In this document: piece by piece, positions 1 through 64,000 of the stretch | Layout: each line of letters opens with the position of its first letter | Position numbering within the stretch: the first letter of the stretch is position 1 | Source: an uncultured Nitrososphaeraceae archaeon | GTDB lineage: Archaea; Thermoproteota; Nitrososphaeria; Nitrososphaerales; Nitrososphaeraceae | Direction: 5' to 3' | DNA: 64,000 nt | Assembly (NCBI GenBank): GCA_963729045.1 | Contig: CAVSMN010000010.1 | Location: forward strand, 32,001-96,000 | Made by a program: the position numbers and the translations under genes | Notes under the pieces: generated by a model | Database searches by the model: none | What the model was told of the DNA's origin: nothing | The model's input: only the letters and a program-made list of their open reading frames with translations

Positions 1-251
1 TAAAATAAAATGCTCGATCTCAATTGAGCAACCAACCCACCTACATGTATGGACATATATCAAACACTGTTGAAATATATTTTTTAGAGAATTCTAAAAG
101 GCGACAATTTATTATTTAATATTAGAGAAAGAAATTTATCTAACTTTAGATTTTTTTCGTTGGTTTATAGTTAGCGGTTCACTACAAAAAAATAATACAA
201 GGATGAACATATTTATCACCTCAAATTGAACATAAAGTGTGATTTTGACCT

Positions 252-1280
252 CTGGCTAATTATACCTCTAGTAGTCAAGAAAATGCGATATTATGTAACG
301 GACTTTCTAAAGTATATGGAGAACAAACAGCAGTAGATCAAATAAATTTAAAAATCAAAAGTGGAAGCATATTTGGCTTATTAGGTCCAAATGGAGCTGG
401 TAAGACCACAGTAATTAAGATGTTAACTGGCCTGTCTAAACCAACTCAAGGGAGAGCATTAGTTGCAGGTTATGATATTACTACACAATCCTTAAAAGTC
501 AAAGAGAACATTGGCTGGATTTCATCGGAAGTCATATTAGATGACTCGCTTACAATAATGGAGAATATTTGGATTCAAGCAAAGTTACATAGTCTTAACA
601 ATACTTGGAAGAAAAAAGCAATAGACTTATTGAAATACATGGAATTGGATGAAAAAGACAACAAGAAGGTTGGAAAATTTTCGACTGGGATGAAAAAGAA
701 GTTAGAAATAATCATGGCACTATTGCATGATCCCAAGGTACTGTTTATGGATGAACCAACCATCGGGCTAGACGCAAGTTCTAGAAGATTGCTTTGGAGA
801 CTGATAAGAAAAATAAATGAGCAATACGGAGTTACAATACTATTAACTACTCATTATATCGAAGAAGCTGATGCATTATGTGACGATATCGCGATAATTA
901 ATAATGGTAAAATTGTAGCTAGCGGCTCACCGCAAAAGCTAAAGTCTAGAGCCAACGGCGATATTATAGAAATTGATTTCTTCTCATATTTTGACTATAA
1001 GAACTTAGAAAAGGTCAATGGGATACTAGAAATAGTTCAAGTAGGTCTAGAAAATACTGATCTAATAAAAAGAACACGACCCGAGCGCGCTTTGAGGTTA
1101 CGCATCAAAGTCAGAAATGCTGAAACTATTTTACCAGAGTTAATTTCTAAAATAACAGAATTTCAACCAGCCATTATTAATTCAATCAAGATAGAAAAGC
1201 CAAATTTGGAATCAGCCTTCCTAGAACTTACCGGGAAACGATTTGATGAAATAGAAGAAGCCACCATTGATCAAAAATAG
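252..1280 (+). CDS. ABC transporter ATP-binding protein (DrrA/ABC-2 type)
   Basis: The frame is open upstream of the tracked ATG420 back to TGA at 246-248 and contains Walker A GPNGAGKTT (384-410). Signature FSTGMKKK and Walker B LFMDEPT are present. The start is uncertain (CTG at 252). Confidence 0.9.
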   Translation: MANYTSSSQENAILCNGLSKVYGEQTAVDQINLKIKSGSIFGLLGPNGAGKTTVIKMLTGLSKPTQGRALVAGYDITTQSLKVKENIGWISSEVILDDSLTIMENIWIQAKLHSLNNTWKKKAIDLLKYMELDEKDNKKVGKFSTGMKKKLEIIMALLHDPKVLFMDEPTIGLDASSRRLLWRLIRKINEQYGVTILLTTHYIEEADALCDDIAIINNGKIVASGSPQKLKSRANGDIIEIDFFSYFDYKNLEKVNGILEIVQVGLENTDLIKRTRPERALRLRIKVRNAETILPELISKITEFQPAIINSIKIEKPNLESAFLELTGKRFDEIEEATIDQK

Positions 1281-1316
1281 AATCGCCTAAAATCAATAAT
1301 AAAAGTCAAGACAAGA

Positions 1317-2099
1317 ATGATCAAAATATTAAATCAGCTTAGTGGTTTGTATATAAGGGAAATAAAAACTACTTTTAGAAGCCCCGCCATAATCGTGCTA
1401 AGCATCGTCCAACCCTTATTATGGATAATTTTTTTTGGGAGCAGTTTTGCTTCGGCACCAAGAACCTTTCTTGAGGATTTTTTTCATACAGATAATTATA
1501 TAGCATTTCTCTTGGCCGGACAGCTTTCTACTTCGATGCTGTTTGTAGGAATGTTTAGTTCATTAAGCCTCATTCAAGATAAGAAATCCGGATATCTAAG
1601 AAGAATATTAGTCACACCTACCAGTAATCATACCATATTCTTATCAAAAGTATTGGGAGCTTCAACCCGTGGGATGCTACAAGTTCCAATCGTCTTTGCG
1701 GGTGTAATGTTATTTGGCGTACATATTCCAGACATATTTGGAATAACGGCTTTTATTGTATCATTATTCCTACTAAGCTTAGGTCTTTCTTCGGTATATC
1801 TATTTTTGACTATGAAAAGTTCGGACTGGCAAATCCCTACTGTAGTAGCCAACTTCATAAATCTCCCCCTGATGTTTGCAAGTACTGCCCTATTTACGAG
1901 CGAAAACTTTCCAACTTGGATGCAAACAATTTCAAACTTAAATCCTGTTTCGTTTTCGTCGACTTTTGGAAGAGAAATAATTATTTCGGGTAGTATTGTT
2001 AATGTTAACTGGATGTATTTTTCTTATCTCTTTATCTTTGCTACTTCCATGTTACTAATAGGCGTAATAGTAGCGAACAAGACTTTGAAAATTGATTGA
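1317..2099 (+). CDS. ABC-2 type transporter permease
   Basis: About 6 hydrophobic segments with ABC-2 motifs (GYLRRILVTP, FPTWMQTISNLNPVSF), directly after the ATPase. Confidence 0.9.
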   Translation: MIKILNQLSGLYIREIKTTFRSPAIIVLSIVQPLLWIIFFGSSFASAPRTFLEDFFHTDNYIAFLLAGQLSTSMLFVGMFSSLSLIQDKKSGYLRRILVTPTSNHTIFLSKVLGASTRGMLQVPIVFAGVMLFGVHIPDIFGITAFIVSLFLLSLGLSSVYLFLTMKSSDWQIPTVVANFINLPLMFASTALFTSENFPTWMQTISNLNPVSFSSTFGREIIISGSIVNVNWMYFSYLFIFATSMLLIGVIVANKTLKID

Positions 2100-2436
2100 T
2101 ATAAAATGTAGATTAGGCTTTCATTCACACCTACATACATATCACTTCTGTTAGCCATAGCACTCTATCAATTGATTATTTATTGTGACTACAAGTACAA
2201 GATACAAGGTATAAAATTAGAGTGATGGGAACCACAAGGAGCACTTGATTATATTATATGATAGATTGTTAGGTAAAGCGCAAGATGATATAAAATCGAT
2301 AAGATGAATCTTGACCCAACTTGAGATAAGGGATAACTTGAAAGTTCCTGTTATGAGAAACTTTAATTCCTGATCTCTGTTCTGAAATTACGTTAGATAG
2401 TATCTATTACCAATTCTACATTACATGGGTGTTCAC

Positions 2437-2740
2437 TTATCTGTTTTTTGTCTTTTTTGTTTCTTTTCATCTAGTTTGGTATTAGAGGCAGAGGAACCGT
2501 ATTTTATAAATACTGGCAAAACTATTGGTAGAGGTATTATTTTCTTCTTGTCTATACCTTCATTGATCTGTCTTGCAGCATCGAGGGATTGATGTATTTT
2601 TGATAAGATAATATTTAGATTAGAAACTGCATCAGTGTAGGCTTTTTCAAGCAGTTGTTTATTGTTGTTTAGAATGTAGATCTGTTTGTTCAGGCCATCT
2701 ATGTTTGAAATCTGTTTGTTTATTTCTTGAGAAAAGGGGT
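2437..2740 (-). pseudogene. start-less open frame of about 100 codons, coiled-coil-like C-terminal gene remnant
   Basis: Reads FSQEINKQISNIDGLNKQIYILNNNKQLLEKAY...PLPIVLPVFIKYG...KNR* with no in-frame start nearby; next to integrase remnants. Confidence 0.35.
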
Positions 2741-2989
2741 GATTTTATCCAACTTTTAATATATTATTCTGTCTTTTATAAGTATGGTCATTTTATTGGT
2801 CAATATTGGATTAAGATAGAAATACAGTCATTTTAATCAATGAATTTTCTGAAATTTCATAATATTTAATAAATCTGTATGTGAGAATCGATATGTTAGA
2901 AATGAAAAAATTGAACCTATTACACAATTGATATCTTCAAAAAAAGAAGCATTAGATATAATTTTTCTGTTTCTAATAGATTCAGATTT

Positions 2990-3232
2990 AGCCGACAAAT
3001 CTATTTATTTTCTATTTAGGACTAGTAGCATCAAGTTTATTATCTACATCATACAATCTTGTTTCATTCAAGTAATTCACAAATTCAATTAGGATTTTCA
3101 AATTATTAATATATGATCTTCAAATAACCCTTCTTTTCACATGCAATCATAAATATCATTAATAACAGAGGTATTATCTTTACTCTTTAGAGAATCAATA
3201 TTTTTTAAAAGTGTAGCAATATTGATGGAAAT
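2990..3232 (-). pseudogene. tyrosine integrase N-terminal remnant (copy 1)
   Basis: ISINIATLLKNIDSLKSKDNTSVINDIYDCM*KEGLFEDHI/NNLKILIEFVNYLNE, with an internal stop and a frameshift; clearly homologous to 23030..23218. Confidence 0.6.
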
Positions 3233-3403
3233 AATCTTTTTAATACCTCGATTTATGGACACGTCATAACTAATAGCCAGAGCACAAGAAACTCTTCGTA
3301 TATAAAATAGTCATATTTGAATCCAATGTTCTTCGTTCCTTCACTTTTTATTTATAATACCAAGAATATGAATCCCGATAATCTATGCGTTAACCGAGAA
3401 TTG
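3074..3403. repeat. diverged direct repeat of 23059..23396 (integrase 5' end, its upstream region and a degenerate tRNA-Gly 3' end)
   Basis: CTTCGTTCCTTCACTTTTTATTTATAATACCAAGAATATGAATCCC (3331) vs CTTCCTTCCTTCAATTTATATTTTGCATAACAAGTATATGAATTCCC (23318); TGCGTTAACCGAGAATTG (3386) vs TGCGGTCACCGGGATTTG (23379), 14/18 identical. Confidence 0.75.
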
Positions 3404-3432
3404 GCATCTAGTAGAATGAGAATTCACTTGAT

Positions 3433-3756
3433 TTAAACTTCATGATAGTCATTTGTCAAATAATAATTGACCAAATATAGAATACATGAGATGATAGAAA
3501 CAGGTTCGGTAAGATTATTTAAAGATTTTAGTAATTCGTTATTATTTGCCGGAATTTTGAAGTAATTGCGATTTCTCTTCATATTTAAACAATATATCTC
3601 TAATGCATTGGGACTCGAAGTCCGTATCATAAAATCAGAGAATGTACTTCTTTTAAACGACATATCAAATGGATGGAGGGATTTGATCTCCGTGGCTATA
3701 CTCGAGGAGACAATTATTGAAGTAAATTTGTAACAATAGATGTTATATCTTTTCAT
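3433..3756 (-). pseudogene. possible integrase N-terminal (core-binding) remnant
   Basis: FSDFMIRTSSPNALEIYCLNMKR..YFKIP..NELL...IISCILYL resembles thaumarchaeal integrase N-termini (from memory); lies between two other integrase fragments. Confidence 0.3.
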
Positions 3757-3892
3757 TTTTGACTTTTTGTCATCCTGAATCTACGTCTTTCGCCTGTGAG
3801 TTCAATTACAAACCCATGCGAACTCTTGAATTGAGAGTGTCTCAAGGAGGACATTCACCTTTAAATCGGGGAAATTTTATTGCAATCTATAA

Positions 3893-4057
3893 GAGGATAA
3901 ATTAATTGCTGCAAAATTAAAAGTTTTTAATACCAAAACAAAGGACCATTATGATTATTACGTTACTCCAGAAGTATTTCAATCTGTAAAAGAATGGATG
4001 GATTATGTAGTTAAGAGGAGAAATTCAATAATAGAAGAGTCTCCCTATCGGCTATAG
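3893..4057 (+). pseudogene. tyrosine integrase catalytic-core remnant
   Basis: EDKLIAAKLKVFNTKTKDHYDYYVTPEVFQSVKEWMDY matches the AAKxxV...TPExxxxxKEWMD segment of Nitrososphaeraceae integrases. Confidence 0.55.
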
Positions 4058-4074
4058 CAATAGATGTTTAGAAA

Positions 4075-4882
4075 TCACTTATAGTGATTGATGCTAGTGT
4101 GTTCCTTTAAAACTTGTCTTGAGTCAAATGTTTGTCCACACGTTTCACAGGAAAAGGTTGCCTTTACATTTGTTGAACTTTCGTCTGAATTTCTTCCACT
4201 ATCAACTTCGAAACTATTCTGGCTACTTTGATTGACTGATGAACCTTCGCGTGTATGATTATCTGAATCTACCTTTGTCATTCCCCTCTTACGATATTCC
4301 TCTTGTGCTTCTGGCGTATCTGTACCAGTTTGTCCGCCTGAAGTAATTTGTTGATCATTGGGATCTCTCTTTACTGCTGTTGGTTCACCTGTGTTAATTT
4401 TAGCAGGAGTCATAGGTTCTTTATCTCTATACTCTTCTAAAGGATTGTCATTTCTACTTGTATCAGTACCAGGTCCGCCTTCTTCGTATATTCTATCTCC
4501 ACCAGAAGACTGTGCATGTCCGACAGAAGATGAAGCTATTGTATCTTTTGTCTTATTTGCGACATCTTTCGTAGTATCTACTACCTTGTCTTTAACATCA
4601 CCTAGCTTATCAGAGATACTGTCAAGAACTGATTCGCCGTAGTTCTCCCTTTTTTGTTCAAACATTTTAAGTTCGGATTCAGGTACTTTTCAACATTAAT
4701 TGTGTACCGTCATAGCCTTCAATCTTGGATTTCGGGATTGTGTATACATTTTCACTTACTTTATCTTTTTCTACTATAATTGAGTCATCTCTTTCACCAA
4801 TTATGTTTCCTACAATTTGACGATCTGATAAAACTACACCTTTTTTTGATACGATTAATTCTGAAAAATCTATATTTGACAC
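4075..4882 (-). CDS. PRC-barrel-like domain + LEA/hydrophilin-like region + C-terminal C2H2 zinc finger (one frameshift near 4688)
   Basis: Removing one A from the AAAA run joins 4679..4882 (IDFSEL..KKGV..IVGNII..YTIPKSKIEGYDG) to 4075..4665 through LKVPESELKMFEQKR. Contains KDKVVDTTKDVANKTKD and CETCGQTFDSRQVLKEHTSINH. Confidence 0.75.
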
Positions 4883-5125
4883 GTTTAATTTGGTTCATAT
4901 AACTATATAAGGGTCATAATTTTTCAAATATTCATCAAAAATTAGATTTATCTCGATTAATATGGAAAATGACTGTTGCTAGTTACTACTTTTATATATT
5001 CTGCTCTACATTCATTACAAGCCCAGTATCTCAAATACAATCAGAGTATGCTACATTAGGTTGGACTCTAAAGTATTAGTAATCCTAATTATGGTACTAT
5101 ACAAACCATTTGCAACAATATAGTA

Positions 5126-5713
5126 ATGAAAAATCTTTCAAACATGTTTATGATTTTTCTAATCGCAGTTGGATTAGTAATAGTTCCTGTAATTAGTATG
5201 AATTCTGTAAATAGCGTGAATGCTCAAAATCAAAATCAAAATCAAACTTCGACACCAAATTCTCAAAATGATACAATGGCAACAATCACTGATAACCCTC
5301 AAACTACAATTGCAAATCAAACTACCATACCAGCAGAACAAACCACAGTTACTGTCAATCAAACGATTAACCCTATGGACCAATCTCAACTTCAACCACT
5401 TAGAATTCAGACAATAACATCTCAAACTGGAAACTTATCAAATATAGAAAATAAAACGGTAGTACAGACCACAGGTCCCGTCACTACTACTATTGCAAAC
5501 AAAACAACAGTACCGTTTAATCAAACTACTATGAGTATGGACAATATGACAAATTCCCAATCACAGGTATCCCCTTAACAGCAGCAGCAGCAATCGAGTA
5601 GTAATCAAACTGAAGGCGGATCATCGACTCAACAACAACAATCACCACCCCAAAATCAAAGTAAAGGACCGTTAGAACAACTTGGAGAATCCGTTAATAA
5701 AATGATAGTAGGC
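5126..5713 (+). pseudogene. secreted Q/T/N-rich protein (paralogue of 13825..14399) with a premature in-frame TAA at 5576-5578
   Basis: Signal peptide and TIANQTTIPAEQTTVTVNQT motif. The frame continues past TAA into QQQQ...KGPLEQLGESVNKMIVG, matching the paralogue C-terminus. Confidence 0.7.
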
Positions 5714-6232
5714 AGGGTTGATATAGAAACTACTATCTCTCTTCGACATTTGTATTTTATTATAATCTTTCTTTTATGTAAATTTTATCCATAAATTAAA
5801 TAAATAAACCAATACCTGCGACAAATACCATGATAATATCATTAGATATTAGACAAATTGCTGATATGTTGATAATATGATTAACATATCTTGGGTCAAC
5901 GTTTATAGCGCCACCCTGTTGGGCGGCGTGGATATTTACGATTGAACCAAACTAATCGGTTAAATAGACAACCCTTATCACTCTTCTCGATAATGTTCAC
6001 ATTCTTAGCATTACAATAATATTGTTGCCAAGGATCCATACCAAGAGAACTATTCTATATTTATGGCTGAAAGCAAATCTAATAATCAGCCATTCTTTTT
6101 ACAATGTACAATAGAGATAACATGCAGACATAATGAGATAACAACAGACTCACAATCCTGAAAAATCCTGGACAACTTTTCTCAATGTTGTATCTGTTAT
6201 ATAACATGATGAACATCAGAATGTGAAAAAAA

Positions 6233-6493
6233 ATGAAGAAAATTTTAGTAATCGCGACTTTTGTTCTGTCATTTGTACTGACAGCATCACTAGTTAGCAA
6301 TTCAATAGTCCAGACGGCATTAGCTCAGGACTTATCCACTCTTAAAGATGAGGCAACAAACTTGCTGACAGGAAATGATAATAGCCAAAGAACAAATAAT
6401 AATTCAGCATCATCAACAACAAATAATTCTACTTCATCTGACTCATCCCTAACAGAAAAAGCAACTGGCTTAATAGGTGGATTATTAAAATAG
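6233..6493 (+). CDS. small secreted Ser/Thr/Asn-rich protein
   Basis: Signal peptide MKKILVIATFVLSF..ALA/QD, low-complexity linker, amphipathic C-terminus. Confidence 0.7.
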   Translation: MKKILVIATFVLSFVLTASLVSNSIVQTALAQDLSTLKDEATNLLTGNDNSQRTNNNSASSTTNNSTSSDSSLTEKATGLIGGLLK

Positions 6494-6526
6494 AAGACTA
6501 TCAAATCTAAAATAAAGTAAGTAAAT

Positions 6527-6838
6527 ATGCTACCTGATGAAGTTTCTCCTGAGGTACGAGATAGTCCATCTTGTTGTAAAAAGTATGATGGAAAAAACAA
6601 GAAGTAATTTGACAAGTCCTGTGGAGTTAGAGCAAGTTTACTTAGAGGCTTATAGGAGAGACACCAATAAAAAAATGTCCATTCAAATATAAAAATCCGC
6701 CGTCATGTAAGAGATATTTTACTTAGAAACGGCTATATTTTTGTTAATCCTGATGATGCAGAAGATGTATTCATCACGAAAAAAGCAATTGATCAATATG
6801 AGTTGATTAGGATGACTATATCTCTTGCCTGGTATTAA
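6527..6838 (+). pseudogene. hypothetical protein, frameshifted
   Basis: MLPDEVSPEVRD/VHLVVKSMMEKTRSNLTSPVELEQVYLEAYRR/NIKIRRHVRDILLRNGYIFVNPDDAEDVFITKKAIDQYE is protein-like across 3 frames. Confidence 0.5.
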
Positions 6839-6889
6839 ACACCAATTGATACCTGTGTTTATATAGTATATTGATTACGAATCCTTACA

Positions 6890-7518
6890 ATGTCTAAAAA
6901 CGATAAAAAAGAAATTAATGACCAAACTTCATCTTAGTTAACAAAAATATCGAGAAGCAGCAAGATATTTACCAAAGTAATCAAAGATTATATAATAGAA
7001 TTATAGAACAAAACAACGAATCACTTGAACAAGTTTTCGATGAGTCAAAAAAAAATATAGATGAAAGTATCAGAGAAGCAAGAAATCAGATTCCACGTTA
7101 TACTGAAACTGTTAATCAAGTTCAAGAACAAACACTTCAAGCTACTAAAGATATTGCAGAAAGCTATCTTGAATATCAAAGACAAACAATCGATTCTTTT
7201 CAATCAATATCTACCCCGTATATATACAATGTAAATAACCAATTATTGAATAACCAAGATTACTTTAGAAGAATACCAGAAATATACTCAAAATTAGTAA
7301 ATAATTATGCAGAAAATACAATAGCAATGAGTAGAATTTTTAATGATATGGCATTTTCTAATATTGAATTATTTAAAAATGTAGTTGATAACACAAAGAA
7401 ACAATCTAAACATCTTGCAGAAATAGGAAAAAGAAATGTATCAGCATATGAGAGAATCGAAAGAGACAGCAACGATGCATTATTATCAACTCAAAAAGAT
7501 CATCAGTCTAAAAATTAG
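6890..7518 (+). pseudogene. alpha-helical phasin-like protein, broken near the 5' end
   Basis: ATG6890 MSKNDKKE..* then a long frame IEKQQDIYQS...EARNQIPRYTETVNQVQEQTLQATKDIAESYLEYQRQ running into the tracked ORF 7246..7518; similar to 36132..36641. Confidence 0.55.
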
Positions 7519-7878
7519 AAAAGAAAAATAAAATAATCTTTTCTTCTTTATTTCTATCAATATTTCATTTTTTTATAGTTTATAGGAATCTCTACTAAAT
7601 CTCATGAAATGGGGTAAATTGATCATCCAAGTCTGCTATTCTTCTGGATTACCATGAATTATGACTAATTGATAAACTATTCAATAATACGAAACAAGGA
7701 GGTTAGAAGCGTTACTATAAATAGATAGCTTCGTTCGGTGGGACAGCTTATGAAATTTCAGACTAGTCTGTAATTGGGAAAACCATCGCAGGTTGTACTT
7801 ATTTATCACTAATGGCTTATTTAAGCTATTTGAGAATATTTAGGATAACTTTATTATATTGCACGATATCCATAAGTC

Positions 7879-8071
7879 ATGACATTAAGTCTAAACTGTA
7901 AAGATGCAGGTGATCCTGTTTGCACTCATACGATGTATGGTGAAACTGAGGAAGAACTTTAGAGAATGCAAAAAAACACTTATAGAGGCTCACGGATATA
8001 CAGAAGAGACATTTAATGAACGAACCGGGAAAGACAAGGAGAACTTTAGAAAATTAATAAAAACTACTTAA
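7879..8071 (+). CDS. DUF1059-family small metal-binding protein (frameshifted)
   Basis: MTLSLNCKDAGDPVCTHTMYGETEEEL/ENAKKH/IEAHGYTEE has the C-x-D-x-G..C...GETEEE..H..H pattern. Confidence 0.7.
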
Positions 8072-8368
8072 CTTTTATGTCGCAATAATTTTTTTCAGAG
8101 ATAAGATCGAACCAATTCCTGTAAAATATGCAAGGACAAAATAAACTAATTAGTTTGTTTCTCCATCTTTCACAACACAATGATTCTATCAATTTGTAGT
8201 AATTTAATTACGATCGAATTTATGAGAATCTATTTTAGTTGCCCATTACTATATTGATTTCAATAATTATATGGAAAAATATTAATTTACTTTACAATCC
8301 TCATGCATAAGAACTGATTTATTATTTAAGACAACTTGTAACACTCGAACTAACTTTATATTGGAAGA

Positions 8369-8767
8369 CTATATCACTTCCTTAACCGAATTATCGTTTT
8401 CTACCTTGGTCATTCCTCTTTTTCGATATTCTTCTTGTGCTTCTGGAGTATCAGTCCCCGTTTGACCTTCTGCTGGTAATTATTTGGTCCGTTGAATCTC
8501 TTTTTACAGCCTTTGGTCCCTCCACTTTTAATTTAGCAGGAGTCATTGGTTCTTTATCTGAATATTCTGTTAATGGATCGCTTTTTCTGTTTGTGTTTGT
8601 GCCAGCTACACCTTCTTCATATTCTTTATCATTAGAGATTGTTGATGTTCTTAGTGATGAATCCACCGTATCCTTTGTTTTTTCGGCAACATCCTTTAGT
8701 AGTATCAACCACTGTATCCTTTGCGTCCTTTGACTTTTTCTTTGAGTTTGTCAATAATTTCTCCCAT
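8369..8767 (-). CDS. LEA/hydrophilin-like protein, paralogue of 4075..4665 (frameshifted)
   Basis: MGEIIDKLKE/VKDAKDTVVDTT/KDVAEKTKD...YEEG.AGT.T.R..DPL.EY.DKEPMTPAK.../DTPEAQEEYRKRGMTKV, shared with the 4075 protein. Confidence 0.75.
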
Positions 8768-9247
8768 TGATAATACAATTATTATTTAACATACTATAAA
8801 AACAGGGCTCAAATGGAGAGGGCTTTTTTTCAAAGGGTCAAAACAAAAACATTTTACTTAAGTTGTATGGATATAATGATTTCTAATTTATTATTTTAAA
8901 ACTATAATATGAAGTTGTTTCTGTAATCAGAATCAGTAATAAAGTTATTAAACTATTATTTACAGTATTTAGTAATAATACTAAACTAATACCCGTTACT
9001 ACGGCAATACTATCACCTAGTAAACTCTAGTATATATCTACAAAAGTATAATGATATTATATTATGAATCCAGATTTGATCTCGGTAGTAGGACAAAATC
9101 AAAATCAATACTATATTTTCTGACAGGAAATATAGTTAATTTATATAATCCGATAGTTTTTCTGAGATTTTCATGGTAATTATTATTCGGACTTCTTTGG
9201 TAGAAGTATTTTAAGTATGATATACTTTACTTTATGTATACAATAGA

Positions 9248-10460
9248 GTGGTTGCACATTTCAAAGTCTTAATGGTTTGTACCGAATATCCTCCCATGCA
9301 AGGTGGTGTTGGTCGCTATACTCACAACTTGGTTAAATCATTGCGCTCAAATAGTATAGACATCCTTGTTGTATCTAGTTCTGATGGTTCGGGAGACTAC
9401 AAAGGCATTTCACCACATAACAAGGACAATTCAGAGCTATTATTGAAATTAGTAAAAGAGATCAAGCCAGATATAGTACCATGTACAACACGAGTTCGGA
9501 CTGTATGGCTTTTTCTTAAATTCTCTACGACCTTCTAAATCATCAACAGGTCTTGACGAATTCTATGATAAATGTACGATCCCAATAGTAACCACATTTC
9601 ATACATCAATGTATTTTAAACAATGGATGCAATTAATAAACATAAAAGAAAAAGGTAATGATAATGACTATCTGAGATTTTACTCATTATATAAATACTG
9701 GCGACATTTTATTAATTATTCTTCTATGCATAGAATCAACAAATACCTTATGGCTAAGAGTGCTTATGGAATAGTTCTTTCAAATTACATGAGGGAACTC
9801 ATACCCGGAACAAAGGTGGTATATCATGGATCGGATCCATATTTCAAAACTGGCATTACACGCATTGAGGCGAGGAAGAAAATGCATCTTCCAGAGAAAG
9901 GAAAGCTTGCATTAGCTCAAGGATTCATTACCAATACTAAAGGATGGGATGTAATAAGAAAATTAAAAATGCCAAAGGATTGGAAGTTGGTGGTAAACTA
10001 TTCAAAGAACTTTTATAATAATGAAAAAATCAATTTTGAATATCATGACAATAAAGTGATTAATTTAAACAGAAGATACCTATCTGAAGAAGAACTCTCT
10101 TTATTGTTCTTTTCTTGTGATGTAGTATTCTTGCCCTACAAGGTGTGTTCTGGTTCAGGTATAATGTATGATGGCTTGGGACATGGACAACCGTTTGTGG
10201 CTTCTGATCTAGGTTTCTTTAAAGAGTTCTCAACACAAAATCTGGGTATTGTAACAAAGAGAGATCCTCATACATTCGAAAAGGCGTTTGAACAAATGGA
10301 TAAACAATACCTATTTTTCAAATCTAAAGTTAAAGACTTTCAAAAAAACTTACGCTGGGATAAAATAGCAGGACAACATATAACTATATACCAAAACATA
10401 ATAAAAGACGAAACACTAGAATCACAACCGGTAGAAATGATTCGTAAAAATAAGAGTTGA
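9248..10460 (+). CDS. glycosyltransferase family 4 (GT-B), one frameshift near 9480
   Basis: VLMVCTEYPPMQGGVGRYT N-terminus; DVVFLPYKVCSGSG..G.PFVASDLG C-terminal motif. Confidence 0.85.
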
Positions 10461-11352
10461 ACATACAGAATCATCCTGCCTTCAATTGTGAACTAATATA
10501 TGACAAGTAGAAAATCTCAGCTAAAGGGTTCTCTAAAAGAAACAGATGGGAACGTACGATACAGCAGGAATTCAGTGGGGTTCGAATCCATGAGGTATAT
10601 AGGACCTGTTATTTTAATAAATATTTGTAAATAAGAGTGGCTTAGTAATAGATGGATCATGGGTCTGTATTTTCAAAATATTCTTCGTTTAAATGTAATA
10701 TTTTCTCACTCTGTTAAACACAATAACTATGAAACTATCATACTGTCTGATTTAATGAAACTTGTCTAACAATCCCGAATTTTATCTACAGGGATCTACT
10801 TCATTTTATGGCATTATATGTTGGTTTTTTTAGAACTGGATTCAAAATACTGTCGTCATCATCTTCCGATCAATCAACGAATGGAAATAAAGGATATGTT
10901 GGAATATTATCGTCATCATACACATCTACTATCACTTACCTGATTTGTCAAATTGATATGCTTGTTTTTGGGATAGAATTATACTCCTTTTGTTACTTCA
11001 TACGCGTACAAATGGGCGACTGGAATATTGGGACAATACTTTTCAAAATACAATGACAATGATTCTAAATGTTGTTCATATATTATCTAATTATAACGGT
11101 TTTCTACTTCAAGTAATTTTTTAAACATATAAAATAATTTTTTCAAATCTTTAAATTTGAATAAATGATATAAAGCCAGACGGAAATGTGATAATACGGA
11201 TTGACATATTGATATATGCATTAATTCCAAACCGTAAAGAAATATCTCATATTTTTATTACTAATTGAATATATACACTATTAATAAACTATCATGAACA
11301 ATCAACTCAATGGTGAGGAAATCTAATTTCACCTAATGATTATGGCCAATTA

Positions 11353-11905
11353 ATGAATGCGAGAGAAGCAGCAGAGACTATTTCACAAAGTGAATATGGA
11401 CTGCATTGTTTACTAATTTATCGTGATCTTACTACTCTAAGAGAATTTTATTCTAATTATGTTCAAAAACAAATCAATGATAATGAAATGATTCAAATTA
11501 TGCCATTTTATGAAACAGAGAACTCTGTTAGAGAAATACTGTCAAAGAATTGGACCGCCGATCTTCATATGGTCCAAGAGGAGGAAAAATCATTGATCAT
11601 CGTTGATTCTTTAAGAGGATATCTTGATCATGATAATGTCGAATCCATTTGGAAAAATATTGAAGAAAGGGTCAACTATGCTAAAGAATTAGGTAAAAAG
11701 GGAATTTCCATATTAGGTGATGCGGGATGCATTTCTCTTTAAACATAAAATACAAAGTCTTTTGGATTACGAATGCTATTTGCCATTAAAATTTGAGAAT
11801 AATCTTAAGGGCATTTGCATGTATCATCAAAAGGATTTTAACAAGATATCCAAAGACTTTCAACAAAAAATAATAGATAGTCATTCAAAGACTATAGTGA
11901 TATAA
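11353..11905 (+). CDS. MEDS-domain sensor protein (frameshift near 11730)
   Basis: HCLLIYRDLTTLREFYS...GISILGD.../LLDYECYLP..GICMYHQKDF...IIDSH is typical of thaumarchaeal MEDS proteins. Confidence 0.75.
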
Positions 11906-11961
11906 ACAAGCCAACCAACCAATATCCTGATTTCTTATTTTTATTCTACTATAGTGTGCGC

Positions 11962-12341
11962 TTATAGAGATTCATTGAGCATTAGTCTCAAATCAGAAAA
12001 ACGGACGGGTTTTTGAATTAGTATATCTATTTTTGCCTTTTTAAAATCCTCGTTATTTTTTAAATCCACTATATCAAAAGCAGTCATCAAGAAAATTTTT
12101 ACTTTATTATTCATCTGTCTTATATTTTTTGCAAGATCTATTCCACAGATATCGGGCTTTCTCAAGTCCGTTACTATCAATGAATGTTTATCGGAAGTTT
12201 GCTTAAAATATTCAAAAGCCAAAACCGGGTCGGTGAAAGAGATTACATTGTACCCTTCGTTTCTCAAAAATCTTTGAAAAGAGTTACAAGTTCTAGTTCA
12301 TCATCCACTATAAGGATGGAATGTGGAGATAACTTTGACAA
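11962..12341 (-). CDS. stand-alone response regulator receiver (frameshift near 12267)
   Basis: The upstream frame gives ILIVDDELELVTLF; then VTDLRKPDICG (phospho-Asp), MTAF and QKP. Confidence 0.85.
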
Positions 12342-12739
12342 TAGGTATTGCTTTTATCAAAAATATTTAACTTTATCGAAATTATAGTCTTGCTCATATA
12401 ATTCTTGAATATAAGGGCACATAAATGAAGCTCAAATCCTATTTTAAAGCATTCATGATCATTACTTATATGAATCTCAAAAATATACAAACAATCTCCT
12501 TATCTTTAGTAAATTTCACTCATCAAGTGACTCTATCTTATTATTATAGAATTGTGATCAAGGCATAAATTTACTACAGTAATATAAAAATTAATAAAAG
12601 CCGAATTTTTCCTATTTTAATTCTTTTAACATATTTAATTAAGCTAATTCCCAGACGGCAAATGGATTCTATCAAAAATTTTACTCGATACAACACTTTA
12701 ACAAGATCTTTCAAATCATTTCCTTTAGCCTGATATTCT

Positions 12740-13018
12740 TTGCAAATTTATACCTGTGTATTAACCTATATTGACCAACTATTTTTGATGATAATTCATA
12801 TAATTTTACTAATATTGACTGTATCTTTCTCAACAGATGGCCTTGGCACAATTTATGCCCATCAAAACATTTCTGAAGAAATTTATAAGATGTTCGGTAA
12901 TTTGACACCGGATTATCTTGGATTCAAAAATTTCTCGTATGAACGACCTGGCGGTTTCTCAATAAGTTCCATGCCAAGCATCAATACAAGTAACAATTCA
13001 ATAACTGGTACACAATGA
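12740..13018 (+). CDS. hypothetical, possibly secreted protein
   Basis: Hydrophobic segment followed by IYAHQN and a polar tail; start uncertain. Confidence 0.3.
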   Translation: MQIYTCVLTYIDQLFLMIIHIILLILTVSFSTDGLGTIYAHQNISEEIYKMFGNLTPDYLGFKNFSYERPGGFSISSMPSINTSNNSITGTQ

Positions 13019-13430
13019 TATTGGTCAAAGTTAGATGGACAAAGTTATTTTCTAGTAATTGAACATTTGTCAAAAAATTGTAAAAAAGAGCATCATTGTG
13101 AGAAAGCTAAAATTTTTCTGATATTTTTTAAAATACTAAACGCAGCTGCCTGACCACATAGAGATACTCAAATCTTTGTTTTTAAGGTTTGGAAAGGAGA
13201 GGCATCAAATAAGAAAATGTTTTCACATATCTTTATATTAATAACATTTACGACCAAAGAATAAAAATTAAATCTTAATAAATATTACTTGATGTTTTTC
13301 TAAAATATTATGGTTGATTCGTTCACTAAGAATTCGTAAGTCTGTTTATCATGTTGATATCTCATAAGGATTGTACTTTTATATCTCTGTCCAGATGGAA
13401 ACACAACTAATTATAATGATGTCTTCTAAC

Positions 13431-13494
13431 CAGAGATGAGGAATAGGGAAAAGCTGATGCACCTAACATATGAACATCTTATTCCTCATCTCTG
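13431..13494. repeat. perfect 15-bp inverted repeat (long hairpin)
   Basis: CAGAGATGAGGAATA (13431-13445) and TATTCCTCATCTCTG (13480-13494). Confidence 0.85.
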
Positions 13495-13824
13495 AGTAAT
13501 GTAGTTGTCCCTTCGAGTCTTGTAGAGGTAAATATCTAGGTTTAAGATAGTATTTAATGACAATAATAAAACAGAATACATAGGGAAGAGGCAACAACAA
13601 CACAACCTCGTTAAGTTGGTATATGGACTAATATTTACCTCAATCCCACAATGAAATCCGCTGCTTGTATTCTAATATAAAATGTATACGATAGTTTATA
13701 ACCATAATAAAGTGAGATAGAGAAACTGTAGCCACAGATTGGATTCCATATTCTTACTGTTAAACCATCTGTAGTGATGTGCTAATTTATTAGCTATTTA
13801 AGTAATAAAACATAAGACCAGATA

Positions 13825-14399
13825 ATGATAAGATCAAGTATACTTACTCTCTGTGCTATTGCACTTTTTGCTAGTCTTGTATTCACAGGAATAGTTTATG
13901 CACAAAACCAAACCCAAAACCAGACATCGTCTCAGGCTGCATCACAAAACGAAACTATGGCCACTGTGACTGACAAACCTCAAACGGTAATAGCAAACCA
14001 AACTACTGTTCCGGCTGAGCAAACAACAGTAACAGTTAATCAAACAACTGAACCAATTAAAGATCAATCTCAATTACAACCACTACAAAACCAGACTATA
14101 TCTTCTCAAACTGGAAATCTATCTAATATAGAGAATAAGACAATGGTACAACCAACTGGACCTGCAACCACAGTTATAGCGAATAAGACAACAGTCCCAT
14201 TCAATCAAACTACTATAGGTATGGATAACACAACCAATTCACAAACACCATCAGCAGGACAAGCTCAACAACAACAAGCTCAACAACAAAATCAATCAGG
14301 ACAACTCAACAACAACAAGCTCAACAACAAAATCAATCTAAAGGTCCTATAGAACAAATGGGAGAGTCTTTAAACAAGATGATAGGCGGAGGCAAATAA
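13825..14399 (+). CDS. secreted Q/T/N-rich low-complexity protein (frameshift inside a Gln-rich tandem repeat)
   Basis: Signal peptide ending VYA/QN, many N-x-T sequons; the shifted frame ends KGPIEQMGESLNKMIGGGK*. Confidence 0.8.
14255..14337 (+). repeat. 42/41-bp tandem duplication encoding GQAQQQQAQQQNQS
   Basis: CAGGACAAGCTCAACAACAACAAGCTCAACAACAAAATCAAT followed by a copy lacking one G. Confidence 0.85.
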
Positions 14400-14887
14400 T
14401 CTTATACTTATTTCTTACAATTCGTTAGCATTTATTCAATACCGTTTTTCATTATTTCATCAATTTGTAAACAATTAATTATATTAGTTAAGTTGGCAAT
14501 TTGCACGCACTAGGAGAAGAGCGAAGATGATGTTATACATCAAATTTCATGCTATCGACTATAATGTAGAGATGGAAAATAATCAGAATAACTCAAAAAT
14601 CGACTTGTCCATATAGAATTAGACTAATTGAATATCAAGTAACAGAACAAGGCTTGCTATCTGAAATAGATGCAATAATATTTGATGTTTGGAAAATGTA
14701 TGAATTCATAATAGTCAGACAATTAATTGTTACCCGCGTCAATCAACTACATGGGATGTGTAAATTCAACAGCGATTAACGATGTTTATAGTATTTTCTA
14801 ATTTCTGCATGATATTACCAACAGATACATCATCCCGATAACTGATAGTACATGTATATAAACTATTATTAATAAAGTTTCTTGGAT

Positions 14888-15055
14888 ATGCTTGGAACAC
14901 TTTGGACAATTATTTTGATTATAATAGCAATTATCGTCATAGTACTGTTACTACGGTTTCTTTTTGGAATATTAGTTATAGCTCCTGTAGGGATGGAATT
15001 CGTTAAACCTGGCACAACTACCGATATAGCATGGTCAATAGTTAATGGCATCTAG
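14888..15055 (+). CDS. small membrane protein (55 aa, below the ORF-track cutoff)
   Basis: MLGTLWTIILIIIAIIVIVLLLRFLFGILVIAPVGMEFVKPGTTTDIAWSIVNGI*; AT-rich TATA-like sequence upstream. Confidence 0.6.
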   Translation: MLGTLWTIILIIIAIIVIVLLLRFLFGILVIAPVGMEFVKPGTTTDIAWSIVNGI

Positions 15056-15630
15056 TTAGTTGACGAAATGGCACCTGGGTTAGAACACCTATTGTAGAAT
15101 GTTACTAAGATTAAATGGTTATAACATACCGTATTTTGTATTCTATTTGCCATCATAGTAAATAGTGTTATCGGGTTCATTATCTCGATGATTGTCGATA
15201 AATATTATTAGCATTATATTAGATCTAGAGATGAAATGATTCTTCTTAAAAAATATACAAGCAAATGAAATAGGACCATAGCATTCAGCTCTGTCCTACG
15301 GGAAACCCGTCGACATCAAGTAAATTTCACGGTGTTCTCGATAGGGCATTAAGAAAAAGATATATCAATTAGGAAAAATTTTTCAATGTCTTTCATCACG
15401 CAAGAATTGCGATAACAGAATTGATACATGAGCCTATAATTACAGTAATAATAAAATATCAAATATTGTAAAAGATGTGAATAAGTAGGAATAACAAATC
15501 ATCTTTGTTAATTACCCTCTCGTGGTAATTTGATATATAAAATAAAACCTTTTTTCAAACTAATACAACCTCGGTGATTAAGGGAGTGATTGTATGTCCC
15601 TTCAAGTTTTATTAGAAACTTTTATCTAGA

Positions 15631-15660
15631 GTATTACCCTTTATAGTATTACCCTTTATA
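15631..15660 (+). repeat. perfect 15-bp tandem repeat upstream of a YsnF gene
   Basis: GTATTACCCTTTATA twice. Confidence 0.85.
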
Positions 15661-15708
15661 TTATACTACCTTATTTATCTATTTATAGCATGTTATATTA
15701 AATATTTT

Positions 15709-16392
15709 ATGAGCTCAAATATTGATTGGACGGATGTCATCAAAAAGGAAGCCAGAGGCATTAATGATGCTGATTTTGGTGAGGTTCAAGAACTAACAAC
15801 TGAATTCGTCATAACTCAGAGAGGATTGATTGATGTAGAAGTATTTGGCATACCCAAAGAAAGGGCAGAAAGTTATGATGGAAGCGTATTGCGATTTAAT
15901 GTTTCTGAAGATGAAGCTTTCAGTAAATATCGAGAAGGCGGAGAAGATACCGCTGAAACACTTTCACAAGAAGAAGAGGTTTCAACTATAGACGAGATGG
16001 AAACTCAGTTACAATCCAACCAAGATAATGAAACAGAGGAATCAACTACGGTACCTCTCATGGAGGAAAGAGTAGATATTTCAAAAAGAATCGAGGAAGA
16101 CACTGCTACTATAACCAAAAAACCAATAACAGAAACCAAAACAATAGAAGTACCGATAACTCATGAAGAAATAGCAATTGAAAGAAGGAAACCTTCTGGA
16201 GAGCAAACTTATACCGAACAAAAACCAGTCACCTCTCAAGAAGAGATAGAAATACCAGTAAAGAAAGAAGAAATTGAAGTCAACAAAAGACCATATGTTA
16301 AAGAGGAATTGGTGGTAAAAAAGAAACCAGTAACTGAAACAAAAGAAATTACAGAAGAAGTGACATCTGAAATGATACCTACAGAAGATTAA
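15709..16392 (+). CDS. PRC-barrel-like + YsnF/AvaK (DUF2382) domain protein
   Basis: IDWTDVIKKEARGINDADFGEVQE N-terminal domain; VPLMEERVDISK...VPITHEEIAIERR...IPVKKEEIEVNKRPYVKEELVVKK. Confidence 0.9.
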   Translation: MSSNIDWTDVIKKEARGINDADFGEVQELTTEFVITQRGLIDVEVFGIPKERAESYDGSVLRFNVSEDEAFSKYREGGEDTAETLSQEEEVSTIDEMETQLQSNQDNETEESTTVPLMEERVDISKRIEEDTATITKKPITETKTIEVPITHEEIAIERRKPSGEQTYTEQKPVTSQEEIEIPVKKEEIEVNKRPYVKEELVVKKKPVTETKEITEEVTSEMIPTED

Positions 16393-16665
16393 AAATAATA
16401 CTATTCTTCTTGGTGGTAGAAATTAATTTATCTGGTTCTAATTTTATGAGTATTGAACATAGTTTTTTAACATCCTATATACACTTTAAGTTCCCACACC
16501 AGATAAATTTATTTTTTGTAAACTTTACTAGTTTGTGCAACATATGAAATAAAATTTTAGTTATTATGTATTAAGGCTATCTAGTATTTGAACATAGTAT
16601 CAAAGTATAAGTCAGAATATTATATCGCATAAAAGTCAAAAGTTATGGGGGTATTGTATTTCCGC

Positions 16666-17346
16666 CTATCTTGGAACTTTTACCTTGAACTGGCTTAATC
16701 TATCGTAGGTTGTATTTAGAACTACCTCTTGTCCATTGTAGGATTGAATTTCGTTTTTTGGTATACTAAATTCATCTTTAGCACCATCAGAAGTTATTAT
16801 TACATTTTCATCGTTTACTGCTGTAACAATGCCTACTGCTACAGAATCCCCTGTCCGTGCACCCTTTTTGAGAACAGAGTCCCAGTCTTGTATGCCCGCA
16901 TGAGGCCTGGTATACGATGCATCAGTTCCGACACTATCTATTTGTCTTTTCTCAATGAGAGGAATATACTTTTGAAGATCTCGCGAAGATTCTGATTGAT
17001 CGTATGTTTGTGTGTCGGGTTGTTCTGTTACGGATGCTGACTTGTACCTTGAATACTCACCCATCTGTGGTGGTTCATCTTTTTTGAAATTGTCTTCAGC
17101 TTCTTGTTCGGTTATATTAAACCAAAGAACTTCCCCATCATAACCTGCAACTAATACTTTAGGTAAATAAAATTTGTTTTTATTGAGTCGACCTCTTTCT
17201 GTTACAACAAATTCCTGTCCGATTTCTTGCACCTCACCTAAATCATCTCCTTTCTCATATCCTCTTGCTTCTTTTTTAATAATGTCTTTCCATTCTATGC
17301 TATTATCTTTCCAGTTAAAATTACTTGAATTAGTATTATTGTTCAT
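16666..17346 (-). CDS. protein with two PRC-barrel-like domains
   Basis: WKDIIKKEARG..DDLGEVQE..YLPK..GYDGEVL and WDSVLKKGART..VGIVTAV..IPKNEIQSYNGQEV. Confidence 0.85.
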   Translation of the reverse strand: MNNNTNSSNFNWKDNSIEWKDIIKKEARGYEKGDDLGEVQEIGQEFVVTERGRLNKNKFYLPKVLVAGYDGEVLWFNITEQEAEDNFKKDEPPQMGEYSRYKSASVTEQPDTQTYDQSESSRDLQKYIPLIEKRQIDSVGTDASYTRPHAGIQDWDSVLKKGARTGDSVAVGIVTAVNDENVIITSDGAKDEFSIPKNEIQSYNGQEVVLNTTYDRLSQFKVKVPR

Positions 17347-17772
17347 AATCTAAATTGATTAATAAAGTATTTAACAGCCAGTATTAGAATAATTTAGTTT
17401 ATCTGAAGATTAAACCAAAAGTTACAAATTTATTTTTCTGTTAAAAACAAAAAAAAGAACAACATACTATTAATATGCAACAACGGTTATGAATAAAAAC
17501 TAATATGTTGTCATCGGTTGCATTGCTATCAAAAGTCGTTTGCAATATACCCAGTGCTCATTCTATTACTGTTACGAACACATTCAAACATATCCACATC
17601 CCAGAGAAAAACTTGAGATTCCAAAATAGTCATTGTTGGATTTTTCTGAAAGATTTATTTAGAACAAACGTAGCGAATCAAAGAGAGAAACATTGTCAAA
17701 CTAATACATTAAGAATCAGCATGGTAAGACATTATTGTTAATAATAGTAAAAGTAACAGGTCTAGCTATCCT

Positions 17773-18190
17773 CTAGAATGGAGAATAAGCCTTGATGACA
17801 TCAATAACGCCGCCTAGTAGGCAGCACTTGACAGTAAAATTACCAATACAACCATACAAAATATCGAATTGGAAATCTTTCAATATTTTTACTCCTGTAA
17901 AATAATAATGATTGCTTTCTGATTGATATTTAACATTGACGTTGATTTTTCCACTATATCTTTTTGTATATTTTTGTTTGTTGTCTAGATGGAAAAGGAT
18001 CGCAAATATTATTTTGTACGTTAAGAATCCCGTTATTACCGTCAATGCGGAGTTAAGCACATAATTAGTGAAATACTGAGCAGAAAAGTGTGCAATAATT
18101 ATACTTGACAGAAACCCTATCGTACCCGAAAAAAGTAGATTTTTATTTAAAGATATCGTGTAGTATATTTCTGATAAGACTGTAGGAGGA
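17773..18190 (-). pseudogene. truncated membrane protein
   Basis: The frame extends upstream of the tracked ORF (LNKNLLFSGTIGFLSSIIIAHF..NSALTVITGFLTYKIIFAILFHLDNKQKY) and then degenerates. Confidence 0.45.
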
Positions 18191-18322
18191 ATTCACTTAT
18201 TTTATGCATTATTGCCGTCACAGTAATATGTCTTGAATTGTTTAATATGTTATTTAACCATCAACAATATATTATTTCTAGGTATTAATGCAATAAATAA
18301 GAACAATTAATACTTAAATTTA

Positions 18323-18613
18323 TTATTGATTCTTTTGTTCGTTTGAAAACTCTTTCGCGGTATCTACAACAGTATCTTTAACTTCTAAAGCTTTTTGTTT
18401 AGCCTGGTCCAATATTCCATGTTTCTCATTACCGTAATTTTTAAGATCATTTTGCTTCTTTTGTACCTCATATTGTATGTATTTCATATCTTTGGAGTTA
18501 ACGAAAACCGGATATCTCTCAAATGTCGCTACCTCATTATTTTCTAGCCTGATCTCAATCTTACCTATTCCCTTTTTTATTTGGTCGGTATTTTCTTCTT
18601 TAATTTTGATCAA
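18323..18613 (-). CDS. hydrophilic protein with a LEA-like C-terminus
   Basis: GILDQAKQKALEVKDTVVDTAKE resembles the 4075 and 8767 proteins. Confidence 0.55.
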   Translation of the reverse strand: MIKIKEENTDQIKKGIGKIEIRLENNEVATFERYPVFVNSKDMKYIQYEVQKKQNDLKNYGNEKHGILDQAKQKALEVKDTVVDTAKEFSNEQKNQ

Positions 18614-19020
18614 TAATTTAGGTGTATATCACAGTTAATAAATATGATAAAAACAAGATGCGATATATAAAAGATGGACGGTATAATTTTTTGGGAAATA
18701 ATATAAATTCTTATCCATACAGATTGAGCATCACGATGTGTTGATAAATATGGATTCGATACTATTATGCTGGAGAATATTGAAATACCCTTTGTCATAA
18801 ACTAACTTTAAATTCTCATCAAAAATTAATACAGGGTATTTAATATGATACTTCACCTACTAACCACTAAATATGGTAATTAGTAAATACACTATCTTAC
18901 TTTTATTTAGGATTAAACAAGTGTTGCTTTAGTGTATTTAAGAAAAACAAGTACAAAAATCAACAGATAATACTCAGAGGTATGGTATACCATTATAAAT
19001 ATTAATAATATAAAGTACCT

Positions 19021-19770
19021 ATGAATAACGAGTCTATAGTCCCGCATGACAATAAAATTACACCTGTTAATGATAGTCCTCCTTCCATAGACACTAAATC
19101 CCAGCAGGAGGAACTAATTGTAGAAAAGATTCCAATCTATGAAGAAGAATTTGATATTTCTAAAGAGACTACAAAGACACAATTGTATTTAGAAAAAAGA
19201 TGGATAAAATCAACAAAAAAGATTGAAGTCCCCATCAATTATGAGGAGATGTTTATCAATGGAAAAGAATTTGACTCCTACAGCCACAATGAATTAGTCG
19301 AGATTTTTTCAAAGGTAAAGGAAAAAATTTCAGAAGTGTTTCATCCTAGCCAAACTGAAGGAGATGAAGAACTACCCGATAAGATAGTGAATAGAGATGA
19401 TCGCCATTATCCAAATGATCTGGACATAAAGATACACGAAAACGAGGAAACAATAAAAGCAAAAATGAGCCAGACCGATTATGAATCTAGTCAGAGTGAA
19501 AAAAGGCCACCACTACCCAATTCTGAAGCTAGTGTAAATAATAATCAGATTCAAGTTTCTGATAATAACAATAACAATAATGACTCTGAAGAAGAACAGG
19601 TTATTCCTATTTGGGGAGAACAAATAATAATAGATAAAAAAATGGTAAAGCTCGGCGAAATAGTTATTAAAAAATCTCGAATATCCGAAAAGCGCAAGGT
19701 AGGTGTAGAAGTCAGAAAGGAAAAAATTACTGTCAAATATCCTGATGGCAAGAATCAAGAAATTACCTAA
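19021..19770 (+). CDS. YsnF/AvaK (DUF2382) domain protein with an acidic insertion
   Basis: IPIYEEEFDISK...EVPINYEE and VIPIWGEQIIIDKKMVKLGEIVIKK..EVRKEKITV. Confidence 0.85.
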   Translation: MNNESIVPHDNKITPVNDSPPSIDTKSQQEELIVEKIPIYEEEFDISKETTKTQLYLEKRWIKSTKKIEVPINYEEMFINGKEFDSYSHNELVEIFSKVKEKISEVFHPSQTEGDEELPDKIVNRDDRHYPNDLDIKIHENEETIKAKMSQTDYESSQSEKRPPLPNSEASVNNNQIQVSDNNNNNNDSEEEQVIPIWGEQIIIDKKMVKLGEIVIKKSRISEKRKVGVEVRKEKITVKYPDGKNQEIT

Positions 19771-19812
19771 TATTTAGAACATGAATATATAATATGTTAT
19801 ATAGAAAAATTT

Positions 19813-20590
19813 GTGACTACTAAGGATGAATTATTAAAATCTAAGAATATTAATCTCGACGACATCATAAAGAAAGAAGTCATAGGAATTGATGGGCTAG
19901 ATTTAGGAAAAGTAATAGAGATAGGGGAGACGTACGTTGTCACCCAAAGAGGTTTAATAGATAAGAAAAAATATCATCTCCCAATTTCATCGATAGAAAG
20001 TTTTGACGGAGAATTTTTGAATTTGAAGATTAATGAGACTGATTTAAAAAGTTATGAACAAACAGAGGATAATTTATTCGAAGGATATTCTTCTTTTAAA
20101 TCTTCAGACATGTCACATGAAGTACAGACAACTATTCCATTAATAGACGAGAAATTAGAAGTAACTAAAAAGACTATCGAAGAAAACATGCAAATAATAA
20201 AAGAACCCATAAAGGAAACGAAAATTGTAGAGATCGAGCTAATACACGATAAAGTTACAATAACGAAAAGACCATTCAAAGAAAATAATATTGCAAAGAA
20301 AATCGAATCCCACAGTCATAAATTAGAAAGTAATTCTTCAGATAGCCAGATAGACAAAAGAAGAAGAAGAAGAGGATATGAGGAACTATGATGACACTAC
20401 TGAAATAATTATGACACTTGAAAGAGAAGAACCCATTATAGTTAAAAGATCCCATGTCAAGGAAGAAGTGATAGTAAAGAAAGAAACTTTATTTGAAACA
20501 AAGACAATAACAGAAGAACTAATTCATGAACATATGAAATCTAGTGATATCGAACCTACAAGAGTAAAAGATAGGAATACATCAAATTAG
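19813..20590 (+). CDS. PRC-barrel-like + YsnF (DUF2382) protein (frameshift at AAAA before a GAA run, about 20357)
   Basis: LDDIIKKEVIG..DLGKV..YHLP..FDG; IPLIDEKLEVTKK; the second frame gives LEREEPIIVKRSHVKEEVIVKK. Confidence 0.85.
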
Positions 20591-21214
20591 CCAACAACAG
20601 GATGCTACTGCATTTAAATCGTAGTTTGATAAGTCTAATGATAGAATATAGGCATTGTAGTCCGATATATTTTAGAACCTCTTCACATGGTAGAATTAAT
20701 CCGTATTTATTAAATCGGTCGTTATTTCATACTGCAAAGATATTATGGTTTTTCTTACATTATTGCATATTTCATTGATATAATATTATAGTCATCTTCA
20801 ATTTCCTTATTTCTCAAATACTATTTTGGTCATCATTTTAAAATAGTTTTTTGTCTATTTGCTCCATGTACTTTTCTTGTTTGTTAGAAGTATTGTCATT
20901 ATCCATATTAATTTAAAATCACAATAACTTTAATTATTCGCACAGCGTCGGATTTCATATGCATTGGGCATAGTATTCAAGCTGAATCTGCAAAATTCTT
21001 GATAAATGAGAATAGACTAAAATGAGATTTAAGGTCATCTAATGAAATAAAATCTAATATTTTAAACTTAAAAAAAGTCAAGACAAATAATTGTCCATAA
21101 TTGTCAAAAAAATAAATTTCAAAGTATCTAGATGGTTGTAAAATACAAGAATATAGATACGTGAAATTAGAATTTTATCAACCATATATAATTTGTTAAA
21201 TAAATACATTCAAT

Positions 21215-21973
21215 ATGTCATCTGAAAATGACAATGAAATTAATTGGAATGAAGTTGTAGGAAAAGAAGCACTCGGAGAGAATGGCTTAGACTTTGGTAC
21301 GATTAAAGATATATCGGATGACTATATCGTTACCGAAGTAGGTATGCTTAAAAAGAAAATATACCACCTACCAAAGAGTTCTGCAAAATACTTTAACGGA
21401 GTTTTCCTAAACTTCTCGCTAAATGAATCAGACCTTTCAACTTATGAACAAAAGATTGGAGAAGGTGCCTTTAATGAAGATTCTTTTTCCGGATTACAGG
21501 ATATGCCAGCAAAAAAAGAAATGTTAATTCCTTTGATCAGTGAAGATCTAAAAGTAACCAAGACAATTATTGAAGATAATATAAGAATTGTAAAAGAACC
21601 CATAAAGGAAACGAAAACTGTGAAAATTGAGTTGATGCATGAAAAAGTAACAATTGAAAGAAGAGATGTCAGCATGAATGACGATAGGCTTGACAAAGGA
21701 ACAAATATTAATTTAAATAATAGTAAGACCTCTAATCAAGGACCTAACCAGGAATCGGATAGCGAAGGTTCAATGTATTCAAAGACTGAATTTTTGATTC
21801 CAATCAAAAAAGAGGAACCATTAATTACAAAAAAATCATTTGTTAGAGAGGAATTAGTAATAAACAAAAAACCAATAACTGAAACTAAAACAATAGCAGA
21901 AGAAATAACTAAAGAAGAAGTTAAGTACGACAATCAAGTGATAGAAAAAACTAAAGATGGAATACCTCTATAG
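21215..21973 (+). CDS. PRC-barrel-like + YsnF (DUF2382) protein
   Basis: INWNEVVGKEALG..DFGTI..YHLPK..FNG; IPLISEDLKVTK..HEKVTIERR..IPIKKEEP..VREELVINKK. Confidence 0.9.
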   Translation: MSSENDNEINWNEVVGKEALGENGLDFGTIKDISDDYIVTEVGMLKKKIYHLPKSSAKYFNGVFLNFSLNESDLSTYEQKIGEGAFNEDSFSGLQDMPAKKEMLIPLISEDLKVTKTIIEDNIRIVKEPIKETKTVKIELMHEKVTIERRDVSMNDDRLDKGTNINLNNSKTSNQGPNQESDSEGSMYSKTEFLIPIKKEEPLITKKSFVREELVINKKPITETKTIAEEITKEEVKYDNQVIEKTKDGIPL

Positions 21974-22313
21974 CATAAATATTATTTTGTTTTGTTAATT
22001 AGAATCATTTCTTATACACAACATTGATTATCAAGTATTTGAATTGTCTCTATTACTATAGCCAAAGGACCTTTAGAGGATCTTTTTTAATTGATGAGGT
22101 TTGACATAAATCTCTAAAAATGTGAGAAATTTCGATATTATTTGGTATCGAAATGGCTTGTTCTCTTATATCAATGATTCCCTTAAGATTTTATTACTAA
22201 ATTCGAGTCTCTCATCATAGATAATATAATGAATCTGACTGTGCTCTTGTCTTGTGAAAAAATAATAAACTATGTATTGATTATTTATGCTATGTTATAC
22301 ATATCATTTTACA

Positions 22314-22535
22314 ATGTCTGAAAATCAGGACAATGAAAAGACCGAAAATCGTGGGGAAAAACTTCTTGACGTTACCAATGAGTATAATGAAAATGAAAGA
22401 CCTCAAGATGAATCTGAGAGCGTTTTAGACGAAGCGGTAGATAAAGTAAAAGCAGGAACGAAAGCAGTCATCAACAAGGTTAAGGATTCTGAAAAAGACC
22501 TTGGTGCTGAATATAACAAAGAAAAGACAATTTAG
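22314..22535 (+). CDS. small acidic LEA/CsbD-like hydrophilin
   Basis: DEAVDKVKAGTKAVINKVKDSEKDLGAEYNKEK; paralogue of 52817..53023; ATG22314 preferred as the start. Confidence 0.75.
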   Translation: MSENQDNEKTENRGEKLLDVTNEYNENERPQDESESVLDEAVDKVKAGTKAVINKVKDSEKDLGAEYNKEKTI

Positions 22536-22816
22536 ACCCACATATAGGAAACAATATAGATAAGGTCAGGATTTGCCAAAGATATCCTCTTTTCTTTTGA
22601 AAGTAATTGTTACTATATTAATAAAATATAACAAAAAAAATAATCAAACCGCATAAAGATTTTTCAAAGGCACAAAGTCATTTAAATAAAAATAGACTTT
22701 ACGTCGAGACTCAGATGTATGATATTCAGTCGTGACCTAATTAACTACCTTATGTATTGAGTTATAATATAACACAATAAGGAAGAGAGTTGTTTGCATA
22801 TCAGGTAGTCATAGGT

Positions 22817-23029
22817 TTATGCAGTTATCAAATCAAGACTTACACTTCTTCCTGATATTCTATATCTGCTTTTCTTCTCTGATGTGAGGCAATACTTTTT
22901 TGCAAAATGGGTATACAAAATAAATTCATTAGGACTAGTGTTAAGAAAGTAAATCTGATTGAAACCGCTTCTAAAGTATTCTTCAAGTGGTTTTATCAAA
23001 TCTTTTACTGATGTTACTATTAGAGTAGA
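22817..23029 (-). pseudogene. possible C-terminal remnant of an F420-dependent LLM-class oxidoreductase
   Basis: IKPLEEYFRSGFNQIYFLNTSPNE..FAKK resembles the last strand and helices of LLM oxidoreductases (from memory). Confidence 0.35.
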
Positions 23030-23218
23030 CTATTTTAGCGGTTTGTCCTCACTATGTAAATTCACGTATTCTATTATAACTTTCAAATTATTGATTATAT
23101 GATTTTCAAATAACCCTTCTTCTCGCATGTAATCATAAAAATCATTAATAACAGAGGCATTATCTTTACTATTTAGTAGATCAATCTTTTTTAAAAGAGT
23201 AGAAATCTTAATGGACAT
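23030..23218 (-). pseudogene. tyrosine integrase N-terminal fragment (copy 2) next to tRNA-Gly
   Basis: MSIKISTLLKKIDLLNSKDNASVINDFYDYMREEGLFENHIINNLKVIIEYVNL, starting 160 bp from the tRNA 3' end. Confidence 0.65.
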
Positions 23219-23378
23219 TACCTTTTCAGACTCTTCCAGTTTGAAAATATCTTATAAGTGAGTATCTAAAACACAAGTAGCTCTTGTAAATTCGAAAGAT
23301 ATATTAGGGTTCATTAACTTCCTTCCTTCAATTTATATTTTGCATAACAAGTATATGAATTCCCATTCCTATACATTA

Positions 23379-23504
23379 TGCGGTCACCGGGATTTGAATT
23401 CCCGCCACGTCTTTATTAAAAGACATAGTCCCGGGTTACGGGCTTTCTCCATATGAAATTATATATGGAAGGCCAGTGTCCTAACCAAACTAGACGATGA
23501 CCGC
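23379..23504 (-). tRNA. tRNA-Gly(TCC) with two introns (37/38: 23445-23465; 53/54: 23399-23429)
   Basis: The spliced sequence GCGGTCATCGTCTAGTTTGGTTAGGACACTGGCCTTCCAAGCCCGTAACCCGGGTTCAAATCCCGGTGACCGCA folds as a cloverleaf; both introns form BHB motifs. Confidence 0.92.
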
Positions 23505-23589
23505 AACACAAATTCTTTATTTTATTCTGATATTAAACTTTTCCAATATCATCATATCCGGCTAAAGAAAAGTTAATATTGATAATTTC

Positions 23590-24114
23590 TTACTTCCTTT
23601 TATTAGAAAAAATATAGTTTAGGAGGGTGTCTATTGCTTTATTGGTTAATTTATGCTTATAATAGTTGGATCCTTTTTTTGGTTCCTCAGTTAGTTTATC
23701 TTTTTGTATAACCTCATATGGTCTATGATCTAGTGCACCCTCAAAATGAACTTTGAATTTCTTGAGTTTTGAAACCACAATTGAATCAAAAACTTCCTTT
23801 TGCCAAACTGACCCTATAAAATAAATGGTTGGTGGGTTTGTAAGACTAGTCATTTTAAAGAGAACGTTATTGATAACAGCTTCAATAGTTTTAGAATTAT
23901 TATCATTTTCTATATATTGCTCAGAAATACCGCCAGCTAGCAAGCGATCGGTAATAACTCGGGTATATTCATTTTTTGATATCAAAATTACAGAGGTGTT
24001 AAACTTGTCAGGTTTAGATTTCATTATGATATTGAATGTTTGGATGCATAATGCAATTCTTCCAGTGACAAAATCAGGAAGTGATTCATAGACTGTATTA
24101 TTGGCAGACTTCAT
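23590..24114 (-). CDS. hypothetical protein
   Basis: 174-aa ORF with globular composition. Confidence 0.6.
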   Translation of the reverse strand: MKSANNTVYESLPDFVTGRIALCIQTFNIIMKSKPDKFNTSVILISKNEYTRVITDRLLAGGISEQYIENDNNSKTIEAVINNVLFKMTSLTNPPTIYFIGSVWQKEVFDSIVVSKLKKFKVHFEGALDHRPYEVIQKDKLTEEPKKGSNYYKHKLTNKAIDTLLNYIFSNKRK

Positions 24115-24272
24115 CGCCTATTTCACTATTTGGGAGGCCATCCCGATTAAAATTACAATATAATAGTATCAGATTACCGTAAGTAAAAGCATTATCAGAC
24201 AATTTGATAATATGATACATACTTACAAATTTATAGATAACGAAAATCAAAAATATGAGATTAAGTTGATCT

Positions 24273-25046
24273 TTATTTTACTAATTGGTATTTAGATCGA
24301 TACCCCCTCGGATTTATCATCATATCATCATAATTATACGAAGATGAATTTCCTATAATAATCGTAGTTATCATGCCCATCATATCAGGATATTCTAACA
24401 TTTTGTCTAAATTAGTAAGAACAATTGACTGACTGTCTCTAAACGCACCTTTTACTATTGCAACTGGAGTTTCGGGGCTCCTGTGTTTTAGAAAAATATT
24501 TCGTGCATCCTTAAGTTGGTGAATTCGTTTTTTACTAGATGGATTATACACAACAGTAACGAAGTCTCCTAGAGCAGCAGCTTCAACTCGTTTAACGATA
24601 ATTTCCCACGGTACCAGGAGGTCACTCATGCTCACAACTGCAAAATCGGTCATCAATGGGGATCCAATAAGTGCGCTGCATGAATTCAGAGACGAGACTC
24701 CAGGTACACATTCAACATCAATTCCTTTGCCTTTTTTCCATCCCTTTTCAGCAAGGATTTCATATATCAAACCTACCATTCCATATATTCCAGGATCTCC
24801 TGATGAAACTAGCGATACGATGCCCCCTTTTTCAGCGAAATCTATGGCTTGATTAGCCCGATCTACTTCCTGAGTCATCGGATATCTGTAGACTTCTTTA
24901 CCGTTAATGAGATCTTCTACTAAGGATACATAGGTTTCATAACCCACGATGATTTGGCTTTCTTCAATTACCTGTTTAGCGCGAAAGGTCATATGATCAT
25001 GATGGCCTGGCCCTACTCCCACAACATATAATTTTCCTGAACTCAT
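24273..25046 (-). CDS. cobJ: precorrin-3B C17-methyltransferase
   Basis: LYVVGVGPG, VSSGDPGIYGM, YNPSSKKR, MINPRGY. Confidence 0.95.
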   Translation of the reverse strand: MSSGKLYVVGVGPGHHDHMTFRAKQVIEESQIIVGYETYVSLVEDLINGKEVYRYPMTQEVDRANQAIDFAEKGGIVSLVSSGDPGIYGMVGLIYEILAEKGWKKGKGIDVECVPGVSSLNSCSALIGSPLMTDFAVVSMSDLLVPWEIIVKRVEAAALGDFVTVVYNPSSKKRIHQLKDARNIFLKHRSPETPVAIVKGAFRDSQSIVLTNLDKMLEYPDMMGMITTIIIGNSSSYNYDDMMINPRGYRSKYQLVK

Positions 25047-25225
25047 TACAAGATATTAATCGTCTGCATTCATTTATTTACTTTCTTTTCTTCAAATTAA
25101 TTGAGCATATCTTTGAATCATATGAAGATTAATGAGATAATTTAATTACATCTATTTGGAAGAATGAAATAATTAAATTCGAATACCCTAATCTGTCAAA
25201 TATGTTGCCAATACGATAAAATAAA

Positions 25226-26638
25226 TCAAACTGCCTTACCTAAATTAAATTCCTTATATAATGATCTTACTGCTTTTTCACAATCATCATCCCTTACAAT
25301 GAATGCCAGGTTCAATTCCGAAGACCCCTGAGCTATCATTATCACATTGACATCTTCTTTTGCTACGGAGGAAAAAACTCTACCTGCAATTCCCTTGATT
25401 CCACGCATACCGGAACCCACCACAGTAACTATCGAAACATCCTCTAATACATTTAGATGTTTTATTACCTTTCCCAATAATTTCAACTCCAGGGATGTTA
25501 TGGCCTTGCCCAAATCATCCTTTCTCAATACCATAGAAATACTTGATTCAGACGGACCTTGAGATATCATCATTATATTTACTTTATTCTTTGCCAATGT
25601 ATCAAAAATGTTTGCAGCCGTTCCAGGTGATCCCACCATTCCACCACCGCTAACGTCTATCAATGCAGTATTTCTTATTGCGATTATGGATTTAATGATA
25701 TTATTAGATATTCTCAAATTTTGAGTTATTGTAGTCCCAGGGTGAGATAAATTAAATGCATTTCTTATTTTCAGTGGGATATTTGAATCCATTACTGGCT
25801 CCAAAGCTCTTGGATGAATATATTTTGCTCCGAATAGGACCATCTCAGCTGCTTCGCTATAAGATATCTCATCAAGTACCTGTGCATCTTTTACGATCAA
25901 AGGCTCTGCAGTTAATAATCCATCCACGTCACTCCATAAATATACCTCGTCCGCATTAATACAGGAAGCTATTATCGTGGCAGTATAATCAGAACCACTT
26001 CGACCCAAGGTGGTAATATATCCATGCTGGTCTGCTGCTATGTACCCAGTAATTACAGGAATTTTTCCTGCTAGAATCAATGGGATCAGTTTAGCATTTA
26101 CTCTGAACTTTGTGGTATTCATCAAAGGTCTTGCTTCACCAAAATTAGAATCCGTGACGATACCAATCTCTTTTCCAGTAAGAAAATCAGAATTCAAGTT
26201 GTTATTTCGTAACGAATAACTTACAATTGGAGCTGCTAATCGTTCTCCAAATGATAACATATGGTCCAAAGACCTTGGTGTAATTTCAGAAATGAAAACC
26301 AATCCCTCTAAAATGGCTTGGAATTCTTTCAAAATATCCAAGATTACGTTTTTGGCTTCTGCTTGCAATTTCCGATCGGTTATAGTATTTTCAATTAAAT
26401 CAATATGAAGAATGGTCATTTCATCTATGAATGTCTTTATCGCACTCCTTTTTCCCTTTATTATCAGTTCAGAAAGCATGATAATTTTATCTGTTACTCC
26501 AGAGATAGCTGATATTACACAAACAATTTCATTATCTTTTCCTTTCAAGTTTTTAAAAGAATGTACAATATTTACAAGAGTCTTTATTTTTGACGATGAG
26601 TCTAAGACCGACCCTCCGAACTTCATTATTATTCTCAT
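25226..26638 (-). CDS. lysC: aspartate kinase
   Basis: MKFGGS, TLGRSGSDYTA, WSDVDG, two ACT domains. Confidence 0.95.
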   Translation of the reverse strand: MRIIMKFGGSVLDSSSKIKTLVNIVHSFKNLKGKDNEIVCVISAISGVTDKIIMLSELIIKGKRSAIKTFIDEMTILHIDLIENTITDRKLQAEAKNVILDILKEFQAILEGLVFISEITPRSLDHMLSFGERLAAPIVSYSLRNNNLNSDFLTGKEIGIVTDSNFGEARPLMNTTKFRVNAKLIPLILAGKIPVITGYIAADQHGYITTLGRSGSDYTATIIASCINADEVYLWSDVDGLLTAEPLIVKDAQVLDEISYSEAAEMVLFGAKYIHPRALEPVMDSNIPLKIRNAFNLSHPGTTITQNLRISNNIIKSIIAIRNTALIDVSGGGMVGSPGTAANIFDTLAKNKVNIMMISQGPSESSISMVLRKDDLGKAITSLELKLLGKVIKHLNVLEDVSIVTVVGSGMRGIKGIAGRVFSSVAKEDVNVIMIAQGSSELNLAFIVRDDDCEKAVRSLYKEFNLGKAV

Positions 26639-26781
26639 ATCAACGAATTACATGGTTTATTAACTAATGGGATTAATAGAGTATTCTAAACCCAAAATTT
26701 GAATATATTAGTCTCGGATAATAACCAATGAGAACATTTGAAATATAGTTACAGCCGAGACATTTTTCGTCCTAATCTAAT

Positions 26782-27543
26782 CTAATCCTGGACTCGTGGT
26801 GCTAAATAAAAATGAATTCTACCGATGTTGGCGATCCTAAATTCAAGACGTATTGGCATCTTTGTAGAATATTCGATAGCAGCTGACACACCAACAGAGC
26901 TCACCGATTTTACAATTTTCAAAAGATAGTCAAGACTATAAGTTGCCTTTGATTCTTCCTTTACATTGATCTCTTCCAATCCTTCGCTGTTTGGTTCCAT
27001 CGTAACAACAGCTTCTCCCGTATCACTTTTACCTACAAACTCAATCCTATCAGGATAGGATTCAATTTCAACGTATTCTGATACGACCTCTATATCAGAA
27101 AGGATCTTATCAAACGAAGATAAAGAAAGCAGGAGTTTGGAATTAAATGACAGTTTTGGTAACGGTGTAGATACTGTTGTACTCTCTATGAGACGCATTT
27201 TGTATTCTCTTTTGTAACTACCCATCGTTTTTATCCTCAAGACATCTTCATCAATGATGGACACTTCCAATTCATCTTTCTTGTCTGTTCGTTTTATCAA
27301 TTTTGAAAATTCAGAAATCCGGACCCCAAATTTTAACTCAGAATCGCATTTATAACTTTCAAATGCAGTATTGGGCCAAAAAATATCAATTAATGCTACA
27401 TGAGATGGGTCCATTCCCCTGAAGGAAATCCCCTCCGAAGTGGCTTCAAATGTGGCTTCATCTACGAGAGTAGATATAGCTGAATTAACAACCTTCCATT
27501 CTTCTGGAGACTTTGTTTTCGCTTCAAACATCAAATTAATCAA
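26782..27543 (-). CDS. pcn: PCNA sliding clamp
   Basis: GMDPSHVALID, FYLAPRV. Confidence 0.97.
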   Translation of the reverse strand: MINLMFEAKTKSPEEWKVVNSAISTLVDEATFEATSEGISFRGMDPSHVALIDIFWPNTAFESYKCDSELKFGVRISEFSKLIKRTDKKDELEVSIIDEDVLRIKTMGSYKREYKMRLIESTTVSTPLPKLSFNSKLLLSLSSFDKILSDIEVVSEYVEIESYPDRIEFVGKSDTGEAVVTMEPNSEGLEEINVKEESKATYSLDYLLKIVKSVSSVGVSAAIEYSTKMPIRLEFRIANIGRIHFYLAPRVQD

Positions 27544-27592
27544 CTAAAACAACAATCATCTATAAATTCCAATGGGATATCTAAAATCGTTC

Positions 27593-27937
27593 TTAAGAAT
27601 AATTTCTCCAAGTGTGACTGCATTTTGTACACCGATAGAATTGAGTTGTGGCTTCATCAGCAGACCTTGTCTGCAACATCCACCAAAATGCCATATTATT
27701 AAGGCACTTTGGGCATTCCATATTGGTTGTAGGCAGTGCCTCGATAGGTTTTTCAGAGTCCATTATCTTTAGAGGATCATCAGAATAATCATAATTAGAA
27801 ACAGTTTGGATCACACTTGCAGTGTTAGTCGTACCATTTGTCTCACTCGCCACTATGTGTCCACATTTTAGGCATGTTAGGACTTTTTCCTCTTGTCTAT
27901 TCCTTAAACGTGCATCGCATTTTGGACAAAACTTCAT
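27593..27937 (-). CDS. tfs: transcription factor S
   Basis: MKFCPKC..C..C and CPKC..QTRSADE..FYRCTKC. Confidence 0.95.
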   Translation of the reverse strand: MKFCPKCDARLRNRQEEKVLTCLKCGHIVASETNGTTNTASVIQTVSNYDYSDDPLKIMDSEKPIEALPTTNMECPKCLNNMAFWWMLQTRSADEATTQFYRCTKCSHTWRNYS

Positions 27938-27956
27938 TTACTAGTTATCACCGCAT

Positions 27957-28235
27957 TCAATTTCCTATCGTGAGCTTCAACATGCCGGCAAGATCATTTG
28001 TAAATTTAATAGCTGACTCTACGGATTCACCCAGTGCCTTGTATGGCTCGTTCTTATTGGTTAGTATCTTTAACATGTATTCTTTGATTAGAGGATGCTT
28101 TAATACAACACCCGCGAATCTGTTATCAGCATTCTTTTGTAGTTCATGTTGAATTATATACAAAATAGATATATCTATGTCATGTATTTTAAATTCTAAT
28201 TCTTTGTCCCTAGCATGTGTAACCTCAGCATGCAT
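27957..28235 (-). CDS. rpoL: RNA polymerase subunit L (Rpo11)
   Basis: FAGVVLKHPL; conserved rpoL-tfs-pcn order. Confidence 0.9.
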   Translation of the reverse strand: MHAEVTHARDKELEFKIHDIDISILYIIQHELQKNADNRFAGVVLKHPLIKEYMLKILTNKNEPYKALGESVESAIKFTNDLAGMLKLTIGN

Positions 28236-28350
28236 ATATAAAAGACAACTACATATTGAGGATATAAATGATACCTTCTCAGTATCTAAATTGGACGAAA
28301 ATGAAAGTCGAATCAGTGCTTTAATCTTGAGAGGAGCACAGGAAAGGCCA

Positions 28351-28806
28351 ATGAATGAGAAATTGTATATATTGACCTTAAGTTTTTCCCTTGAGGGATT
28401 TATCCGACAAGTATTAACGCAGAAGAATTGGGAAAAAGCTTATAATAAACACGATAATTCACTGAGACTCACTATCAAACTAGACATCAAAAATAATGGA
28501 AAAATTATTGAATCAATAAAATTAATAAGAAAAGCTATTTTTTTCTGGACCAGAAATCCAAAAATTGATCATAGGATTTGGATTATGATAGTTAAAGATG
28601 ACACTCCATTTTATCCATTGGAGGAGGAAGAAGCTAGACAGTTGTTGTTTGATTTTAACAAGGATATAGAAATAAAGCCTGATGCTCTAAGAAAAGGTAA
28701 GAACAACCTTACAGTATTGGTGGAATTGTCATGGGGTAAGCATGAATTCATAGAGAAGAACAGTTTGAAAAAAGAATCAAACATCCAACAAATAGACAAT
28801 GACTAG
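28351..28806 (+). CDS. conserved thaumarchaeal hypothetical protein
   Basis: RKAIFFWTRNPKIDHRIWIMIVKDDTPFYP..LLFDF; start moved to ATG28351 because the tracked start overlaps rpoL. Confidence 0.75.
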   Translation: MNEKLYILTLSFSLEGFIRQVLTQKNWEKAYNKHDNSLRLTIKLDIKNNGKIIESIKLIRKAIFFWTRNPKIDHRIWIMIVKDDTPFYPLEEEEARQLLFDFNKDIEIKPDALRKGKNNLTVLVELSWGKHEFIEKNSLKKESNIQQIDND

Positions 28807-28859
28807 ACCTACTAAGCAAAATAATTTAATTTAAATATCACATATAATTGCCATCTACT

Positions 28860-29006
28860 ATGGCTAAATTTGATGGTATCAAAGGACAAGAACTCTTAGA
28901 TGTTGAAGAGAAAGACAACGAATTGACATTAATTTTCAAAGACAACAGGTTCTTATTTGTAAAAACAGAAAACGGAAAATTGATAATTGATTCGGTACCA
29001 GAGTGA
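28860..29006 (+). CDS. small hypothetical protein (48 aa, below the ORF-track cutoff)
   Basis: MAKFDGIKGQELLDVEEKDNELTLIFKDNRFLFVKTENGKLIIDSVPE*. Confidence 0.7.
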   Translation: MAKFDGIKGQELLDVEEKDNELTLIFKDNRFLFVKTENGKLIIDSVPE

Positions 29007-29054
29007 CAGGCAAGGTAACTTATCTTAGGCCCCATGGCTTGAATTGTAATAAAA

Positions 29055-29411
29055 TCAATTTATTTCAACTAAAATTTTCTCTTCATTCAGATGAATTTTG
29101 TATATTTTAAGATCGTCAGAATGTCTCCATTGTTCATTTTGTTCAATCCAAGTTTCATCCTTTTTCCATGACTTCATGTTTTCCAGTTTGCCTGTAAAAA
29201 TATTATATTCGTATCCGTGCATATAACAAACTACATTATCTCCAAGGAAGCTTCCCTTGGATAATGACGCACCTTTATGTGGGCACCTATTGTTAAAAGC
29301 ATATACCCGATTGTTTCTTTTTCCAATCAAAATCTCTTCTCTTTCTATCGTGATTTTCTCAAAGGAATTTTCCTTTAATTCGTTCAATTTCAAACCGGTA
29401 TCAAAAATCAC
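29055..29411 (-). CDS. Rieske [2Fe-2S] ferredoxin
   Basis: CPH..(x)..CYMH. Confidence 0.9.
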   Translation of the reverse strand: MIFDTGLKLNELKENSFEKITIEREEILIGKRNNRVYAFNNRCPHKGASLSKGSFLGDNVVCYMHGYEYNIFTGKLENMKSWKKDETWIEQNEQWRHSDDLKIYKIHLNEEKILVEIN

Positions 29412-29477
29412 GAATACAATTGAAAAAATCCTATTTATAAATTGATCAAAGTTTTGTATGTCGATAAAATAAAAAAA

Positions 29478-29750
29478 TTAGAGTATTGGTTTTGTCATGG
29501 TTATTGATTCTGTCATTTGTTTATACAGTATCAGAAAGCGTCTTCCTTTTTCAGTCATCTTATAAATTTGAGCCCCATCATCATAAATGATCAAGTCGTT
29601 TTTCATAAGGTTAGATAAGTATTCTTTCATTTGGAGAAACGAAAGATATACTTTGTACATGATTTTAGCCTGTATCGCACCATTGTCACCTACTGTTTCA
29701 AGGATCATTGCTATAATTTCTAGGCGGCTTCTATTTTTCATTTTATCCAA
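29478..29750 (-). CDS. winged-helix transcriptional regulator
   Basis: RSRLEIIAMILE..AKIMYKVYLSFLQMKEYL..YKMTEKG. Confidence 0.9.
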   Translation of the reverse strand: MDKMKNRSRLEIIAMILETVGDNGAIQAKIMYKVYLSFLQMKEYLSNLMKNDLIIYDDGAQIYKMTEKGRRFLILYKQMTESITMTKPIL

Positions 29751-30222
29751 ATTATTAAGAAATTTAAAAAATAAAAACGGAGCAATACTAAGACCAATAG
29801 ATATCTTTTAGTGATTTTTTAGCTTTGATGGTATTGATAATATAATATAGATGATACTAATCATTCAAACAAGCAGTTTAATATTAAAAAGATGGCAATT
29901 AGGAATTTAACTAGGAGAATGAACGTAAACCTACTGGAAAAAAATTAACGATTCCTACATTTAACCTAATCTTTCTTCCTTATTAACAAACAGAGAAAAC
30001 AATTTGTTAAGCCTGGGAGGAAAGGTGTGTTGGTTAGTAAGTACCGAATAAACAAAGGCTCTGTATAAAAGACATATGCAACGCATATTTGTATTGTGAG
30101 CATGGATATAGATTGCTACAATATTTCAAACCGACGTAGAGTCTGATACGCTGAAGACCCTCATTACTAACTCAATGCCACAGAGCAAAGATAAATAAAA
30201 TATTTCAGTAACAAAACATGTA

Positions 30223-31533
30223 TTGTTTAAGCGGATCGCAGATTTAAGAACAGAAGATAACATAGGAAAGACCATTTTATTAAGAGGCTGGATCCATAGA
30301 CTACGAAAGCAGAAAGAAAAAACCTTCATAATATTAAGAGATGATAGAGGAGATATTATTCAAGCTATATGTCCTTCTAAATTATGCGAGGATTTGATGA
30401 TCGAATCTTCCATAGAAATACAAGGAAAATTGGAAAAAGATCCAAGAGCAATTGAAGGTGGATACGAGGTAAAAGTGGACAAAATATTGATTTTCAATAT
30501 AGCCAATGCAGACTATCCTATAGGAGAGTATCAGAGTGACGAAATCCTACTTGATTTTAGACATTTGTCACTAAGGACAAGAAAAATGATAAATGTTGGA
30601 AAACTACGAAATTCATTATTAAAATACTCCAGAGAATGGTTTGCTAAAGACGATTGGATGGAAGTAACTCCACCAATACTTGTTCAGAGCTCTGTAGAGG
30701 GAGGGTCCACGCTATTTGAGGTGAAATATTTCAATGAAAAAGCATACTTGTCTCAAAGTTCTCAACTATACCTCGAGTCAATGATTTACTGCTTAGGTCC
30801 TGTATGGACCATTAGCCCCTCCTTTAGAGCAGAAAAGTCAAGGACCATAAGACACTTGGCAGAATTCACCCATTTAGAAGCAGAAGCACCGTGGATAAAT
30901 ATGACCGATCTTATCACCATTCAAGAGAAACTAATATTCAGCATTATAACTCAGATCAGGGAACATAATAAGAAGGAACTAGAGTTTTTGAATACTGCTG
31001 CAATAAAAAAATTAAATGAAATTTCAATCCCATTTGAAAAAATAACTTATGACAGAGCAATAGATAATTTGAGATCCCTAGAATGCAGAATCCGAGATCA
31101 TGATGGGAAAGATAGGCTGATTGAATGGGGAGACGATCTAAATCTTGAATCAGAAAGAGAACTAACAAAGGATAGATCTAATCCGATATTTGTAACAAAT
31201 TATCCTTTAAGCATAAAACCCTTTTACGTTAAACAAGATCCGTTAAATGAGAAGACAGGATTGGCGGTAGACCTTTTGGCTCCCCAAGGATATGGCGAGA
31301 TTTCAGGAGGGGGGATTAGAGAAGACAACCTTGAAAAATTAACAAACAGGATAAGAGAGACAAACCTAAATCCAAATGATTATTCATGGTATTTGGATCT
31401 TAGAAAATACGGGTCAGTACCGCATGGTGGATTCGGTCTAGGCTTGGAGAGACTGCTGAGATGGATATTAGATTTTGACGACATCAAAAACGTGACATTA
31501 TTTCCGAGAACGATGGCGAGGATCTTACCCTAA
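30223..31533 (+). CDS. asnS: asparagine--tRNA ligase
   Basis: YLSQSSQLYLE, FRAEKSRTIRHLAEF, GYGEISGG, WYLDLRKYGSVPHGGFGLGLER. Confidence 0.88.
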   Translation: MFKRIADLRTEDNIGKTILLRGWIHRLRKQKEKTFIILRDDRGDIIQAICPSKLCEDLMIESSIEIQGKLEKDPRAIEGGYEVKVDKILIFNIANADYPIGEYQSDEILLDFRHLSLRTRKMINVGKLRNSLLKYSREWFAKDDWMEVTPPILVQSSVEGGSTLFEVKYFNEKAYLSQSSQLYLESMIYCLGPVWTISPSFRAEKSRTIRHLAEFTHLEAEAPWINMTDLITIQEKLIFSIITQIREHNKKELEFLNTAAIKKLNEISIPFEKITYDRAIDNLRSLECRIRDHDGKDRLIEWGDDLNLESERELTKDRSNPIFVTNYPLSIKPFYVKQDPLNEKTGLAVDLLAPQGYGEISGGGIREDNLEKLTNRIRETNLNPNDYSWYLDLRKYGSVPHGGFGLGLERLLRWILDFDDIKNVTLFPRTMARILP

Positions 31534-32270
31534 AGTCGAATTTACGATCATAAATTCTCTCCTTTTTTCCCTCATTATAGAGTAAATATTGGATTCATAG
31601 TCAGATAATTTTTTGATGGTGGCAACCCTTTCGATTCTGGAAATGTCAGCCCCCCCGGCGCGCGATCGAAGATTGTAAGAATTGGATAGAGTCATCATGA
31701 CTTTTTCTATCAACAAAATAGTGGAAACCACCCTTTCCTCTTGGACAAAAGAATTCTTAGCTGGAACTTTCCATGAAAATTTCGTCCCAAAATTAACCCT
31801 GCTATTAACGCTAGTGCTCTGCTCTAAGTGTAGCTGGACCACCACCTTTGATAGAGATGAATTCCTAGTAATTTGATGGTGGTACAACATATAATTTACG
31901 CATGCTCGCCCAGTCAACATTTTTTGGCATGATAGGGTGAACAGGATATTCATTACTTTTAGGATTAATCAAAACAAGGCAATTTGGAGTTGGATATAGG
32001 ACCGTTCGCACCACCACTTATCGATCGTATTATCCTTTTTTGGCCAATAGTTGATTAACAGATGAAAGGATCGATACAATTTCGATCGTCATTTAGTATC
32101 AGCAACTGTTTTTTGACTTTCCGTTGGATCTATAGCGGTCACTGCCAGTATATTATTACTATTAATAACATACCAATAATTCCTGAATGCGGTTAGGTCA
32201 CAAAACTACCTTTCTGATGTTCTGAAAACCATTGATAACGTCTAGTAATGATGCCATAATTTACCAACAT
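31525..32270 (-). CDS. conserved thaumarchaeal hypothetical protein (several frameshifts)
   Basis: ATG32270 MLVNYGIITRRY/FRNYWYVINSNNILAVTAIDP/KKRIIRSISGG joins the tracked ORF 31525..31953. Confidence 0.6.
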
Positions 32271-32367
32271 AGCAATTTAAGCTAATTGATATAATCATCT
32301 GGGCAACAAATATGATATCAAATAATGGGATAAAATAATATTATATTGTGCTATTAATAAAACAAAG

Positions 32368-33528
32368 ATGCATCTTACGCGAGATGAGGAGAAAGGATTG
32401 TCCGGAGAATACGGCGAGGCTACTTCGGCTGCTTACAGGATATTAGTAGCAATAGGAGAAGCAACAGATGCAGAAAAGCTTGTACCCATCAAATGGGCAC
32501 ATGTTTCAGGAGTTAACTACAATACTATCGGAGATAGTGGATTAGAATTTTTAAGAGAGATTAGCAAAGATGGAAAAGTAAGGGTAAATACATCACTTAA
32601 CCCGATGGGCTTTGATAGAGAAAACCTACCAGAATTATCGCCTGAATTTATCGAAAAACAGTTTGAAATAGCAAGGGCGTATGAAAAGATCGGAGTCATA
32701 CCAACCTTTTCATGTATTCCATACGAAATTTTACCTATACCACAAGAAGGTGCCCAAGTGAGCTTTGCTGAAAGCAGTGCGGCTGTATTGGCTAATTCAC
32801 ACCTGAATATTATTACAAATAAAGAAAGCGCTTTAAGTGCATTAGCCAGCGCATTAACCGGAAAATCCCCTTATTCGGATTTGAGGATTGATAAAAACAG
32901 ATCACCAATGGTTGAAATAGTTAACGAGACGGATTTAGAAAATGAACTTGATTATGGACTATTGGGATATTTTACAGGAAAGACAATTCAAAAGAGTTGT
33001 ACCGGCATTTGCAATATCTCCGAAAATACCGATATGTGGAGTTTGAAGTCACTCGCCGCGGGAATAGGAACCTCTGGTTCCTGCGGAATGTTTCAATCCA
33101 AAAAACCATCTAAATTCATCGAAAAAGTAAATTATGGAAAAAGAGAAATGAATGAGACTAGAGACGAATTGAATACCTCAGAGGATGGTCAATTAATCAC
33201 TTTTGGGAGTCCTCAGCTTGGCATTGAAGAGATGAGTAAAATTCAAACATTAGTTGATGGAAAGAAATTCACTAAACCCTGTAAGATCTTTTGTCCAAAA
33301 TCAGTATTTTGCAAGGCCAAACAATATGGAATTATCGACTCATTACAGAAATCAGGAGTAGAATTTATTTCTGATGCGTGTACCTGCTTAACACCTCTCA
33401 TAAATAAGAAAAATTACGATAGTATAATTACTAACAGCGTCAAGGCATCATATTATATGAAAACATCAAATAAGGTTTCAGTAGCTTTAAAGAGCCTTAA
33501 ATCAATAATCAAAGAATATACGGTATAA
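32368..33528 (+). CDS. aconitase X catalytic subunit (phosphomevalonate dehydratase large subunit)
   Basis: MHLTRDEE, HVSGVNYNTIGD, SCIPY, GSPQ, DACTC, TNSVKA. Confidence 0.9.
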   Translation: MHLTRDEEKGLSGEYGEATSAAYRILVAIGEATDAEKLVPIKWAHVSGVNYNTIGDSGLEFLREISKDGKVRVNTSLNPMGFDRENLPELSPEFIEKQFEIARAYEKIGVIPTFSCIPYEILPIPQEGAQVSFAESSAAVLANSHLNIITNKESALSALASALTGKSPYSDLRIDKNRSPMVEIVNETDLENELDYGLLGYFTGKTIQKSCTGICNISENTDMWSLKSLAAGIGTSGSCGMFQSKKPSKFIEKVNYGKREMNETRDELNTSEDGQLITFGSPQLGIEEMSKIQTLVDGKKFTKPCKIFCPKSVFCKAKQYGIIDSLQKSGVEFISDACTCLTPLINKKNYDSIITNSVKASYYMKTSNKVSVALKSLKSIIKEYTV

Positions 33529-33560
33529 GCTAGCTTGGAATCACTTTTAAAGCAATAGAG

Positions 33561-33999
33561 TTGAGGTTTGATCTGGAAATAATATGTAAAAAGATAGTTC
33601 GAGGTAGAGCTAAAGGCAAATTATTGTTGTCAAAAAAACCCATAAATTTTCTTGGAATGGTTAATACCCAATCAGGAGAAATAACAAGTACTAGTAACGG
33701 TTTTGAAAGACAAAATTTAAAGGGAAAAATCCTCGTTTTTCCTAATTCAATTGGTAGTAGCGTAGGAGCATATACAATTTATTCTCTAAAGAGCAACAAT
33801 GTAGCACCTAATGGCATAATTTGTACTAACAATGTAGATATAACTACTGCTTCAGGTTGTGCGATTTCAAATATACCATTAGCTTTTATCGACAACCAGA
33901 GGCTATAATGATTTAGTCAATTGTATAAAAATTTTAGGTAAAAACAAGGAAATGGAAATCACACTAGATACAGAAGAAGGGAAGATTATTATCGATTAG
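33561..33999 (+). CDS. aconitase X swivel subunit (DUF126), frameshift near 33900
   Basis: GKILVFPNSIGSSVGAY; the shifted frame continues to ITLDTEEGKIIID*. Confidence 0.85.
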
Positions 34000-34329
34000 A
34001 GAAAATCTATATAATCTATACTTTTCAACTAATGTGTCTCGGCATATGGCTTTCGATGGGCGAACGGACCATTTTAGAATGGAATGAAGATAAAAGTCCA
34101 TATGCCGAGACGAGAGGTAAATACTTTTTAGTCTGGAAAATTAATTCGACATCGTATATCTATAATGATGAATACGGGTTTGGTTTGATCTGGCAGGTCA
34201 AAGCATATAATTCAAACTGCGTAGTGTCTCTTTCATAATTACTATTTAGTCAAGAATATTCACGTTATCATAATGCAGATTGATTGATAATCCAAAACAC
34301 TTTAGTATAAATCTTTACAAGTTATAATA

Positions 34330-34539
34330 TTGGTCAAATTTTGTCCTGAATGTGGAGGTAGCTTGAATTTTGATACAATTACAAAGAACTTTATTTGTAG
34401 GGGTTGTGGCCTTTATGCTCCTAGAGAGAAATTCGAAGAATTGCATGAGAAAATAAATACGGTAGATCGGAAGAATAAAAGCGACGACTATCTAGACTGG
34501 TGGCAATCTTCTAAAAAAGATAAGAAGAACGATCACTAG
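34330..34539 (+). CDS. small zinc-ribbon protein
   Basis: CPECG..CRGCG; DDYLDWWQSSKK tail. Confidence 0.8.
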   Translation: MVKFCPECGGSLNFDTITKNFICRGCGLYAPREKFEELHEKINTVDRKNKSDDYLDWWQSSKKDKKNDH

Positions 34540-35483
34540 TTCATTAGTTTTTTTTTATTCATATCCAACATTAATACCGTTTTGCAGACGGAACAAATTT
34601 CGTCGGTTGAAATCCCACCACAATTTAGACAAGCATTTTTGGTTTGTTTATCATTATCAGAATTTTTTATTATTTTAGATAGTTTATTCATGGAGTTGAA
34701 ACAATTGTATTTTATGCCCGGGTGGATTTTTTCTAAATCATTGAAAAATACTCGAAAGTCGCTACGGATGCTTTCGTTCATATAAGGACATTCATCTGCC
34801 TGAAATTCAATACCCATGTGGAAGGCGTAAAATACTATTTCATTTTCATATAACTCTACGAGTGGCTTAATTTTCTTTAATCCATTTTGATATGTTATGG
34901 GTTGAGGATACATCCAACCGATTCTCCCAACATCACCCGAAAACAAATTTATCATAAATGTTTGAAGGTGATCATCTAAATTATGCGCAGTTGCAAGAAT
35001 GTCTGATTGCATTGAAAGTGCTGCAACATCTAATGCCCTTCTCCTAAATGTTCCACAAATGGAACAGGAGCTAACCTTTTTTGATGGCCTTTTTACAATC
35101 GCTTCATCCATACTTGAACCAAACAATTCTTTATAACTGAAAATCTTAAAAGGCACTTCTAATTTATTGCAAAAATCTTTCACTATGGTGAGAGATTCAT
35201 CACGGTAGCCCTCAATCCCCTCGTCGATTGTGATTGCGACTATATCATTATTGTTATTTTTTGAAATTTTTTTTAAGATGTAAAGAAGAACAAGGCTGTC
35301 TTTTCCGCCGGATACTCCTACAGCGACCCGTTGACCATAATTAATCATGGAATACCTTGAAATGGTGTGTAAAGTTTTCTTTTCAATTGAATGTATGAAA
35401 CAAGATTTACAAAGAACTTCACCAGAGTACAGCCGGTTAAACACCACTGGTCTTTTGTTACATTTATTGCATGTAGGCAGCAA
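34536..35483 (-). CDS. tRNA 2-thiolation protein (NcsA/TtuA, TIGR00269 family)
   Basis: PP-loop SGGKDS, CSIC, TAHNLDD, terminal Zn fingers. Confidence 0.92.
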   Translation of the reverse strand: MLPTCNKCNKRPVVFNRLYSGEVLCKSCFIHSIEKKTLHTISRYSMINYGQRVAVGVSGGKDSLVLLYILKKISKNNNNDIVAITIDEGIEGYRDESLTIVKDFCNKLEVPFKIFSYKELFGSSMDEAIVKRPSKKVSSCSICGTFRRRALDVAALSMQSDILATAHNLDDHLQTFMINLFSGDVGRIGWMYPQPITYQNGLKKIKPLVELYENEIVFYAFHMGIEFQADECPYMNESIRSDFRVFFNDLEKIHPGIKYNCFNSMNKLSKIIKNSDNDKQTKNACLNCGGISTDEICSVCKTVLMLDMNKKKLMN

Positions 35484-36131
35484 AGCGCTAAGTACAGCAT
35501 ACTAACAAACAAGTTAAAAGTGTTAAAGTCAAAACAATAATCATTCGTTTTCAAATATGCGTAAATTTAGTTTTTTGTGTTTACATTAACTTGGTAATGA
35601 TGTTTGTCCATAATCCCTTTATGATCCACCAAAAAAAATCATTGATGGTCAACGTAGCATCTCAAGTTTTGTGGTGAAAATCTTAAAGTGAATGTTTAAT
35701 GGTCACACTTTATTTATCAATTAATCCTTGCCATGATCTTGGATCAGCGGATTATTAGTCCCTACGAAGGTGCAAAGACTTGATCTCACTCGAATGTGTG
35801 ATTGTTCTTGAAAACATTTGGATCTTCCAATAAGTTGTAAAAACCCATCGTTTGAACCTTTGAATTAGGCTATTGCGTAAAGCCAAGATTCAAAGGAATA
35901 TTATGAAAATAACATGAATCCCTGCGTGACGAGTACCAAAATTATAGCGCATAGTTTTGATAATCTTCAGATAAAAAATGCTAATAATTTTGGCTCAATC
36001 CGTTGAACAAATACAATATGTAAAAAACATCATACTGAAAGCCTAAGAACGTGTAATAAATCTTATTTAATATTGCAAAAATCAACTGAAAAAAAAATAA
36101 GAACTAAACCGGTAGGTTGTAAAAAAAAGGT

Positions 36132-36641
36132 TTATTTACTTTGATAAAAAGACCTAATAAACGCGTTCCAGGCATTAAAGGCGTTTGTGATATATTCGGT
36201 ATATGCATCTAATGTTTTATTATATAGCTTTACATTTTCACGAGTAGTATCGATTGCATCAAAATTAAATTGATTATTGGCGGTGATTGCTTTTACAAAG
36301 TTATCTACATTTTCATTGGTCTTGTTGAAGAGCTGTTGATATGTTTCATTAGGCTGTGATTGAGACACGTTTACATATTCCCTTATCAATTCTTTTTGAT
36401 GGGTAATTGTCTTATTGATAGCATCCTTTGAAGATTGAATCACTTCAAGTTGAAAATCAGAAACAGATTGTAGAAATCGAGGTTGAATTTTAACATATTC
36501 ATCGAATGATTTTATCATATTATCTTTCATAGTATCAAGTGTTTTTTCTGCCGATTGTTCTGTGAGGTTGATATAAGAATTTACTTTTTTGTCCATGTTG
36601 GTAGAGACATTTGTATTTGTTGTATTAACTTCTTTACTCAT
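36132..36641 (-). CDS. alpha-helical phasin-like hypothetical protein
   Basis: Amphipathic helical protein with no Cys or Gly; related to 6890..7518. Confidence 0.65.
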   Translation of the reverse strand: MSKEVNTTNTNVSTNMDKKVNSYINLTEQSAEKTLDTMKDNMIKSFDEYVKIQPRFLQSVSDFQLEVIQSSKDAINKTITHQKELIREYVNVSQSQPNETYQQLFNKTNENVDNFVKAITANNQFNFDAIDTTRENVKLYNKTLDAYTEYITNAFNAWNAFIRSFYQSK

Positions 36642-36731
36642 AAGTTATAGATAAACAATCTGACTTATAAACTTTACCAAAATTACCCATTTAATTCCAA
36701 CAAAAACCGCTAAATGGTCAAAACAAAAAAA

Positions 36732-37157
36732 TTAGGCTTTGGTTCCGCAGTTTCCACAGAACTTTTGTCCGTCACCTATTTGTGTACCACAGTTTGTGCA
36801 GAATTTGCCACTGGTAGTAGTACTACCATCAGCTGCTATAGCCAACTTCTTCTTTTTACCACTAACTCCACTTGCAGCAAAGAATGCAGCACTAACTCCA
36901 CCAATAATTACAGTTATTAGAATTATCATCAATACTGTGCTATCCAAATTAGTTCCAAACATTGCAGTACCAGAACCATATGCACCTTGTTGTTGAGCAT
37001 TACTAATTTTCTCTTTAGCCAAGGTAAGTTGTTCTTCCAAAGTTGCAGAACCAGGTTGACCGCTATATTGAGCATATGCAATATTTAATACTGGTAATAA
37101 TAGTATTGAACCCATTACCAATGAAAAAGCCGCTACCATTGAGTATGCCTTGTTCAT
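36732..37157 (-). CDS. membrane protein with a C-terminal double zinc ribbon
   Basis: Signal peptide, TM helix, FCTNCG..FCGNCG. Confidence 0.85.
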   Translation of the reverse strand: MNKAYSMVAAFSLVMGSILLLPVLNIAYAQYSGQPGSATLEEQLTLAKEKISNAQQQGAYGSGTAMFGTNLDSTVLMIILITVIIGGVSAAFFAASGVSGKKKKLAIAADGSTTTSGKFCTNCGTQIGDGQKFCGNCGTKA

Positions 37158-37253
37158 ATTAAAAATTACTCAGATAGGAATTATATAACTTTTATGTTAA
37201 AGAATAATGATAACATTTAAGATATGTAAATTTTCATATTAAGACAGAGAAAA

Positions 37254-37700
37254 ATGGCGCGAACTCATGCCCACACACATGGAAAATCACATTCTATTAG
37301 ACCAACTTCTAAAAATGCACCCTCTTGGGCCATCGATAGTCAAGAGATTATAAAAAAAATTGTGGAGTTTGGAAAGGATGGAATGTCCGCTAGTGAGATA
37401 GGTTTAAGATTAAGAGATGAATTTGCAGTCCCGTTAGTTAAACCAATTATTGGAAAAACCATTACTCAAATTATGCAGGAAAATGATATCCAGAGATCAA
37501 TGCCTGAAGATCTAGAAAGGCTCCTTCGCAAGGCCTTGGGATTACAAAAACACTTGAATGTCCACAACAGTGATAAGAGAAATGTCAGGTCGTTGGAGTT
37601 GATAGAATCTAAAATACATAGGCTATCCAGATATTATAAAAAAACAGGTAAAGTAACTAAATCTTGGAAATACGCAGCAGTAATCGCTAAACTAGAGTAG
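37254..37700 (+). CDS. rps15: 30S ribosomal protein S15
   Basis: MARTHAHTHGKSHS..LIESKIHRLSRYYK. Confidence 0.97.
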   Translation: MARTHAHTHGKSHSIRPTSKNAPSWAIDSQEIIKKIVEFGKDGMSASEIGLRLRDEFAVPLVKPIIGKTITQIMQENDIQRSMPEDLERLLRKALGLQKHLNVHNSDKRNVRSLELIESKIHRLSRYYKKTGKVTKSWKYAAVIAKLE

Positions 37701-37703
37701 AGA

Positions 37704-39227
37704 ATGCGATATACTGATCGTGATCATATATTAAATACAGCAAGTCAAAAATTATTAAATCAAATAGAACACCAAAAAGATATTTTTATTCTTTCTAATT
37801 CAACCGTAGATGGCTTAGTGGGTAGCGCCATCTTACTAAGTTCTATTCATAACTCAAAAGGAAATACGACAGTTAGATGCATTAATTCATCAAAAGTTGA
37901 AGACTTTAAAATAGAATTGATGAAGGTGGCTGACGAGAAGCACGATTTTTATGTTTTTGTAGATTTTGATTCAAACTTCTTTGATCTTATAACCAGCCTC
38001 ATCCAAGAAAGCTATTATTTGTTTGTTAATTCAGATTCACGCAATTTAGATCAAATCATAGAAAAAGATAAAGCCGTAACCTTTGTTAATCCGTGGATAT
38101 GGCAAAGGGATAGTGACAAAGAAAATAAACATACTTCGTCCAGTTTGACATATTTAATAGCCAAAAACTTTGATAGAAAGATAATTCATAGTTCTTTCTT
38201 ACCTATCGTTGCTGCATTTTCAAAGAACATTGATTTTAACAATATTGATCAGACGGAACTCAAAGAAATTTTACAATCTGCACTGGACCTCAACTTAATC
38301 GAGAGAAAAAAGGGACTAAACTTTGGAGTAAGTGAAACTACACCAATTGTAGACGCCATAGAAAATAATACAACCCATTTCATCAAAGGAGTTACATGGG
38401 ATAAAGAAAATTCAATTAAAATAATAGAGAAATCAGGGATCAAAATTACTGATAATCAAAGAATTAGAACATGGAATGAACTTGAGGATGAAGACTTCAA
38501 TAAGATATTCAATGCCATTGAAAAGTACATAGAAGAAAATTGCTATCATAAAAACAAAAGCGATGACAATATCAAAGAGATGAAAAAAAGAAATCGAGAT
38601 TTATTGTTTGGGTATAACTACATCTTGACGAATGAAGAAGCAGGTAGTATCTTAAAAAATATTGGGTCATTTTCTAAATCTCTAGACTTGTGTGTAAGAA
38701 ATCAAACTTTTGGACTCGGGTTATCAATTTGCCTCGGTGAAAGAGATGACGCAATGATGCAAGTAAAGAACCAAATTATAGATCATGATAATCTCATAAA
38801 AAGTGTAAGCAACAAGATTTTTGATGAAAAATGGAGATTCTATGATGACAAGGAAACCATTTACGTTAACGGGGAGGGAATACTAGATGAAAAAAATATT
38901 GATCTTTTCACTTCAATTCTCGAAAAATCTGTTTCATTTGCAGACAGATTGATTTGTATTAGAATCCTGTCAACAGAGAGTGATGACGAATACAAGTATA
39001 CTCTGATAAAACCAAAGTTAGCAAAGGTAGACTTTGTTAAAATGAAGAAAATGATTTATGAGCTTGCCGAAATCCATGACGATTTGAATAGTAATAATAC
39101 TAGACCCAGTCCAACAAGTGTTATAGTAGATATTGCTGACAAGATAGAGATCAGAGTTCCCATAATTAATTTAGAAGTCTTTTTATCGAATATCAAAAAA
39201 ATAGTTTTGGATGCAAAAAGATCCTGA
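37704..39227 (+). CDS. RecJ/DHH-family protein with degenerate catalytic motifs
   Basis: rps15-DHH-pcc1-serS synteny; VDGLVGSAIL motif I, FVNPW; DHH motif absent. Confidence 0.75.
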   Translation: MRYTDRDHILNTASQKLLNQIEHQKDIFILSNSTVDGLVGSAILLSSIHNSKGNTTVRCINSSKVEDFKIELMKVADEKHDFYVFVDFDSNFFDLITSLIQESYYLFVNSDSRNLDQIIEKDKAVTFVNPWIWQRDSDKENKHTSSSLTYLIAKNFDRKIIHSSFLPIVAAFSKNIDFNNIDQTELKEILQSALDLNLIERKKGLNFGVSETTPIVDAIENNTTHFIKGVTWDKENSIKIIEKSGIKITDNQRIRTWNELEDEDFNKIFNAIEKYIEENCYHKNKSDDNIKEMKKRNRDLLFGYNYILTNEEAGSILKNIGSFSKSLDLCVRNQTFGLGLSICLGERDDAMMQVKNQIIDHDNLIKSVSNKIFDEKWRFYDDKETIYVNGEGILDEKNIDLFTSILEKSVSFADRLICIRILSTESDDEYKYTLIKPKLAKVDFVKMKKMIYELAEIHDDLNSNNTRPSPTSVIVDIADKIEIRVPIINLEVFLSNIKKIVLDAKRS

Positions 39228-39489
39228 TATTTGTATTGATACAAAAATAGTGATAGAATGTAAAGAAGAAAAAGATGTACAAACCATTTTTAAAACTCTA
39301 AATCCCGATAATAAAGAATTTCCCGAGGGGCTAAAAATGGAAGTACAGACAAACAGAACACAGTTTTTGTTGAAAGTCGGATTCAGAGATAATATTGGAA
39401 GGAAAAATAATATTAATACGCTTATAAACACAATTGAAGAGATCATGGAACATATTGCTATTATCAAAGAAGTGACCAAAATTGATTGA
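39211..39489 (+). CDS. pcc1: KEOPS subunit Pcc1-like
   Basis: IFKTLNPDNKEFP..LINTIEEIMEHI; synteny. Confidence 0.8.
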   Translation: MQKDPDICIDTKIVIECKEEKDVQTIFKTLNPDNKEFPEGLKMEVQTNRTQFLLKVGFRDNIGRKNNINTLINTIEEIMEHIAIIKEVTKID

Positions 39490-40822
39490 TCCAAAGATCA
39501 TAAAAGAAAATCAGACAGCAGTAAAAGAAATGCTAGCTAATAGAAATATGGATTTTCCCCTGGACATACTATTCAATGCAGACAAACAAAGACGGGATTT
39601 GATAGTTGAATTACAACGCGTAAAACATCAGAAAAACATACTGTCTAAGGAGATATCAGAAAAAAAGAAGAGAAAAGAGGATGCGTCTATGAAGATCGAT
39701 GAAATGGGTGAGATCGGTACGGAAATTAGAAAATTGGAGGAGGAAAGCAAAATAAATGAAGAATTATTCTCGAAATACATCCGTAGCTTACCAAATTTCT
39801 TTCACGAAACTGTTCCATTAGGCAAAGACGAAAATGACAATAAAATAACAAGGGAGTATAATGGAAGGCTAAAGGTATTAAAAAAACCTACCGAAGGAAT
39901 TGAAAAATCAGCGAGTGAAATCATGGCCCATAATGAACTTCCAGGGATTTTGCAAATGAAAAATCATATAGACCTTGCAAATGAACTTGGCCTAATTGAT
40001 ATGGAACGGGCTGGAAAAATTTCAGGATCTCGTTTTTATTTTTTAAAAAATGAAATGGTCAAACTAAGTATGGCACTATCTAACTTTGCAATAGATTATT
40101 TGATTAAAGAAGGATATACAGTAGTGCAACCTCCTTTCATGATTAGAAGGGATGCAATGGAAGGAGCGGTCATATTAAGCGATTTTGAGGAAACCATTTA
40201 CAAAATAGAAAATGAAGACTTGTATATGATAGGCACCTCAGAACACCCCTTAGCATCAATGCACATGAATGAAATAGTGGATGGGAAAAATCTCCCCCTC
40301 CGATATGGTGGGATTAGTACTTGCTTTAGGAAGGAGGCTGGTGCACACGGTAAAGATATGAAAGGACTTTTTAGGGTACATCAGTTTGAAAAAGTAGAGC
40401 AATTCGTCTTTTGCAAACCCGAAGACTCTTGGAAGGAACACGAAAGACTCTTGCAAATTACTGAAAAATTTTATGAAATTCTAGAGATTCCATTTAGGAC
40501 AATAATTTTGTGCTCTGGAGATCTTGGAAAGGTGTCTGCGAAGACTTACGACATTGAAGCATGGTTTCCTGCTCAAAATTCTTATAGAGAGATATGTTCA
40601 TGTTCAAATTGCACCGATTATCAAGCAAGAAGTTTAAGGATAAGGTATAGAAACAATCCTAACGATGAAACATCCTTAGTTCATACATTGAATAGTACCC
40701 TTGTAGCGATTCAGAGAACCCTGGTCGCTATACTAGAAAATTATCAGACTAGTAAGGGGACAATTATGGTTCCGGAGGCTTTGAAAAAGTACATGGATGA
40801 TATAGCGGAAATAGGCAAATAA
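39482..40822 (+). CDS. serS: serine--tRNA ligase
   Basis: GTSEHP, CFRKEAGAHGKD..FRVHQFEKVE, SCSNCTDYQAR, HTLNST. Confidence 0.97.
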   Translation: MIDPKIIKENQTAVKEMLANRNMDFPLDILFNADKQRRDLIVELQRVKHQKNILSKEISEKKKRKEDASMKIDEMGEIGTEIRKLEEESKINEELFSKYIRSLPNFFHETVPLGKDENDNKITREYNGRLKVLKKPTEGIEKSASEIMAHNELPGILQMKNHIDLANELGLIDMERAGKISGSRFYFLKNEMVKLSMALSNFAIDYLIKEGYTVVQPPFMIRRDAMEGAVILSDFEETIYKIENEDLYMIGTSEHPLASMHMNEIVDGKNLPLRYGGISTCFRKEAGAHGKDMKGLFRVHQFEKVEQFVFCKPEDSWKEHERLLQITEKFYEILEIPFRTIILCSGDLGKVSAKTYDIEAWFPAQNSYREICSCSNCTDYQARSLRIRYRNNPNDETSLVHTLNSTLVAIQRTLVAILENYQTSKGTIMVPEALKKYMDDIAEIGK

Positions 40823-40992
40823 GGTAAAAATATTACATATCCATGTTCTATAAAAATTCATCCATGCTTATCAAGATGTTCAATTAACTTGGTTTTCATA
40901 TAAACGGAGAAAAATTAATCGCTAATGAGATATTGTTTTGCAAAATATAGCAACCAAAATGTATATATCTTAGTTGTCAGGCTCATATTATA

Positions 40993-41268
40993 ATGAGCTT
41001 GTTAAACGTACTGTCTCAAACAAGTAGTATGTTCCAAAACTTTGGCTTACAAATCGGGCCTCAATATGATCCATTGTTCTATGATGTAATGATATACATA
41101 TTTGGAACCATGTTATTTGGAGTATTCTTGCTGAGTGTAATTGCATTTTGGTTGAGAAGGAAAGGTCTTGGGGGTGCATCTGCTAAAGAGAAATGGACTC
41201 AAGAATTAGAGAAATACTTCCAAAAAGAACAGATAGGACTAATACCTGACGAGACACACCACTGGTAA
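40993..41268 (+). CDS. single-TM hypothetical protein
   Basis: One TM helix followed by a basic RRKG; TATA upstream. Confidence 0.7.
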   Translation: MSLLNVLSQTSSMFQNFGLQIGPQYDPLFYDVMIYIFGTMLFGVFLLSVIAFWLRRKGLGGASAKEKWTQELEKYFQKEQIGLIPDETHHW

Positions 41269-41321
41269 TAAATAAAAAGGATCAGTCCTTTTTATTTATA
41301 TAATAAATTTTTAATTATTGT

Positions 41322-41984
41322 TTGTTTCTCTTGTATCAAATTATAGTGAGCCAGTGGGGTCTATCGCTTGGTGAAATTGAGACCATCAATAATCTTTTCA
41401 AAGACTATTATATTTCAGAAAATTCTATTAATCAAGATGTAGGCTATGCAAGCACTTTAGAAATCGAATTTGTAAAAAACAAAGATACAGACTTTTTCGA
41501 TTGCATAACAATCGAAAAATGGACAGATCTGGTAGGAGTTATCAAGAATATTAAGAAAAGAAGGGGAAGAAAAGGGCTGAAATTAAAAATAACCATAACA
41601 GATTATTTTGAATCTGAAGATACCATTGATGTTAATGTGCACGTCAAAAATAGTGAGGATGCAGACACCAAAAGGGAAGTTGAGCTATTATTTTTTAAGA
41701 GAACAATTTTTTTGTTAGTACATAAGATTGACTCGGAATTTATTAAAGGGCTTGAAAGAATCGAGGTAGCAATTGAAAACTTAACAGAATTATTCAAGAA
41801 AGTATCTCCAATCCTCATTTTCAGAGGATCAATATGAAAAGAATAAACATGAATACGGCAAAGCCGGAGTATTACCATAGTCTACGCAATAACTATGATA
41901 TGCACTACAGGTAATAGAGAAAGTGAGATCCAAATGCAGATCTTTTTATTTGATGACAAAAAGAGGGTTTGGAAAAATCTTTAG
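41322..41984 (+). CDS. hypothetical protein (probably frameshifted at the 3' end)
   Basis: 171-aa ORF; a protein-like frame resumes and ends IFLFDDKKRVWKNL*. Confidence 0.55.
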
Positions 41985-42071
41985 ATCGGTATTAATATAA
42001 ATAAAGAAAACATAGTAGAGCGATTGCTCAACCCATAGAATTAAAAAAGACAATCTTTAGGAAGATAAAGT

Positions 42072-42470
42072 ATGGGGAGAAAGGATGACACAAGTGGTGT
42101 CGAAAAAACTAAGAACATTTTTCTAGATTTCAAGAACAAAGAAATCAACGTTGGAGAAGAGTTGGAGTGTATAATAACAATTGATTATACTGGTAGATTC
42201 GACAGCATAAGCATAAATTCCCAAATCGAAGATTCGTCAGATGTTTTTACATACACAGAGATTAATGGTAAAAAAATTAACCATCCCTATGCGAGGCTTT
42301 CTATAATGAAAAAAGAACTTCAAAACCCTAGTAGTATAAGATTGAAAGCTATTACAAAACATGTTCCCAAAAATACTGAATCAGTTGTCAAGCTTAGAGC
42401 CACACTAATTCAAGAACATAAAGAAATAGCATCAGATATTAAATTCATAAAAATAAAAAAAATGAAATAA
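42072..42470 (+). CDS. conserved hypothetical protein (beta-rich)
   Basis: YTGRFDSISINSQI..KLRATLIQEHKEIASD. Confidence 0.75.
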   Translation: MGRKDDTSGVEKTKNIFLDFKNKEINVGEELECIITIDYTGRFDSISINSQIEDSSDVFTYTEINGKKINHPYARLSIMKKELQNPSSIRLKAITKHVPKNTESVVKLRATLIQEHKEIASDIKFIKIKKMK

Positions 42471-42472
42471 AT

Positions 42473-42949
42473 TTATCCGAAGCTGGGTTCAACTGATACC
42501 TGACCAGTCATCCAAGGATGCGGTTCACAGTGATACAGGTATTCACCCCGTTGGGTAAAAGTGAAGTCATATGTACCTTGAGGAGGAATTAGACCTATTG
42601 TATCTAGAGAATTGAATGGTCCATTGACAGGGTCTACATAGTTATTATCACTCGTTACTGAATGTGCAGTAACATCATCATTTGTCCAAACCACCTTATT
42701 TGAGACACCCAATGATGCTCTTATTTCTTTGGGAACAAAGAAAGTTGGATTTGCAGGTAGCGAAGAACCTTCAGCAATTGCAATATCAGTAGTTCCAGAT
42801 GGATTCAAGATTTCCTCGGATACCTCAGGTTTTGCATTTATTGTTGGTGTATAAACGAATTGATAGTATGCTAAACTAATAGTGACTATCACTACAAAGG
42901 AAATAATACTAATCCCCCCAATTTGGGACGGTTTTTTTACTTTTTCCAA
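42473..42949 (-). CDS. membrane-anchored plastocyanin-like blue copper protein of complex III
   Basis: WTNDDVTAHSVT..YHCEPHPWMTG type-1 Cu ligands; downstream of petB. Confidence 0.92.
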   Translation of the reverse strand: MEKVKKPSQIGGISIISFVVIVTISLAYYQFVYTPTINAKPEVSEEILNPSGTTDIAIAEGSSLPANPTFFVPKEIRASLGVSNKVVWTNDDVTAHSVTSDNNYVDPVNGPFNSLDTIGLIPPQGTYDFTFTQRGEYLYHCEPHPWMTGQVSVEPSFG

Positions 42950-43064
42950 TTAGATTTTATTCCTTGATACAATAATAAATATTTTTTTTTATGAGACTAT
43001 AAAAATAGAAAGGTACTTGGTAAATAAAAGAAATCAAGAGATACAATTGCAGGAGTAAAAAAAA

Positions 43065-44870
43065 TTAGGTACGATTCTTGTCTGGATTAGTAGTTTTTGA
43101 TCCCTCCATATCCGAAATTGAAGTAGCAGTGGTTGATTCATTGGAATTAATCTGTTGGCGTAATTTTCCATCATTTTGATCATTCTTGATGGAATGTAAT
43201 GAACCAGTAGTGGTTCGTAAATTCGGATTATAGTCATTATCTGGTGTAGACCCAGTACTAGCATCAACACCTGTTGCGGAATTCTTTGAGGACGGCGGTA
43301 AAGAACTTCCTTTTGATGAGGATATTTCAGGAACCGGGACAGGTTTTTTGTCTTCTAGTGACTTATCCGAGGGGGCATTAAAGATACGATCCGAAGAATC
43401 GGATAGTTCACCAGCCTTGGCAGTTTTAGACGGTAATGACTTTGTGGAACCCGCACCAAAAGACGGGAAAACGAATTTGCGCTTATTGGTAGTTATAACT
43501 TCTACATTAGACTTGGTAAGTCCCCGATTAATATCTATAAAGATGGAACATTCCCGCAAATACAAGCATCAATATTCCTATCAAGAAGAGAGAGTAGTTC
43601 TTCATACCATTTAATACAGCGTAATATGCAGCTATGTTCAAGTATACTTGAAATGCTATTAACACTATAAAGAGAATATACAGCCATTTAGTCGGGAAGC
43701 TGTATTGGATTCTTCTCGGCGGGTTTTTGTTTCTTTGCATTAGCCTCTGCATTTTTCGCCAGCTTTATCATCAAGTACGTAAAGCCAAATGACAATGGAA
43801 CTAGCAATGCCATAACGGTGTATAGGAAAATCGGGTCAATTACCAATCGTTCCAACAAAGACTTGGTCCTATCGGGATCGATATAAAATCCCCAATAAGT
43901 AGTAATTATGATCTGCGCTATACTGGTTATACCTATCGCGGTTATAATCGGCCTGTCCTTCCAAGAGAATTTTTTGTACCTATCTATGAATGGAATTATT
44001 AACAAGTGTGAATATGAATAGTCCAGGCCATGCTACACCAGTAGTAAACTTATCGAATGCACTTCTTAAGAAAGAATACAGCCCTGTAAGATACCATTCT
44101 GGAACGGTGATTCCCGGCGGCACATTTGGATCAAATTTAAGTCCCATATCAATTGGAAATACACCTCCGGTCAACATTATCGCTCCCGCAACAGCCATCA
44201 CCATAGGAACATCAAATACCAAAAATCGTGGAAAATGTACTACCATTAATCCCAGCAGTACAATGGGCAAGAAGAAAACATGGAATGCATAGAATCTGAG
44301 TACAAAGTCGTGAAACCCAGACCCGAAGAACGCGTTCATCATGTCGGGCCCCAAAATGGGAATGGAATTAGTCAGCGACGCCGCTATAGAAATAGCTAGT
44401 TCAGCTCTTTCACTAAAAATGATATCATAGCCAGTAAAAGCCTCGAGAATAGTTAATACGCCTAACAAGATTCCTGTTACCCACAGCATTTCATTTCGGA
44501 TTTTATATCTACCACTGAAAAACTGGTAATACATGTGCAGTATTGCAAGCATAACCATCGCATTGGAGGCATGATAATGTATATTTCTCATATGGAATCC
44601 GTACGGTATCGTATCGTTAATCTTACTTACACTATCCCATGCTCTATCGAGTATAGGTTCATACCATAACATTAAGAAAGCTCCTGTGATACCCAATATG
44701 ATAAAGACTACAAAAGTCAACATACCAAGGAATCCAAGTGGGCTGACAAACTTGGTGGGTAATGTAAATTTTAGCCCCATGAATATAGTTCTATCGAAAC
44801 CGGTGTAAATCCACTTGAATAGCCTTACCAGGCTGTTATCTTGATTATGTAAGGAAGCGCCCATATCCAA
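43065..44870 (-). CDS. petB: cytochrome b of complex III with a long S/T/D/P-rich tail (three frameshifts, near 43995, 43695 and 43535)
   Basis: RNIHYHASN, ILH, FYAFH, VVH, PEWY; continues through ORFs 43688..44005, 43528..43752 and 43065..43565. Confidence 0.88.
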
Positions 44871-45468
44871 CTACCCCATTTCCAGATGGAGTCCAATTAG
44901 GAGGTTTGATCCAAACATTGCCTTCATCATCAACCTCTAGATCTAACATTGGTAAGACATTAGAAGGTGGCGCTTGAAGTGCGGCAGGCCCTGCAAAAGC
45001 TTCCCCGGTCAAAGGATCGTACATTGACCCGTGGCATGGACATTCCCCACGTTTTCTGCCGTCTTCAGGCCAATATTTCCACAAGCACCATAAATGCAAG
45101 CAAACCATACTAAACATTCTGAAGGCAGATGCATCATTTTTTTCTCCTCCAAGTTCTGGTGGTAGCCTAATAAATTGCCAGGTTCTGAATGCTTCTTCAT
45201 TTAATACAGGATCTTCGGATAATGGAAAAACAACAGCTTCAGCATGATTTATTTTGAATGTATTGACATTTGCTTGACTTCCGTCAGGCAGAACCACCTT
45301 TGATCGCTCTCCGGTACTTTCTTTCGGATTAGGCAAAAATTTTCCCCAATCTACGAAAGGAGTAAAGGTCATAACTGTACCTGCGGCTGCAAGCAATTTT
45401 AAAAAATCTCTACGTGAAATCTTGCCTCCGTCAACTTTTGGAGGTTGTCGTTGAGACATTATATTCAA
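44845..45468 (-). CDS. petC: Rieske Fe-S subunit of complex III (Tat signal)
   Basis: SRRDFLK, CLHLWC, CPCHGS. Confidence 0.95.
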   Translation of the reverse strand: MNIMSQRQPPKVDGGKISRRDFLKLLAAAGTVMTFTPFVDWGKFLPNPKESTGERSKVVLPDGSQANVNTFKINHAEAVVFPLSEDPVLNEEAFRTWQFIRLPPELGGEKNDASAFRMFSMVCLHLWCLWKYWPEDGRKRGECPCHGSMYDPLTGEAFAGPAALQAPPSNVLPMLDLEVDDEGNVWIKPPNWTPSGNGVVGYGRFLT

Positions 45469-45679
45469 AAATGTGGAAAGATATCTTATAAATCTTTATT
45501 TAGATTTTATATATTCAACACCATGGTTTTTCACAAATAAATTTTTAATTGATTTTACTTTTTCCAAAAAGAAAAGAATGCTTAGCAGTAGCAAGCTTTA
45601 AAATTGTTAAATCAAAACAATTATACAAAAAAAGACTAGTGTTTGTAGAAATTCAATTACAATTACAATTACATATATT

Positions 45680-46717
45680 TTAGTTCACATCAAGTCTTAT
45701 TCTAATAATTCCATTTCTAGCAGAAACATTTGATACACGGAGAATGGTATTCGCTGGATGTGGAACAGGTATATCATATCTCTTGTTAGTATCAATAATA
45801 AGTAAGGATAAGCTGTTTATTGATTCATCAAAATTTGCTTGAACTTGAGAATCACTCAAAGTATTCCGATCTTCTACTATTACATCGATGAATTTCTCTC
45901 CGATTATGATTTCCGGAATAAAGGATTTTTCCAATTTATCTTCATCCATGGATTTTGAACGGTCATTTCTATTTGAGGAGTCGTTTGAAAAAGAGGGCGA
46001 GGATATAGAAGACCTTCGTCGATAATTTTGTGAAGGGTATTGTTTTTGTTTAGAAAACATATTCGAAAAGAACTTCCATCCAAAAGCTGTTGCCAAGCCG
46101 ATAATGAATCCGCCTATGTGAGCTAGATATGCAACTCCGCCTGATTGACCGATTAATGCAAATACTAGTTGCATTATGAACCAAAATGGAATGTACGCTA
46201 TTGCAGGAATTCTGACGGTAGTTATAAAAAATGCAAATATGATGGTATGAATCTTGGCATGAGGAAAGAAAACTAGATAAGCGCCTAAAACACCTGATAT
46301 TGCTCCGGATGCACCAATTGCGGGTATACTTCCTTCACCTGTGGCTACAGCGTAAATACTGTGTGCAAAACCAGCCATAACCCCCCAAAAAAGATACAGC
46401 ATCAAATACTTGAAATGACCAAAACGATCCTCTAAATTATCGCCAAAAACGTGAAGAAAGAACATGTTACCTAAAAGATGTGCTATGCCTCCATGCATGA
46501 ACATTGAACTAAAAAGTGATCCCAGGTTTTGACCCGAAAGAATCAAATCTGGAATAGAACCATAGTTGTAAAATAATGCAATAACTGCGGATCTATTTGA
46601 AAAGTTAGAAGTTACAATGACTTCATAAATAAAAATGACAATATTCATGCCAATCAGACCATAGTTTACATATGGCCGTCCATTTAATCGAGGAGTATCA
46701 TCATGAATTGGGAACAT
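45680..46717 (-). CDS. rhomboid serine protease with a soluble C-terminal domain
   Basis: HGGIAHLLGNM, GASGA, AHIGG. Confidence 0.93.
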   Translation of the reverse strand: MFPIHDDTPRLNGRPYVNYGLIGMNIVIFIYEVIVTSNFSNRSAVIALFYNYGSIPDLILSGQNLGSLFSSMFMHGGIAHLLGNMFFLHVFGDNLEDRFGHFKYLMLYLFWGVMAGFAHSIYAVATGEGSIPAIGASGAISGVLGAYLVFFPHAKIHTIIFAFFITTVRIPAIAYIPFWFIMQLVFALIGQSGGVAYLAHIGGFIIGLATAFGWKFFSNMFSKQKQYPSQNYRRRSSISSPSFSNDSSNRNDRSKSMDEDKLEKSFIPEIIIGEKFIDVIVEDRNTLSDSQVQANFDESINSLSLLIIDTNKRYDIPVPHPANTILRVSNVSARNGIIRIRLDVN

Positions 46718-46764
46718 AATTAAAGCAGGTTGTCAATCATAAAATAGAAAAATATTTGTGTTTC

Positions 46765-46965
46765 TCATGTACCAAAAGGGTTGAAATTAGGCATATCGCT
46801 ATTCGTTTCACTATGAGCTTTTCTAATATGTCGTCTTAGCCGATCATCTTCTTCGAATATCATGTCACAATATTTGCATTTCTTTTTATTACCATCGTCC
46901 TCATTTTTTTTATTTTTATCCTTTGTATTTTTTTTATCTGTATTTTTTTTAGAAAATAATTTCAC
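46765..46965 (-). CDS. C2H2 zinc-finger protein
   Basis: CKYCDMIFEEDDRLRRHIRKAH. Confidence 0.8.
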   Translation of the reverse strand: MKLFSKKNTDKKNTKDKNKKNEDDGNKKKCKYCDMIFEEDDRLRRHIRKAHSETNSDMPNFNPFGT

Positions 46966-47060
46966 AATTATTTACAAAATGAGGATATAAATTAAAGTTG
47001 CTATTAACATCTTTTACCAAAATTCTACCAAACTAGAATAAAAGAATGAGTGGAATTTGA

Positions 47061-47291
47061 TTACTCCATTACTATCATAGTCAAAGTAGACTTTACCCCA
47101 TTCAGCTTTCTTAGCTTCCATGTTATAGTTTCTTTCACTTTATCCATGCTTTCGCCCTCTACTAAAGCTACTATATCATAGACACCATATACCTGATAAA
47201 CATGTTTTACTAAATCTATTTTTTTTAATTCATTAACAATTGATTCCTCACTACCCAATTCTGCATTCATAAGCACAAAAGCTTCTGGCAT
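47061..47291 (-). CDS. Lrp/AsnC ligand-binding domain protein
   Basis: AFVLMN..VYGVYDIVA..LRKLNGVKSTLT. Confidence 0.92.
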   Translation of the reverse strand: MPEAFVLMNAELGSEESIVNELKKIDLVKHVYQVYGVYDIVALVEGESMDKVKETITWKLRKLNGVKSTLTMIVME

Positions 47292-47369
47292 ATACCAGAT
47301 AACTACCTATAACAAATATAAAAATGTGATTTAGATTCGAATTTATTAGTTCAATTGAATTTCAGAATA

Positions 47370-48179
47370 CTAGATTTCTGGACTTAATTTTGATTCATCA
47401 AATAATTTAGCCCTGGCCCATTCATAATCAAAAAAGTCTTCACACCACTCATGAAATGAGGTATCTTGGCTATAAAACATAATATTAAGATCAGGTTCCC
47501 CCTTTAGAGTCGGAAAGGATATGCAGGATTCTTTTTCATTAAATATCGTCACTATGTTTGTTTTATCCATCATTCGACGTTCTACAATTCCCTTAGACAC
47601 AAGATTTTTCCATCCAAGTTTTTTTAATAGTTCATTTCTTCCCTTGGGAATCACAACATCAGCCGGGAAGATATAACAGAATTTGACATTATTATTCACT
47701 CTTTCAGCTATGGTTTCTATCAAATCGATTGGAACTTGAGAGATGACCTCCTTGATATAGTCTTGAGAGTTGTGGTAAACAGCCTTCCATCGTTGAAGAA
47801 CAGCCATTACACCCACGACCACCTCACAATTGTTCAAAGAACCAATTCTCTGAATGAATTTTAAAGGTAGGTTACTAAGTGTATGTTCTTGGAAATAGTC
47901 TTTGTGTTTAAATGGGAAGTTGAAGTTTGGAATAAGAGAAACAATAATCTCACCATACGGAGTCAATAATAATTCGCCTTCTCCTGTTTTTTTCACAAGT
48001 TTTGAATCAATTAATCGGTTAATATTACGATGTGATTCCTGCATAGTGGCATTTAGATCCGTTGCCAGCTGAGATAAGCGATAGGGTTTTATGGATAATT
48101 TCATGAGCATGTATATCCGCAGGTCCCCTGCAAGTTCAAAGAAAACTGATTGAAAGTCATCGTCGGCCTGGCTGAGCAT
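47370..48179 (-). CDS. ArsR-like wHTH regulator with a DUF1724-like C-terminal domain
   Basis: FFELAGDLR..ATMQESHRNINRL..LTPYG; FHEWCEDFFDYEW. Confidence 0.85.
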   Translation of the reverse strand: MLSQADDDFQSVFFELAGDLRIYMLMKLSIKPYRLSQLATDLNATMQESHRNINRLIDSKLVKKTGEGELLLTPYGEIIVSLIPNFNFPFKHKDYFQEHTLSNLPLKFIQRIGSLNNCEVVVGVMAVLQRWKAVYHNSQDYIKEVISQVPIDLIETIAERVNNNVKFCYIFPADVVIPKGRNELLKKLGWKNLVSKGIVERRMMDKTNIVTIFNEKESCISFPTLKGEPDLNIMFYSQDTSFHEWCEDFFDYEWARAKLFDESKLSPEI

Positions 48180-48291
48180 ACGTTAAATTGAGAGAACTGG
48201 AATTTAAACTTGATAATTTAAATGAAGTAAACCTACGTAGGGTATAAAACAAAACGTTTTAATTGGTTTTGGTAATGATAAAATTTGAAGT

Positions 48292-48390
48292 GCCCGGGTA
48301 GTATAGAAATGCATTAATTGCATTGTAAAGTCCGGTCCAGTATGGGGGACTGTCACTCCCTTGACCCGGGTTCGAATCCCGGCCCGGGCG
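48292..48390 (+). tRNA. tRNA-Asp(GTC) with a 24-nt non-canonical D-loop intron (about 48307-48330)
   Basis: Spliced GCCCGGGTAGTATAG/TCCGGTCCAGTATGGGGGACTGTCACTCCCTTGACCCGGGTTCGAATCCCGGCCCGGGCG; anticodon at 48352-48354. Confidence 0.92.
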
Positions 48391-48747
48391 CTTTATAGGA
48401 TTCTTGTTTCCTCCTCAGAATTTACCTCATTACTAATAGTAAGGTTCTTGATAATAGGACGTTATGAAAGGTCGATATTAAATTAGTAATTTTGATAGCA
48501 CCGTATATTTAGAAGTTTTTTGAATTCGTGCTATCAGTTGTTAAATAATATTTAACAATAGTATCAATGAACTTACACAAGAGGAACTTTGTTACAGATA
48601 TCAAAATTTTTAGGGTTCTTACAAAATAAACCATTCTGCGGAAAGTTAAGTCTAGAGAATACTGAACACAGACAGCCAGGATAATTACAAATAACCATGA
48701 ATTGACCAAAGCTAGTCTTAGTCAATTCTTAGATTTTGGATTTGGTT

Positions 48748-49017
48748 TTAGGATGGAATGGATGGATTCTTTTTGTCCGTCTTGGCATACCATCCATAGA
48801 GCGATACAGCCCATCCAACAATAATTAACATGATAGAGACAACTTCTGCATCTACCATCGGATTTCGGAATTCTACTTCATTAGGAGGAGATTGTATATT
48901 ATATTCCGTATCAGGTATAGCATCTTGAATTACAACAGGAGATGTAATCGATACCCCTATTACCCCAACCACTACCATGATTAAACCAGCTATTAATATT
49001 GGTTTATAACTGACCAT
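48748..49017 (-). CDS. two-TM membrane protein
   Basis: Two hydrophobic segments; TATA upstream. Confidence 0.65.
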   Translation of the reverse strand: MVSYKPILIAGLIMVVVGVIGVSITSPVVIQDAIPDTEYNIQSPPNEVEFRNPMVDAEVVSIMLIIVGWAVSLYGWYAKTDKKNPSIPS

Positions 49018-49846
49018 GCAAAGAACTACATTTTTTCCTATATAAATATAACTCTATTTTAATGGAGATAGTTAGAAAAAGTCTTACAACCAGATGCCAG
49101 CTACTTTATATCTAACGATCGAATGACCAATCAACAATAAAATATAGAAAATGCAATATATGTTGGTCAATTGCTCTTTACAGCCTAGAAAAAACATTAT
49201 AAGAATATTTTGATAATATTAGAAAAGTGAACCTGATTATTTTATATCTAACATATATAACGCTTTCAGAAGAATCATCCGATTTGAATTTCTACAAATA
49301 GAATTAGGAATTTTTTTTCAAGATATCCGATATCACGCGTAAGCGCAGTTGTCCAAAAAAAACATCAACAGTGACACAACGTAGTCAAACTATTTCATAC
49401 TCGGCTTCCTAAAGTCACCAATTACAATAAACTTCTCCATTAATCAAGTTTTTTTATCAATCCAATATCTGCAATATCATTTTTTGAACCCGTTGGATTT
49501 TCAGAATATGATCTACTCCATTAAAACGTAAATCAAATACCAAAATCTAAAGTTACTTTCTTATGTCATTTTTCTATTTATTGTCATTAGATCAATCGTG
49601 TTTTATTGATAGGAACATCAAAATGGTCAAATAATACTGTACAAAATATTGATAGTTATCAAAGTAACATCTACAGCTAAATTTTTCTGGATATTATATT
49701 TTTTACTACTGAAATTATAGTAATTCAACGTTTAAATAAACCGCATGTATGGACATTTGATATATTCTCTAGGACACTTTTATTATTGTTTTTTCTAGGA
49801 ATCACATTTATCAATAATTTCAAAGTTTATTTATTGTTCTTGTACT

Positions 49847-50017
49847 ATGATGTCTATGGACAATAATGATGAGAAAAATGGGGAAACATTGGATAGCGAC
49901 AAATTAAAAAAAGAAATGCTTAAACCTATAACCAAATCAAAAACTGAAGTAGACGAAGAATTAAAGGAGCTAGAAGTAGAAAGTTCGGGTGGTGGAAAAG
50001 ACGGTGGAGGAGGGTAA
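49847..50017 (+). CDS. small charged protein with a Gly-rich C-terminus (56 aa, below the ORF-track cutoff)
   Basis: MMSMDNNDEKNGETLDSDKLKKEMLKPITKSKTEVDEELKELEVESSGGGKDGGGG*. Confidence 0.6.
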   Translation: MMSMDNNDEKNGETLDSDKLKKEMLKPITKSKTEVDEELKELEVESSGGGKDGGGG

Positions 50018-50332
50018 GAAAATCAAGCCTACTAATGAAATGAGAAGAGTGGCAGTACATGATCATGGTCGTTTAGCAGGTATCCTTTTTTCGCCTAACA
50101 AATCGATTAGTTTTTTCTCATTTGGAGTTGAATTTGTCAATACTATTTCAGTAATTCCTGCATTTTCAAAACTGGACAACTTTTTGACACCATAGTCGTT
50201 TGTGATCTGAAACATTCACTTTTTCAATATATCGTCTTCTATGATTATCCAATCAGGTTTGTTGTACTAACGGGAATCTTACCCAATTTAAACCACATTT
50301 TATTATCAATCTACTTAATGGTAACAACAATA

Positions 50333-50731
50333 TTAGTTTTTGATTTGTTTATTGGGTCGTCTGTTCACTAAATCAACTGCTAATTCATTTAGCTTAGATA
50401 ACTTAAATGGTTTAATCAACAATTTAATGTTTTTAGCAACGAATTTTTTCTCACTATTAAAAGATTGTTTAACTGAATCATACGCAGAAATGATTAGAAT
50501 GGATGCAAATGGATACTTTCCAAAAATCTCATTTGCCGCTTCAAGCCCGTTCTTACCATCTGGAAGTTTGTAATCCAAAATAACAAGATCGGGTTTAAAC
50601 TCTTCATAGTCACCCAGAACATTTGAAGCGGTCGTGTTTGTAACAGAAATGTGATATCCCTTGTTTATTAGAAAATCTTTATATAAATTTAACAAATCCT
50701 GCTCATCTTCAATGATCATTATCTTTATCAC
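50333..50731 (-). CDS. stand-alone response regulator receiver
   Basis: IMIIEDE, VILDYKLP, ISAY, IKPF. Confidence 0.92.
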   Translation of the reverse strand: MIKIMIIEDEQDLLNLYKDFLINKGYHISVTNTTASNVLGDYEEFKPDLVILDYKLPDGKNGLEAANEIFGKYPFASILIISAYDSVKQSFNSEKKFVAKNIKLLIKPFKLSKLNELAVDLVNRRPNKQIKN

Positions 50732-51050
50732 TTCTGTAAGATATCAAGTACAACATACATTAATAAATTCTAATGTTTATGTTTTATAGATATATTCTAA
50801 TCTCAGATTCGGTTTAAATAGTCAAGATTAAAAATATTTATCCATCAACTCATCTTAAATGATTCCATAATTCTGCAGCCATTAGTATCAATATACGTTT
50901 ACTATTCATTTCTGACTAACATTTCAACTGCAAATCACATTTCAGAAAATTATGAATACATTATACGATCCTGACAAAAACGAGGTATTCTGTCAAAATG
51001 CGCATTCAGAATAAAACACACAGGTTTTGGTAAATTCTTACAATTTCTAC

Positions 51051-51284
51051 TTATTGTTTATATTTAGGGGCGTCTTGCTCAGAGACGGTAAAATGTAAAT
51101 TATGTCCATCAAAATTAGAAACTAATGTTTTAGGTATCATATATTTAGTTTTGTCAACTACACCTCTTTCTGCAATAATATAGTCTTCACTAATTTCTTG
51201 GACCTCCCCTAAATCATAATCATTAATCCCTCTTGCTTCCTTTTTAATTACATCTGACCAGTTTATATCCAGATTGCCCGACAT
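51051..51284 (-). CDS. stand-alone PRC-barrel-like domain protein
   Basis: INWSDVIKKEARGINDYDLGEVQE..YMIPK..FDG, very similar to the N-terminus of 15709..16392. Confidence 0.88.
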   Translation of the reverse strand: MSGNLDINWSDVIKKEARGINDYDLGEVQEISEDYIIAERGVVDKTKYMIPKTLVSNFDGHNLHFTVSEQDAPKYKQ

Positions 51285-51743
51285 ACAATTTCATATAAAA
51301 CAAGTTTTAAATAGATCATATAATTGGATAAATGTTTTCTTGATTATTTCGAAGGAAGATAAATCTATGCTCAGATAGCGGGCCATATTTTTTATATGAC
51401 TCCATATCGAATTAACTAAAGATGTTTTCATACAGATTTTTATAGATAATAAGGCACTGGAATAAAGAATATTTTTACTATGATATTGGCTATCGTCGAG
51501 TATTAATACAGACCCTTAATGATTCAGAAGGGAATTTCTGCAATAATAACAATATAATACCCATAATAATCCAAAAAATATTCTATGGTATAATTCTCGA
51601 GGTGTACTAACTTAATTATTCGGATCGTTAAGATCAAAAATGACATGAATATCCTATTATTTTGGAGTCATTTTCGACTCATCTAGACGAGACTTGGATT
51701 TCTAGCAATAAATATAATAACTTCAGATACAATAATAGATCGG

Positions 51744-52025
51744 TTGAACACAGAAAAAGAAAGTAATGTTCCTACACCTGCTGCCTCAAAATCTGTGGAA
51801 TATGTTCTTTTAGATGGGTTTATAAACGAATTATGGGAAGTTGACTATGAAAATGGAATTGCATTAAATGTCACAGAGATAATAAAAGCAGAATTGGCAG
51901 GAAACGTAATAAAGTATTCCGGCAAGATCGAAGATTTCCTATCAAATGAAAGAGGTTTCAAGAAACTTCACTTTCATGAATCCGTCAACTTTCCTATGCG
52001 AGTACATTTTGAGACTTTAAAGTAA
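51744..52025 (+). CDS. hypothetical protein
   Basis: 93-aa ORF, TATA upstream. Confidence 0.6.
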   Translation: MNTEKESNVPTPAASKSVEYVLLDGFINELWEVDYENGIALNVTEIIKAELAGNVIKYSGKIEDFLSNERGFKKLHFHESVNFPMRVHFETLK

Positions 52026-52187
52026 TTAACAATAATCAATATCTATTTAAAATATTGCATCCATAGTTATACTACATATTAGATATTTAGATTAAAGGTC
52101 TAAAAGATAATGGTTATTTAAACGTGTTTTATCGCAACAAAAAATAGGATTTTTGAAAATTATGATGATTCAAAAAAAAGGAAATTA

Positions 52188-52630
52188 TTATTGTCCGAAT
52201 GGTGCCTGTAATTCAGCTCCACCATATGTACCTGCTGCATTAGGGTCAGCATCATCAACTGGTTCTTCAGTTATAATAAATTGTGTATAGGTATAAGGAT
52301 TTACCATGTTATCTGAGACTTTCAAGACTATTTCCATCAAGTGAACCTAAGCTTAACTTGTAGTTAGATCCGTCTGCGTCAACCAGCCATGCTTCAAAGA
52401 CTTTATCCTGTTTAGGCGTTGCAGTCATATTTACTGAAATATCTAATGTTTTATTTTGGGTATCGATTGAGAGTGTCCCTATCTTTTCTGTACCAAATCC
52501 AGGACCAGGATCTTTAGCTTTATTAATATCCATAGTCATGGGTTCGGCATTGGCTCGATTGTAAACCAAGAGTCATTGAAAATATAGTTGCAATCACAAT
52601 TCCAAATAACGATATATTTATTTTAGACAT
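52188..52630 (-). CDS. secreted protein with an RskA C-terminal-like (anti-sigma-K) domain, frameshifted
   Basis: ATG52630, signal-like SLFGIVIATIFSMTLG; VFEAWLVDADGSNYKLSLG/MVNPYTYTQFIITEEPVDDADP..GGAEL. Confidence 0.7.
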
Positions 52631-52816
52631 TGTAAAGATCTATTGTTCAAACTATAAATAGTTGATATAAAGAAAGAACACAAATATGTTTATCTAAAGA
52701 ATCTAAAAAAGAATTCCCCATATGGGAATTACAATCTGATGCTCAACCGAGGTTACCATATAGAGTACCAACAAGACAATTCTAGGAAAAATGAGATGAT
52801 ATGTTATATAAAATAT

Positions 52817-53023
52817 CTAAATATCTTTTACTTCTTCCTTTAACTTTTCTTCTTTGTATTCGGTGTCAAGGTCGGTGTTTGGATCTTTTATTTTGTTTCC
52901 TATGGCTTTAGCACCAGCTTTTATTTTATCTCCTGCTTCATCAAAGCCTTCTTCGACATGATCTGCGGTATCTCTCACATCCTGTTCGACGTCATCTTTT
53001 CTGTTAATAGGTTCTTCTGACAT
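52817..53023 (-). CDS. small acidic LEA/CsbD-like hydrophilin
   Basis: DEAGDKIKAGAKAIGNKIKDPNTDLDTEYKEEK; paralogue of 22314..22535. Confidence 0.85.
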   Translation of the reverse strand: MSEEPINRKDDVEQDVRDTADHVEEGFDEAGDKIKAGAKAIGNKIKDPNTDLDTEYKEEKLKEEVKDI

Positions 53024-53111
53024 TACAACTTCTTGTGTAACAAAGTTTTTATTTATCCATAAAAATCGACTGGCAAGATTTGTTTTTCCTTTTACGAGAT
53101 CACAGATCTAT

Positions 53112-53648
53112 TTATTCCGATACTCTTATCTTTATTTTTACAGAGTACTCGGTAATATCTATTTCAGCAACTATTCCCAAAGTTTGTTTGAGCAATGATC
53201 TAAAAAATCCTGACAGAAACTTTGAACCCTTCCCTTCCAATCTATGTCTAATTACAATTATTTTGTACTCACCGGTAATCAATTCATCGTAAGTTCCAAT
53301 ATATCCATAAGTGCATACTATTTTTTCAATATATTCCAAAACACCATTAAATGTGATATCTTTTTTCCAAAATAGTATAGTATCATTTGGAATATCTTTG
53401 CCCATTTCAAGGCCAAAGTTATATGCATCATCGTCATTTAAACGACATAATAAAGACTTGAAAACTTCACGATTTACAATAAGCATGTCCAATTTTGATT
53501 GAAACCTCGTAAATTCAGCATACTGCTTAAGGACTGAATTAATCATAGCATTTACAGATATACCCATTCGCTCTGCCTCTGCATTTAGAATTTCAGAAAG
53601 GGATTTATCAATACGAAAGGATCTGACAGTAGACGATGGGCCATCCAT
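53112..53648 (-). CDS. ribbon-helix-helix protein with a C-terminal ligand-binding-like domain
   Basis: TVRSFRIDKSLSEILNAEAERMGISVNAMINSVLKQY RHH pattern; IRHRLEGKGSKFL in the C-terminal domain. Confidence 0.75.
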   Translation of the reverse strand: MDGPSSTVRSFRIDKSLSEILNAEAERMGISVNAMINSVLKQYAEFTRFQSKLDMLIVNREVFKSLLCRLNDDDAYNFGLEMGKDIPNDTILFWKKDITFNGVLEYIEKIVCTYGYIGTYDELITGEYKIIVIRHRLEGKGSKFLSGFFRSLLKQTLGIVAEIDITEYSVKIKIRVSE

Positions 53649-53678
53649 GATATTATTTAGTACTCATACCTTAAAACC

Positions 53679-53708
53679 GTAACTATTTGTAACCATTTGT
53701 AATCGAAA
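53679..53708. promoter_or_regulatory. three 10-bp phased repeats in the divergent RHH/TFB promoter
   Basis: GTAACTATTT GTAACCATTT GTAATCGAAA. Confidence 0.55.
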
Positions 53709-53768
53709 TAAGAGAAATGTGACATAGTATACATAGATGTCTTATATCCTGCAACATAACATCCATCG

Positions 53769-54680
53769 ATGTATAATAGTTTAATAGTTAAAAATATAGA
53801 AAAATATTCACCAGTACACGAACACACTATTATCTATGACTACGAGAAAGGTGAGAAGCTTTGTAAGTCATGTGGCATCATTGTTCAAGATAAGATATAT
53901 GATGCCGAGTTAGACACTGATTTTCATAAATATAAAAGTGATACTAACACCGTATTGCCTCATTCCATTATTCTTAATGATAAAGGAATGTCAACAGCAA
54001 TCGCAGATTATGATACCAGTACATCCAAAAGGTTTTCAAATAGGAAAGAACATAATAAGATAGAGTTCTTAAATAAAATTGTTAGTTGCTCAAACAAGAA
54101 GAGAAATTTGAAAATAGTCATAGATCTTTTGAATCGTATAAAAGATAAATTATCCTTGACATCGTTCTGCATAGAAGAAGCATTATCTTATTACAAGAAG
54201 GCATTAGAAAACGGACTAATTAAAGGAAGATCAATAAAGGAAATGATCGTTTCATGTGTATATCTAGTTTGTAAGAAAACCAATATCCCAAGAACATTGC
54301 CAGAAATCTCCCAAATAGTGCAAGCTGATGAAATTTTTGCCGCCAGATGCTATCGTCTTTTAATGAGAGAGTTGAAAATTACACACGTACAATTCAAACC
54401 AGCTATTTTTATAAGAAAGATAGCAGACGAGGCAGAAATTAGTGAGAGAACAGCAAGAGAATCTATAGATATGCTTTTGGCCATACAAAATGAGAATGTA
54501 TTCTCTGGTAAGAATTCGCTCTCAATCGCTGCAGCCATTCTTTACATAACATGTAGAAAACATAAACAAAAAATATCGCAGGCAAAAATCGCTTCGGCAG
54601 CTAATATTAACATAATGACGCTAAGAAAAAGACTTTCAGAAGTCAGAAATGTAGTTGTGAATGCATCATTTCTCAATTAA
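53769..54680 (+). CDS. tfb: divergent transcription initiation factor IIB paralogue
   Basis: DYEKGEKLCKSCG ribbon, DKGMSTAI, LIKGRSI..CVYLVCK..PRTL, second cyclin fold SGKNSLSIAAAILY. Confidence 0.92.
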   Translation: MYNSLIVKNIEKYSPVHEHTIIYDYEKGEKLCKSCGIIVQDKIYDAELDTDFHKYKSDTNTVLPHSIILNDKGMSTAIADYDTSTSKRFSNRKEHNKIEFLNKIVSCSNKKRNLKIVIDLLNRIKDKLSLTSFCIEEALSYYKKALENGLIKGRSIKEMIVSCVYLVCKKTNIPRTLPEISQIVQADEIFAARCYRLLMRELKITHVQFKPAIFIRKIADEAEISERTARESIDMLLAIQNENVFSGKNSLSIAAAILYITCRKHKQKISQAKIASAANINIMTLRKRLSEVRNVVVNASFLN

Positions 54681-54899
54681 TGCCCTCTTTTTTAACTTTA
54701 ATCTTTTTTTGAACAATTACAACAAATAGTATTCATAATAGAATTTGGTCTTTTGCTAATAGTTTGTTGTGATTTGTTTTGTCTACTAAAATTTCATTCA
54801 AACATACTAACCACGAATATCATTTTTGTTTGACTATTGATAAAATACTAGAACAAAAATGATTCGTTTAAATAATTTTCAAGATATCCATAAGAAGGA

Positions 54900-56168
54900 T
54901 TGACATTAAAGGAAGACGCAATAAATTTACACCGATTACTTAGAGGTAAAATAGAGATCTCAAGCAGGATATCTTCAGATAATATTTTTGAAAATTCAAA
55001 AGAAGGCCGTGGAACTTTAAGTTCAATCTATACTCCGGGTGTCGCATATGTTTCAAATGAAATCCAAAAGAATAAAGAATTGGCATACGACTACACCTCA
55101 AAATGGAATAATATAGCGATAGTGTGTGATGGAACTAGAGTCTTAGGACTCGGCGATATTGGTCCAGAAGGAGCACTACCCGTAATGGAGGGAAAAGCAG
55201 TCTTATTTAAGACTCTTGGTAATGTAAATGCATTTCCACTTTGTATTTCTATAAAGGATAAAGAAGAAATTATCAAATTTGTCAAAGCTATTGAACCTTC
55301 ATTTGGTGCAATAAATATAGAGGATATTGAATCTCCCAAGGTTCTAGAAATAGTAGAAAGACTTCAAAAGGAAATGTCAATCCCAATTTTTCATGATGAT
55401 AGACATGGTACAGCAGTCATTACTCTTGCAGCTTTAATAAATGCATTACGAATAGTACAAAAGAACTCGAAGAACGTTAAAGTCGTGATTGCAGGTGCAG
55501 GGTCTGCAGGGTACGGCATCTTTAAGATTTTATCGAGGGCAGGTTTTGAAGAGATAATAGTAATAGACAAGAAAGGAGCCATTTACGATGGAAGAGATAA
55601 CAATGATAATAACGAAAAATTAAGAAATCTAGAATCAAACAAACAAAATGATCCAAAGCTCGATAGTAGTATTATCTTGAATTCATTTAAGAGAGAAATA
55701 GCTTTAAACTCCAATCCAAACAAGATAGTAGGCAATCTAGAAACAGCAATCAAAGAATCAGACATCTTTATTGGAACATCAGGGATTGGAAATCTCATGA
55801 GTTCACAAATGGTAAAATCGATGAAAAGAGATCCAATTGTTTTTGCATTGAGCAATCCTACACCAGAAATTTTACCCGACGAAGCAAAAGGTGCAGGAGC
55901 TAGAATTATGGCAACTGGTAGATCGGATTTTCCAAATCAAATTAATAACGCGGTAGTTTTCCCCTCAATATTTAGAGCATTATTAGATCTAAGAATAAGA
56001 AATTTGGATGAAAACATATTGATATCTGTATCCAAATCTATAGCAGACCTAGTTGACATTAAGCATTTAAACGAAGAATTCATCATTCCTAAAATAAACG
56101 ATCCGAGGATACTACCGGTAGTTACAAATTCCTTAAAGGAATATATCTTGAATCAAAATCCAAGATGA
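54900..56168 (+). CDS. NAD(P)-dependent malic enzyme
   Basis: YTPGVA, DGTRVLGLGDIGP, INIEDI, FHDDRHGT, GAGSAG, TGRSDFPNQINN. Confidence 0.95.
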   Translation: MTLKEDAINLHRLLRGKIEISSRISSDNIFENSKEGRGTLSSIYTPGVAYVSNEIQKNKELAYDYTSKWNNIAIVCDGTRVLGLGDIGPEGALPVMEGKAVLFKTLGNVNAFPLCISIKDKEEIIKFVKAIEPSFGAINIEDIESPKVLEIVERLQKEMSIPIFHDDRHGTAVITLAALINALRIVQKNSKNVKVVIAGAGSAGYGIFKILSRAGFEEIIVIDKKGAIYDGRDNNDNNEKLRNLESNKQNDPKLDSSIILNSFKREIALNSNPNKIVGNLETAIKESDIFIGTSGIGNLMSSQMVKSMKRDPIVFALSNPTPEILPDEAKGAGARIMATGRSDFPNQINNAVVFPSIFRALLDLRIRNLDENILISVSKSIADLVDIKHLNEEFIIPKINDPRILPVVTNSLKEYILNQNPR

Positions 56169-56421
56169 TTAGAACACAATACAAAAATATGATCGTGATT
56201 TATCATGAAATGGCGTACTTAGATCCATCTTAAGATCAAATTTATCAAACCGATATTTTAGTTGCCAGCAGTCATATATCACATATGATTATAAAATTTC
56301 ATTAAATTGGGAAACATCCAAAAATCCTAATTTGACGATCCCTGAGAATGCATCAGACCATTTAATATCTATATGAAGAGAAAGAAGAAGAAGAAGAAAT
56401 GAAATATACAGTTTTAGTCAC

Positions 56422-56450
56422 TAGTGGTAACAAAAACAAAAATGTGGTAA
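56422..56450 (-). promoter_or_regulatory. candidate operator, TTACCACTA/TTACCACAT at 20-bp spacing
   Basis: TAGTGGTAA at 56422-30 and ATGTGGTAA at 56442-50, just before the TATA-like TTATTAAG. Confidence 0.4.
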
Positions 56451-56502
56451 TCTTATTAAGAGTTTAGTTTATCATCACTAATCATAGTAGTGAACAAGGA
56501 TT

Positions 56503-57961
56503 ATGAAAAGAGACGACATTGAAAAATCTCAAAACGAAATCACAGATAAGAAAAATAATAATCCTGATGGTTTGAATTTCAACATAGATAAAACAGTTAT
56601 CCTGATTACCGGTGCGAGCGGGTTTATAGGAAGCAGACTGTTGAATGAATTGATTGAAAATAAAGAACAGAAAGATGTTAAATATTTTATACGAGGTTTA
56701 TCTAGACATAAAAATCAATTTGATATTGAAAAATTAAGGAATTCTCAAGTTTCAGTTGAAATTATGGAAGGCGATTTAAGTGATTATGATGATTGTGTAA
56801 AGGCATTATCAGATGTTGATATAGCTTATTATCTTGTTCATTCAATGGAAGGGTCATCCAGAAATTGGAAAAAATTCTCAGAAAGAGAAAAAATTACCGC
56901 CGAAAATTTTATGAACGCGGCAAATCAATGTAATGTAAAAAGGATCATCTATCTGGGTGGATTAACCTACGGTAAAGATGATGACCTATCTCAACACATG
57001 CAAAGTAGGAAACAAGTAGGAGACATATTGAAGAAATCGAAATCAAAGGTAACAATTTTCCGTGCAGCAGTAATTTTAGGTAGCGGCGGAGGATCATTTG
57101 AAATGTTAAGATATTTGGTGGAAAGATTGCCTTTAATGGTATGTCCTAAATGGGTATTGACAAAGTGTCAACCAATATTCATAGGAGATGTTATAACATA
57201 TCTTTCTAAATCTATCGAGATAAAAGAAACAGAAGGTAGGACCTTCGATATAGGGGGTCCAGATATACTTTCGTATTTAGACATGATGAAGATTTACGCC
57301 AAAATTCTTGACAAATCTATCAAGATACTAATAATTCCTTTTTTGACTCCAAGATTGTCTTCATACTGGGTAGATTTGGTAACGCCCATAAGAGCATCAC
57401 TAGCAAGGCCTCTGATAGACAGTCTAAAGCACGAATCAACAGTAAGAGACGATTCAATTCTCAGAATTATTCCTACTGAATTAAAGCCATTTAAAGAATC
57501 ATTAGAATTCTGCATGAAGGAAGAGAAAAAGTACAAGAAAAAGGGTAGAAGAAATTTGAAGAAAGAAAGAACATCTCTGTCAATAAACTACAAGATTCTT
57601 CTAATTTCTTTATTATTACTACTAGTAATAGGAACTACCTACTATTTTCTAGATGATAGAAAGACTTTCTTGGGACCCTTCTGGCTATCTATCGCAATCG
57701 TTTGGTATATTCTAATTCTAACAGCCATATACTTTGTACACTTTTGGAGCCAGGCTTGGTGCTTTGATTGCTGGAATACTCGCTTGGGGAACTTTATTCT
57801 TCTGGATCTTGGATAATGCGTATATTGTATTTGGACATCCAATAATAGCACAAAAGCCAGGAGCAGATGAAACATGGAGAGACATGATTGGAATAATAAT
57901 TGCAATCTTTACTATCTTATCATCCCACAATATCTTTCACAAGATTAGACTACACAGTTAA
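56503..57961 (+). CDS. YbjT-like NAD(P)-binding SDR/epimerase with a C-terminal membrane domain (frameshift near 57740)
   Basis: TGASGFIG, AYYLVHSM, IIYLGGL, FRAAVILGSGGGSFEMLRYL, LSSYWVDLVTP. Confidence 0.88.
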
Positions 57962-58065
57962 TTTCATTTTCCCCAAACTTAATCCGAACGAAGGTTTTAG
58001 AATCAATGATATCATGATTTATTCTGAATTGACATCTCAATAATAATCATCCATGAGTATACGAG

Positions 58066-58094
58066 TTAGCACTAGTTACAATGCTTTAGCACTA
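58066..58094 (+). promoter_or_regulatory. candidate operator, TTAGCACTA twice at 20-bp spacing
   Basis: TTAGCACTAG TTACAATGCT TTAGCACTA directly before the TATA-like TTAATAT. Confidence 0.5.
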
Positions 58095-58125
58095 TGTTAA
58101 TATCTTTGTATTAACACACAAGAAT

Positions 58126-59043
58126 ATGGTTTTCATACGAGTAAAAAAAGTAAAAGGCTTTGATTATTATTATTTGGTAAAGAGCCAATGGGATTCGAAG
58201 AGAAAGATATCCATGCAACATACAATAAAATATTTGGGAAAGGCTACTGATGTAACAATTGATAGTATTCCTCCAGAATATAAGAATAATCCAAGAATCT
58301 TATCTCTGTTAGCATCAGTTACTCAAGAACATGAAAACAAAGTGGTCGTAATAACAGCTTTGAAAAAAAGGGTTTTTGATGCATTAAAGAATGGTGATAT
58401 TGAAAAGATAGCAGATGTTGCAGGAAAATACAAAGAACAGGCAAGCTTAGCTGAATTTTATGACGATATTCTAAGACCCGTTCTATATGATGTTGGGTAT
58501 CTCTGGCAAGAAAATAAATTAGATATTGGAATGGAACATGTCTGTAGCAACACGGCAAACAAAACAATTCACATGATCACAGATTCAATCAAGCCTAACG
58601 ATAAAATGGAGAATATTATCATATGTACTCCTGATGGAGAACTTCACAATATAGCCTGCAACATCATAGAATCCTTACTATTTGAAAAAGGGTTTCGAGT
58701 TATTAACGTATCACCATCAATTCCCACTGATTCAATGATTAACTATATTGATGAAACTAAACCATTTATGATACTTATTTCAGTTACCCTTAAAGATAAC
58801 ATAGGTTCGGCAGTAAGGCTCATAAAAAAGATCAGTACAATATTTAATATTCCTATCTTGGTTGGAGGACTAGCCATAAATCATAGTAGCGATATTGAAA
58901 GAAAAAATATAGAAGCTATTAGTCCTCATGTTAGAATAATTGTAAACTCTCCATTAACTGCAATCGTAAAAACCATTAAAGGTATAGCCAAGAGTAATAA
59001 CACAAGAAATATTAAGAATTTTGAGCAAGAGTTGGTAGTTTAA
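58126..59043 (+). CDS. cobalamin-binding regulator (CarH/LitR-like B12 module)
   Basis: W-x9-EH (WQENKLDIGMEH) four-helix cap, GELHNIAC B12-binding His, ISVT and VGG motifs; basic N-terminal domain. Confidence 0.88.
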   Translation: MVFIRVKKVKGFDYYYLVKSQWDSKRKISMQHTIKYLGKATDVTIDSIPPEYKNNPRILSLLASVTQEHENKVVVITALKKRVFDALKNGDIEKIADVAGKYKEQASLAEFYDDILRPVLYDVGYLWQENKLDIGMEHVCSNTANKTIHMITDSIKPNDKMENIIICTPDGELHNIACNIIESLLFEKGFRVINVSPSIPTDSMINYIDETKPFMILISVTLKDNIGSAVRLIKKISTIFNIPILVGGLAINHSSDIERKNIEAISPHVRIIVNSPLTAIVKTIKGIAKSNNTRNIKNFEQELVV

Positions 59044-59288
59044 CTAAAAAACACTCCTTCAGTAAGACACTGATGGGACAATAGATTGAAAAGTAGATCA
59101 AATTGATGAAAAATTAACCACTCAACATTTCTTTATTTATAGAGACCAATGATCATAATAATCATGTATATAATTTGTATAAAACGTTTTTAGATACATA
59201 CACGGATTATTAGTACAGGAATCTGTATTTCAGGATCTTTCTCTTATTACCCGTAAAGGATACTTTGCTTGTTCTTAGTTGCAAAATA

Positions 59289-59591
59289 TTAGAAATTGTC
59301 GCCAAAATTTTTCATATTGGAATCTACCTGGTCTTGAGGATTTGCAGTCCCTTTCTTTTTATGTTCACTCTTATGAACCCTAGCGTCCATCTCTTTTTCA
59401 TGTTCTTCACGTACATGATGTAATCTATCCTTTTCGTGAATGAATTCTTTCCCACATTTATGGCATTTTAAGATCAACTTATGATGTACTGTTTTATAAT
59501 GATTCATCAGATCTTCCTCAGAACTAAACTTTTCCCCATCAACTTCGCAAGAATATTTATTATGAAAGAAATCCACACATCTTCTAGTCAT
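59289..59591 (-). CDS. double C2H2-type zinc-finger protein
   Basis: CEVDG..HYKTVH; CHKCGKEF..HVREEH. Confidence 0.85.
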   Translation of the reverse strand: MTRRCVDFFHNKYSCEVDGEKFSSEEDLMNHYKTVHHKLILKCHKCGKEFIHEKDRLHHVREEHEKEMDARVHKSEHKKKGTANPQDQVDSNMKNFGDNF

Positions 59592-59814
59592 AAGATATTA
59601 TTAAGTTCTTTTATTGTGTATTTGTGGCAGCATATCTACAATAAGAAAAAATCATTATCAATGGTATTTCAATTTATGAGATTAAATCTCTGTTATAATA
59701 GTAGATTTGTCAAATTCATGAAATGAGAATAAAAAGGGTTTGTGGATAAAGTCAAGTATCATATCAGACTAAGAATTCACAATATTCTAAAATATTACAT
59801 GAATAGATAAAGGA

Positions 59815-60615
59815 TCAGCTTATCAGGTTAATTATCCAATCATACATAGGAATATTGGCAACAGCTATGAATGACATTCTAGAGTTTACAGAAAGATTAG
59901 TATTTAATTCCTTTCCAGAAGTATCAAAAATTAATCCTCCTGCTTCTTTAGCTATTAGATAACAGGCGGCCATATCTATTGCCCTTATCTTGTCTCGGAT
60001 ATCAATATATGCATCTATAGAACCACGTGCAAAATAGCACAATTCTAATGCATTTGCACCCAGGTGCCTAACGTGACTAATTGACGAAACCAATTTTGAA
60101 ATGGATAAAAAATGGTCTTCCGATAGTCCAGAAATATTCAATCCAATCACCATTTCTTTTATAGAAAGTGAAGGCTCCTTCGCAGTATGGATTTTTTTTT
60201 CATTCAAAAATGAGCCGGTGGACAGGGATGCATGGTATAAATCTCCAGATACTAGATTAAATACCACAGCATCAGTAACAGATTTTAAATTAGTATCAGG
60301 AGAATAAGCAAGTGAACAGCAGTAAAATGGCAATCCACAATTAGCGTTGGTTGTACCGTCAACTCCATCCATAACAACTAGTCCACTATCTTTGCCTTCT
60401 ATAAACCCGCATTCTTCTCCCACCACATCAGGATTAAAAGAATTCTTCTTTAGAATCTCAAAAACAGATTTTTCGGCAAGTAGATCAATTTTAGTGGATA
60501 CATCACCGCCTGCACCGATTCCAAACTTTTCTTGTCCCTCAACGGTTCCAATCAAATCATGGGTATTCTTATAAACATTAATAGCACATTCTTTTAATAT
60601 ATCTAAGATCGGCAC
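59815..60615 (-). CDS. suhB: inositol monophosphatase / bifunctional FBPase
   Basis: GEECG, DGVDGTTN, RHLGANALE, DMAACYLIAKEAGG. Confidence 0.92.
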   Translation of the reverse strand: MPILDILKECAINVYKNTHDLIGTVEGQEKFGIGAGGDVSTKIDLLAEKSVFEILKKNSFNPDVVGEECGFIEGKDSGLVVMDGVDGTTNANCGLPFYCCSLAYSPDTNLKSVTDAVVFNLVSGDLYHASLSTGSFLNEKKIHTAKEPSLSIKEMVIGLNISGLSEDHFLSISKLVSSISHVRHLGANALELCYFARGSIDAYIDIRDKIRAIDMAACYLIAKEAGGLIFDTSGKELNTNLSVNSRMSFIAVANIPMYDWIINLIS

Positions 60616-60954
60616 ATTGAATCACAATGATCTTATTTTAACAAGCAAATAAAAACTATGAAATCAAGATTCAGGGTGAAGACAACAAACCTAGAAAATT
60701 AGATACAAGAATATATACTTGATCAAGACTTGAAATTAAATGTTATTTAATCACATGGCTATGAAATATTCTTAGCATCGATAACTATATTGTACAATAT
60801 ACATCAAATTAGAAGAAAATTGTAAATTTCATCTATCAAATGATTGAGGCTATGAACAGCTTAGCCTCATAGGTCATCAGTTTTGTCTAAAGATTATATT
60901 AATTAGGACCTTATGACAAATAATAAAAACTCCAATCTCTTAACTACTGTATAA

Positions 60955-62561
60955 ATGCGCAGAGAGGTAAATAAATTACAGAATGATTTGACGACTACCA
61001 CGATTACAAATGAGGAGCTTTTAGGTGTGGTCATAGGCGTAACTAAACCAGGATACATTACTTTTGAAGGTAAAGAGCCTGTGGGCTTAGGAGAATACAT
61101 CACAATAACAGAAGATCTTCAAAAAAGGATTCTTGGTGTAGTGGAATCATGTTCTATTAAGAGCGATGCGCTAGATGAGATTTCTAACTTTGAAGAAGCT
61201 CTAGAGAGTAAGGTCGTAGCTGAAATAAACAAGAGAGATAAGAGCTTTAAGGTTAATGTAAAAATTCTCGGCATGCTTGACTTGTTAAAAAAATCAAAGG
61301 CCATCTTACCGGAAATACCACCACTGCCAGGAACCGAGGTATATAGAGCAAAAAAAGATGATCTAAAGGACATTTTTGATTCCGAGGATGAATCATGGCT
61401 AAAGATCGGTATCTCTTAAGAAATGCAAACGTGAATGTCAGAGTCAACATCAATAGACTTACAACTAGACACCTAGGAATTTTGGCAATGACAGGTATGG
61501 GAAAAAGTAATTTAGTCAGTGTCATTGCAAAATCGATAGCAAAAATTCCGGGCACTATGGTGATCTTTGACTATCACGATGAATATCGCTTTCTACAGGG
61601 AGAGAACATAAATTTTGTACAAGCTCAGATAAACCCAAGATTATTAACATCCGATAAGTTTGGAGAAGTCATAGAAATAAGAGAAAACGCAGACATTCAA
61701 AACACAATATTACTAAAGGCCTATGATAACGATGATCTGAAAAAGAAAATAGGGGACGACTTTTGGGAGGAATTAGAGAAAAATGTAAAAGACATAGGTT
61801 TTAGGGAAAAGAGATTTGCAAGTTCTGCAGACAGAGTATTAGACAAGATCAAGGAAGCTAGGAGAAGATTTGATAGCATTTTGATTCCAAATGCATCAGA
61901 TCCTGTTTCTCAAATCAGAGAAGGTTGTATAAATATAATAAATCTAATAGAATTTACTGAGAAACAAGCTAATGTAGCGATATCGTTTTATCTCGAATCA
62001 ATCCTGTATCAAAGAAAGCTCTCAAAGAGTCTGAGCTTTAAATCAAATTACGGAAGCACTGACCAAATATTATTTCATAGTCCTGTTATTGTGGTAATTG
62101 AAGAAGCCCATGTATTCATGCCTAAGAATGAGCATACCGATACCAAGTATATTGCTTCGAAGGTTGCAAGAGAAGGAAGAAAATTTGGGGTAGGACTAAT
62201 AATAGTATCTCAACGACCACGAACTTTGGACCCAAATGTATTGAGTCAAATGGGTTCCTTAGCAATAATGAAGTTGGTTCAACAAGAAGACCAATCACAA
62301 ATTGAATCATCTAGTGAATCAATAAACGGTAAGATTATTGAACAATTGCCATCTCTTAACCCCGGAGAAGCGTTGTTAGTAGGACAGTGGGTAAATTTAC
62401 CTTCATTTATAAGAATTGACGAAATAGTTGAAAGAACAATGGGAAAGGATCCAGAACCAGTAAACGAGTGGAAAAACAACAAAGAGAAAAAAGATATGTC
62501 AATCGAGGACAGTCAGATGTATATCAGAGAAGATTACATAGAAGAGGAATACATAGAATAA
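60955..62561 (+). CDS. herA: HerA DNA helicase/translocase (frameshift near 61410)
   Basis: HAS barrel, RHLGILAMTGMGKS, IEEAH, REGRKFG, VSQRP. Confidence 0.92.
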
Positions 62562-62614
62562 TATGATAGAGTTAAATACATAAATTTGTTAGGCTCTATT
62601 CCCTATCTATAATA

Positions 62615-62908
62615 ATGAACATCGCCATGATTACCAAAACTAGGGAAAGGATAGATTTAAAGCTATATGATGATAATCTAAAAAATTTGACTAACGAGAT
62701 TTTTGAGGATATATATACATTGAATTTTTTCTTACAAACTATCCCAAAAACTTTTGGTCAAGACAAGACGCTTTTGATTTTTAACGATTTGGAAAGAACA
62801 AACAGCGTTTTGGACCTACCAGATAAAGATGCAAATCCAGAAGGTTATGGCCACAATGTAAAACTTTTACTGGCCAAGGATGAAAATTCCTATTTTATAG
62901 AAGAATAG
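62615..62908 (+). CDS. hypothetical protein
   Basis: 97-aa ORF after herA. Confidence 0.6.
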   Translation: MNIAMITKTRERIDLKLYDDNLKNLTNEIFEDIYTLNFFLQTIPKTFGQDKTLLIFNDLERTNSVLDLPDKDANPEGYGHNVKLLLAKDENSYFIEE

Positions 62909-62969
62909 GCAACTCTTTTACTTGACAAAGGATCATAATGAATGAGAGAATGCTAAAGTCATTTATTTT

Positions 62970-63200
62970 CTACGTTTCAGGATTATTATATTTAAAACAT
63001 TTTCTTGCTATTGAAACCTTGCTTATAGAGTGACATATCGGACATTCAGCCCAGTTTTTTCCTCCAGAGTATCTCCAATAATAATTACACTTTTGGTACA
63101 TACATTGAATCCAAAATGTTTTTTTTGGACCCTTCAACCAGTTTTCTTGCAATGGTTTACGAGTTCTTCGTGCCGCTCTAGGCAAACGAGATAATTTCAT
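62970..63200 (-). CDS. small basic zinc-binding protein
   Basis: C-x4-C..W.Y.G..CPIC. Confidence 0.6.
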   Translation of the reverse strand: MKLSRLPRAARRTRKPLQENWLKGPKKTFWIQCMYQKCNYYWRYSGGKNWAECPICHSISKVSIARKCFKYNNPET

Positions 63201-63315
63201 GGTGTTTACGACATCTACTATATTTGTTCATGATCTATTAATCTTTTCTATACATGTGATCTTGGAGTTTCAATATTGCAAATGCGAATGAGTTCATACA
63301 TACGCTAACGAATTT

Positions 63316-64000
63316 TTAGACAACACTCACACTGGAACCCTTCTCAGTCATCTTGAATTTATACACTTGTTCAACCTCAGAATTTTCAAATATCTCTTCA
63401 TCATGAGTAATAATTATCATTTGGGACAACGGACTCATACCTTTGCTAAAGACGTCTGAAATAATTTTTACAAACGATCGACGTCTTTCCTCATCCAAAT
63501 TGGTCGTAGGTTCATCTAAAACTATGAAATCAATTTTTGATGAACCCATCAAGAATGCAATCCCCATCCTAATAGCCAGTGATACAGCGACTTTCTCGCC
63601 TCCGCTCAATGATACAGTATCAATTTCTCCTCGCTTTCCATAACAAAGTACCTTTATTTCTCGTGGTTTTTCAACTAATGTAATTTTTGAAAGTCCAACG
63701 TTGAAAATGTTGATGTATTCAGAGGCTTTAGCAGAAATCAAGTTTAATGCTCGTGTCCTTAAACTTGAACTCACGATACCATCTCTGTTAAAGACCGTGG
63801 AGCGAATATTTTCAAGATCTGAAATAAATTTTGCGGCAGACGATAACTCTATAATCAATGTTTGAAATTCCGAATTTTCTCTTTGAATGTCTACGATTGT
63901 TTTTTCCAATATCGCTTTTTGATTGTGAATACTGACCATTTCCACTGAAAGCTTGCTTTTGGTTAATTTTTTTTGTTGATAAGAATTTAAATCAACCTCG
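63316..64000 (-). CDS. rad50: Rad50/SMC-family ATPase, C-terminal part (extends beyond the window)
   Basis: LSGGE signature, VLDEPT, ITHD; near herA. Confidence 0.9.
   Translation of the reverse strand, partial: EVDLNSYQQKKLTKSKLSVEMVSIHNQKAILEKTIVDIQRENSEFQTLIIELSSAAKFISDLENIRSTVFNRDGIVSSSLRTRALNLISAKASEYINIFNVGLSKITLVEKPREIKVLCYGKRGEIDTVSLSGGEKVAVSLAIRMGIAFLMGSSKIDFIVLDEPTTNLDEERRRSFVKIISDVFSKGMSPLSQMIIITHDEEIFENSEVEQVYKFKMTEKGSSVSVV

Follow-up and report, generated by a model that had tools for sequence, protein, structure and literature searches.

The 64,000-nucleotide window analysed here, which derives from a soil-type ammonia-oxidising archaeon related to Candidatus Nitrosocosmicus, encodes a set of proteins that are, as judged from sequence, archaeal members of the known AvaK/YsnF stress family. 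The assignment follows from the AvaKa-type architecture of a PRC-barrel joined to DUF2382, together with the NCBI name of the Nitrosocosmicus orthologues, "YsnF/AvaK domain-containing protein" (UniRef name, 'Stress resp…'). With the co-located hydrophilins, these AvaK/YsnF-like proteins point to a candidate stress-survival kit of the organism. New in this set are a domain of ~70 aa (hereafter P) that has been shuffled as a head domain among at least four kinds of tail (DUF2382, a second P, an LEA-like region with a C2H2 finger and, in relatives, Usp); the gene order PD–PP–hydrophilin–D–PD–PD (D, DUF2382), which is kept across other Nitrosocosmicus genomes; and a post-hoc promoter signature common to P genes, PD genes and hydrophilins of three unrelated families. 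The analysis directly shows the identity of the domains, the fold predicted for P, its fusions, the conservation of gene order and where the motif lies. All domain copies, DUF2382 genes and hydrophilins reported in the initial annotation were recovered, confirming its observation as a whole; of its interpretation, the PRC-like fold, DUF2382, the shared module and the stress homology held, but LEA/CsbD membership did not.

An HMM built from the seven proposed copies of P, searched against all six-frame ORFs of at least 25 aa (n=1279), returned exactly the same seven copies in the same number of ORFs as had been claimed, six. Domain E-values ranged from 4.5e-28 to 5.5e-37, with the most divergent copy (4679-4882) at 2.6e-25 and the next best match at E = 0.076. 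The copies share 24-49% identity with the one at 51284, and residues I7, K15, G26, P51 and G60 are invariant in the alignment. As previously described, P occurs alone (51051-51284), doubled (16666-17346), with DUF2382 (15709, 19813, 21215) and with an LEA-like region (4075-4882); its proposed role as a shared module is borne out by these DUF2382, second-P and LEA-like plus zinc-finger tails, and by a relative in which P is joined to a Usp domain (32.8 bits versus a cut-off of 24).

Structural modelling places P among the PRC-barrels, as a divergent member of the DUF2171 type. AlphaFold modelled the domain at pLDDT ~90, and among the PDB matches listed all were PRC-barrel proteins, the best being 3htr (E = 1.3e-3, TM 0.57), followed by RimM, CdpB PRC1/2, the RC-H subunit and CdvA. 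Foldseek E-values were modest, with no PD-model match at or below 0.001. The Pfam PRC model matched none of the P copies in the window, where the best DUF2171 score was 24.0 bits against a cut-off of 25 (second P of the PP gene); among the scanned relatives, 11/59 passed the DUF2171 cut-off and 1/59 the PRC cut-off. Atlas clusters nearest to P (51051-51284) are named YsnF, PRC-barrel or DUF2171. The AF2 model, the PRC-barrel Foldseek matches and the Atlas cluster names agree on the PRC-like fold first suggested for P, and the DUF2171 scores in the window and its relatives support the suggested kinship.

Pfam PF09557 (DUF2382; cut-off 23 bits) matched the four genes claimed to carry this domain, at 15709, 19021, 19813 and 21215, and TIGR02271 scored above its curated cut-off at 15709. 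The first PD gene (15709..16392, plus strand) has the AvaK/YsnF-like architecture of a type-A P, an acidic linker and DUF2382 (Pfam 65.8 bits, 5.2e-18; TIGR02271 58.5 bits versus a cut-off of 49.75), and its orthologues carry YsnF/AvaK names. In its AF2 model, residues 11-70 reach pLDDT 89-93 and the tail falls below 50, with PRC barrels as the top Foldseek matches. The second PD gene (19813..20590, plus strand; GTG start at 19813, signature from 19786) has an HMM match on P and scores 17.5 and 25.4 bits for DUF2382 on its two ORF halves. The third, of 252 aa (21215..21973, plus strand; region from 21185), combines an HMM match on P with a DUF2382 that contains a hydrophilic insert (Pfam 50.9 bits, 2.3e-13; TIGR02271 47 bits, just below 49.75). 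DUF2382 is also divided by a hydrophilic insert in the D-only gene (19021..19770, plus strand), where it scores 43.8 bits (3.5e-11) in two stretches; the HMM found no P in this gene, and orthologues are present in related loci, including the five for which the cluster order was determined. The domain itself is an internal duplication of two ~45-residue repeats (hhalign 96%, E = 4.8e-9), modelled as a tail at pLDDT <50 with a GRAVY of -0.91.

The PP gene (16666..17346, minus strand) carries a type-A and a type-B P, both matched by the HMM, on either side of a predicted disordered linker of ~45 residues. Its AF2 model shows two barrels at pLDDT 80-90 and a linker (104-148) below 50, with no confident packing or contact between the barrels (pTM 0.37), and its best Foldseek matches are CdpB1/CdpB2 and other PRC barrels. 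The stand-alone type-A P (51051..51284, minus strand, region to 51311; 77 aa, HMM 5.5e-37) has 372 homologues of similar length, of which the named ones come from Nitrosocosmicus and are annotated as hypothetical; a precomputed Pfam domain is absent in 119 of the best 120 of these 372. The AvaK/YsnF-like proteins, acidic and very hydrophilic, look cytoplasmic, with no N-terminal hydrophobic stretch visible by eye in the translations of the set.

Type-B P also heads a gene at 4075..4882 (minus strand), followed by an LEA-like segment, acidic low-complexity sequence and a C-terminal C2H2 finger. In its closest homologues, one protein of 264-290 aa (268 aa in close relatives) spans both of the ORFs found here; the finger is sub-threshold in Pfam (17.1 bits versus 25.2), with a C-x2-C-x12-H-x4-H pattern visible in the translation. 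A degraded paralogue of the hydrophilin/zinc-finger type ('8767'; 8375..8800, minus strand) is without P and without the finger, and its DNA aligns to 4060-4900 over a conserved core with indels. The cluster itself contains a 96-aa hydrophilin (18323..18613, minus strand; GRAVY -1.09) that has a C-terminal motif in common with the LEA-like segment of the 4075 gene and that phmmer connects weakly with the 4075 and 8xxx ORFs. Two further hydrophilins are paralogues (phmmer 7.8e-09): one of 73 aa from the ATG at 22314 (22284..22535, plus strand; GRAVY -1.45), with no Pfam family above threshold, and one of 68 aa (52817..53023, minus strand, region to 53051; GRAVY -1.33). A sixth, absent from the initial annotation, encodes 56 aa with a Gly-rich C-terminus (49847..50017, plus strand, region from 49826; GRAVY -1.24, 14% Gly). 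Five LEA/CsbD-like hydrophilins had been listed; their hydrophilicity is clear (GRAVY -1.05 to -1.45 versus -0.15 on average in 17 housekeeping proteins encoded in the window), but membership of those families fell away, as no hydrophilin of the window reached the Pfam threshold for LEA_4, CsbD or YtxH (for LEA_4, 13.8 bits versus 51.1 at 18613). An Atlas search with the hydrophilins gave nothing firm.

The PD–PP–hydrophilin–D–PD–PD order was found again in loci L034, L057, L067, L071 and L019, and orthologues of the hydrophilins remain neighbours of P and PD genes in 6-10 loci. Orthologues of the 18613 hydrophilin lie within the cluster in six related loci, those of the 49847 hydrophilin adjoin orthologues of the stand-alone P in 10, and those of the 53023 hydrophilin lie ~1.5-2 kb from stand-alone P orthologues in L001, L003, L005, L007, L009 and L010. 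These loci represent one lineage (mostly Nitrosocosmicus, Nitrososphaera or Nitrososphaeraceae), so the synteny may reflect shared descent and not selection for linkage. The interval 4075-22535, initially called an island, is not homogeneous; other features within it are a glycosyltransferase, a MEDS-like ORF, a receiver domain and two putative secreted proteins rich in Asn, Gln and Thr.

In this assembly the reading frame is broken in two of the six P genes, each by a 1-nt shift when compared with close relatives, and in one hydrophilin gene. The 4075 gene falls into 4679-4882 (67 aa) and 4075-4665 (196 aa) through a 1-nt frame change around positions 4682-4689; in tblastn, the match to the relative P0392 runs in frame -1 over 4882-4682 and then in frame -2 over 4689-4078. 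The second PD gene has an extra A at ~20356 relative to a 97.8% identical contig (GACAAAAG in the window versus GACAAAG in L034, where the ORF is intact), giving 19813-20391 and 20378-20590. Several frame changes fragment the '8767' hydrophilin, in which P0426 and P0392 match two different frames by tblastn. If real, these breaks would argue against strong selection on the set in this strain.

A lead on co-regulation comes from the promoter signature, a TATA box, 2 nt and WTGTT placed ~27 nt before the start codon. In the form TWWAWD-NN-HTGTT, defined after looking at the family, it begins 21-33 nt upstream of eight family starts in the window: at 15682-15694, 19786-19798 and 21185-21197 (plus strand) for the three PD genes, 22284-22296 and 49826-49838 (plus) and 53039-53051 (minus) for the 22314, sixth and 53023 hydrophilins, 51299-51311 (minus) for the stand-alone P, and 8788-8800 (minus) for the degraded paralogue, which retains it despite its frame changes. 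The distance from its first base to the ATG is 27 nt for the first PD gene and the stand-alone P, 28 nt for the 53023 hydrophilin and 30 nt for the 22314 hydrophilin. Family genes account for 8/10 ORF-associated matches in the window. In related loci, where orthologous promoters are non-independent observations, the motif precedes 69/166 family ORFs versus 15/321 other ORFs (>=150 aa), and TGTT follows a TATA hexamer at -27/-28 in 59/116 family ORFs versus 11/148 others. None of 15 D-only ORFs in related loci carries it, and the PP genes are likewise without it.

These data bear on a reading in which there is no coordinated system, the clustered paralogues being old, the small hydrophilic ORFs unrelated neighbours and some perhaps non-genes, and the motif the usual strong leaderless promoter of an AT-rich genome. 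The total motif count in the window equals chance (21 versus 18.0 ± 4.1 in shuffles), T and G are also somewhat favoured at the corresponding positions of non-family promoters (T 0.57, G 0.36), the strict motif occurs on those 15 non-family ORFs, and both the single-lineage synteny and the unrelated genes within 4-22 kb fit this reading. In addition, the copies of the window each fall with their own orthologues of other species, so the paralogues are old and the clustering could be historical. However, motif placement is far from random, with eight observed against ~0.03 expected (hand arithmetic) at 12 family starts, and extends over six or more gene families, including three unrelated families of hydrophilins; the hydrophilin ORFs are also kept as ORFs across species (6-10 loci each), and fusions join P to an LEA-like hydrophilin in one gene and, in a relative, to Usp. 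We regard the absence of a coordinated system as improbable.

The stress reading draws support by homology from AvaKa of Anabaena, which has the same PRC-barrel plus DUF2382 architecture as the PD genes and, in PMC9804601, is described as indispensable for dehydration tolerance and termed a protein of unknown function. The same paper reports four AvaKa paralogues, all induced by salt and dehydration, enrichment of the family in terrestrial cyanobacteria, and peroxide and heat sensitivity in a mutant of the Deinococcus homologue DR1314; ysnF transcripts are up in desiccated root microbiomes, according to PMC11985526. Our literature search likewise found no characterisation of such a system in archaea, in line with the initial annotation, but the genes are already publicly annotated as YsnF/AvaK, and given these names and the known AvaK architecture the system is less novel than was implied.

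On balance, we think it probable that the window encodes an AvaK/YsnF-like set that is switched on jointly, docks through its barrels and shields through its tails and hydrophilins, where induction by stress, docking and shielding are the parts we infer. Each protein comprises a small folded PRC-barrel head and a charged tail (DUF2382, a second P, or an LEA-like region with a C2H2 finger). Falling water activity or growth would switch the genes on through a shared class of leaderless-type promoter (TATA box + WTGTT). The barrel may then serve to dock each protein, either to a partner or to other P domains, as is the case for the solved PRC barrels of CdpB1/CdpB2, of RimM with S19 and of the reaction-centre H subunit, and the hydrophilic tails and free hydrophilins could shield proteins, membranes or nucleic acid in drying, as has been proposed for LEA-type proteins.

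Alternatively, the proteins might be translation or ribosome dormancy factors that tune or park ribosomes rather than shield against drying, with P resembling the RimM PRC barrel, which binds ribosomal protein S19, and the LEA-like segment resembling ElaB/YqjD-type stationary-phase ribosome binders. The top structural matches include C-terminal domains of RimM (2f1l, 3h9n, 7cq1, 3a1p), and one homologue of the 4075 gene bears the JGI name 'ElaB/YqjD/DUF883 family membrane-anchored ribosome-binding protein'. In bioRxiv 10.1101/2025.02.13.638070, the Nitrososphaera viennensis PRC-barrel protein NVIE_010650 is 'highly responsive to carbon limitation' and linked by the authors to ribosome maturation. 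However, the RimM likeness is at fold level only (8-19% identity), domain scans found the RimM N-terminal domain or another ribosome-factor family in none of the genes, the translations show no visible membrane anchor of the sort that ElaB/YqjD have, and the partner domain DUF2382 points to AvaK and not to RimM. We consider a ribosomal role unlikely and a structural or cell-division role, with P polymerising like CdpB1/CdpB2 or working with the Cdv machinery like CdvA, very improbable. For the latter role, the PP model is matched best by chains of the CdpB1/CdpB2 heterodimer (8qzo, E = 2e-4 to 1e-3) and the PD model has CdvA among its matches (9s9g, 9s9i), but the likeness is again at fold level only (8-17% identity), no other cell-division families were found among the ORFs scanned with Pfam, a separate CdvA is already present in ammonia oxidisers, and P is fused to tails of the stress type (DUF2382, Usp, LEA-like) instead of coiled coils or ESCRT-binding tails.

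The signature of the first PD gene is preceded by a 15-nt tandem repeat of 2.3 copies (15630-15664, plus strand; Tandem Repeats Finder). The near-identical contig L034 has four copies of it, and orthologues in other species retain TATTAC[CT] repeats in their upstream regions.

The domain described in the initial annotation as present in seven copies across six genes, a PRC-barrel-like module of ~70 aa here called P, was recovered exactly by an HMM built from the seven aligned copies. Run on the complete set of six-frame ORFs of 25 aa or more in the window (1279), it gave exactly seven domain matches in six ORFs (E ≤ 2.6e-25), with the next match at E = 0.076. The families of both main domains had also been named correctly, as structure prediction points to a PRC-like fold for P and Pfam finds DUF2382. 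In the AlphaFold2 model of the protein encoded from 15709, computed from a 39-sequence alignment, residues 11–70 form six strands and a helix with pLDDT 89–93, and the linker and DUF2382 have pLDDT below 50. Foldseek comparison of this model with the PDB returned only PRC-barrel proteins among the matches listed, with target TM-scores up to 0.63 and no match at E ≤ 0.001. The top match was the stand-alone PRC-barrel protein 3htr (E = 1.3e-3, target TM 0.57), followed by RimM C-terminal domains, the archaeal CdpB PRC1/PRC2 pair, reaction-centre H subunits, MTH1859 and CdvA; we take 1pm3 (MTH1859) and 2qgg to be PRC-barrel proteins. The resemblance to RimM is one of barrel fold only, the Pfam and NCBIfam scans for the RimM N-terminal domain giving no RimM match for any P gene. 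At the level of predicted fold, P corresponds to the N-terminal PRC-barrel of the AvaK/YsnF family. For the protein with two P domains (PP, 16666–17346), AlphaFold2 modeled two barrels separated by a low-confidence linker of ~45 residues; because pTM is 0.37, no packing between the two domains is predicted. The best PDB matches of the PP model were CdpB1/CdpB2, and three matches fell at E ≤ 0.001.

No copy of P in the window matched the Pfam PRC model (PF05239), and the best scores on DUF2171 (PF09939, cut-off 25 bits) were 24.0 bits for the second barrel of 16666–17346 and 14.5 bits for 19813. A profile search of PDB sequences with P and DUF2382 yielded no solved relative (one chance-level match, E = 0.6). 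The small DUF2171 and PRC-barrel proteins, including 3htr and CdpB1/CdpB2, have a predicted fold in common with P, but the window copies score no more than 24.0 bits on DUF2171 and the fusion partners differ. Searching 1.84 billion representatives with the P profile retrieved 1043 clusters at E ≤ 0.001. From the 150 matches listed of these 1043, 59 relatives, mostly longer ones, were scanned with Pfam: 20 matched DUF2171 (E ≤ 0.01), 11 of them above cut-off (best 59.7 bits), one of the 59 passed the PRC model (35.4 bits), 22 carried DUF2382, and one had a Usp domain. Homologues of the stand-alone P protein (51284) had no precomputed Pfam domain in 119 of 120 cases among the matches listed, and its Atlas neighbours, mostly from Nitrososphaerota, lie in clusters named YsnF family, PRC-barrel or DUF2171. 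A quick tree of 137 domains, many of its forks unresolved, contains two deep types, A (108 rows), which starts with W-x-D-[VI]-I-K-K-E-A-R-G, and B (29 rows), which includes the second PP barrel and the copy at 4882. Since each window copy groups with orthologues from other genomes, the P paralogues appear to be old.

Pfam also confirmed the four DUF2382 genes proposed initially, placing PF09557 (cut-off 23 bits) in 15709–16392 (65.8 bits), 21215–21973 (50.9 bits), 19021–19770 (43.8 bits), which lacks a P domain, and both pieces of the split 19813 gene (one at 25.4 and the other at 17.5 bits; ORFs 19813–20391 and 20378–20590). For TIGR02271 (‘YsnF/AvaK domain’, cut-off 49.75), the 15709 protein scored above the cut-off (58.5 bits) and the 21215 protein slightly below (47 bits), with the other two at 34.1 and 20. 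On these profile matches, the C-terminal DUF2382/TIGR02271 region of the AvaK/YsnF family is recognizable in the set. The two halves of DUF2382 align to each other with hhalign (probability 96%, E = 4.8e-9, 45 columns), which makes the domain a tandem duplication of a ~45-residue unit in which E, K, T, V, and P abound. A hydrophilic insert sets the halves apart in 19021 and 21215.

Among the nearest described counterparts is the cyanobacterial AvaK family. Excerpts of Kimura et al. (PMC9804601) describe AvaKa as an N-terminal PRC-barrel followed by a C-terminal DUF2382, and on this basis the window genes that fuse P to DUF2382 (PD; 15709, 19813, and 21215) have the predicted AvaK architecture, with the same domain order as all4050 and its paralogues in Nostocales. 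The same excerpts report that each of the four avaK paralogues responds to salt and dehydration with induction via OrrA, that loss of avaKa alone prevents regrowth after drying, that terrestrial cyanobacteria are enriched in avaK genes, and that a mutant of Deinococcus radiodurans DR1314, cited as an AvaKa homologue, is sensitive to peroxide and heat (PMC9804601). Several paralogues per genome are found in both systems, with all4050 and all4051 consecutive in Anabaena, and both include hydrophilic proteins (PMC9804601, excerpts). The window set differs from AvaK in its archaeal host, a difference that also holds for the bacterial DR1314, and in a barrel that belongs to a DUF2171-like branch and escapes the Pfam PRC model. 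Unlike in AvaK, P is further found by itself, as a pair, and on a tail with a LEA-like region and a zinc finger, a gene with DUF2382 only is present, and regulation would proceed through an archaeal TATA/TFB promoter rather than the OrrA response regulator. YsnF of Bacillus subtilis (COG3861/TIGR02271) has DUF2382/TIGR02271 in common with the set, and orthologues in Nitrosocosmicus are publicly annotated as YsnF. YsnF is a member of the sigma-B general stress regulon; to our knowledge, archaea have no sigma factors.

The set is most fittingly classed with the AvaK/YsnF stress proteins, as their archaeal variant, and the database name already places it there. What this analysis adds is the shuffling of modules, a cluster conserved across loci, the duplication inside DUF2382, and a candidate regulon motif. 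Among the papers listed on YsnF, DUF2382, and PRC-barrel proteins, judged mostly by title, none deals with an archaeal AvaK/YsnF/DUF2382 member. An ancestral-genome study of ammonia oxidisers discusses LEA14/WHy proteins but, in the passages and supplements searched, not DUF2382, YsnF or PRC (PMC7554672). Part of a preprint describes a PRC-barrel protein of N. viennensis (NVIE_010650), a possible relative of P, that responds strongly to carbon limitation (bioRxiv 10.1101/2025.02.13.638070).

The five small proteins initially listed as LEA/CsbD-like (4075, 8767, 18613, 22314, and 53023) are real ORFs, and a sixth lies at 49847–50017. Hydrophilins are defined by a glycine content above 6% and a hydrophilicity index above 1. 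All six proteins have GRAVY values of −1.05 to −1.45, compared to a mean of −0.15 over 17 housekeeping proteins of the window, and glycine exceeds 6% only in 4075–4665 (8.2%) and 49847–50017 (14.3%). The LEA/CsbD label, however, describes composition only, as every one of them misses the curated LEA_4 and CsbD thresholds. The sole LEA_4 match (PF02987, cut-off 51.1 bits) was 13.8 bits (E = 0.056) for 18323–18613. CsbD (PF05532) gave none in 4075, the 8451 fragment, 18323, and 22287 at E up to 0.1, nor in 22314, 52817, 18323, and 49847 at E up to 1, a range in which HMMER filters drop most matches above ~0.1. YtxH (PF12732, cut-off 37.5 bits) did not match the 4075 protein, and the relatives P0422, P0426, and P0489 score 15.6–20.8 bits. 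The likeness to LEA_4, YtxH, CsbD, and ElaB/YqjD proteins lies in GRAVY below −1, charge, and low content of hydrophobic residues, together with weak sub-threshold matches to LEA_4 and YtxH, the name ElaB/YqjD given by JGI to one 4075 homologue, and PF28479 on 3 of 120 such homologues among the matches listed. An Atlas look-up of the 53023 hydrophilin (52817–53023) returned only unnamed clusters and a YtxH-like lead (0.87). In contrast to LEA-type and other bacterial hydrophilins, the window proteins form three sequence-unrelated small families, one of them fused to P and a putative C2H2 finger. The C-x2-C-x12-H-x3-5-H pattern of this finger, at the C-terminus of 4075–4665, is kept in the six homologues compared, and Pfam zf-C2H2 scores 17.1 bits against a cut-off of 25.2. 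Another small C2H2 zinc-finger protein is encoded at 59289–59591 (−).

The fusion of P to a LEA-like region, another feature of the initial annotation, is real, but the gene is split in this assembly. In its closest homologues, the 4075 protein corresponds to a single chain of 264–290 aa that runs from the P domain of 4882 through the LEA-like part to the C2H2 finger. The split is apparent because tblastn of one such relative, P0392, switches frame between 4882–4682 (frame −1) and 4689–4078 (frame −2). At the break the window reads ACC TGA, and with one base fewer the frame would be open as in the relatives. The 19813 gene is broken at GACAAAAG, where L034, a closely related contig, reads GACAAAG and keeps the ORF intact. 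Each of the two single-base events adds a base to a short run and may be an assembly error or recent decay. A further copy of the 4075 type at ~8375–8800 has several frame changes and no finger. Elsewhere in the window, three pairs of adjacent or overlapping ORFs in different frames look like single genes: 60955–61419 and 61395–62561 (HerA HAS-barrel and ATPase), 9248–9538 and 9609–10460 (the start of a GT4-type glycosyltransferase and a 283-aa ORF), and 11353–11742 and 11717–11905 (a MEDS-like ORF and a 62-aa ORF). These pairs and the two verified 1-nt insertions hint at an indel-prone assembly.

The window encodes the archaeal information-processing proteins PCNA, TFS, TFB, RNA polymerase subunit L, and ribosomal protein S15, as well as plastocyanin-like and Rieske/cytochrome b genes, at a G+C content of 29–38%. 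Proteins of Candidatus Nitrosocosmicus sp. T and N. franklandus match the first PD protein at 80% and 75% identity, respectively, N. oleophilus also has orthologues of the set, and window positions 13903–20973 are 97.8% identical in DNA to L034. This gene content, the protein identities, and the match to L034 place the organism in the family Nitrososphaeraceae, as an ammonia oxidiser of the Nitrosocosmicus type.

Related loci were sought in one genome per species with narrow patterns derived from a three-sequence P alignment, which does not establish absence elsewhere, marine ammonia oxidisers included. The 79 loci found, with 46 P, 49 PD, 18 PP, and 15 D-only (DUF2382 without P) ORFs, carry the titles Nitrosocosmicus, Nitrososphaera, Nitrososphaeraceae, Nitrososphaerales or unclassified Thermoproteota, with two exceptions: four loci from two Nitrosopumilus-labelled MAGs and one from a Bathyarchaeia-labelled MAG. 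The window order of PD, PP (opposite strand), small hydrophilin, D, PD, and PD is repeated in five loci (L034, L057, L067, L071, and L019), and Nitrososphaera-type loci have D-PD-PD(-PD). Hydrophilin positions are conserved as well: orthologues of the 18613 type fall within the cluster in 6 loci, those of the 53023 type 1.5–2 kb from stand-alone P in 6, those of the 49847 type beside stand-alone P in 10, and those of the 4075 type near PP or PD genes in 6. The whole 47–56 kb neighbourhood, with receiver-domain and TFB genes, is collinear in L001–L013. The exceptional loci, titled Nitrosopumilus sp. (L009, L035, L039, and L071) and Bathyarchaeia (L030), contain Nitrosocosmicus-like P, PD, and PP genes, with stand-alone P up to 86% identical and, in L009, the same neighbouring gene order; these may be mislabelled record titles or mis-binned contigs.

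An alignment of the regions upstream of orthologues revealed a conserved TATA box followed, after two bases, by WTGTT. The total of TWWAWD-NN-HTGTT in the window is not in excess (21 vs 18.0 ± 4.1 by chance), and the signal lies in placement: 8 of the 10 matches located 20–35 nt before an ORF of at least 40 aa belong to family genes (P, PD, D, PP, and hydrophilins), namely 15709, 19813 (GTG start), 21215, 22314, 49847, 51284, 53023, and the degraded 8767 copy. By our own arithmetic, ~0.03 such family placements are expected versus the 8 observed, in an exploratory comparison for which the pattern was set after the fact and the orthologues are not independent. A looser form precedes 7 of 11 family genes and 4 of 50 others. 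Across the 79 loci, the strict form occurs at 69 of 166 family ORFs versus 15 of 321 non-family ORFs of 150 aa or longer. Of the ORFs bearing a TATA hexamer at −27/−28, TGTT comes next in 59 of 116 family members versus 11 of 148 others. Several of the signature-bearing non-family ORFs encode homologues of the Asn/Gln/Thr-rich protein whose gene immediately precedes the cluster, and the signature is absent from PP and D-only genes (0/15 D-only ORFs). The constant distance of 27–28 nt from the start codon would be consistent with leaderless transcripts, judging from general archaeal promoter geometry.

Another candidate element, TWACCCTTWWTA, was discarded as a shared upstream site: it matches 7 times versus 6.3 expected by chance and amounts only to the local 15-nt tandem repeat before 15709. 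This repeat (consensus unit AGTATTACCCTTTAT) has 2.3 copies at 15630–15664 and four in L034 upstream of 1772–2515, and TATTAC[CT] repeats persist upstream of orthologues in other species; the repeat could serve as a variable-number operator or an enhancer-like site.

Candidate regulators of the gene set lie around the stand-alone P and hydrophilin genes: a TFB paralogue (53769–54680 (+)), a 178-aa protein (53112–53648 (−)) with a ribbon-helix-helix match below threshold (16.8 vs 20.5 bits), and a single-domain response-regulator receiver (50333–50731 (−)). Their arrangement is collinear in L001–L013.

Homology and domain fusions make a role in drying or dormancy a reasonable, though hypothetical, proposal. 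Nitrosocosmicus-type soil ammonia oxidisers have a habitat with fluctuating water, and the gene set offers a concrete candidate for how they survive drying. It comprises archaeal relatives of the only DUF2382 protein known to be required for dehydration tolerance, accompanied by hydrophilin genes and by a promoter signature potentially delimiting the entire regulon. In addition, the set provides a second, distant lineage, alongside bacteria, for working out the roles of the DUF2382 tail and barrel head. WTGTT occupies the position after the TATA box at which eukaryotic TFIIB reads its downstream recognition element. A bolder reading, to which we give little credence, is that TATA plus WTGTT marks a stress/dormancy regulon of soil ammonia oxidisers, a counterpart of the sigma-B regulon, read by one of many TFB paralogues (perhaps 53769–54680), and that P is a docking head that brings DUF2382, LEA-like plus zinc-finger, and Usp tails to one target. 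Recognition of the element by one specific TFB paralogue, if it occurs, would clearly exemplify promoter classes tied to particular factors in a mesophilic archaeon.

The idea of a mobile island was dropped, as the small ORFs at 22.8–24.1 kb and 3.4 kb match no integrase family and ARAGORN finds no tRNA. An Rfam partial tRNA match (32 bits, model positions 10–63) at 48325–48382 (+), where ARAGORN likewise reports no tRNA, may represent an intron-containing or split archaeal tRNA gene. Two paralogous Asn/Gln/Thr-rich proteins (5126–5578 (+) and 13825–14352 (+)), with no Pfam family, have a hydrophobic N-terminus and are putatively secreted or anchored; in L031, L046, and L029, their homologues lie directly upstream of the first PD gene and bear TATA plus WTGTT. 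A 198-aa open frame at 6922–7518 (+) has phasin and apolipoprotein-like matches below threshold (amphipathic helices). Its counterparts in L031, L068, and L055 are longer, those in L031 and L068 bear the promoter signature, and the one in L031 also matches the C-terminal zinc-finger region of the 4075 gene. Finally, a phasin-like protein of 169 aa (36132–36641 (−)) is preceded by a TATA plus TGTT-like promoter with longer spacing.

Follow-up and report, generated by a model that had tools for sequence, protein, structure and literature searches.

Promoters of stress-type genes in the stretch of DNA analysed here (the window, 64,000 nt from an uncultured Nitrososphaeraceae archaeon, GCA_963729045.1 CAVSMN010000010.1:32001-96000, the host being an ammonia-oxidising soil archaeon) share a motif that keeps its position, is conserved across genomes and stands before genes of four unrelated families. 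Judged from the sequences, we lean towards reading them as ordinary TBP/TFB core promoters of the archaeal kind, serving genes that are leaderless or nearly so and belonging to a lineage-specific type common to a stress-gene cluster in Nitrosocosmicus-like archaea, and the cluster is likely to be co-regulated. An earlier note had seen the shared mark in a BRE that departs from the canonical one by having C at -3 and a pyrimidine at -2 before the TATA box, and had taken it to define a candidate regulon. A promoter type common to stress-type genes, including non-homologous ones, and kept on Nitrosocosmicus orthologues is upheld by our analysis, but the C at -3 as its defining feature is not, and a composite of a TATTTAWR box and a WTGTTW element is the better shared mark.

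Within the window, genes with their own upstream region (a gap of at least 40 nt) and a TATA-type hexamer at -37 to -24 gave 32 promoters, all anchored by one fixed hexamer rule, with start codons taken from ORFs and alignments. The wider sample comprised 77 Nitrososphaeraceae loci (L-numbers), from which the promoters of the PRC/DUF2382 family were reduced to 39 non-redundant ones. All 13 strings that the earlier note had quoted occur once each, where and on the strand it had placed them, and the TATA starts relative to the start codon are likewise as described: -27 for genes 15709 and 51284, -28 for 4882, 13825, 17346 and 52630, -30 for 21215 and -36 for 6233. For 19021 the TATA box was placed, but the fixed rule anchors it 1 nt later than the earlier note did and the pyrimidine at -2 is lost. 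The hexamer starts at -27 to -30 in eight of the nine promoters listed there, in keeping with an archaeal core promoter, whose A/T-rich box of about 8 bp lies some 25-30 nt from the start point. Among the gene labels, DUF2382 was confirmed by Pfam, but the 'LEA' and 'PRC' assignments of the small proteins were all below threshold.

The promoter of 15709, which encodes a PRC-like N-terminal domain plus DUF2382 (15674..15697, plus strand), has its C at 15679, the TATTTATA box at 15680-15687, ATGTTA at 15690-15695 and the ATG at 15709. Across 13 orthologous promoters TATTAC, TAT-TA and A-T-(G)-(T)-T show no variation or are conserved to 90% or more, and the ATGTT element lies 2-3 nt past the box. 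A 19-nt composite model built from these orthologues, in which the 15709 promoter (25.2 bits) is itself a row of the training set, also matches orthologues of 52630 (L008), 22314 (L076) and 13825 (L002 and L003), which belong to three unrelated families, as well as one further small ORF (L005), each match lying 30-33 nt before the start codon. The window holds only 20 matches against 12.2 in simulated sequence (maximum 16; 30 simulations), and the loci hold 48 against 30-37 simulated, with 12 of the 16 family matches there being training rows.

Gene 52630, a secreted RskA_C-like protein in three frame pieces here, has ATCAAC-TA-TTTATAG at 52652..52666 (minus strand), and its intact orthologue (L008:3619-4059, minus strand) carries CTATTTATAGTATGTA 30 nt upstream of the ATG. 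Gene 13825, a secreted N/Q/T-rich protein, has ATTAGC-TA-TTTAAG at 13789..13802 (plus strand); in both its orthologues G replaces the C, and AATGTTAG is present. Gene 22314, a small hydrophilic protein, has TTATTTATGCTATGTTATA at 22281..22299 (plus strand; 16.8 bits), which matches the 15709 promoter at 15 of 20 bases with T in place of the C, and the model match to its orthologue is at L076:1743. The orthologues of 19813, 19021, 18613, 52630 and 15709 and a 13825-like fragment form one contiguous group in L008. Genes for Mn catalase, ferritin, Ku and thioredoxin are found close by within related loci.

Among the paralogues, 51284 (a 77-aa homologue of the 15709 N-terminal domain; 51295..51319, minus strand; 13.4 bits) reads ATGATC-TA-TTTAAAAC-TTGTTTTAT, and 21215 (PRC-like plus DUF2382; 21177..21201, plus strand) reads ATCAAC-CA-TATATAAT-TTGTTAAAT. 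Gene 19021 (DUF2382; 18985..18999, plus strand) has GTATAC-CA-TTATAAA, its L008 orthologue having CTA-TTATAAA, and 17346 (two PRC-like/DUF2171-like domains; 17368..17382, minus strand) has ACTGGC-TG-TTAAATA. The promoter of 4882, a 67-aa distant homologue of the same N-terminal domain that is probably co-transcribed with 4075-4665, lies at 4903..4918 (minus strand), and 19813, a family gene without the C, has GAA-TATATAAT-ATGTTATA at 19783..19801 (plus strand; 9.6 bits). The small secreted protein 6233 is preceded by a TATA-like site 36 nt upstream (6189..6204, plus strand) with C-T-G before it. A promoter-like site before 7246, a 90-aa protein of no family (7211..7226, plus strand; C-C-G before TATATATA), was absent from the earlier list.

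The proximal half of the composite reaches genes that the C at -3 does not. WTGTTW lies at -24 to -14 in 6 of 17 stress-labelled window genes compared with 3 of 51 others (p=0.006; chance about 0.03 per zone), and the six include 19813, 22314 and 53023, all of which are without C at -3; the last, encoding a small hydrophilic protein, has TTGTTA 20 nt before its start (53038..53043, minus strand). Genes 22314 and 53023 had been set aside as misfits, and the C is indeed absent from them as stated, yet the composite box/WTGTTW mark covers both. Of the listed promoters, 17346, 19021, 4882 and 13825 are without WTGTTW. A search for dyad symmetry in the shared element was negative, WTGTTW not being palindromic. 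Another feature expected of an operator-type regulon is present, namely a shared cis-element at a fixed position before non-homologous genes that is kept in their orthologues. Gene 15709 has further elements of its own upstream (15510..15653, plus strand): a perfect palindrome, AATTACC-N7-GGTAATT, at 15510-15530 and two tandem 15-nt units with TATTACC (15632-15638 and 15647-15653). TATTAC is invariant in all 13 orthologous promoters, several of which form TATTACC-N7/8-GGTAATA or AGTACTA dyads; TATTACC was not found before the other listed promoters, so the ATTACC-N7-GGTAAT dyads are specific to 15709.

The register of the box bears on how its upstream edge is read. In the 13 orthologous promoters T at -2 and A at -1 never vary, and since these two bases are as invariant as the TATA core itself, the box most likely begins two bases upstream of the register used previously (TATTTA...), which would make T(-2)A(-1) part of the box. 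The 39 family promoters have A at -5 in 23 and at -4 in 21, C, T, G and A at -3 in 14, 11, 8 and 6, T at -2 in 23 and A at -1 in 22. The enriched A residues at -5 and -4 would stand at -3 and -2 if the box starts at TATT, and the canonical archaeal BRE, RNWAAW, is a purine/A-rich sequence directly upstream of the box. Among the unique sites of 97 ATG-start family ORFs, 39 have the hexamer beginning at -27/-28, whereas other genes show a plateau from -31 to -27; because the family position falls within that normal range, the register (TATTTATA or TTTATAGC) is ambiguous by sequence.

The conserved unit consists of two parts. One is an A/T box whose start lies some 30 nt ahead of the start codon; it reads TATTTAWR in this genus and, in sister lineages, TATTAAAT, TGTTAAAT or TATTATAA, and in most cases AA followed by a base other than A (C > T > G) stands before it. 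The other is the proximal WTGTTW, ATGTTATA in the 15709 group, 2-3 nt past the box at about -22 to -14. The C at -3 and pyrimidine at -2 would then be the 5' edge of this unit, with the box opening at T(-2) and A(-1). TBP would occupy the TATT box, with TFB on the A-rich bases that precede it. The genes would be co-expressed with the proximal element as the likelier handle for a co-regulating factor, and individual genes may have operators in addition, for instance the ATTACC dyads of 15709.

The proximal element could also be read by the basal machinery itself. It is rather unlikely, to our mind, that a basal-factor paralogue defines the class through such contacts, be it a TFB that recognises WTGTTW just past the box or a TBP with a preference for a TATT-type box. 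The fixed spacing to the box, which holds across genomes and four gene families, is more in keeping with a core-promoter element than with an operator standing by itself, and the element resembles the downstream-BRE consensus RTDKKKK. However, positions -22 to -14 are also a common site of archaeal repressors, and WTGTTW is found in only the 6 of 17 genes given above. The group has several such factors, with 4-11 TFB and 2-5 TBP genes in ammonia oxidisers (PMC7554672), and in Sulfolobus the promoters of TFB2 and TFB1 differ in BRE-TATA spacing and not in motifs (bioRxiv 10.64898/2026.09.06.749720). With equally limited confidence, one might picture a general stress/dormancy programme of soil ammonia-oxidising archaea run through such a paralogue (a TFB that recognises the ATGTTA-type element just past the box, or a TBP favouring the TATT box). 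If this were true, TATTTAWR-N2-WTGTTW would correspond in archaea to a sigma-B promoter, and the composite would flag PRC/DUF2382 proteins, small hydrophilic proteins and secreted proteins whose genes move together as a single cluster.

A more sceptical reading is that there is no regulon, and that the likeness was inherited with paralogous genes and sharpened by hand-picking in A/T-rich upstream DNA. Five to six of the nine listed promoters belong to paralogous genes and hence are not independent, and in the earlier note both the gene labels and the registers of the TATA boxes had been picked manually. Counts over the whole window are at chance both for CTATTTAWR (8 vs 8.5 expected) and for CYRTTWAWA (25 vs 26 expected), so these strings are special only in placement and not in abundance. 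The S-3/T-2/R-1 prefix is present in 33 of 60 family promoters outside the window; in their neighbours it is not enriched, with 9 of 97 other in-zone anchors (about 43 of which the control-zone density would yield by chance, and which come from the stress-gene neighbourhood and not from housekeeping genes) against 6 of 114 controls (p=0.29). Against this, information in the 39 family promoters rises only at -5 to -1, in the box and at +10, +11 and +13; as there is none further upstream, the likeness does not stem from recent duplication. With nothing shared outside -5 to +13 and proteins only 30-50% identical, the promoter core appears to have been kept by selection, and 52630, 13825, 22314 and their orthologues elsewhere carry the motif at the same distance although they are not homologous. 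We consider this reading distinctly improbable.

There remains the model of the earlier note, in which a specialised TFB paralogue reads the C-3/Y-2 BRE as the switch of a sigma-factor-like stress regulon. The combination is present in 9 of the 32 window promoters (4882, 6233, 7246, 13825, 15709, 17346, 21215, 51284 and 52630) compared with 94 of 1028 such hexamers over the whole window (9.1%). It is commoner in the PRC/DUF2382 family, as had been proposed (5/7 vs 4/25 of the rest; Fisher p=0.010), although the C proves replaceable between orthologues; with the earlier labels, which were not blind to the promoters, the contrast is 8/10 vs 1/22 (p=3.6e-5). Outside the window it is again enriched, in 20 of 60 family promoters against 12 of the same 97 anchors. 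The C itself exceeds its 14% background in the 39 family promoters (binomial p=5e-4), where kinship by descent means that p-values overstate independence. Yet the 13 orthologues of 15709 have C in 9, G in 3 and A in 1. C at -3 is best described as the soft part of the promoter type, the commonest yet replaceable base at the BRE/TATA junction.

For the contrast class, A at -3 had been taken as the norm for core promoters, but it occurs in 31 of the 97 other promoters and in 35 of the 114 controls, and the 22 non-stress window promoters have A in 9, T in 7, G in 4 and C in 2; a BRE base both conserved in the targets and distinct from the main class was thus not found at -3. That class had been picked by hand, and included promoters with AAAG directly before TATA, as for 36641 and 37157 (36664..37196, minus strand) and for tRNA-Gly(UCC) with its AAAG-TTTAATAT promoter (23379..23544, minus strand). 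The tRNA is real (23379-23504, minus strand; anticodon UCC read by eye, two insertions), with an Rfam score of 26.6 bits, which falls short of the gathering score, 29; an ARAGORN search of the window missed it.

A TFB paralogue (53769..54680, plus strand; two TFIIB cyclin repeats, with a zinc-ribbon match that stays under threshold) does sit near the stress genes at 51-53 kb, and together with the literature counts it points to more than one TFB gene per genome. Its recognition helix aligns with that of the TFB core from Pyrococcus woesei and shows no obvious loss, which is neutral either way. A phmmer search with this TFB against the ORFs of the 77 loci and their flanks found one TFB only (L047), and we found no evidence to support the proposed link of the gene set to a different TFB. 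With a C that varies, T(-2) and A(-1) that are more likely box than BRE, three genes (19813, 22314 and 53023) sharing the remaining features without the C, and no TFB synteny, the model is very unlikely to hold.

Several known systems offer points of comparison. The general stress regulon of Bacillus subtilis sigma-B includes YsnF, a DUF2382 protein, and CsbD, and so resembles the present set in its DUF2382/YsnF-type and small hydrophilic proteins, with the stress-related genes near related loci named above, and in the notion that stress genes come under a single promoter class; sigma-B is, however, a bacterial sigma factor acting on -35/-10 promoters, and the analogy is functional only. Human promoters possess BREd, a downstream TFIIB recognition element with the consensus RTDKKKK, which is likewise T/G-rich and directly downstream of the TATA box and which ATGTTTT or ATGTTAT resembles; as BREd is eukaryotic, this resemblance offers a lead only. 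Closer are the TFB/TBP networks of Halobacterium and the alternative-TFB regulons of Sulfolobus, which have in common with our case many TFB/TBP paralogues and a coherent gene set with a recognisable core-promoter variant, but differ in that factor occupancy or genetic dependence was shown for them. Sulfolobus TFB2 controls a cell-division regulon (bioRxiv 10.64898/2026.09.06.749720), and its promoters and those of TFB1 have near-identical TATA boxes and similar BREs with differing spacing, not a changed BRE base as had been proposed here; TFB3 is reported to serve the DNA-damage response (PMC6101594). The amo promoters of ammonia-oxidising archaea (PMC3379541) have a TATA box 23-24 nt from the ATG, suggesting leaderless starts, with lineage-specific conserved motifs flanking BRE/TATA. 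Like ours, these promoters keep the TATA box close to the ATG at a constant distance, which implies that transcripts are leaderless, but they concern other genes and motifs, and form one operon family compared with the multi-family set described here.

The window, with a G+C content of about 32%, comes from a Nitrosocosmicus-like soil ammonia oxidiser, since a scan with four window paralogues, at one genome per species, returned 77 related loci that are all from Nitrososphaeraceae, the nearest being a Nitrososphaerales MAG at 99% identity, followed by Candidatus Nitrosocosmicus. The window carries archaeal informational genes, for PCNA, class II tRNA synthetases, ribosomal protein S15 and a TFB, and also encodes a plastocyanin-like protein along with a Rieske/cytochrome b pair. 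The 'stress' genes, named here by window start position, lie in two gene-poor stretches (approximately 4–22 kb and 49–53 kb) with the housekeeping core between them. They include a PRC/DUF2382 family, in which Pfam finds DUF2382, a YsnF-type domain, in 15709, 19021, 19813/20378 and 21215; 17346 has a DUF2171-like domain that scores slightly below cut-off, and two short proteins, 51284 and 4882, are homologous to the N-terminal domain of this family. No significant Pfam family match was obtained for the small hydrophilic proteins labelled 'LEA-type'.

Several of these genes are split. The DUF2382 gene 19813 (19813-20590, + strand) runs in two overlapping frames, 19813-20391 and 20378-20590, and its orthologue in the related locus L008 (1307-2083, - strand) is a single intact ORF of 258 aa; we read the split as either a frameshift or an assembly indel. 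Gene 52630 (52188-52630, -) lies in three frame pieces (52523-52630, 52309-52569 and 52188-52340), and its L008 orthologue (3619-4059, -) is intact, encoding a secreted protein of 146 aa with a weak RskA_C match. Further split genes are a glycosyltransferase gene at 9248-9538/9609-10460 and, at 8451-8778, a paralogue of 4075-4665, and the number of broken genes suggests either pseudogenes or assembly indel errors. The tRNA-Gly(UCC) at 23379-23504 (-), whose promoter had been used for comparison, is real: it was missed by ARAGORN, scores 26.6 bits against an Rfam cut-off of 29 and carries two insertions of approximately 23 and 38 nt. Another tRNA match, partial and scoring 32 bits, is found at 48325-48382 (+).

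The earlier note proposed that stress-type genes share a C at -3 and a pyrimidine at -2, counted from the TATA hexamer, as a non-canonical BRE defining an alternative-TFB regulon. Each promoter string it quoted occurs once and in the place claimed for it. Our own EM motif discovery strayed into noise, either A/T-rich or codon-periodic, and the baseline for promoters in general was therefore built on a fixed rule, taking the first TTWAWA, TTAAAT, TATAWA, TTATAT or TTTAAG hexamer starting between -37 and -24, and this was applied to all window genes with their own upstream region. The rule finds a site in 32 genes, nine of which combine C at -3 with a pyrimidine at -2, against a baseline of 9.1% (94/1028) for every such hexamer in the window. 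These nine are the genes originally listed minus 19021, where the anchor under our rule falls one base later, and with 7246, absent from that list, added. The combination is found in 5/7 family genes compared with 4/25 of the remainder (p=0.010); divided by the original labels, which were assigned with the promoters in view, the figures become 8/10 and 1/22 (p=3.6e-5). The observation is real in that the signature is enriched among stress promoters in the window, but it is less sharp than the note made out, and its register is in doubt. The contrast with 'core' promoters, supposedly marked by A at -3, is also weaker than claimed, the base there being A in 9, T in 7, G in 4 and C in 2 of the 22 non-stress window promoters. 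Neither CTATTTAWR, CYRTTWAWA nor WTGTTWWAT exceeds shuffled sequence over the whole window; it is the placement of the motifs, rather than their abundance, that is unusual.

The C itself can be followed among relatives. Thirteen promoters of 15709 orthologues, from different Nitrosocosmicus genomes, are readily aligned and contain invariant or near-invariant blocks: TATTAC(C) near -58, TAT-TA, in which lie the T at -2 and A at -1 of the proposed signature, ATGTT at -19 to -15, and TT directly before the ATG. The base preceding TAT varies (C 9, G 3, A 1), and the C at -3 does not hold up as a conserved BRE determinant. At two related loci, L002 (1304, 1894) and L003 (312, 901), the orthologues of 15709 and 13825 both carry G in place of the window's C, which may reflect a change common to the promoters of one genome, with two promoters in each.

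Across the family more broadly, 121 ORFs with an upstream region yielded 74 anchored promoters, of which 39 remain once identity over 65 nt is kept below 60%. Information in these 39 is confined to -5 to -1, the box, and positions +10, +11 and +13, and since nothing is conserved farther upstream their likeness is no residue of recent duplication. The predominant bases are A at -5 (23), A at -4 (21), T at -2 (23) and A at -1 (22), whilst -3 is C in 14, T in 11, G in 8 and A in 6, so that C is enriched (p=5e-4 against 14%) and A avoided, yet the position is soft. Sister lineages carry the forms caaG-TATTAAAT, caaC-TGTTAAAT and caaC-TATTATAA. The simplest reading of these alignments is that the box starts at TATT and that the C (or G, or T) would be a junction base following an A-rich BRE. 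Distance to the ATG is compatible with either register, the two being 2 nt apart, as the family peak at -28/-27 falls within the plateau of other genes at -31 to -27.

A wider comparison drew on 700 ORFs, each 90 aa or longer, of the 77 loci and the window, with 130 HMM hits to the family, and counted unique anchored promoters. Among 60 family promoters, C stands at -3 in 22, with a pyrimidine at -2 in 20, A at -3 in 7, and the pattern S-3/T-2/R-1 in 33; the corresponding counts are 17, 12, 31 and 9 for 97 promoters of other genes, and 15, 8, 35 and 6 for 114 sites in a control zone of other genes (-68 to -45). These counts need careful interpretation given that chance alone, at the control-zone density, would supply about 43 of the 97 'other' anchors, and that this set consists of family neighbours which are themselves often stress-type genes. 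Family promoters are nevertheless distinct from those of their neighbours, and within the Nitrosocosmicus clade alone C occupies -3 in 9/17 family promoters compared with 7/39 others. The idea that A at -3 is the norm finds no support, as it is no commoner in other promoters (31/97) than in control DNA (35/114). In related genomes (loci L024, L068, L015, L025, L028/L041 and L013/L053) the neighbours of family genes include those for Mn catalase, a ferritin-like protein, Ku, DNA polymerase X, DsbA-like thioredoxins and CBS-domain proteins, and these neighbourhoods look like stress islands.

A second element, WTGTTW, follows the box directly in many of these promoters. Between -24 and -14 it occurs in 6/17 stress-labelled window genes compared with 3/51 others (p=0.006; approximately 0.03 expected by chance per zone), the six being 15709, 19813, 21215, 22314, 51284 and 53023. 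Three of these are without the C, and two of the three, 22314 and 53023, had been set aside as not fitting; they do lack C at -3, but both share WTGTTW with the other stress promoters. By our own count the 22314 promoter, TTATTTATGCTATGTTATA, is identical to that of 15709 at 15 of 20 bases.

We combined the two elements (a TATTTAWR box with WTGTTW 2–3 nt after it) in a 19-nt weight matrix built from 11 distinct sites of 15709 orthologues. The window contains 20 matches of at least 9 bits, compared with 12.2 in simulation (maximum 16 in 30 first-order simulations), and those with promoter geometry precede 15709, 22314, 51284 and 19813. The 77 loci contain 48 matches of at least 12 bits, compared with 30–37 simulated, and 22 of these sit 27–37 nt ahead of a start codon with an ORF. 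Sixteen belong to family genes, 12 of them from loci that gave training rows; the other six precede orthologues of 52630 (L008), 22314 (L076) and 13825 (L002 and L003), a small ORF in L005, and an ORF in L062 that is likely to be spurious. One architecture at one distance is thus found in four unrelated gene families and several genomes, and paralogy alone is not a sufficient explanation; motif, location and conservation are direct observations here, and the stress cluster is likely to be co-regulated. In L008, orthologues of genes from both window stretches are adjacent, with those of 19813, 19021, 18613, 52630 and 15709 and a 13825-like fragment contiguous over 6 kb (1-6048); their window counterparts lie in two stretches separated by approximately 30 kb, which means that the cluster has undergone rearrangement. 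For two window matches no annotated gene begins at the appropriate distance: one is at 53718-53736 (-; 14.9 bits) in the intergenic region upstream of the TFB, the other at 16466-16484 (-; 14.0 bits) between the convergent 15709 and 17346. They may mark small genes or RNAs missed by the annotation, or have arisen by chance.

Individual genes may carry extra operators of their own, such as the TATTACC dyads found in the 15709 group. TATTAC is invariant in 13/13 orthologue promoters of 15709, and this region, with its palindrome, looks like a candidate operator for some regulator. The perfect palindrome, AATTACC-N7-GGTAATT (15510-15530, +), lies approximately 180 nt ahead of the gene, and a 15-nt unit, AGTATTACCCTTTAT, occurs in two copies in the window (15632-15653, +) and three in the 99%-identical contig L001 (1735-1800). 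As a shared upstream element TATTACC was rejected, with 18 matches against 10.5 expected, but preceding 15709 only.

The window's TFB paralogue (53769-54680, +) lies 1–2.5 kb from 52630 and 51284. It has both cyclin repeats, a zinc ribbon that matches Pfam below threshold (23.7 against 29 bits) with one CxxC pair in the translation, and a C-terminal helix-turn-helix whose recognition helix can be aligned with the Pyrococcus woesei TFB core. It is divergent from 53112-53648, which encodes a protein with a weak ribbon-helix-helix match. A single other TFB was found among the ORFs of the 77 loci, so linkage between TFB and stress genes is not conserved. The proposal that an alternative TFB reads a non-canonical BRE has one testable requirement, a conserved determinant, and there it fails. 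We favour a scheme in which TBP would bind the TATT-type box about 30 nt ahead of a leaderless start, a placement with which the published amo promoters (PMC3379541) are consistent. TFB would contact the A-rich bases 5' of the box, leaving the junction base loosely constrained, and the fixed WTGTTW between box and start would be the likelier handle for co-regulation, which a conventional regulator, a downstream contact of TFB or a preference of TBP might read.

Attention therefore moves from the C to the conserved parts, the TA at the box edge and the ATGTTA element. Our literature searches found no described thaumarchaeal BRE class, TFB-specific promoter or this motif, and no description of DUF2382/PRC stress genes in these archaea; a preprint describes a Nitrososphaera viennensis protein, responsive to carbon limitation, that has at least the PRC domain name in common with the present family. 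Control by an ordinary regulator would make the set a routine regulon. Ammonia-oxidising archaea have an unusually high multiplicity of these factors, with 4–11 TFB and 2–5 TBP genes, for which a role in global regulation has been suggested; sigma-factor-like action has been proposed and, according to PMC7554672, never demonstrated. For that idea, a stress-cluster promoter type kept across genera represents a concrete test set. Sulfolobus offers a cautionary parallel, since TFB2- and TFB1-dependent promoters there, according to bioRxiv 10.64898/2026.09.06.749720, have near-identical TATA boxes and similar BREs and differ in spacing.
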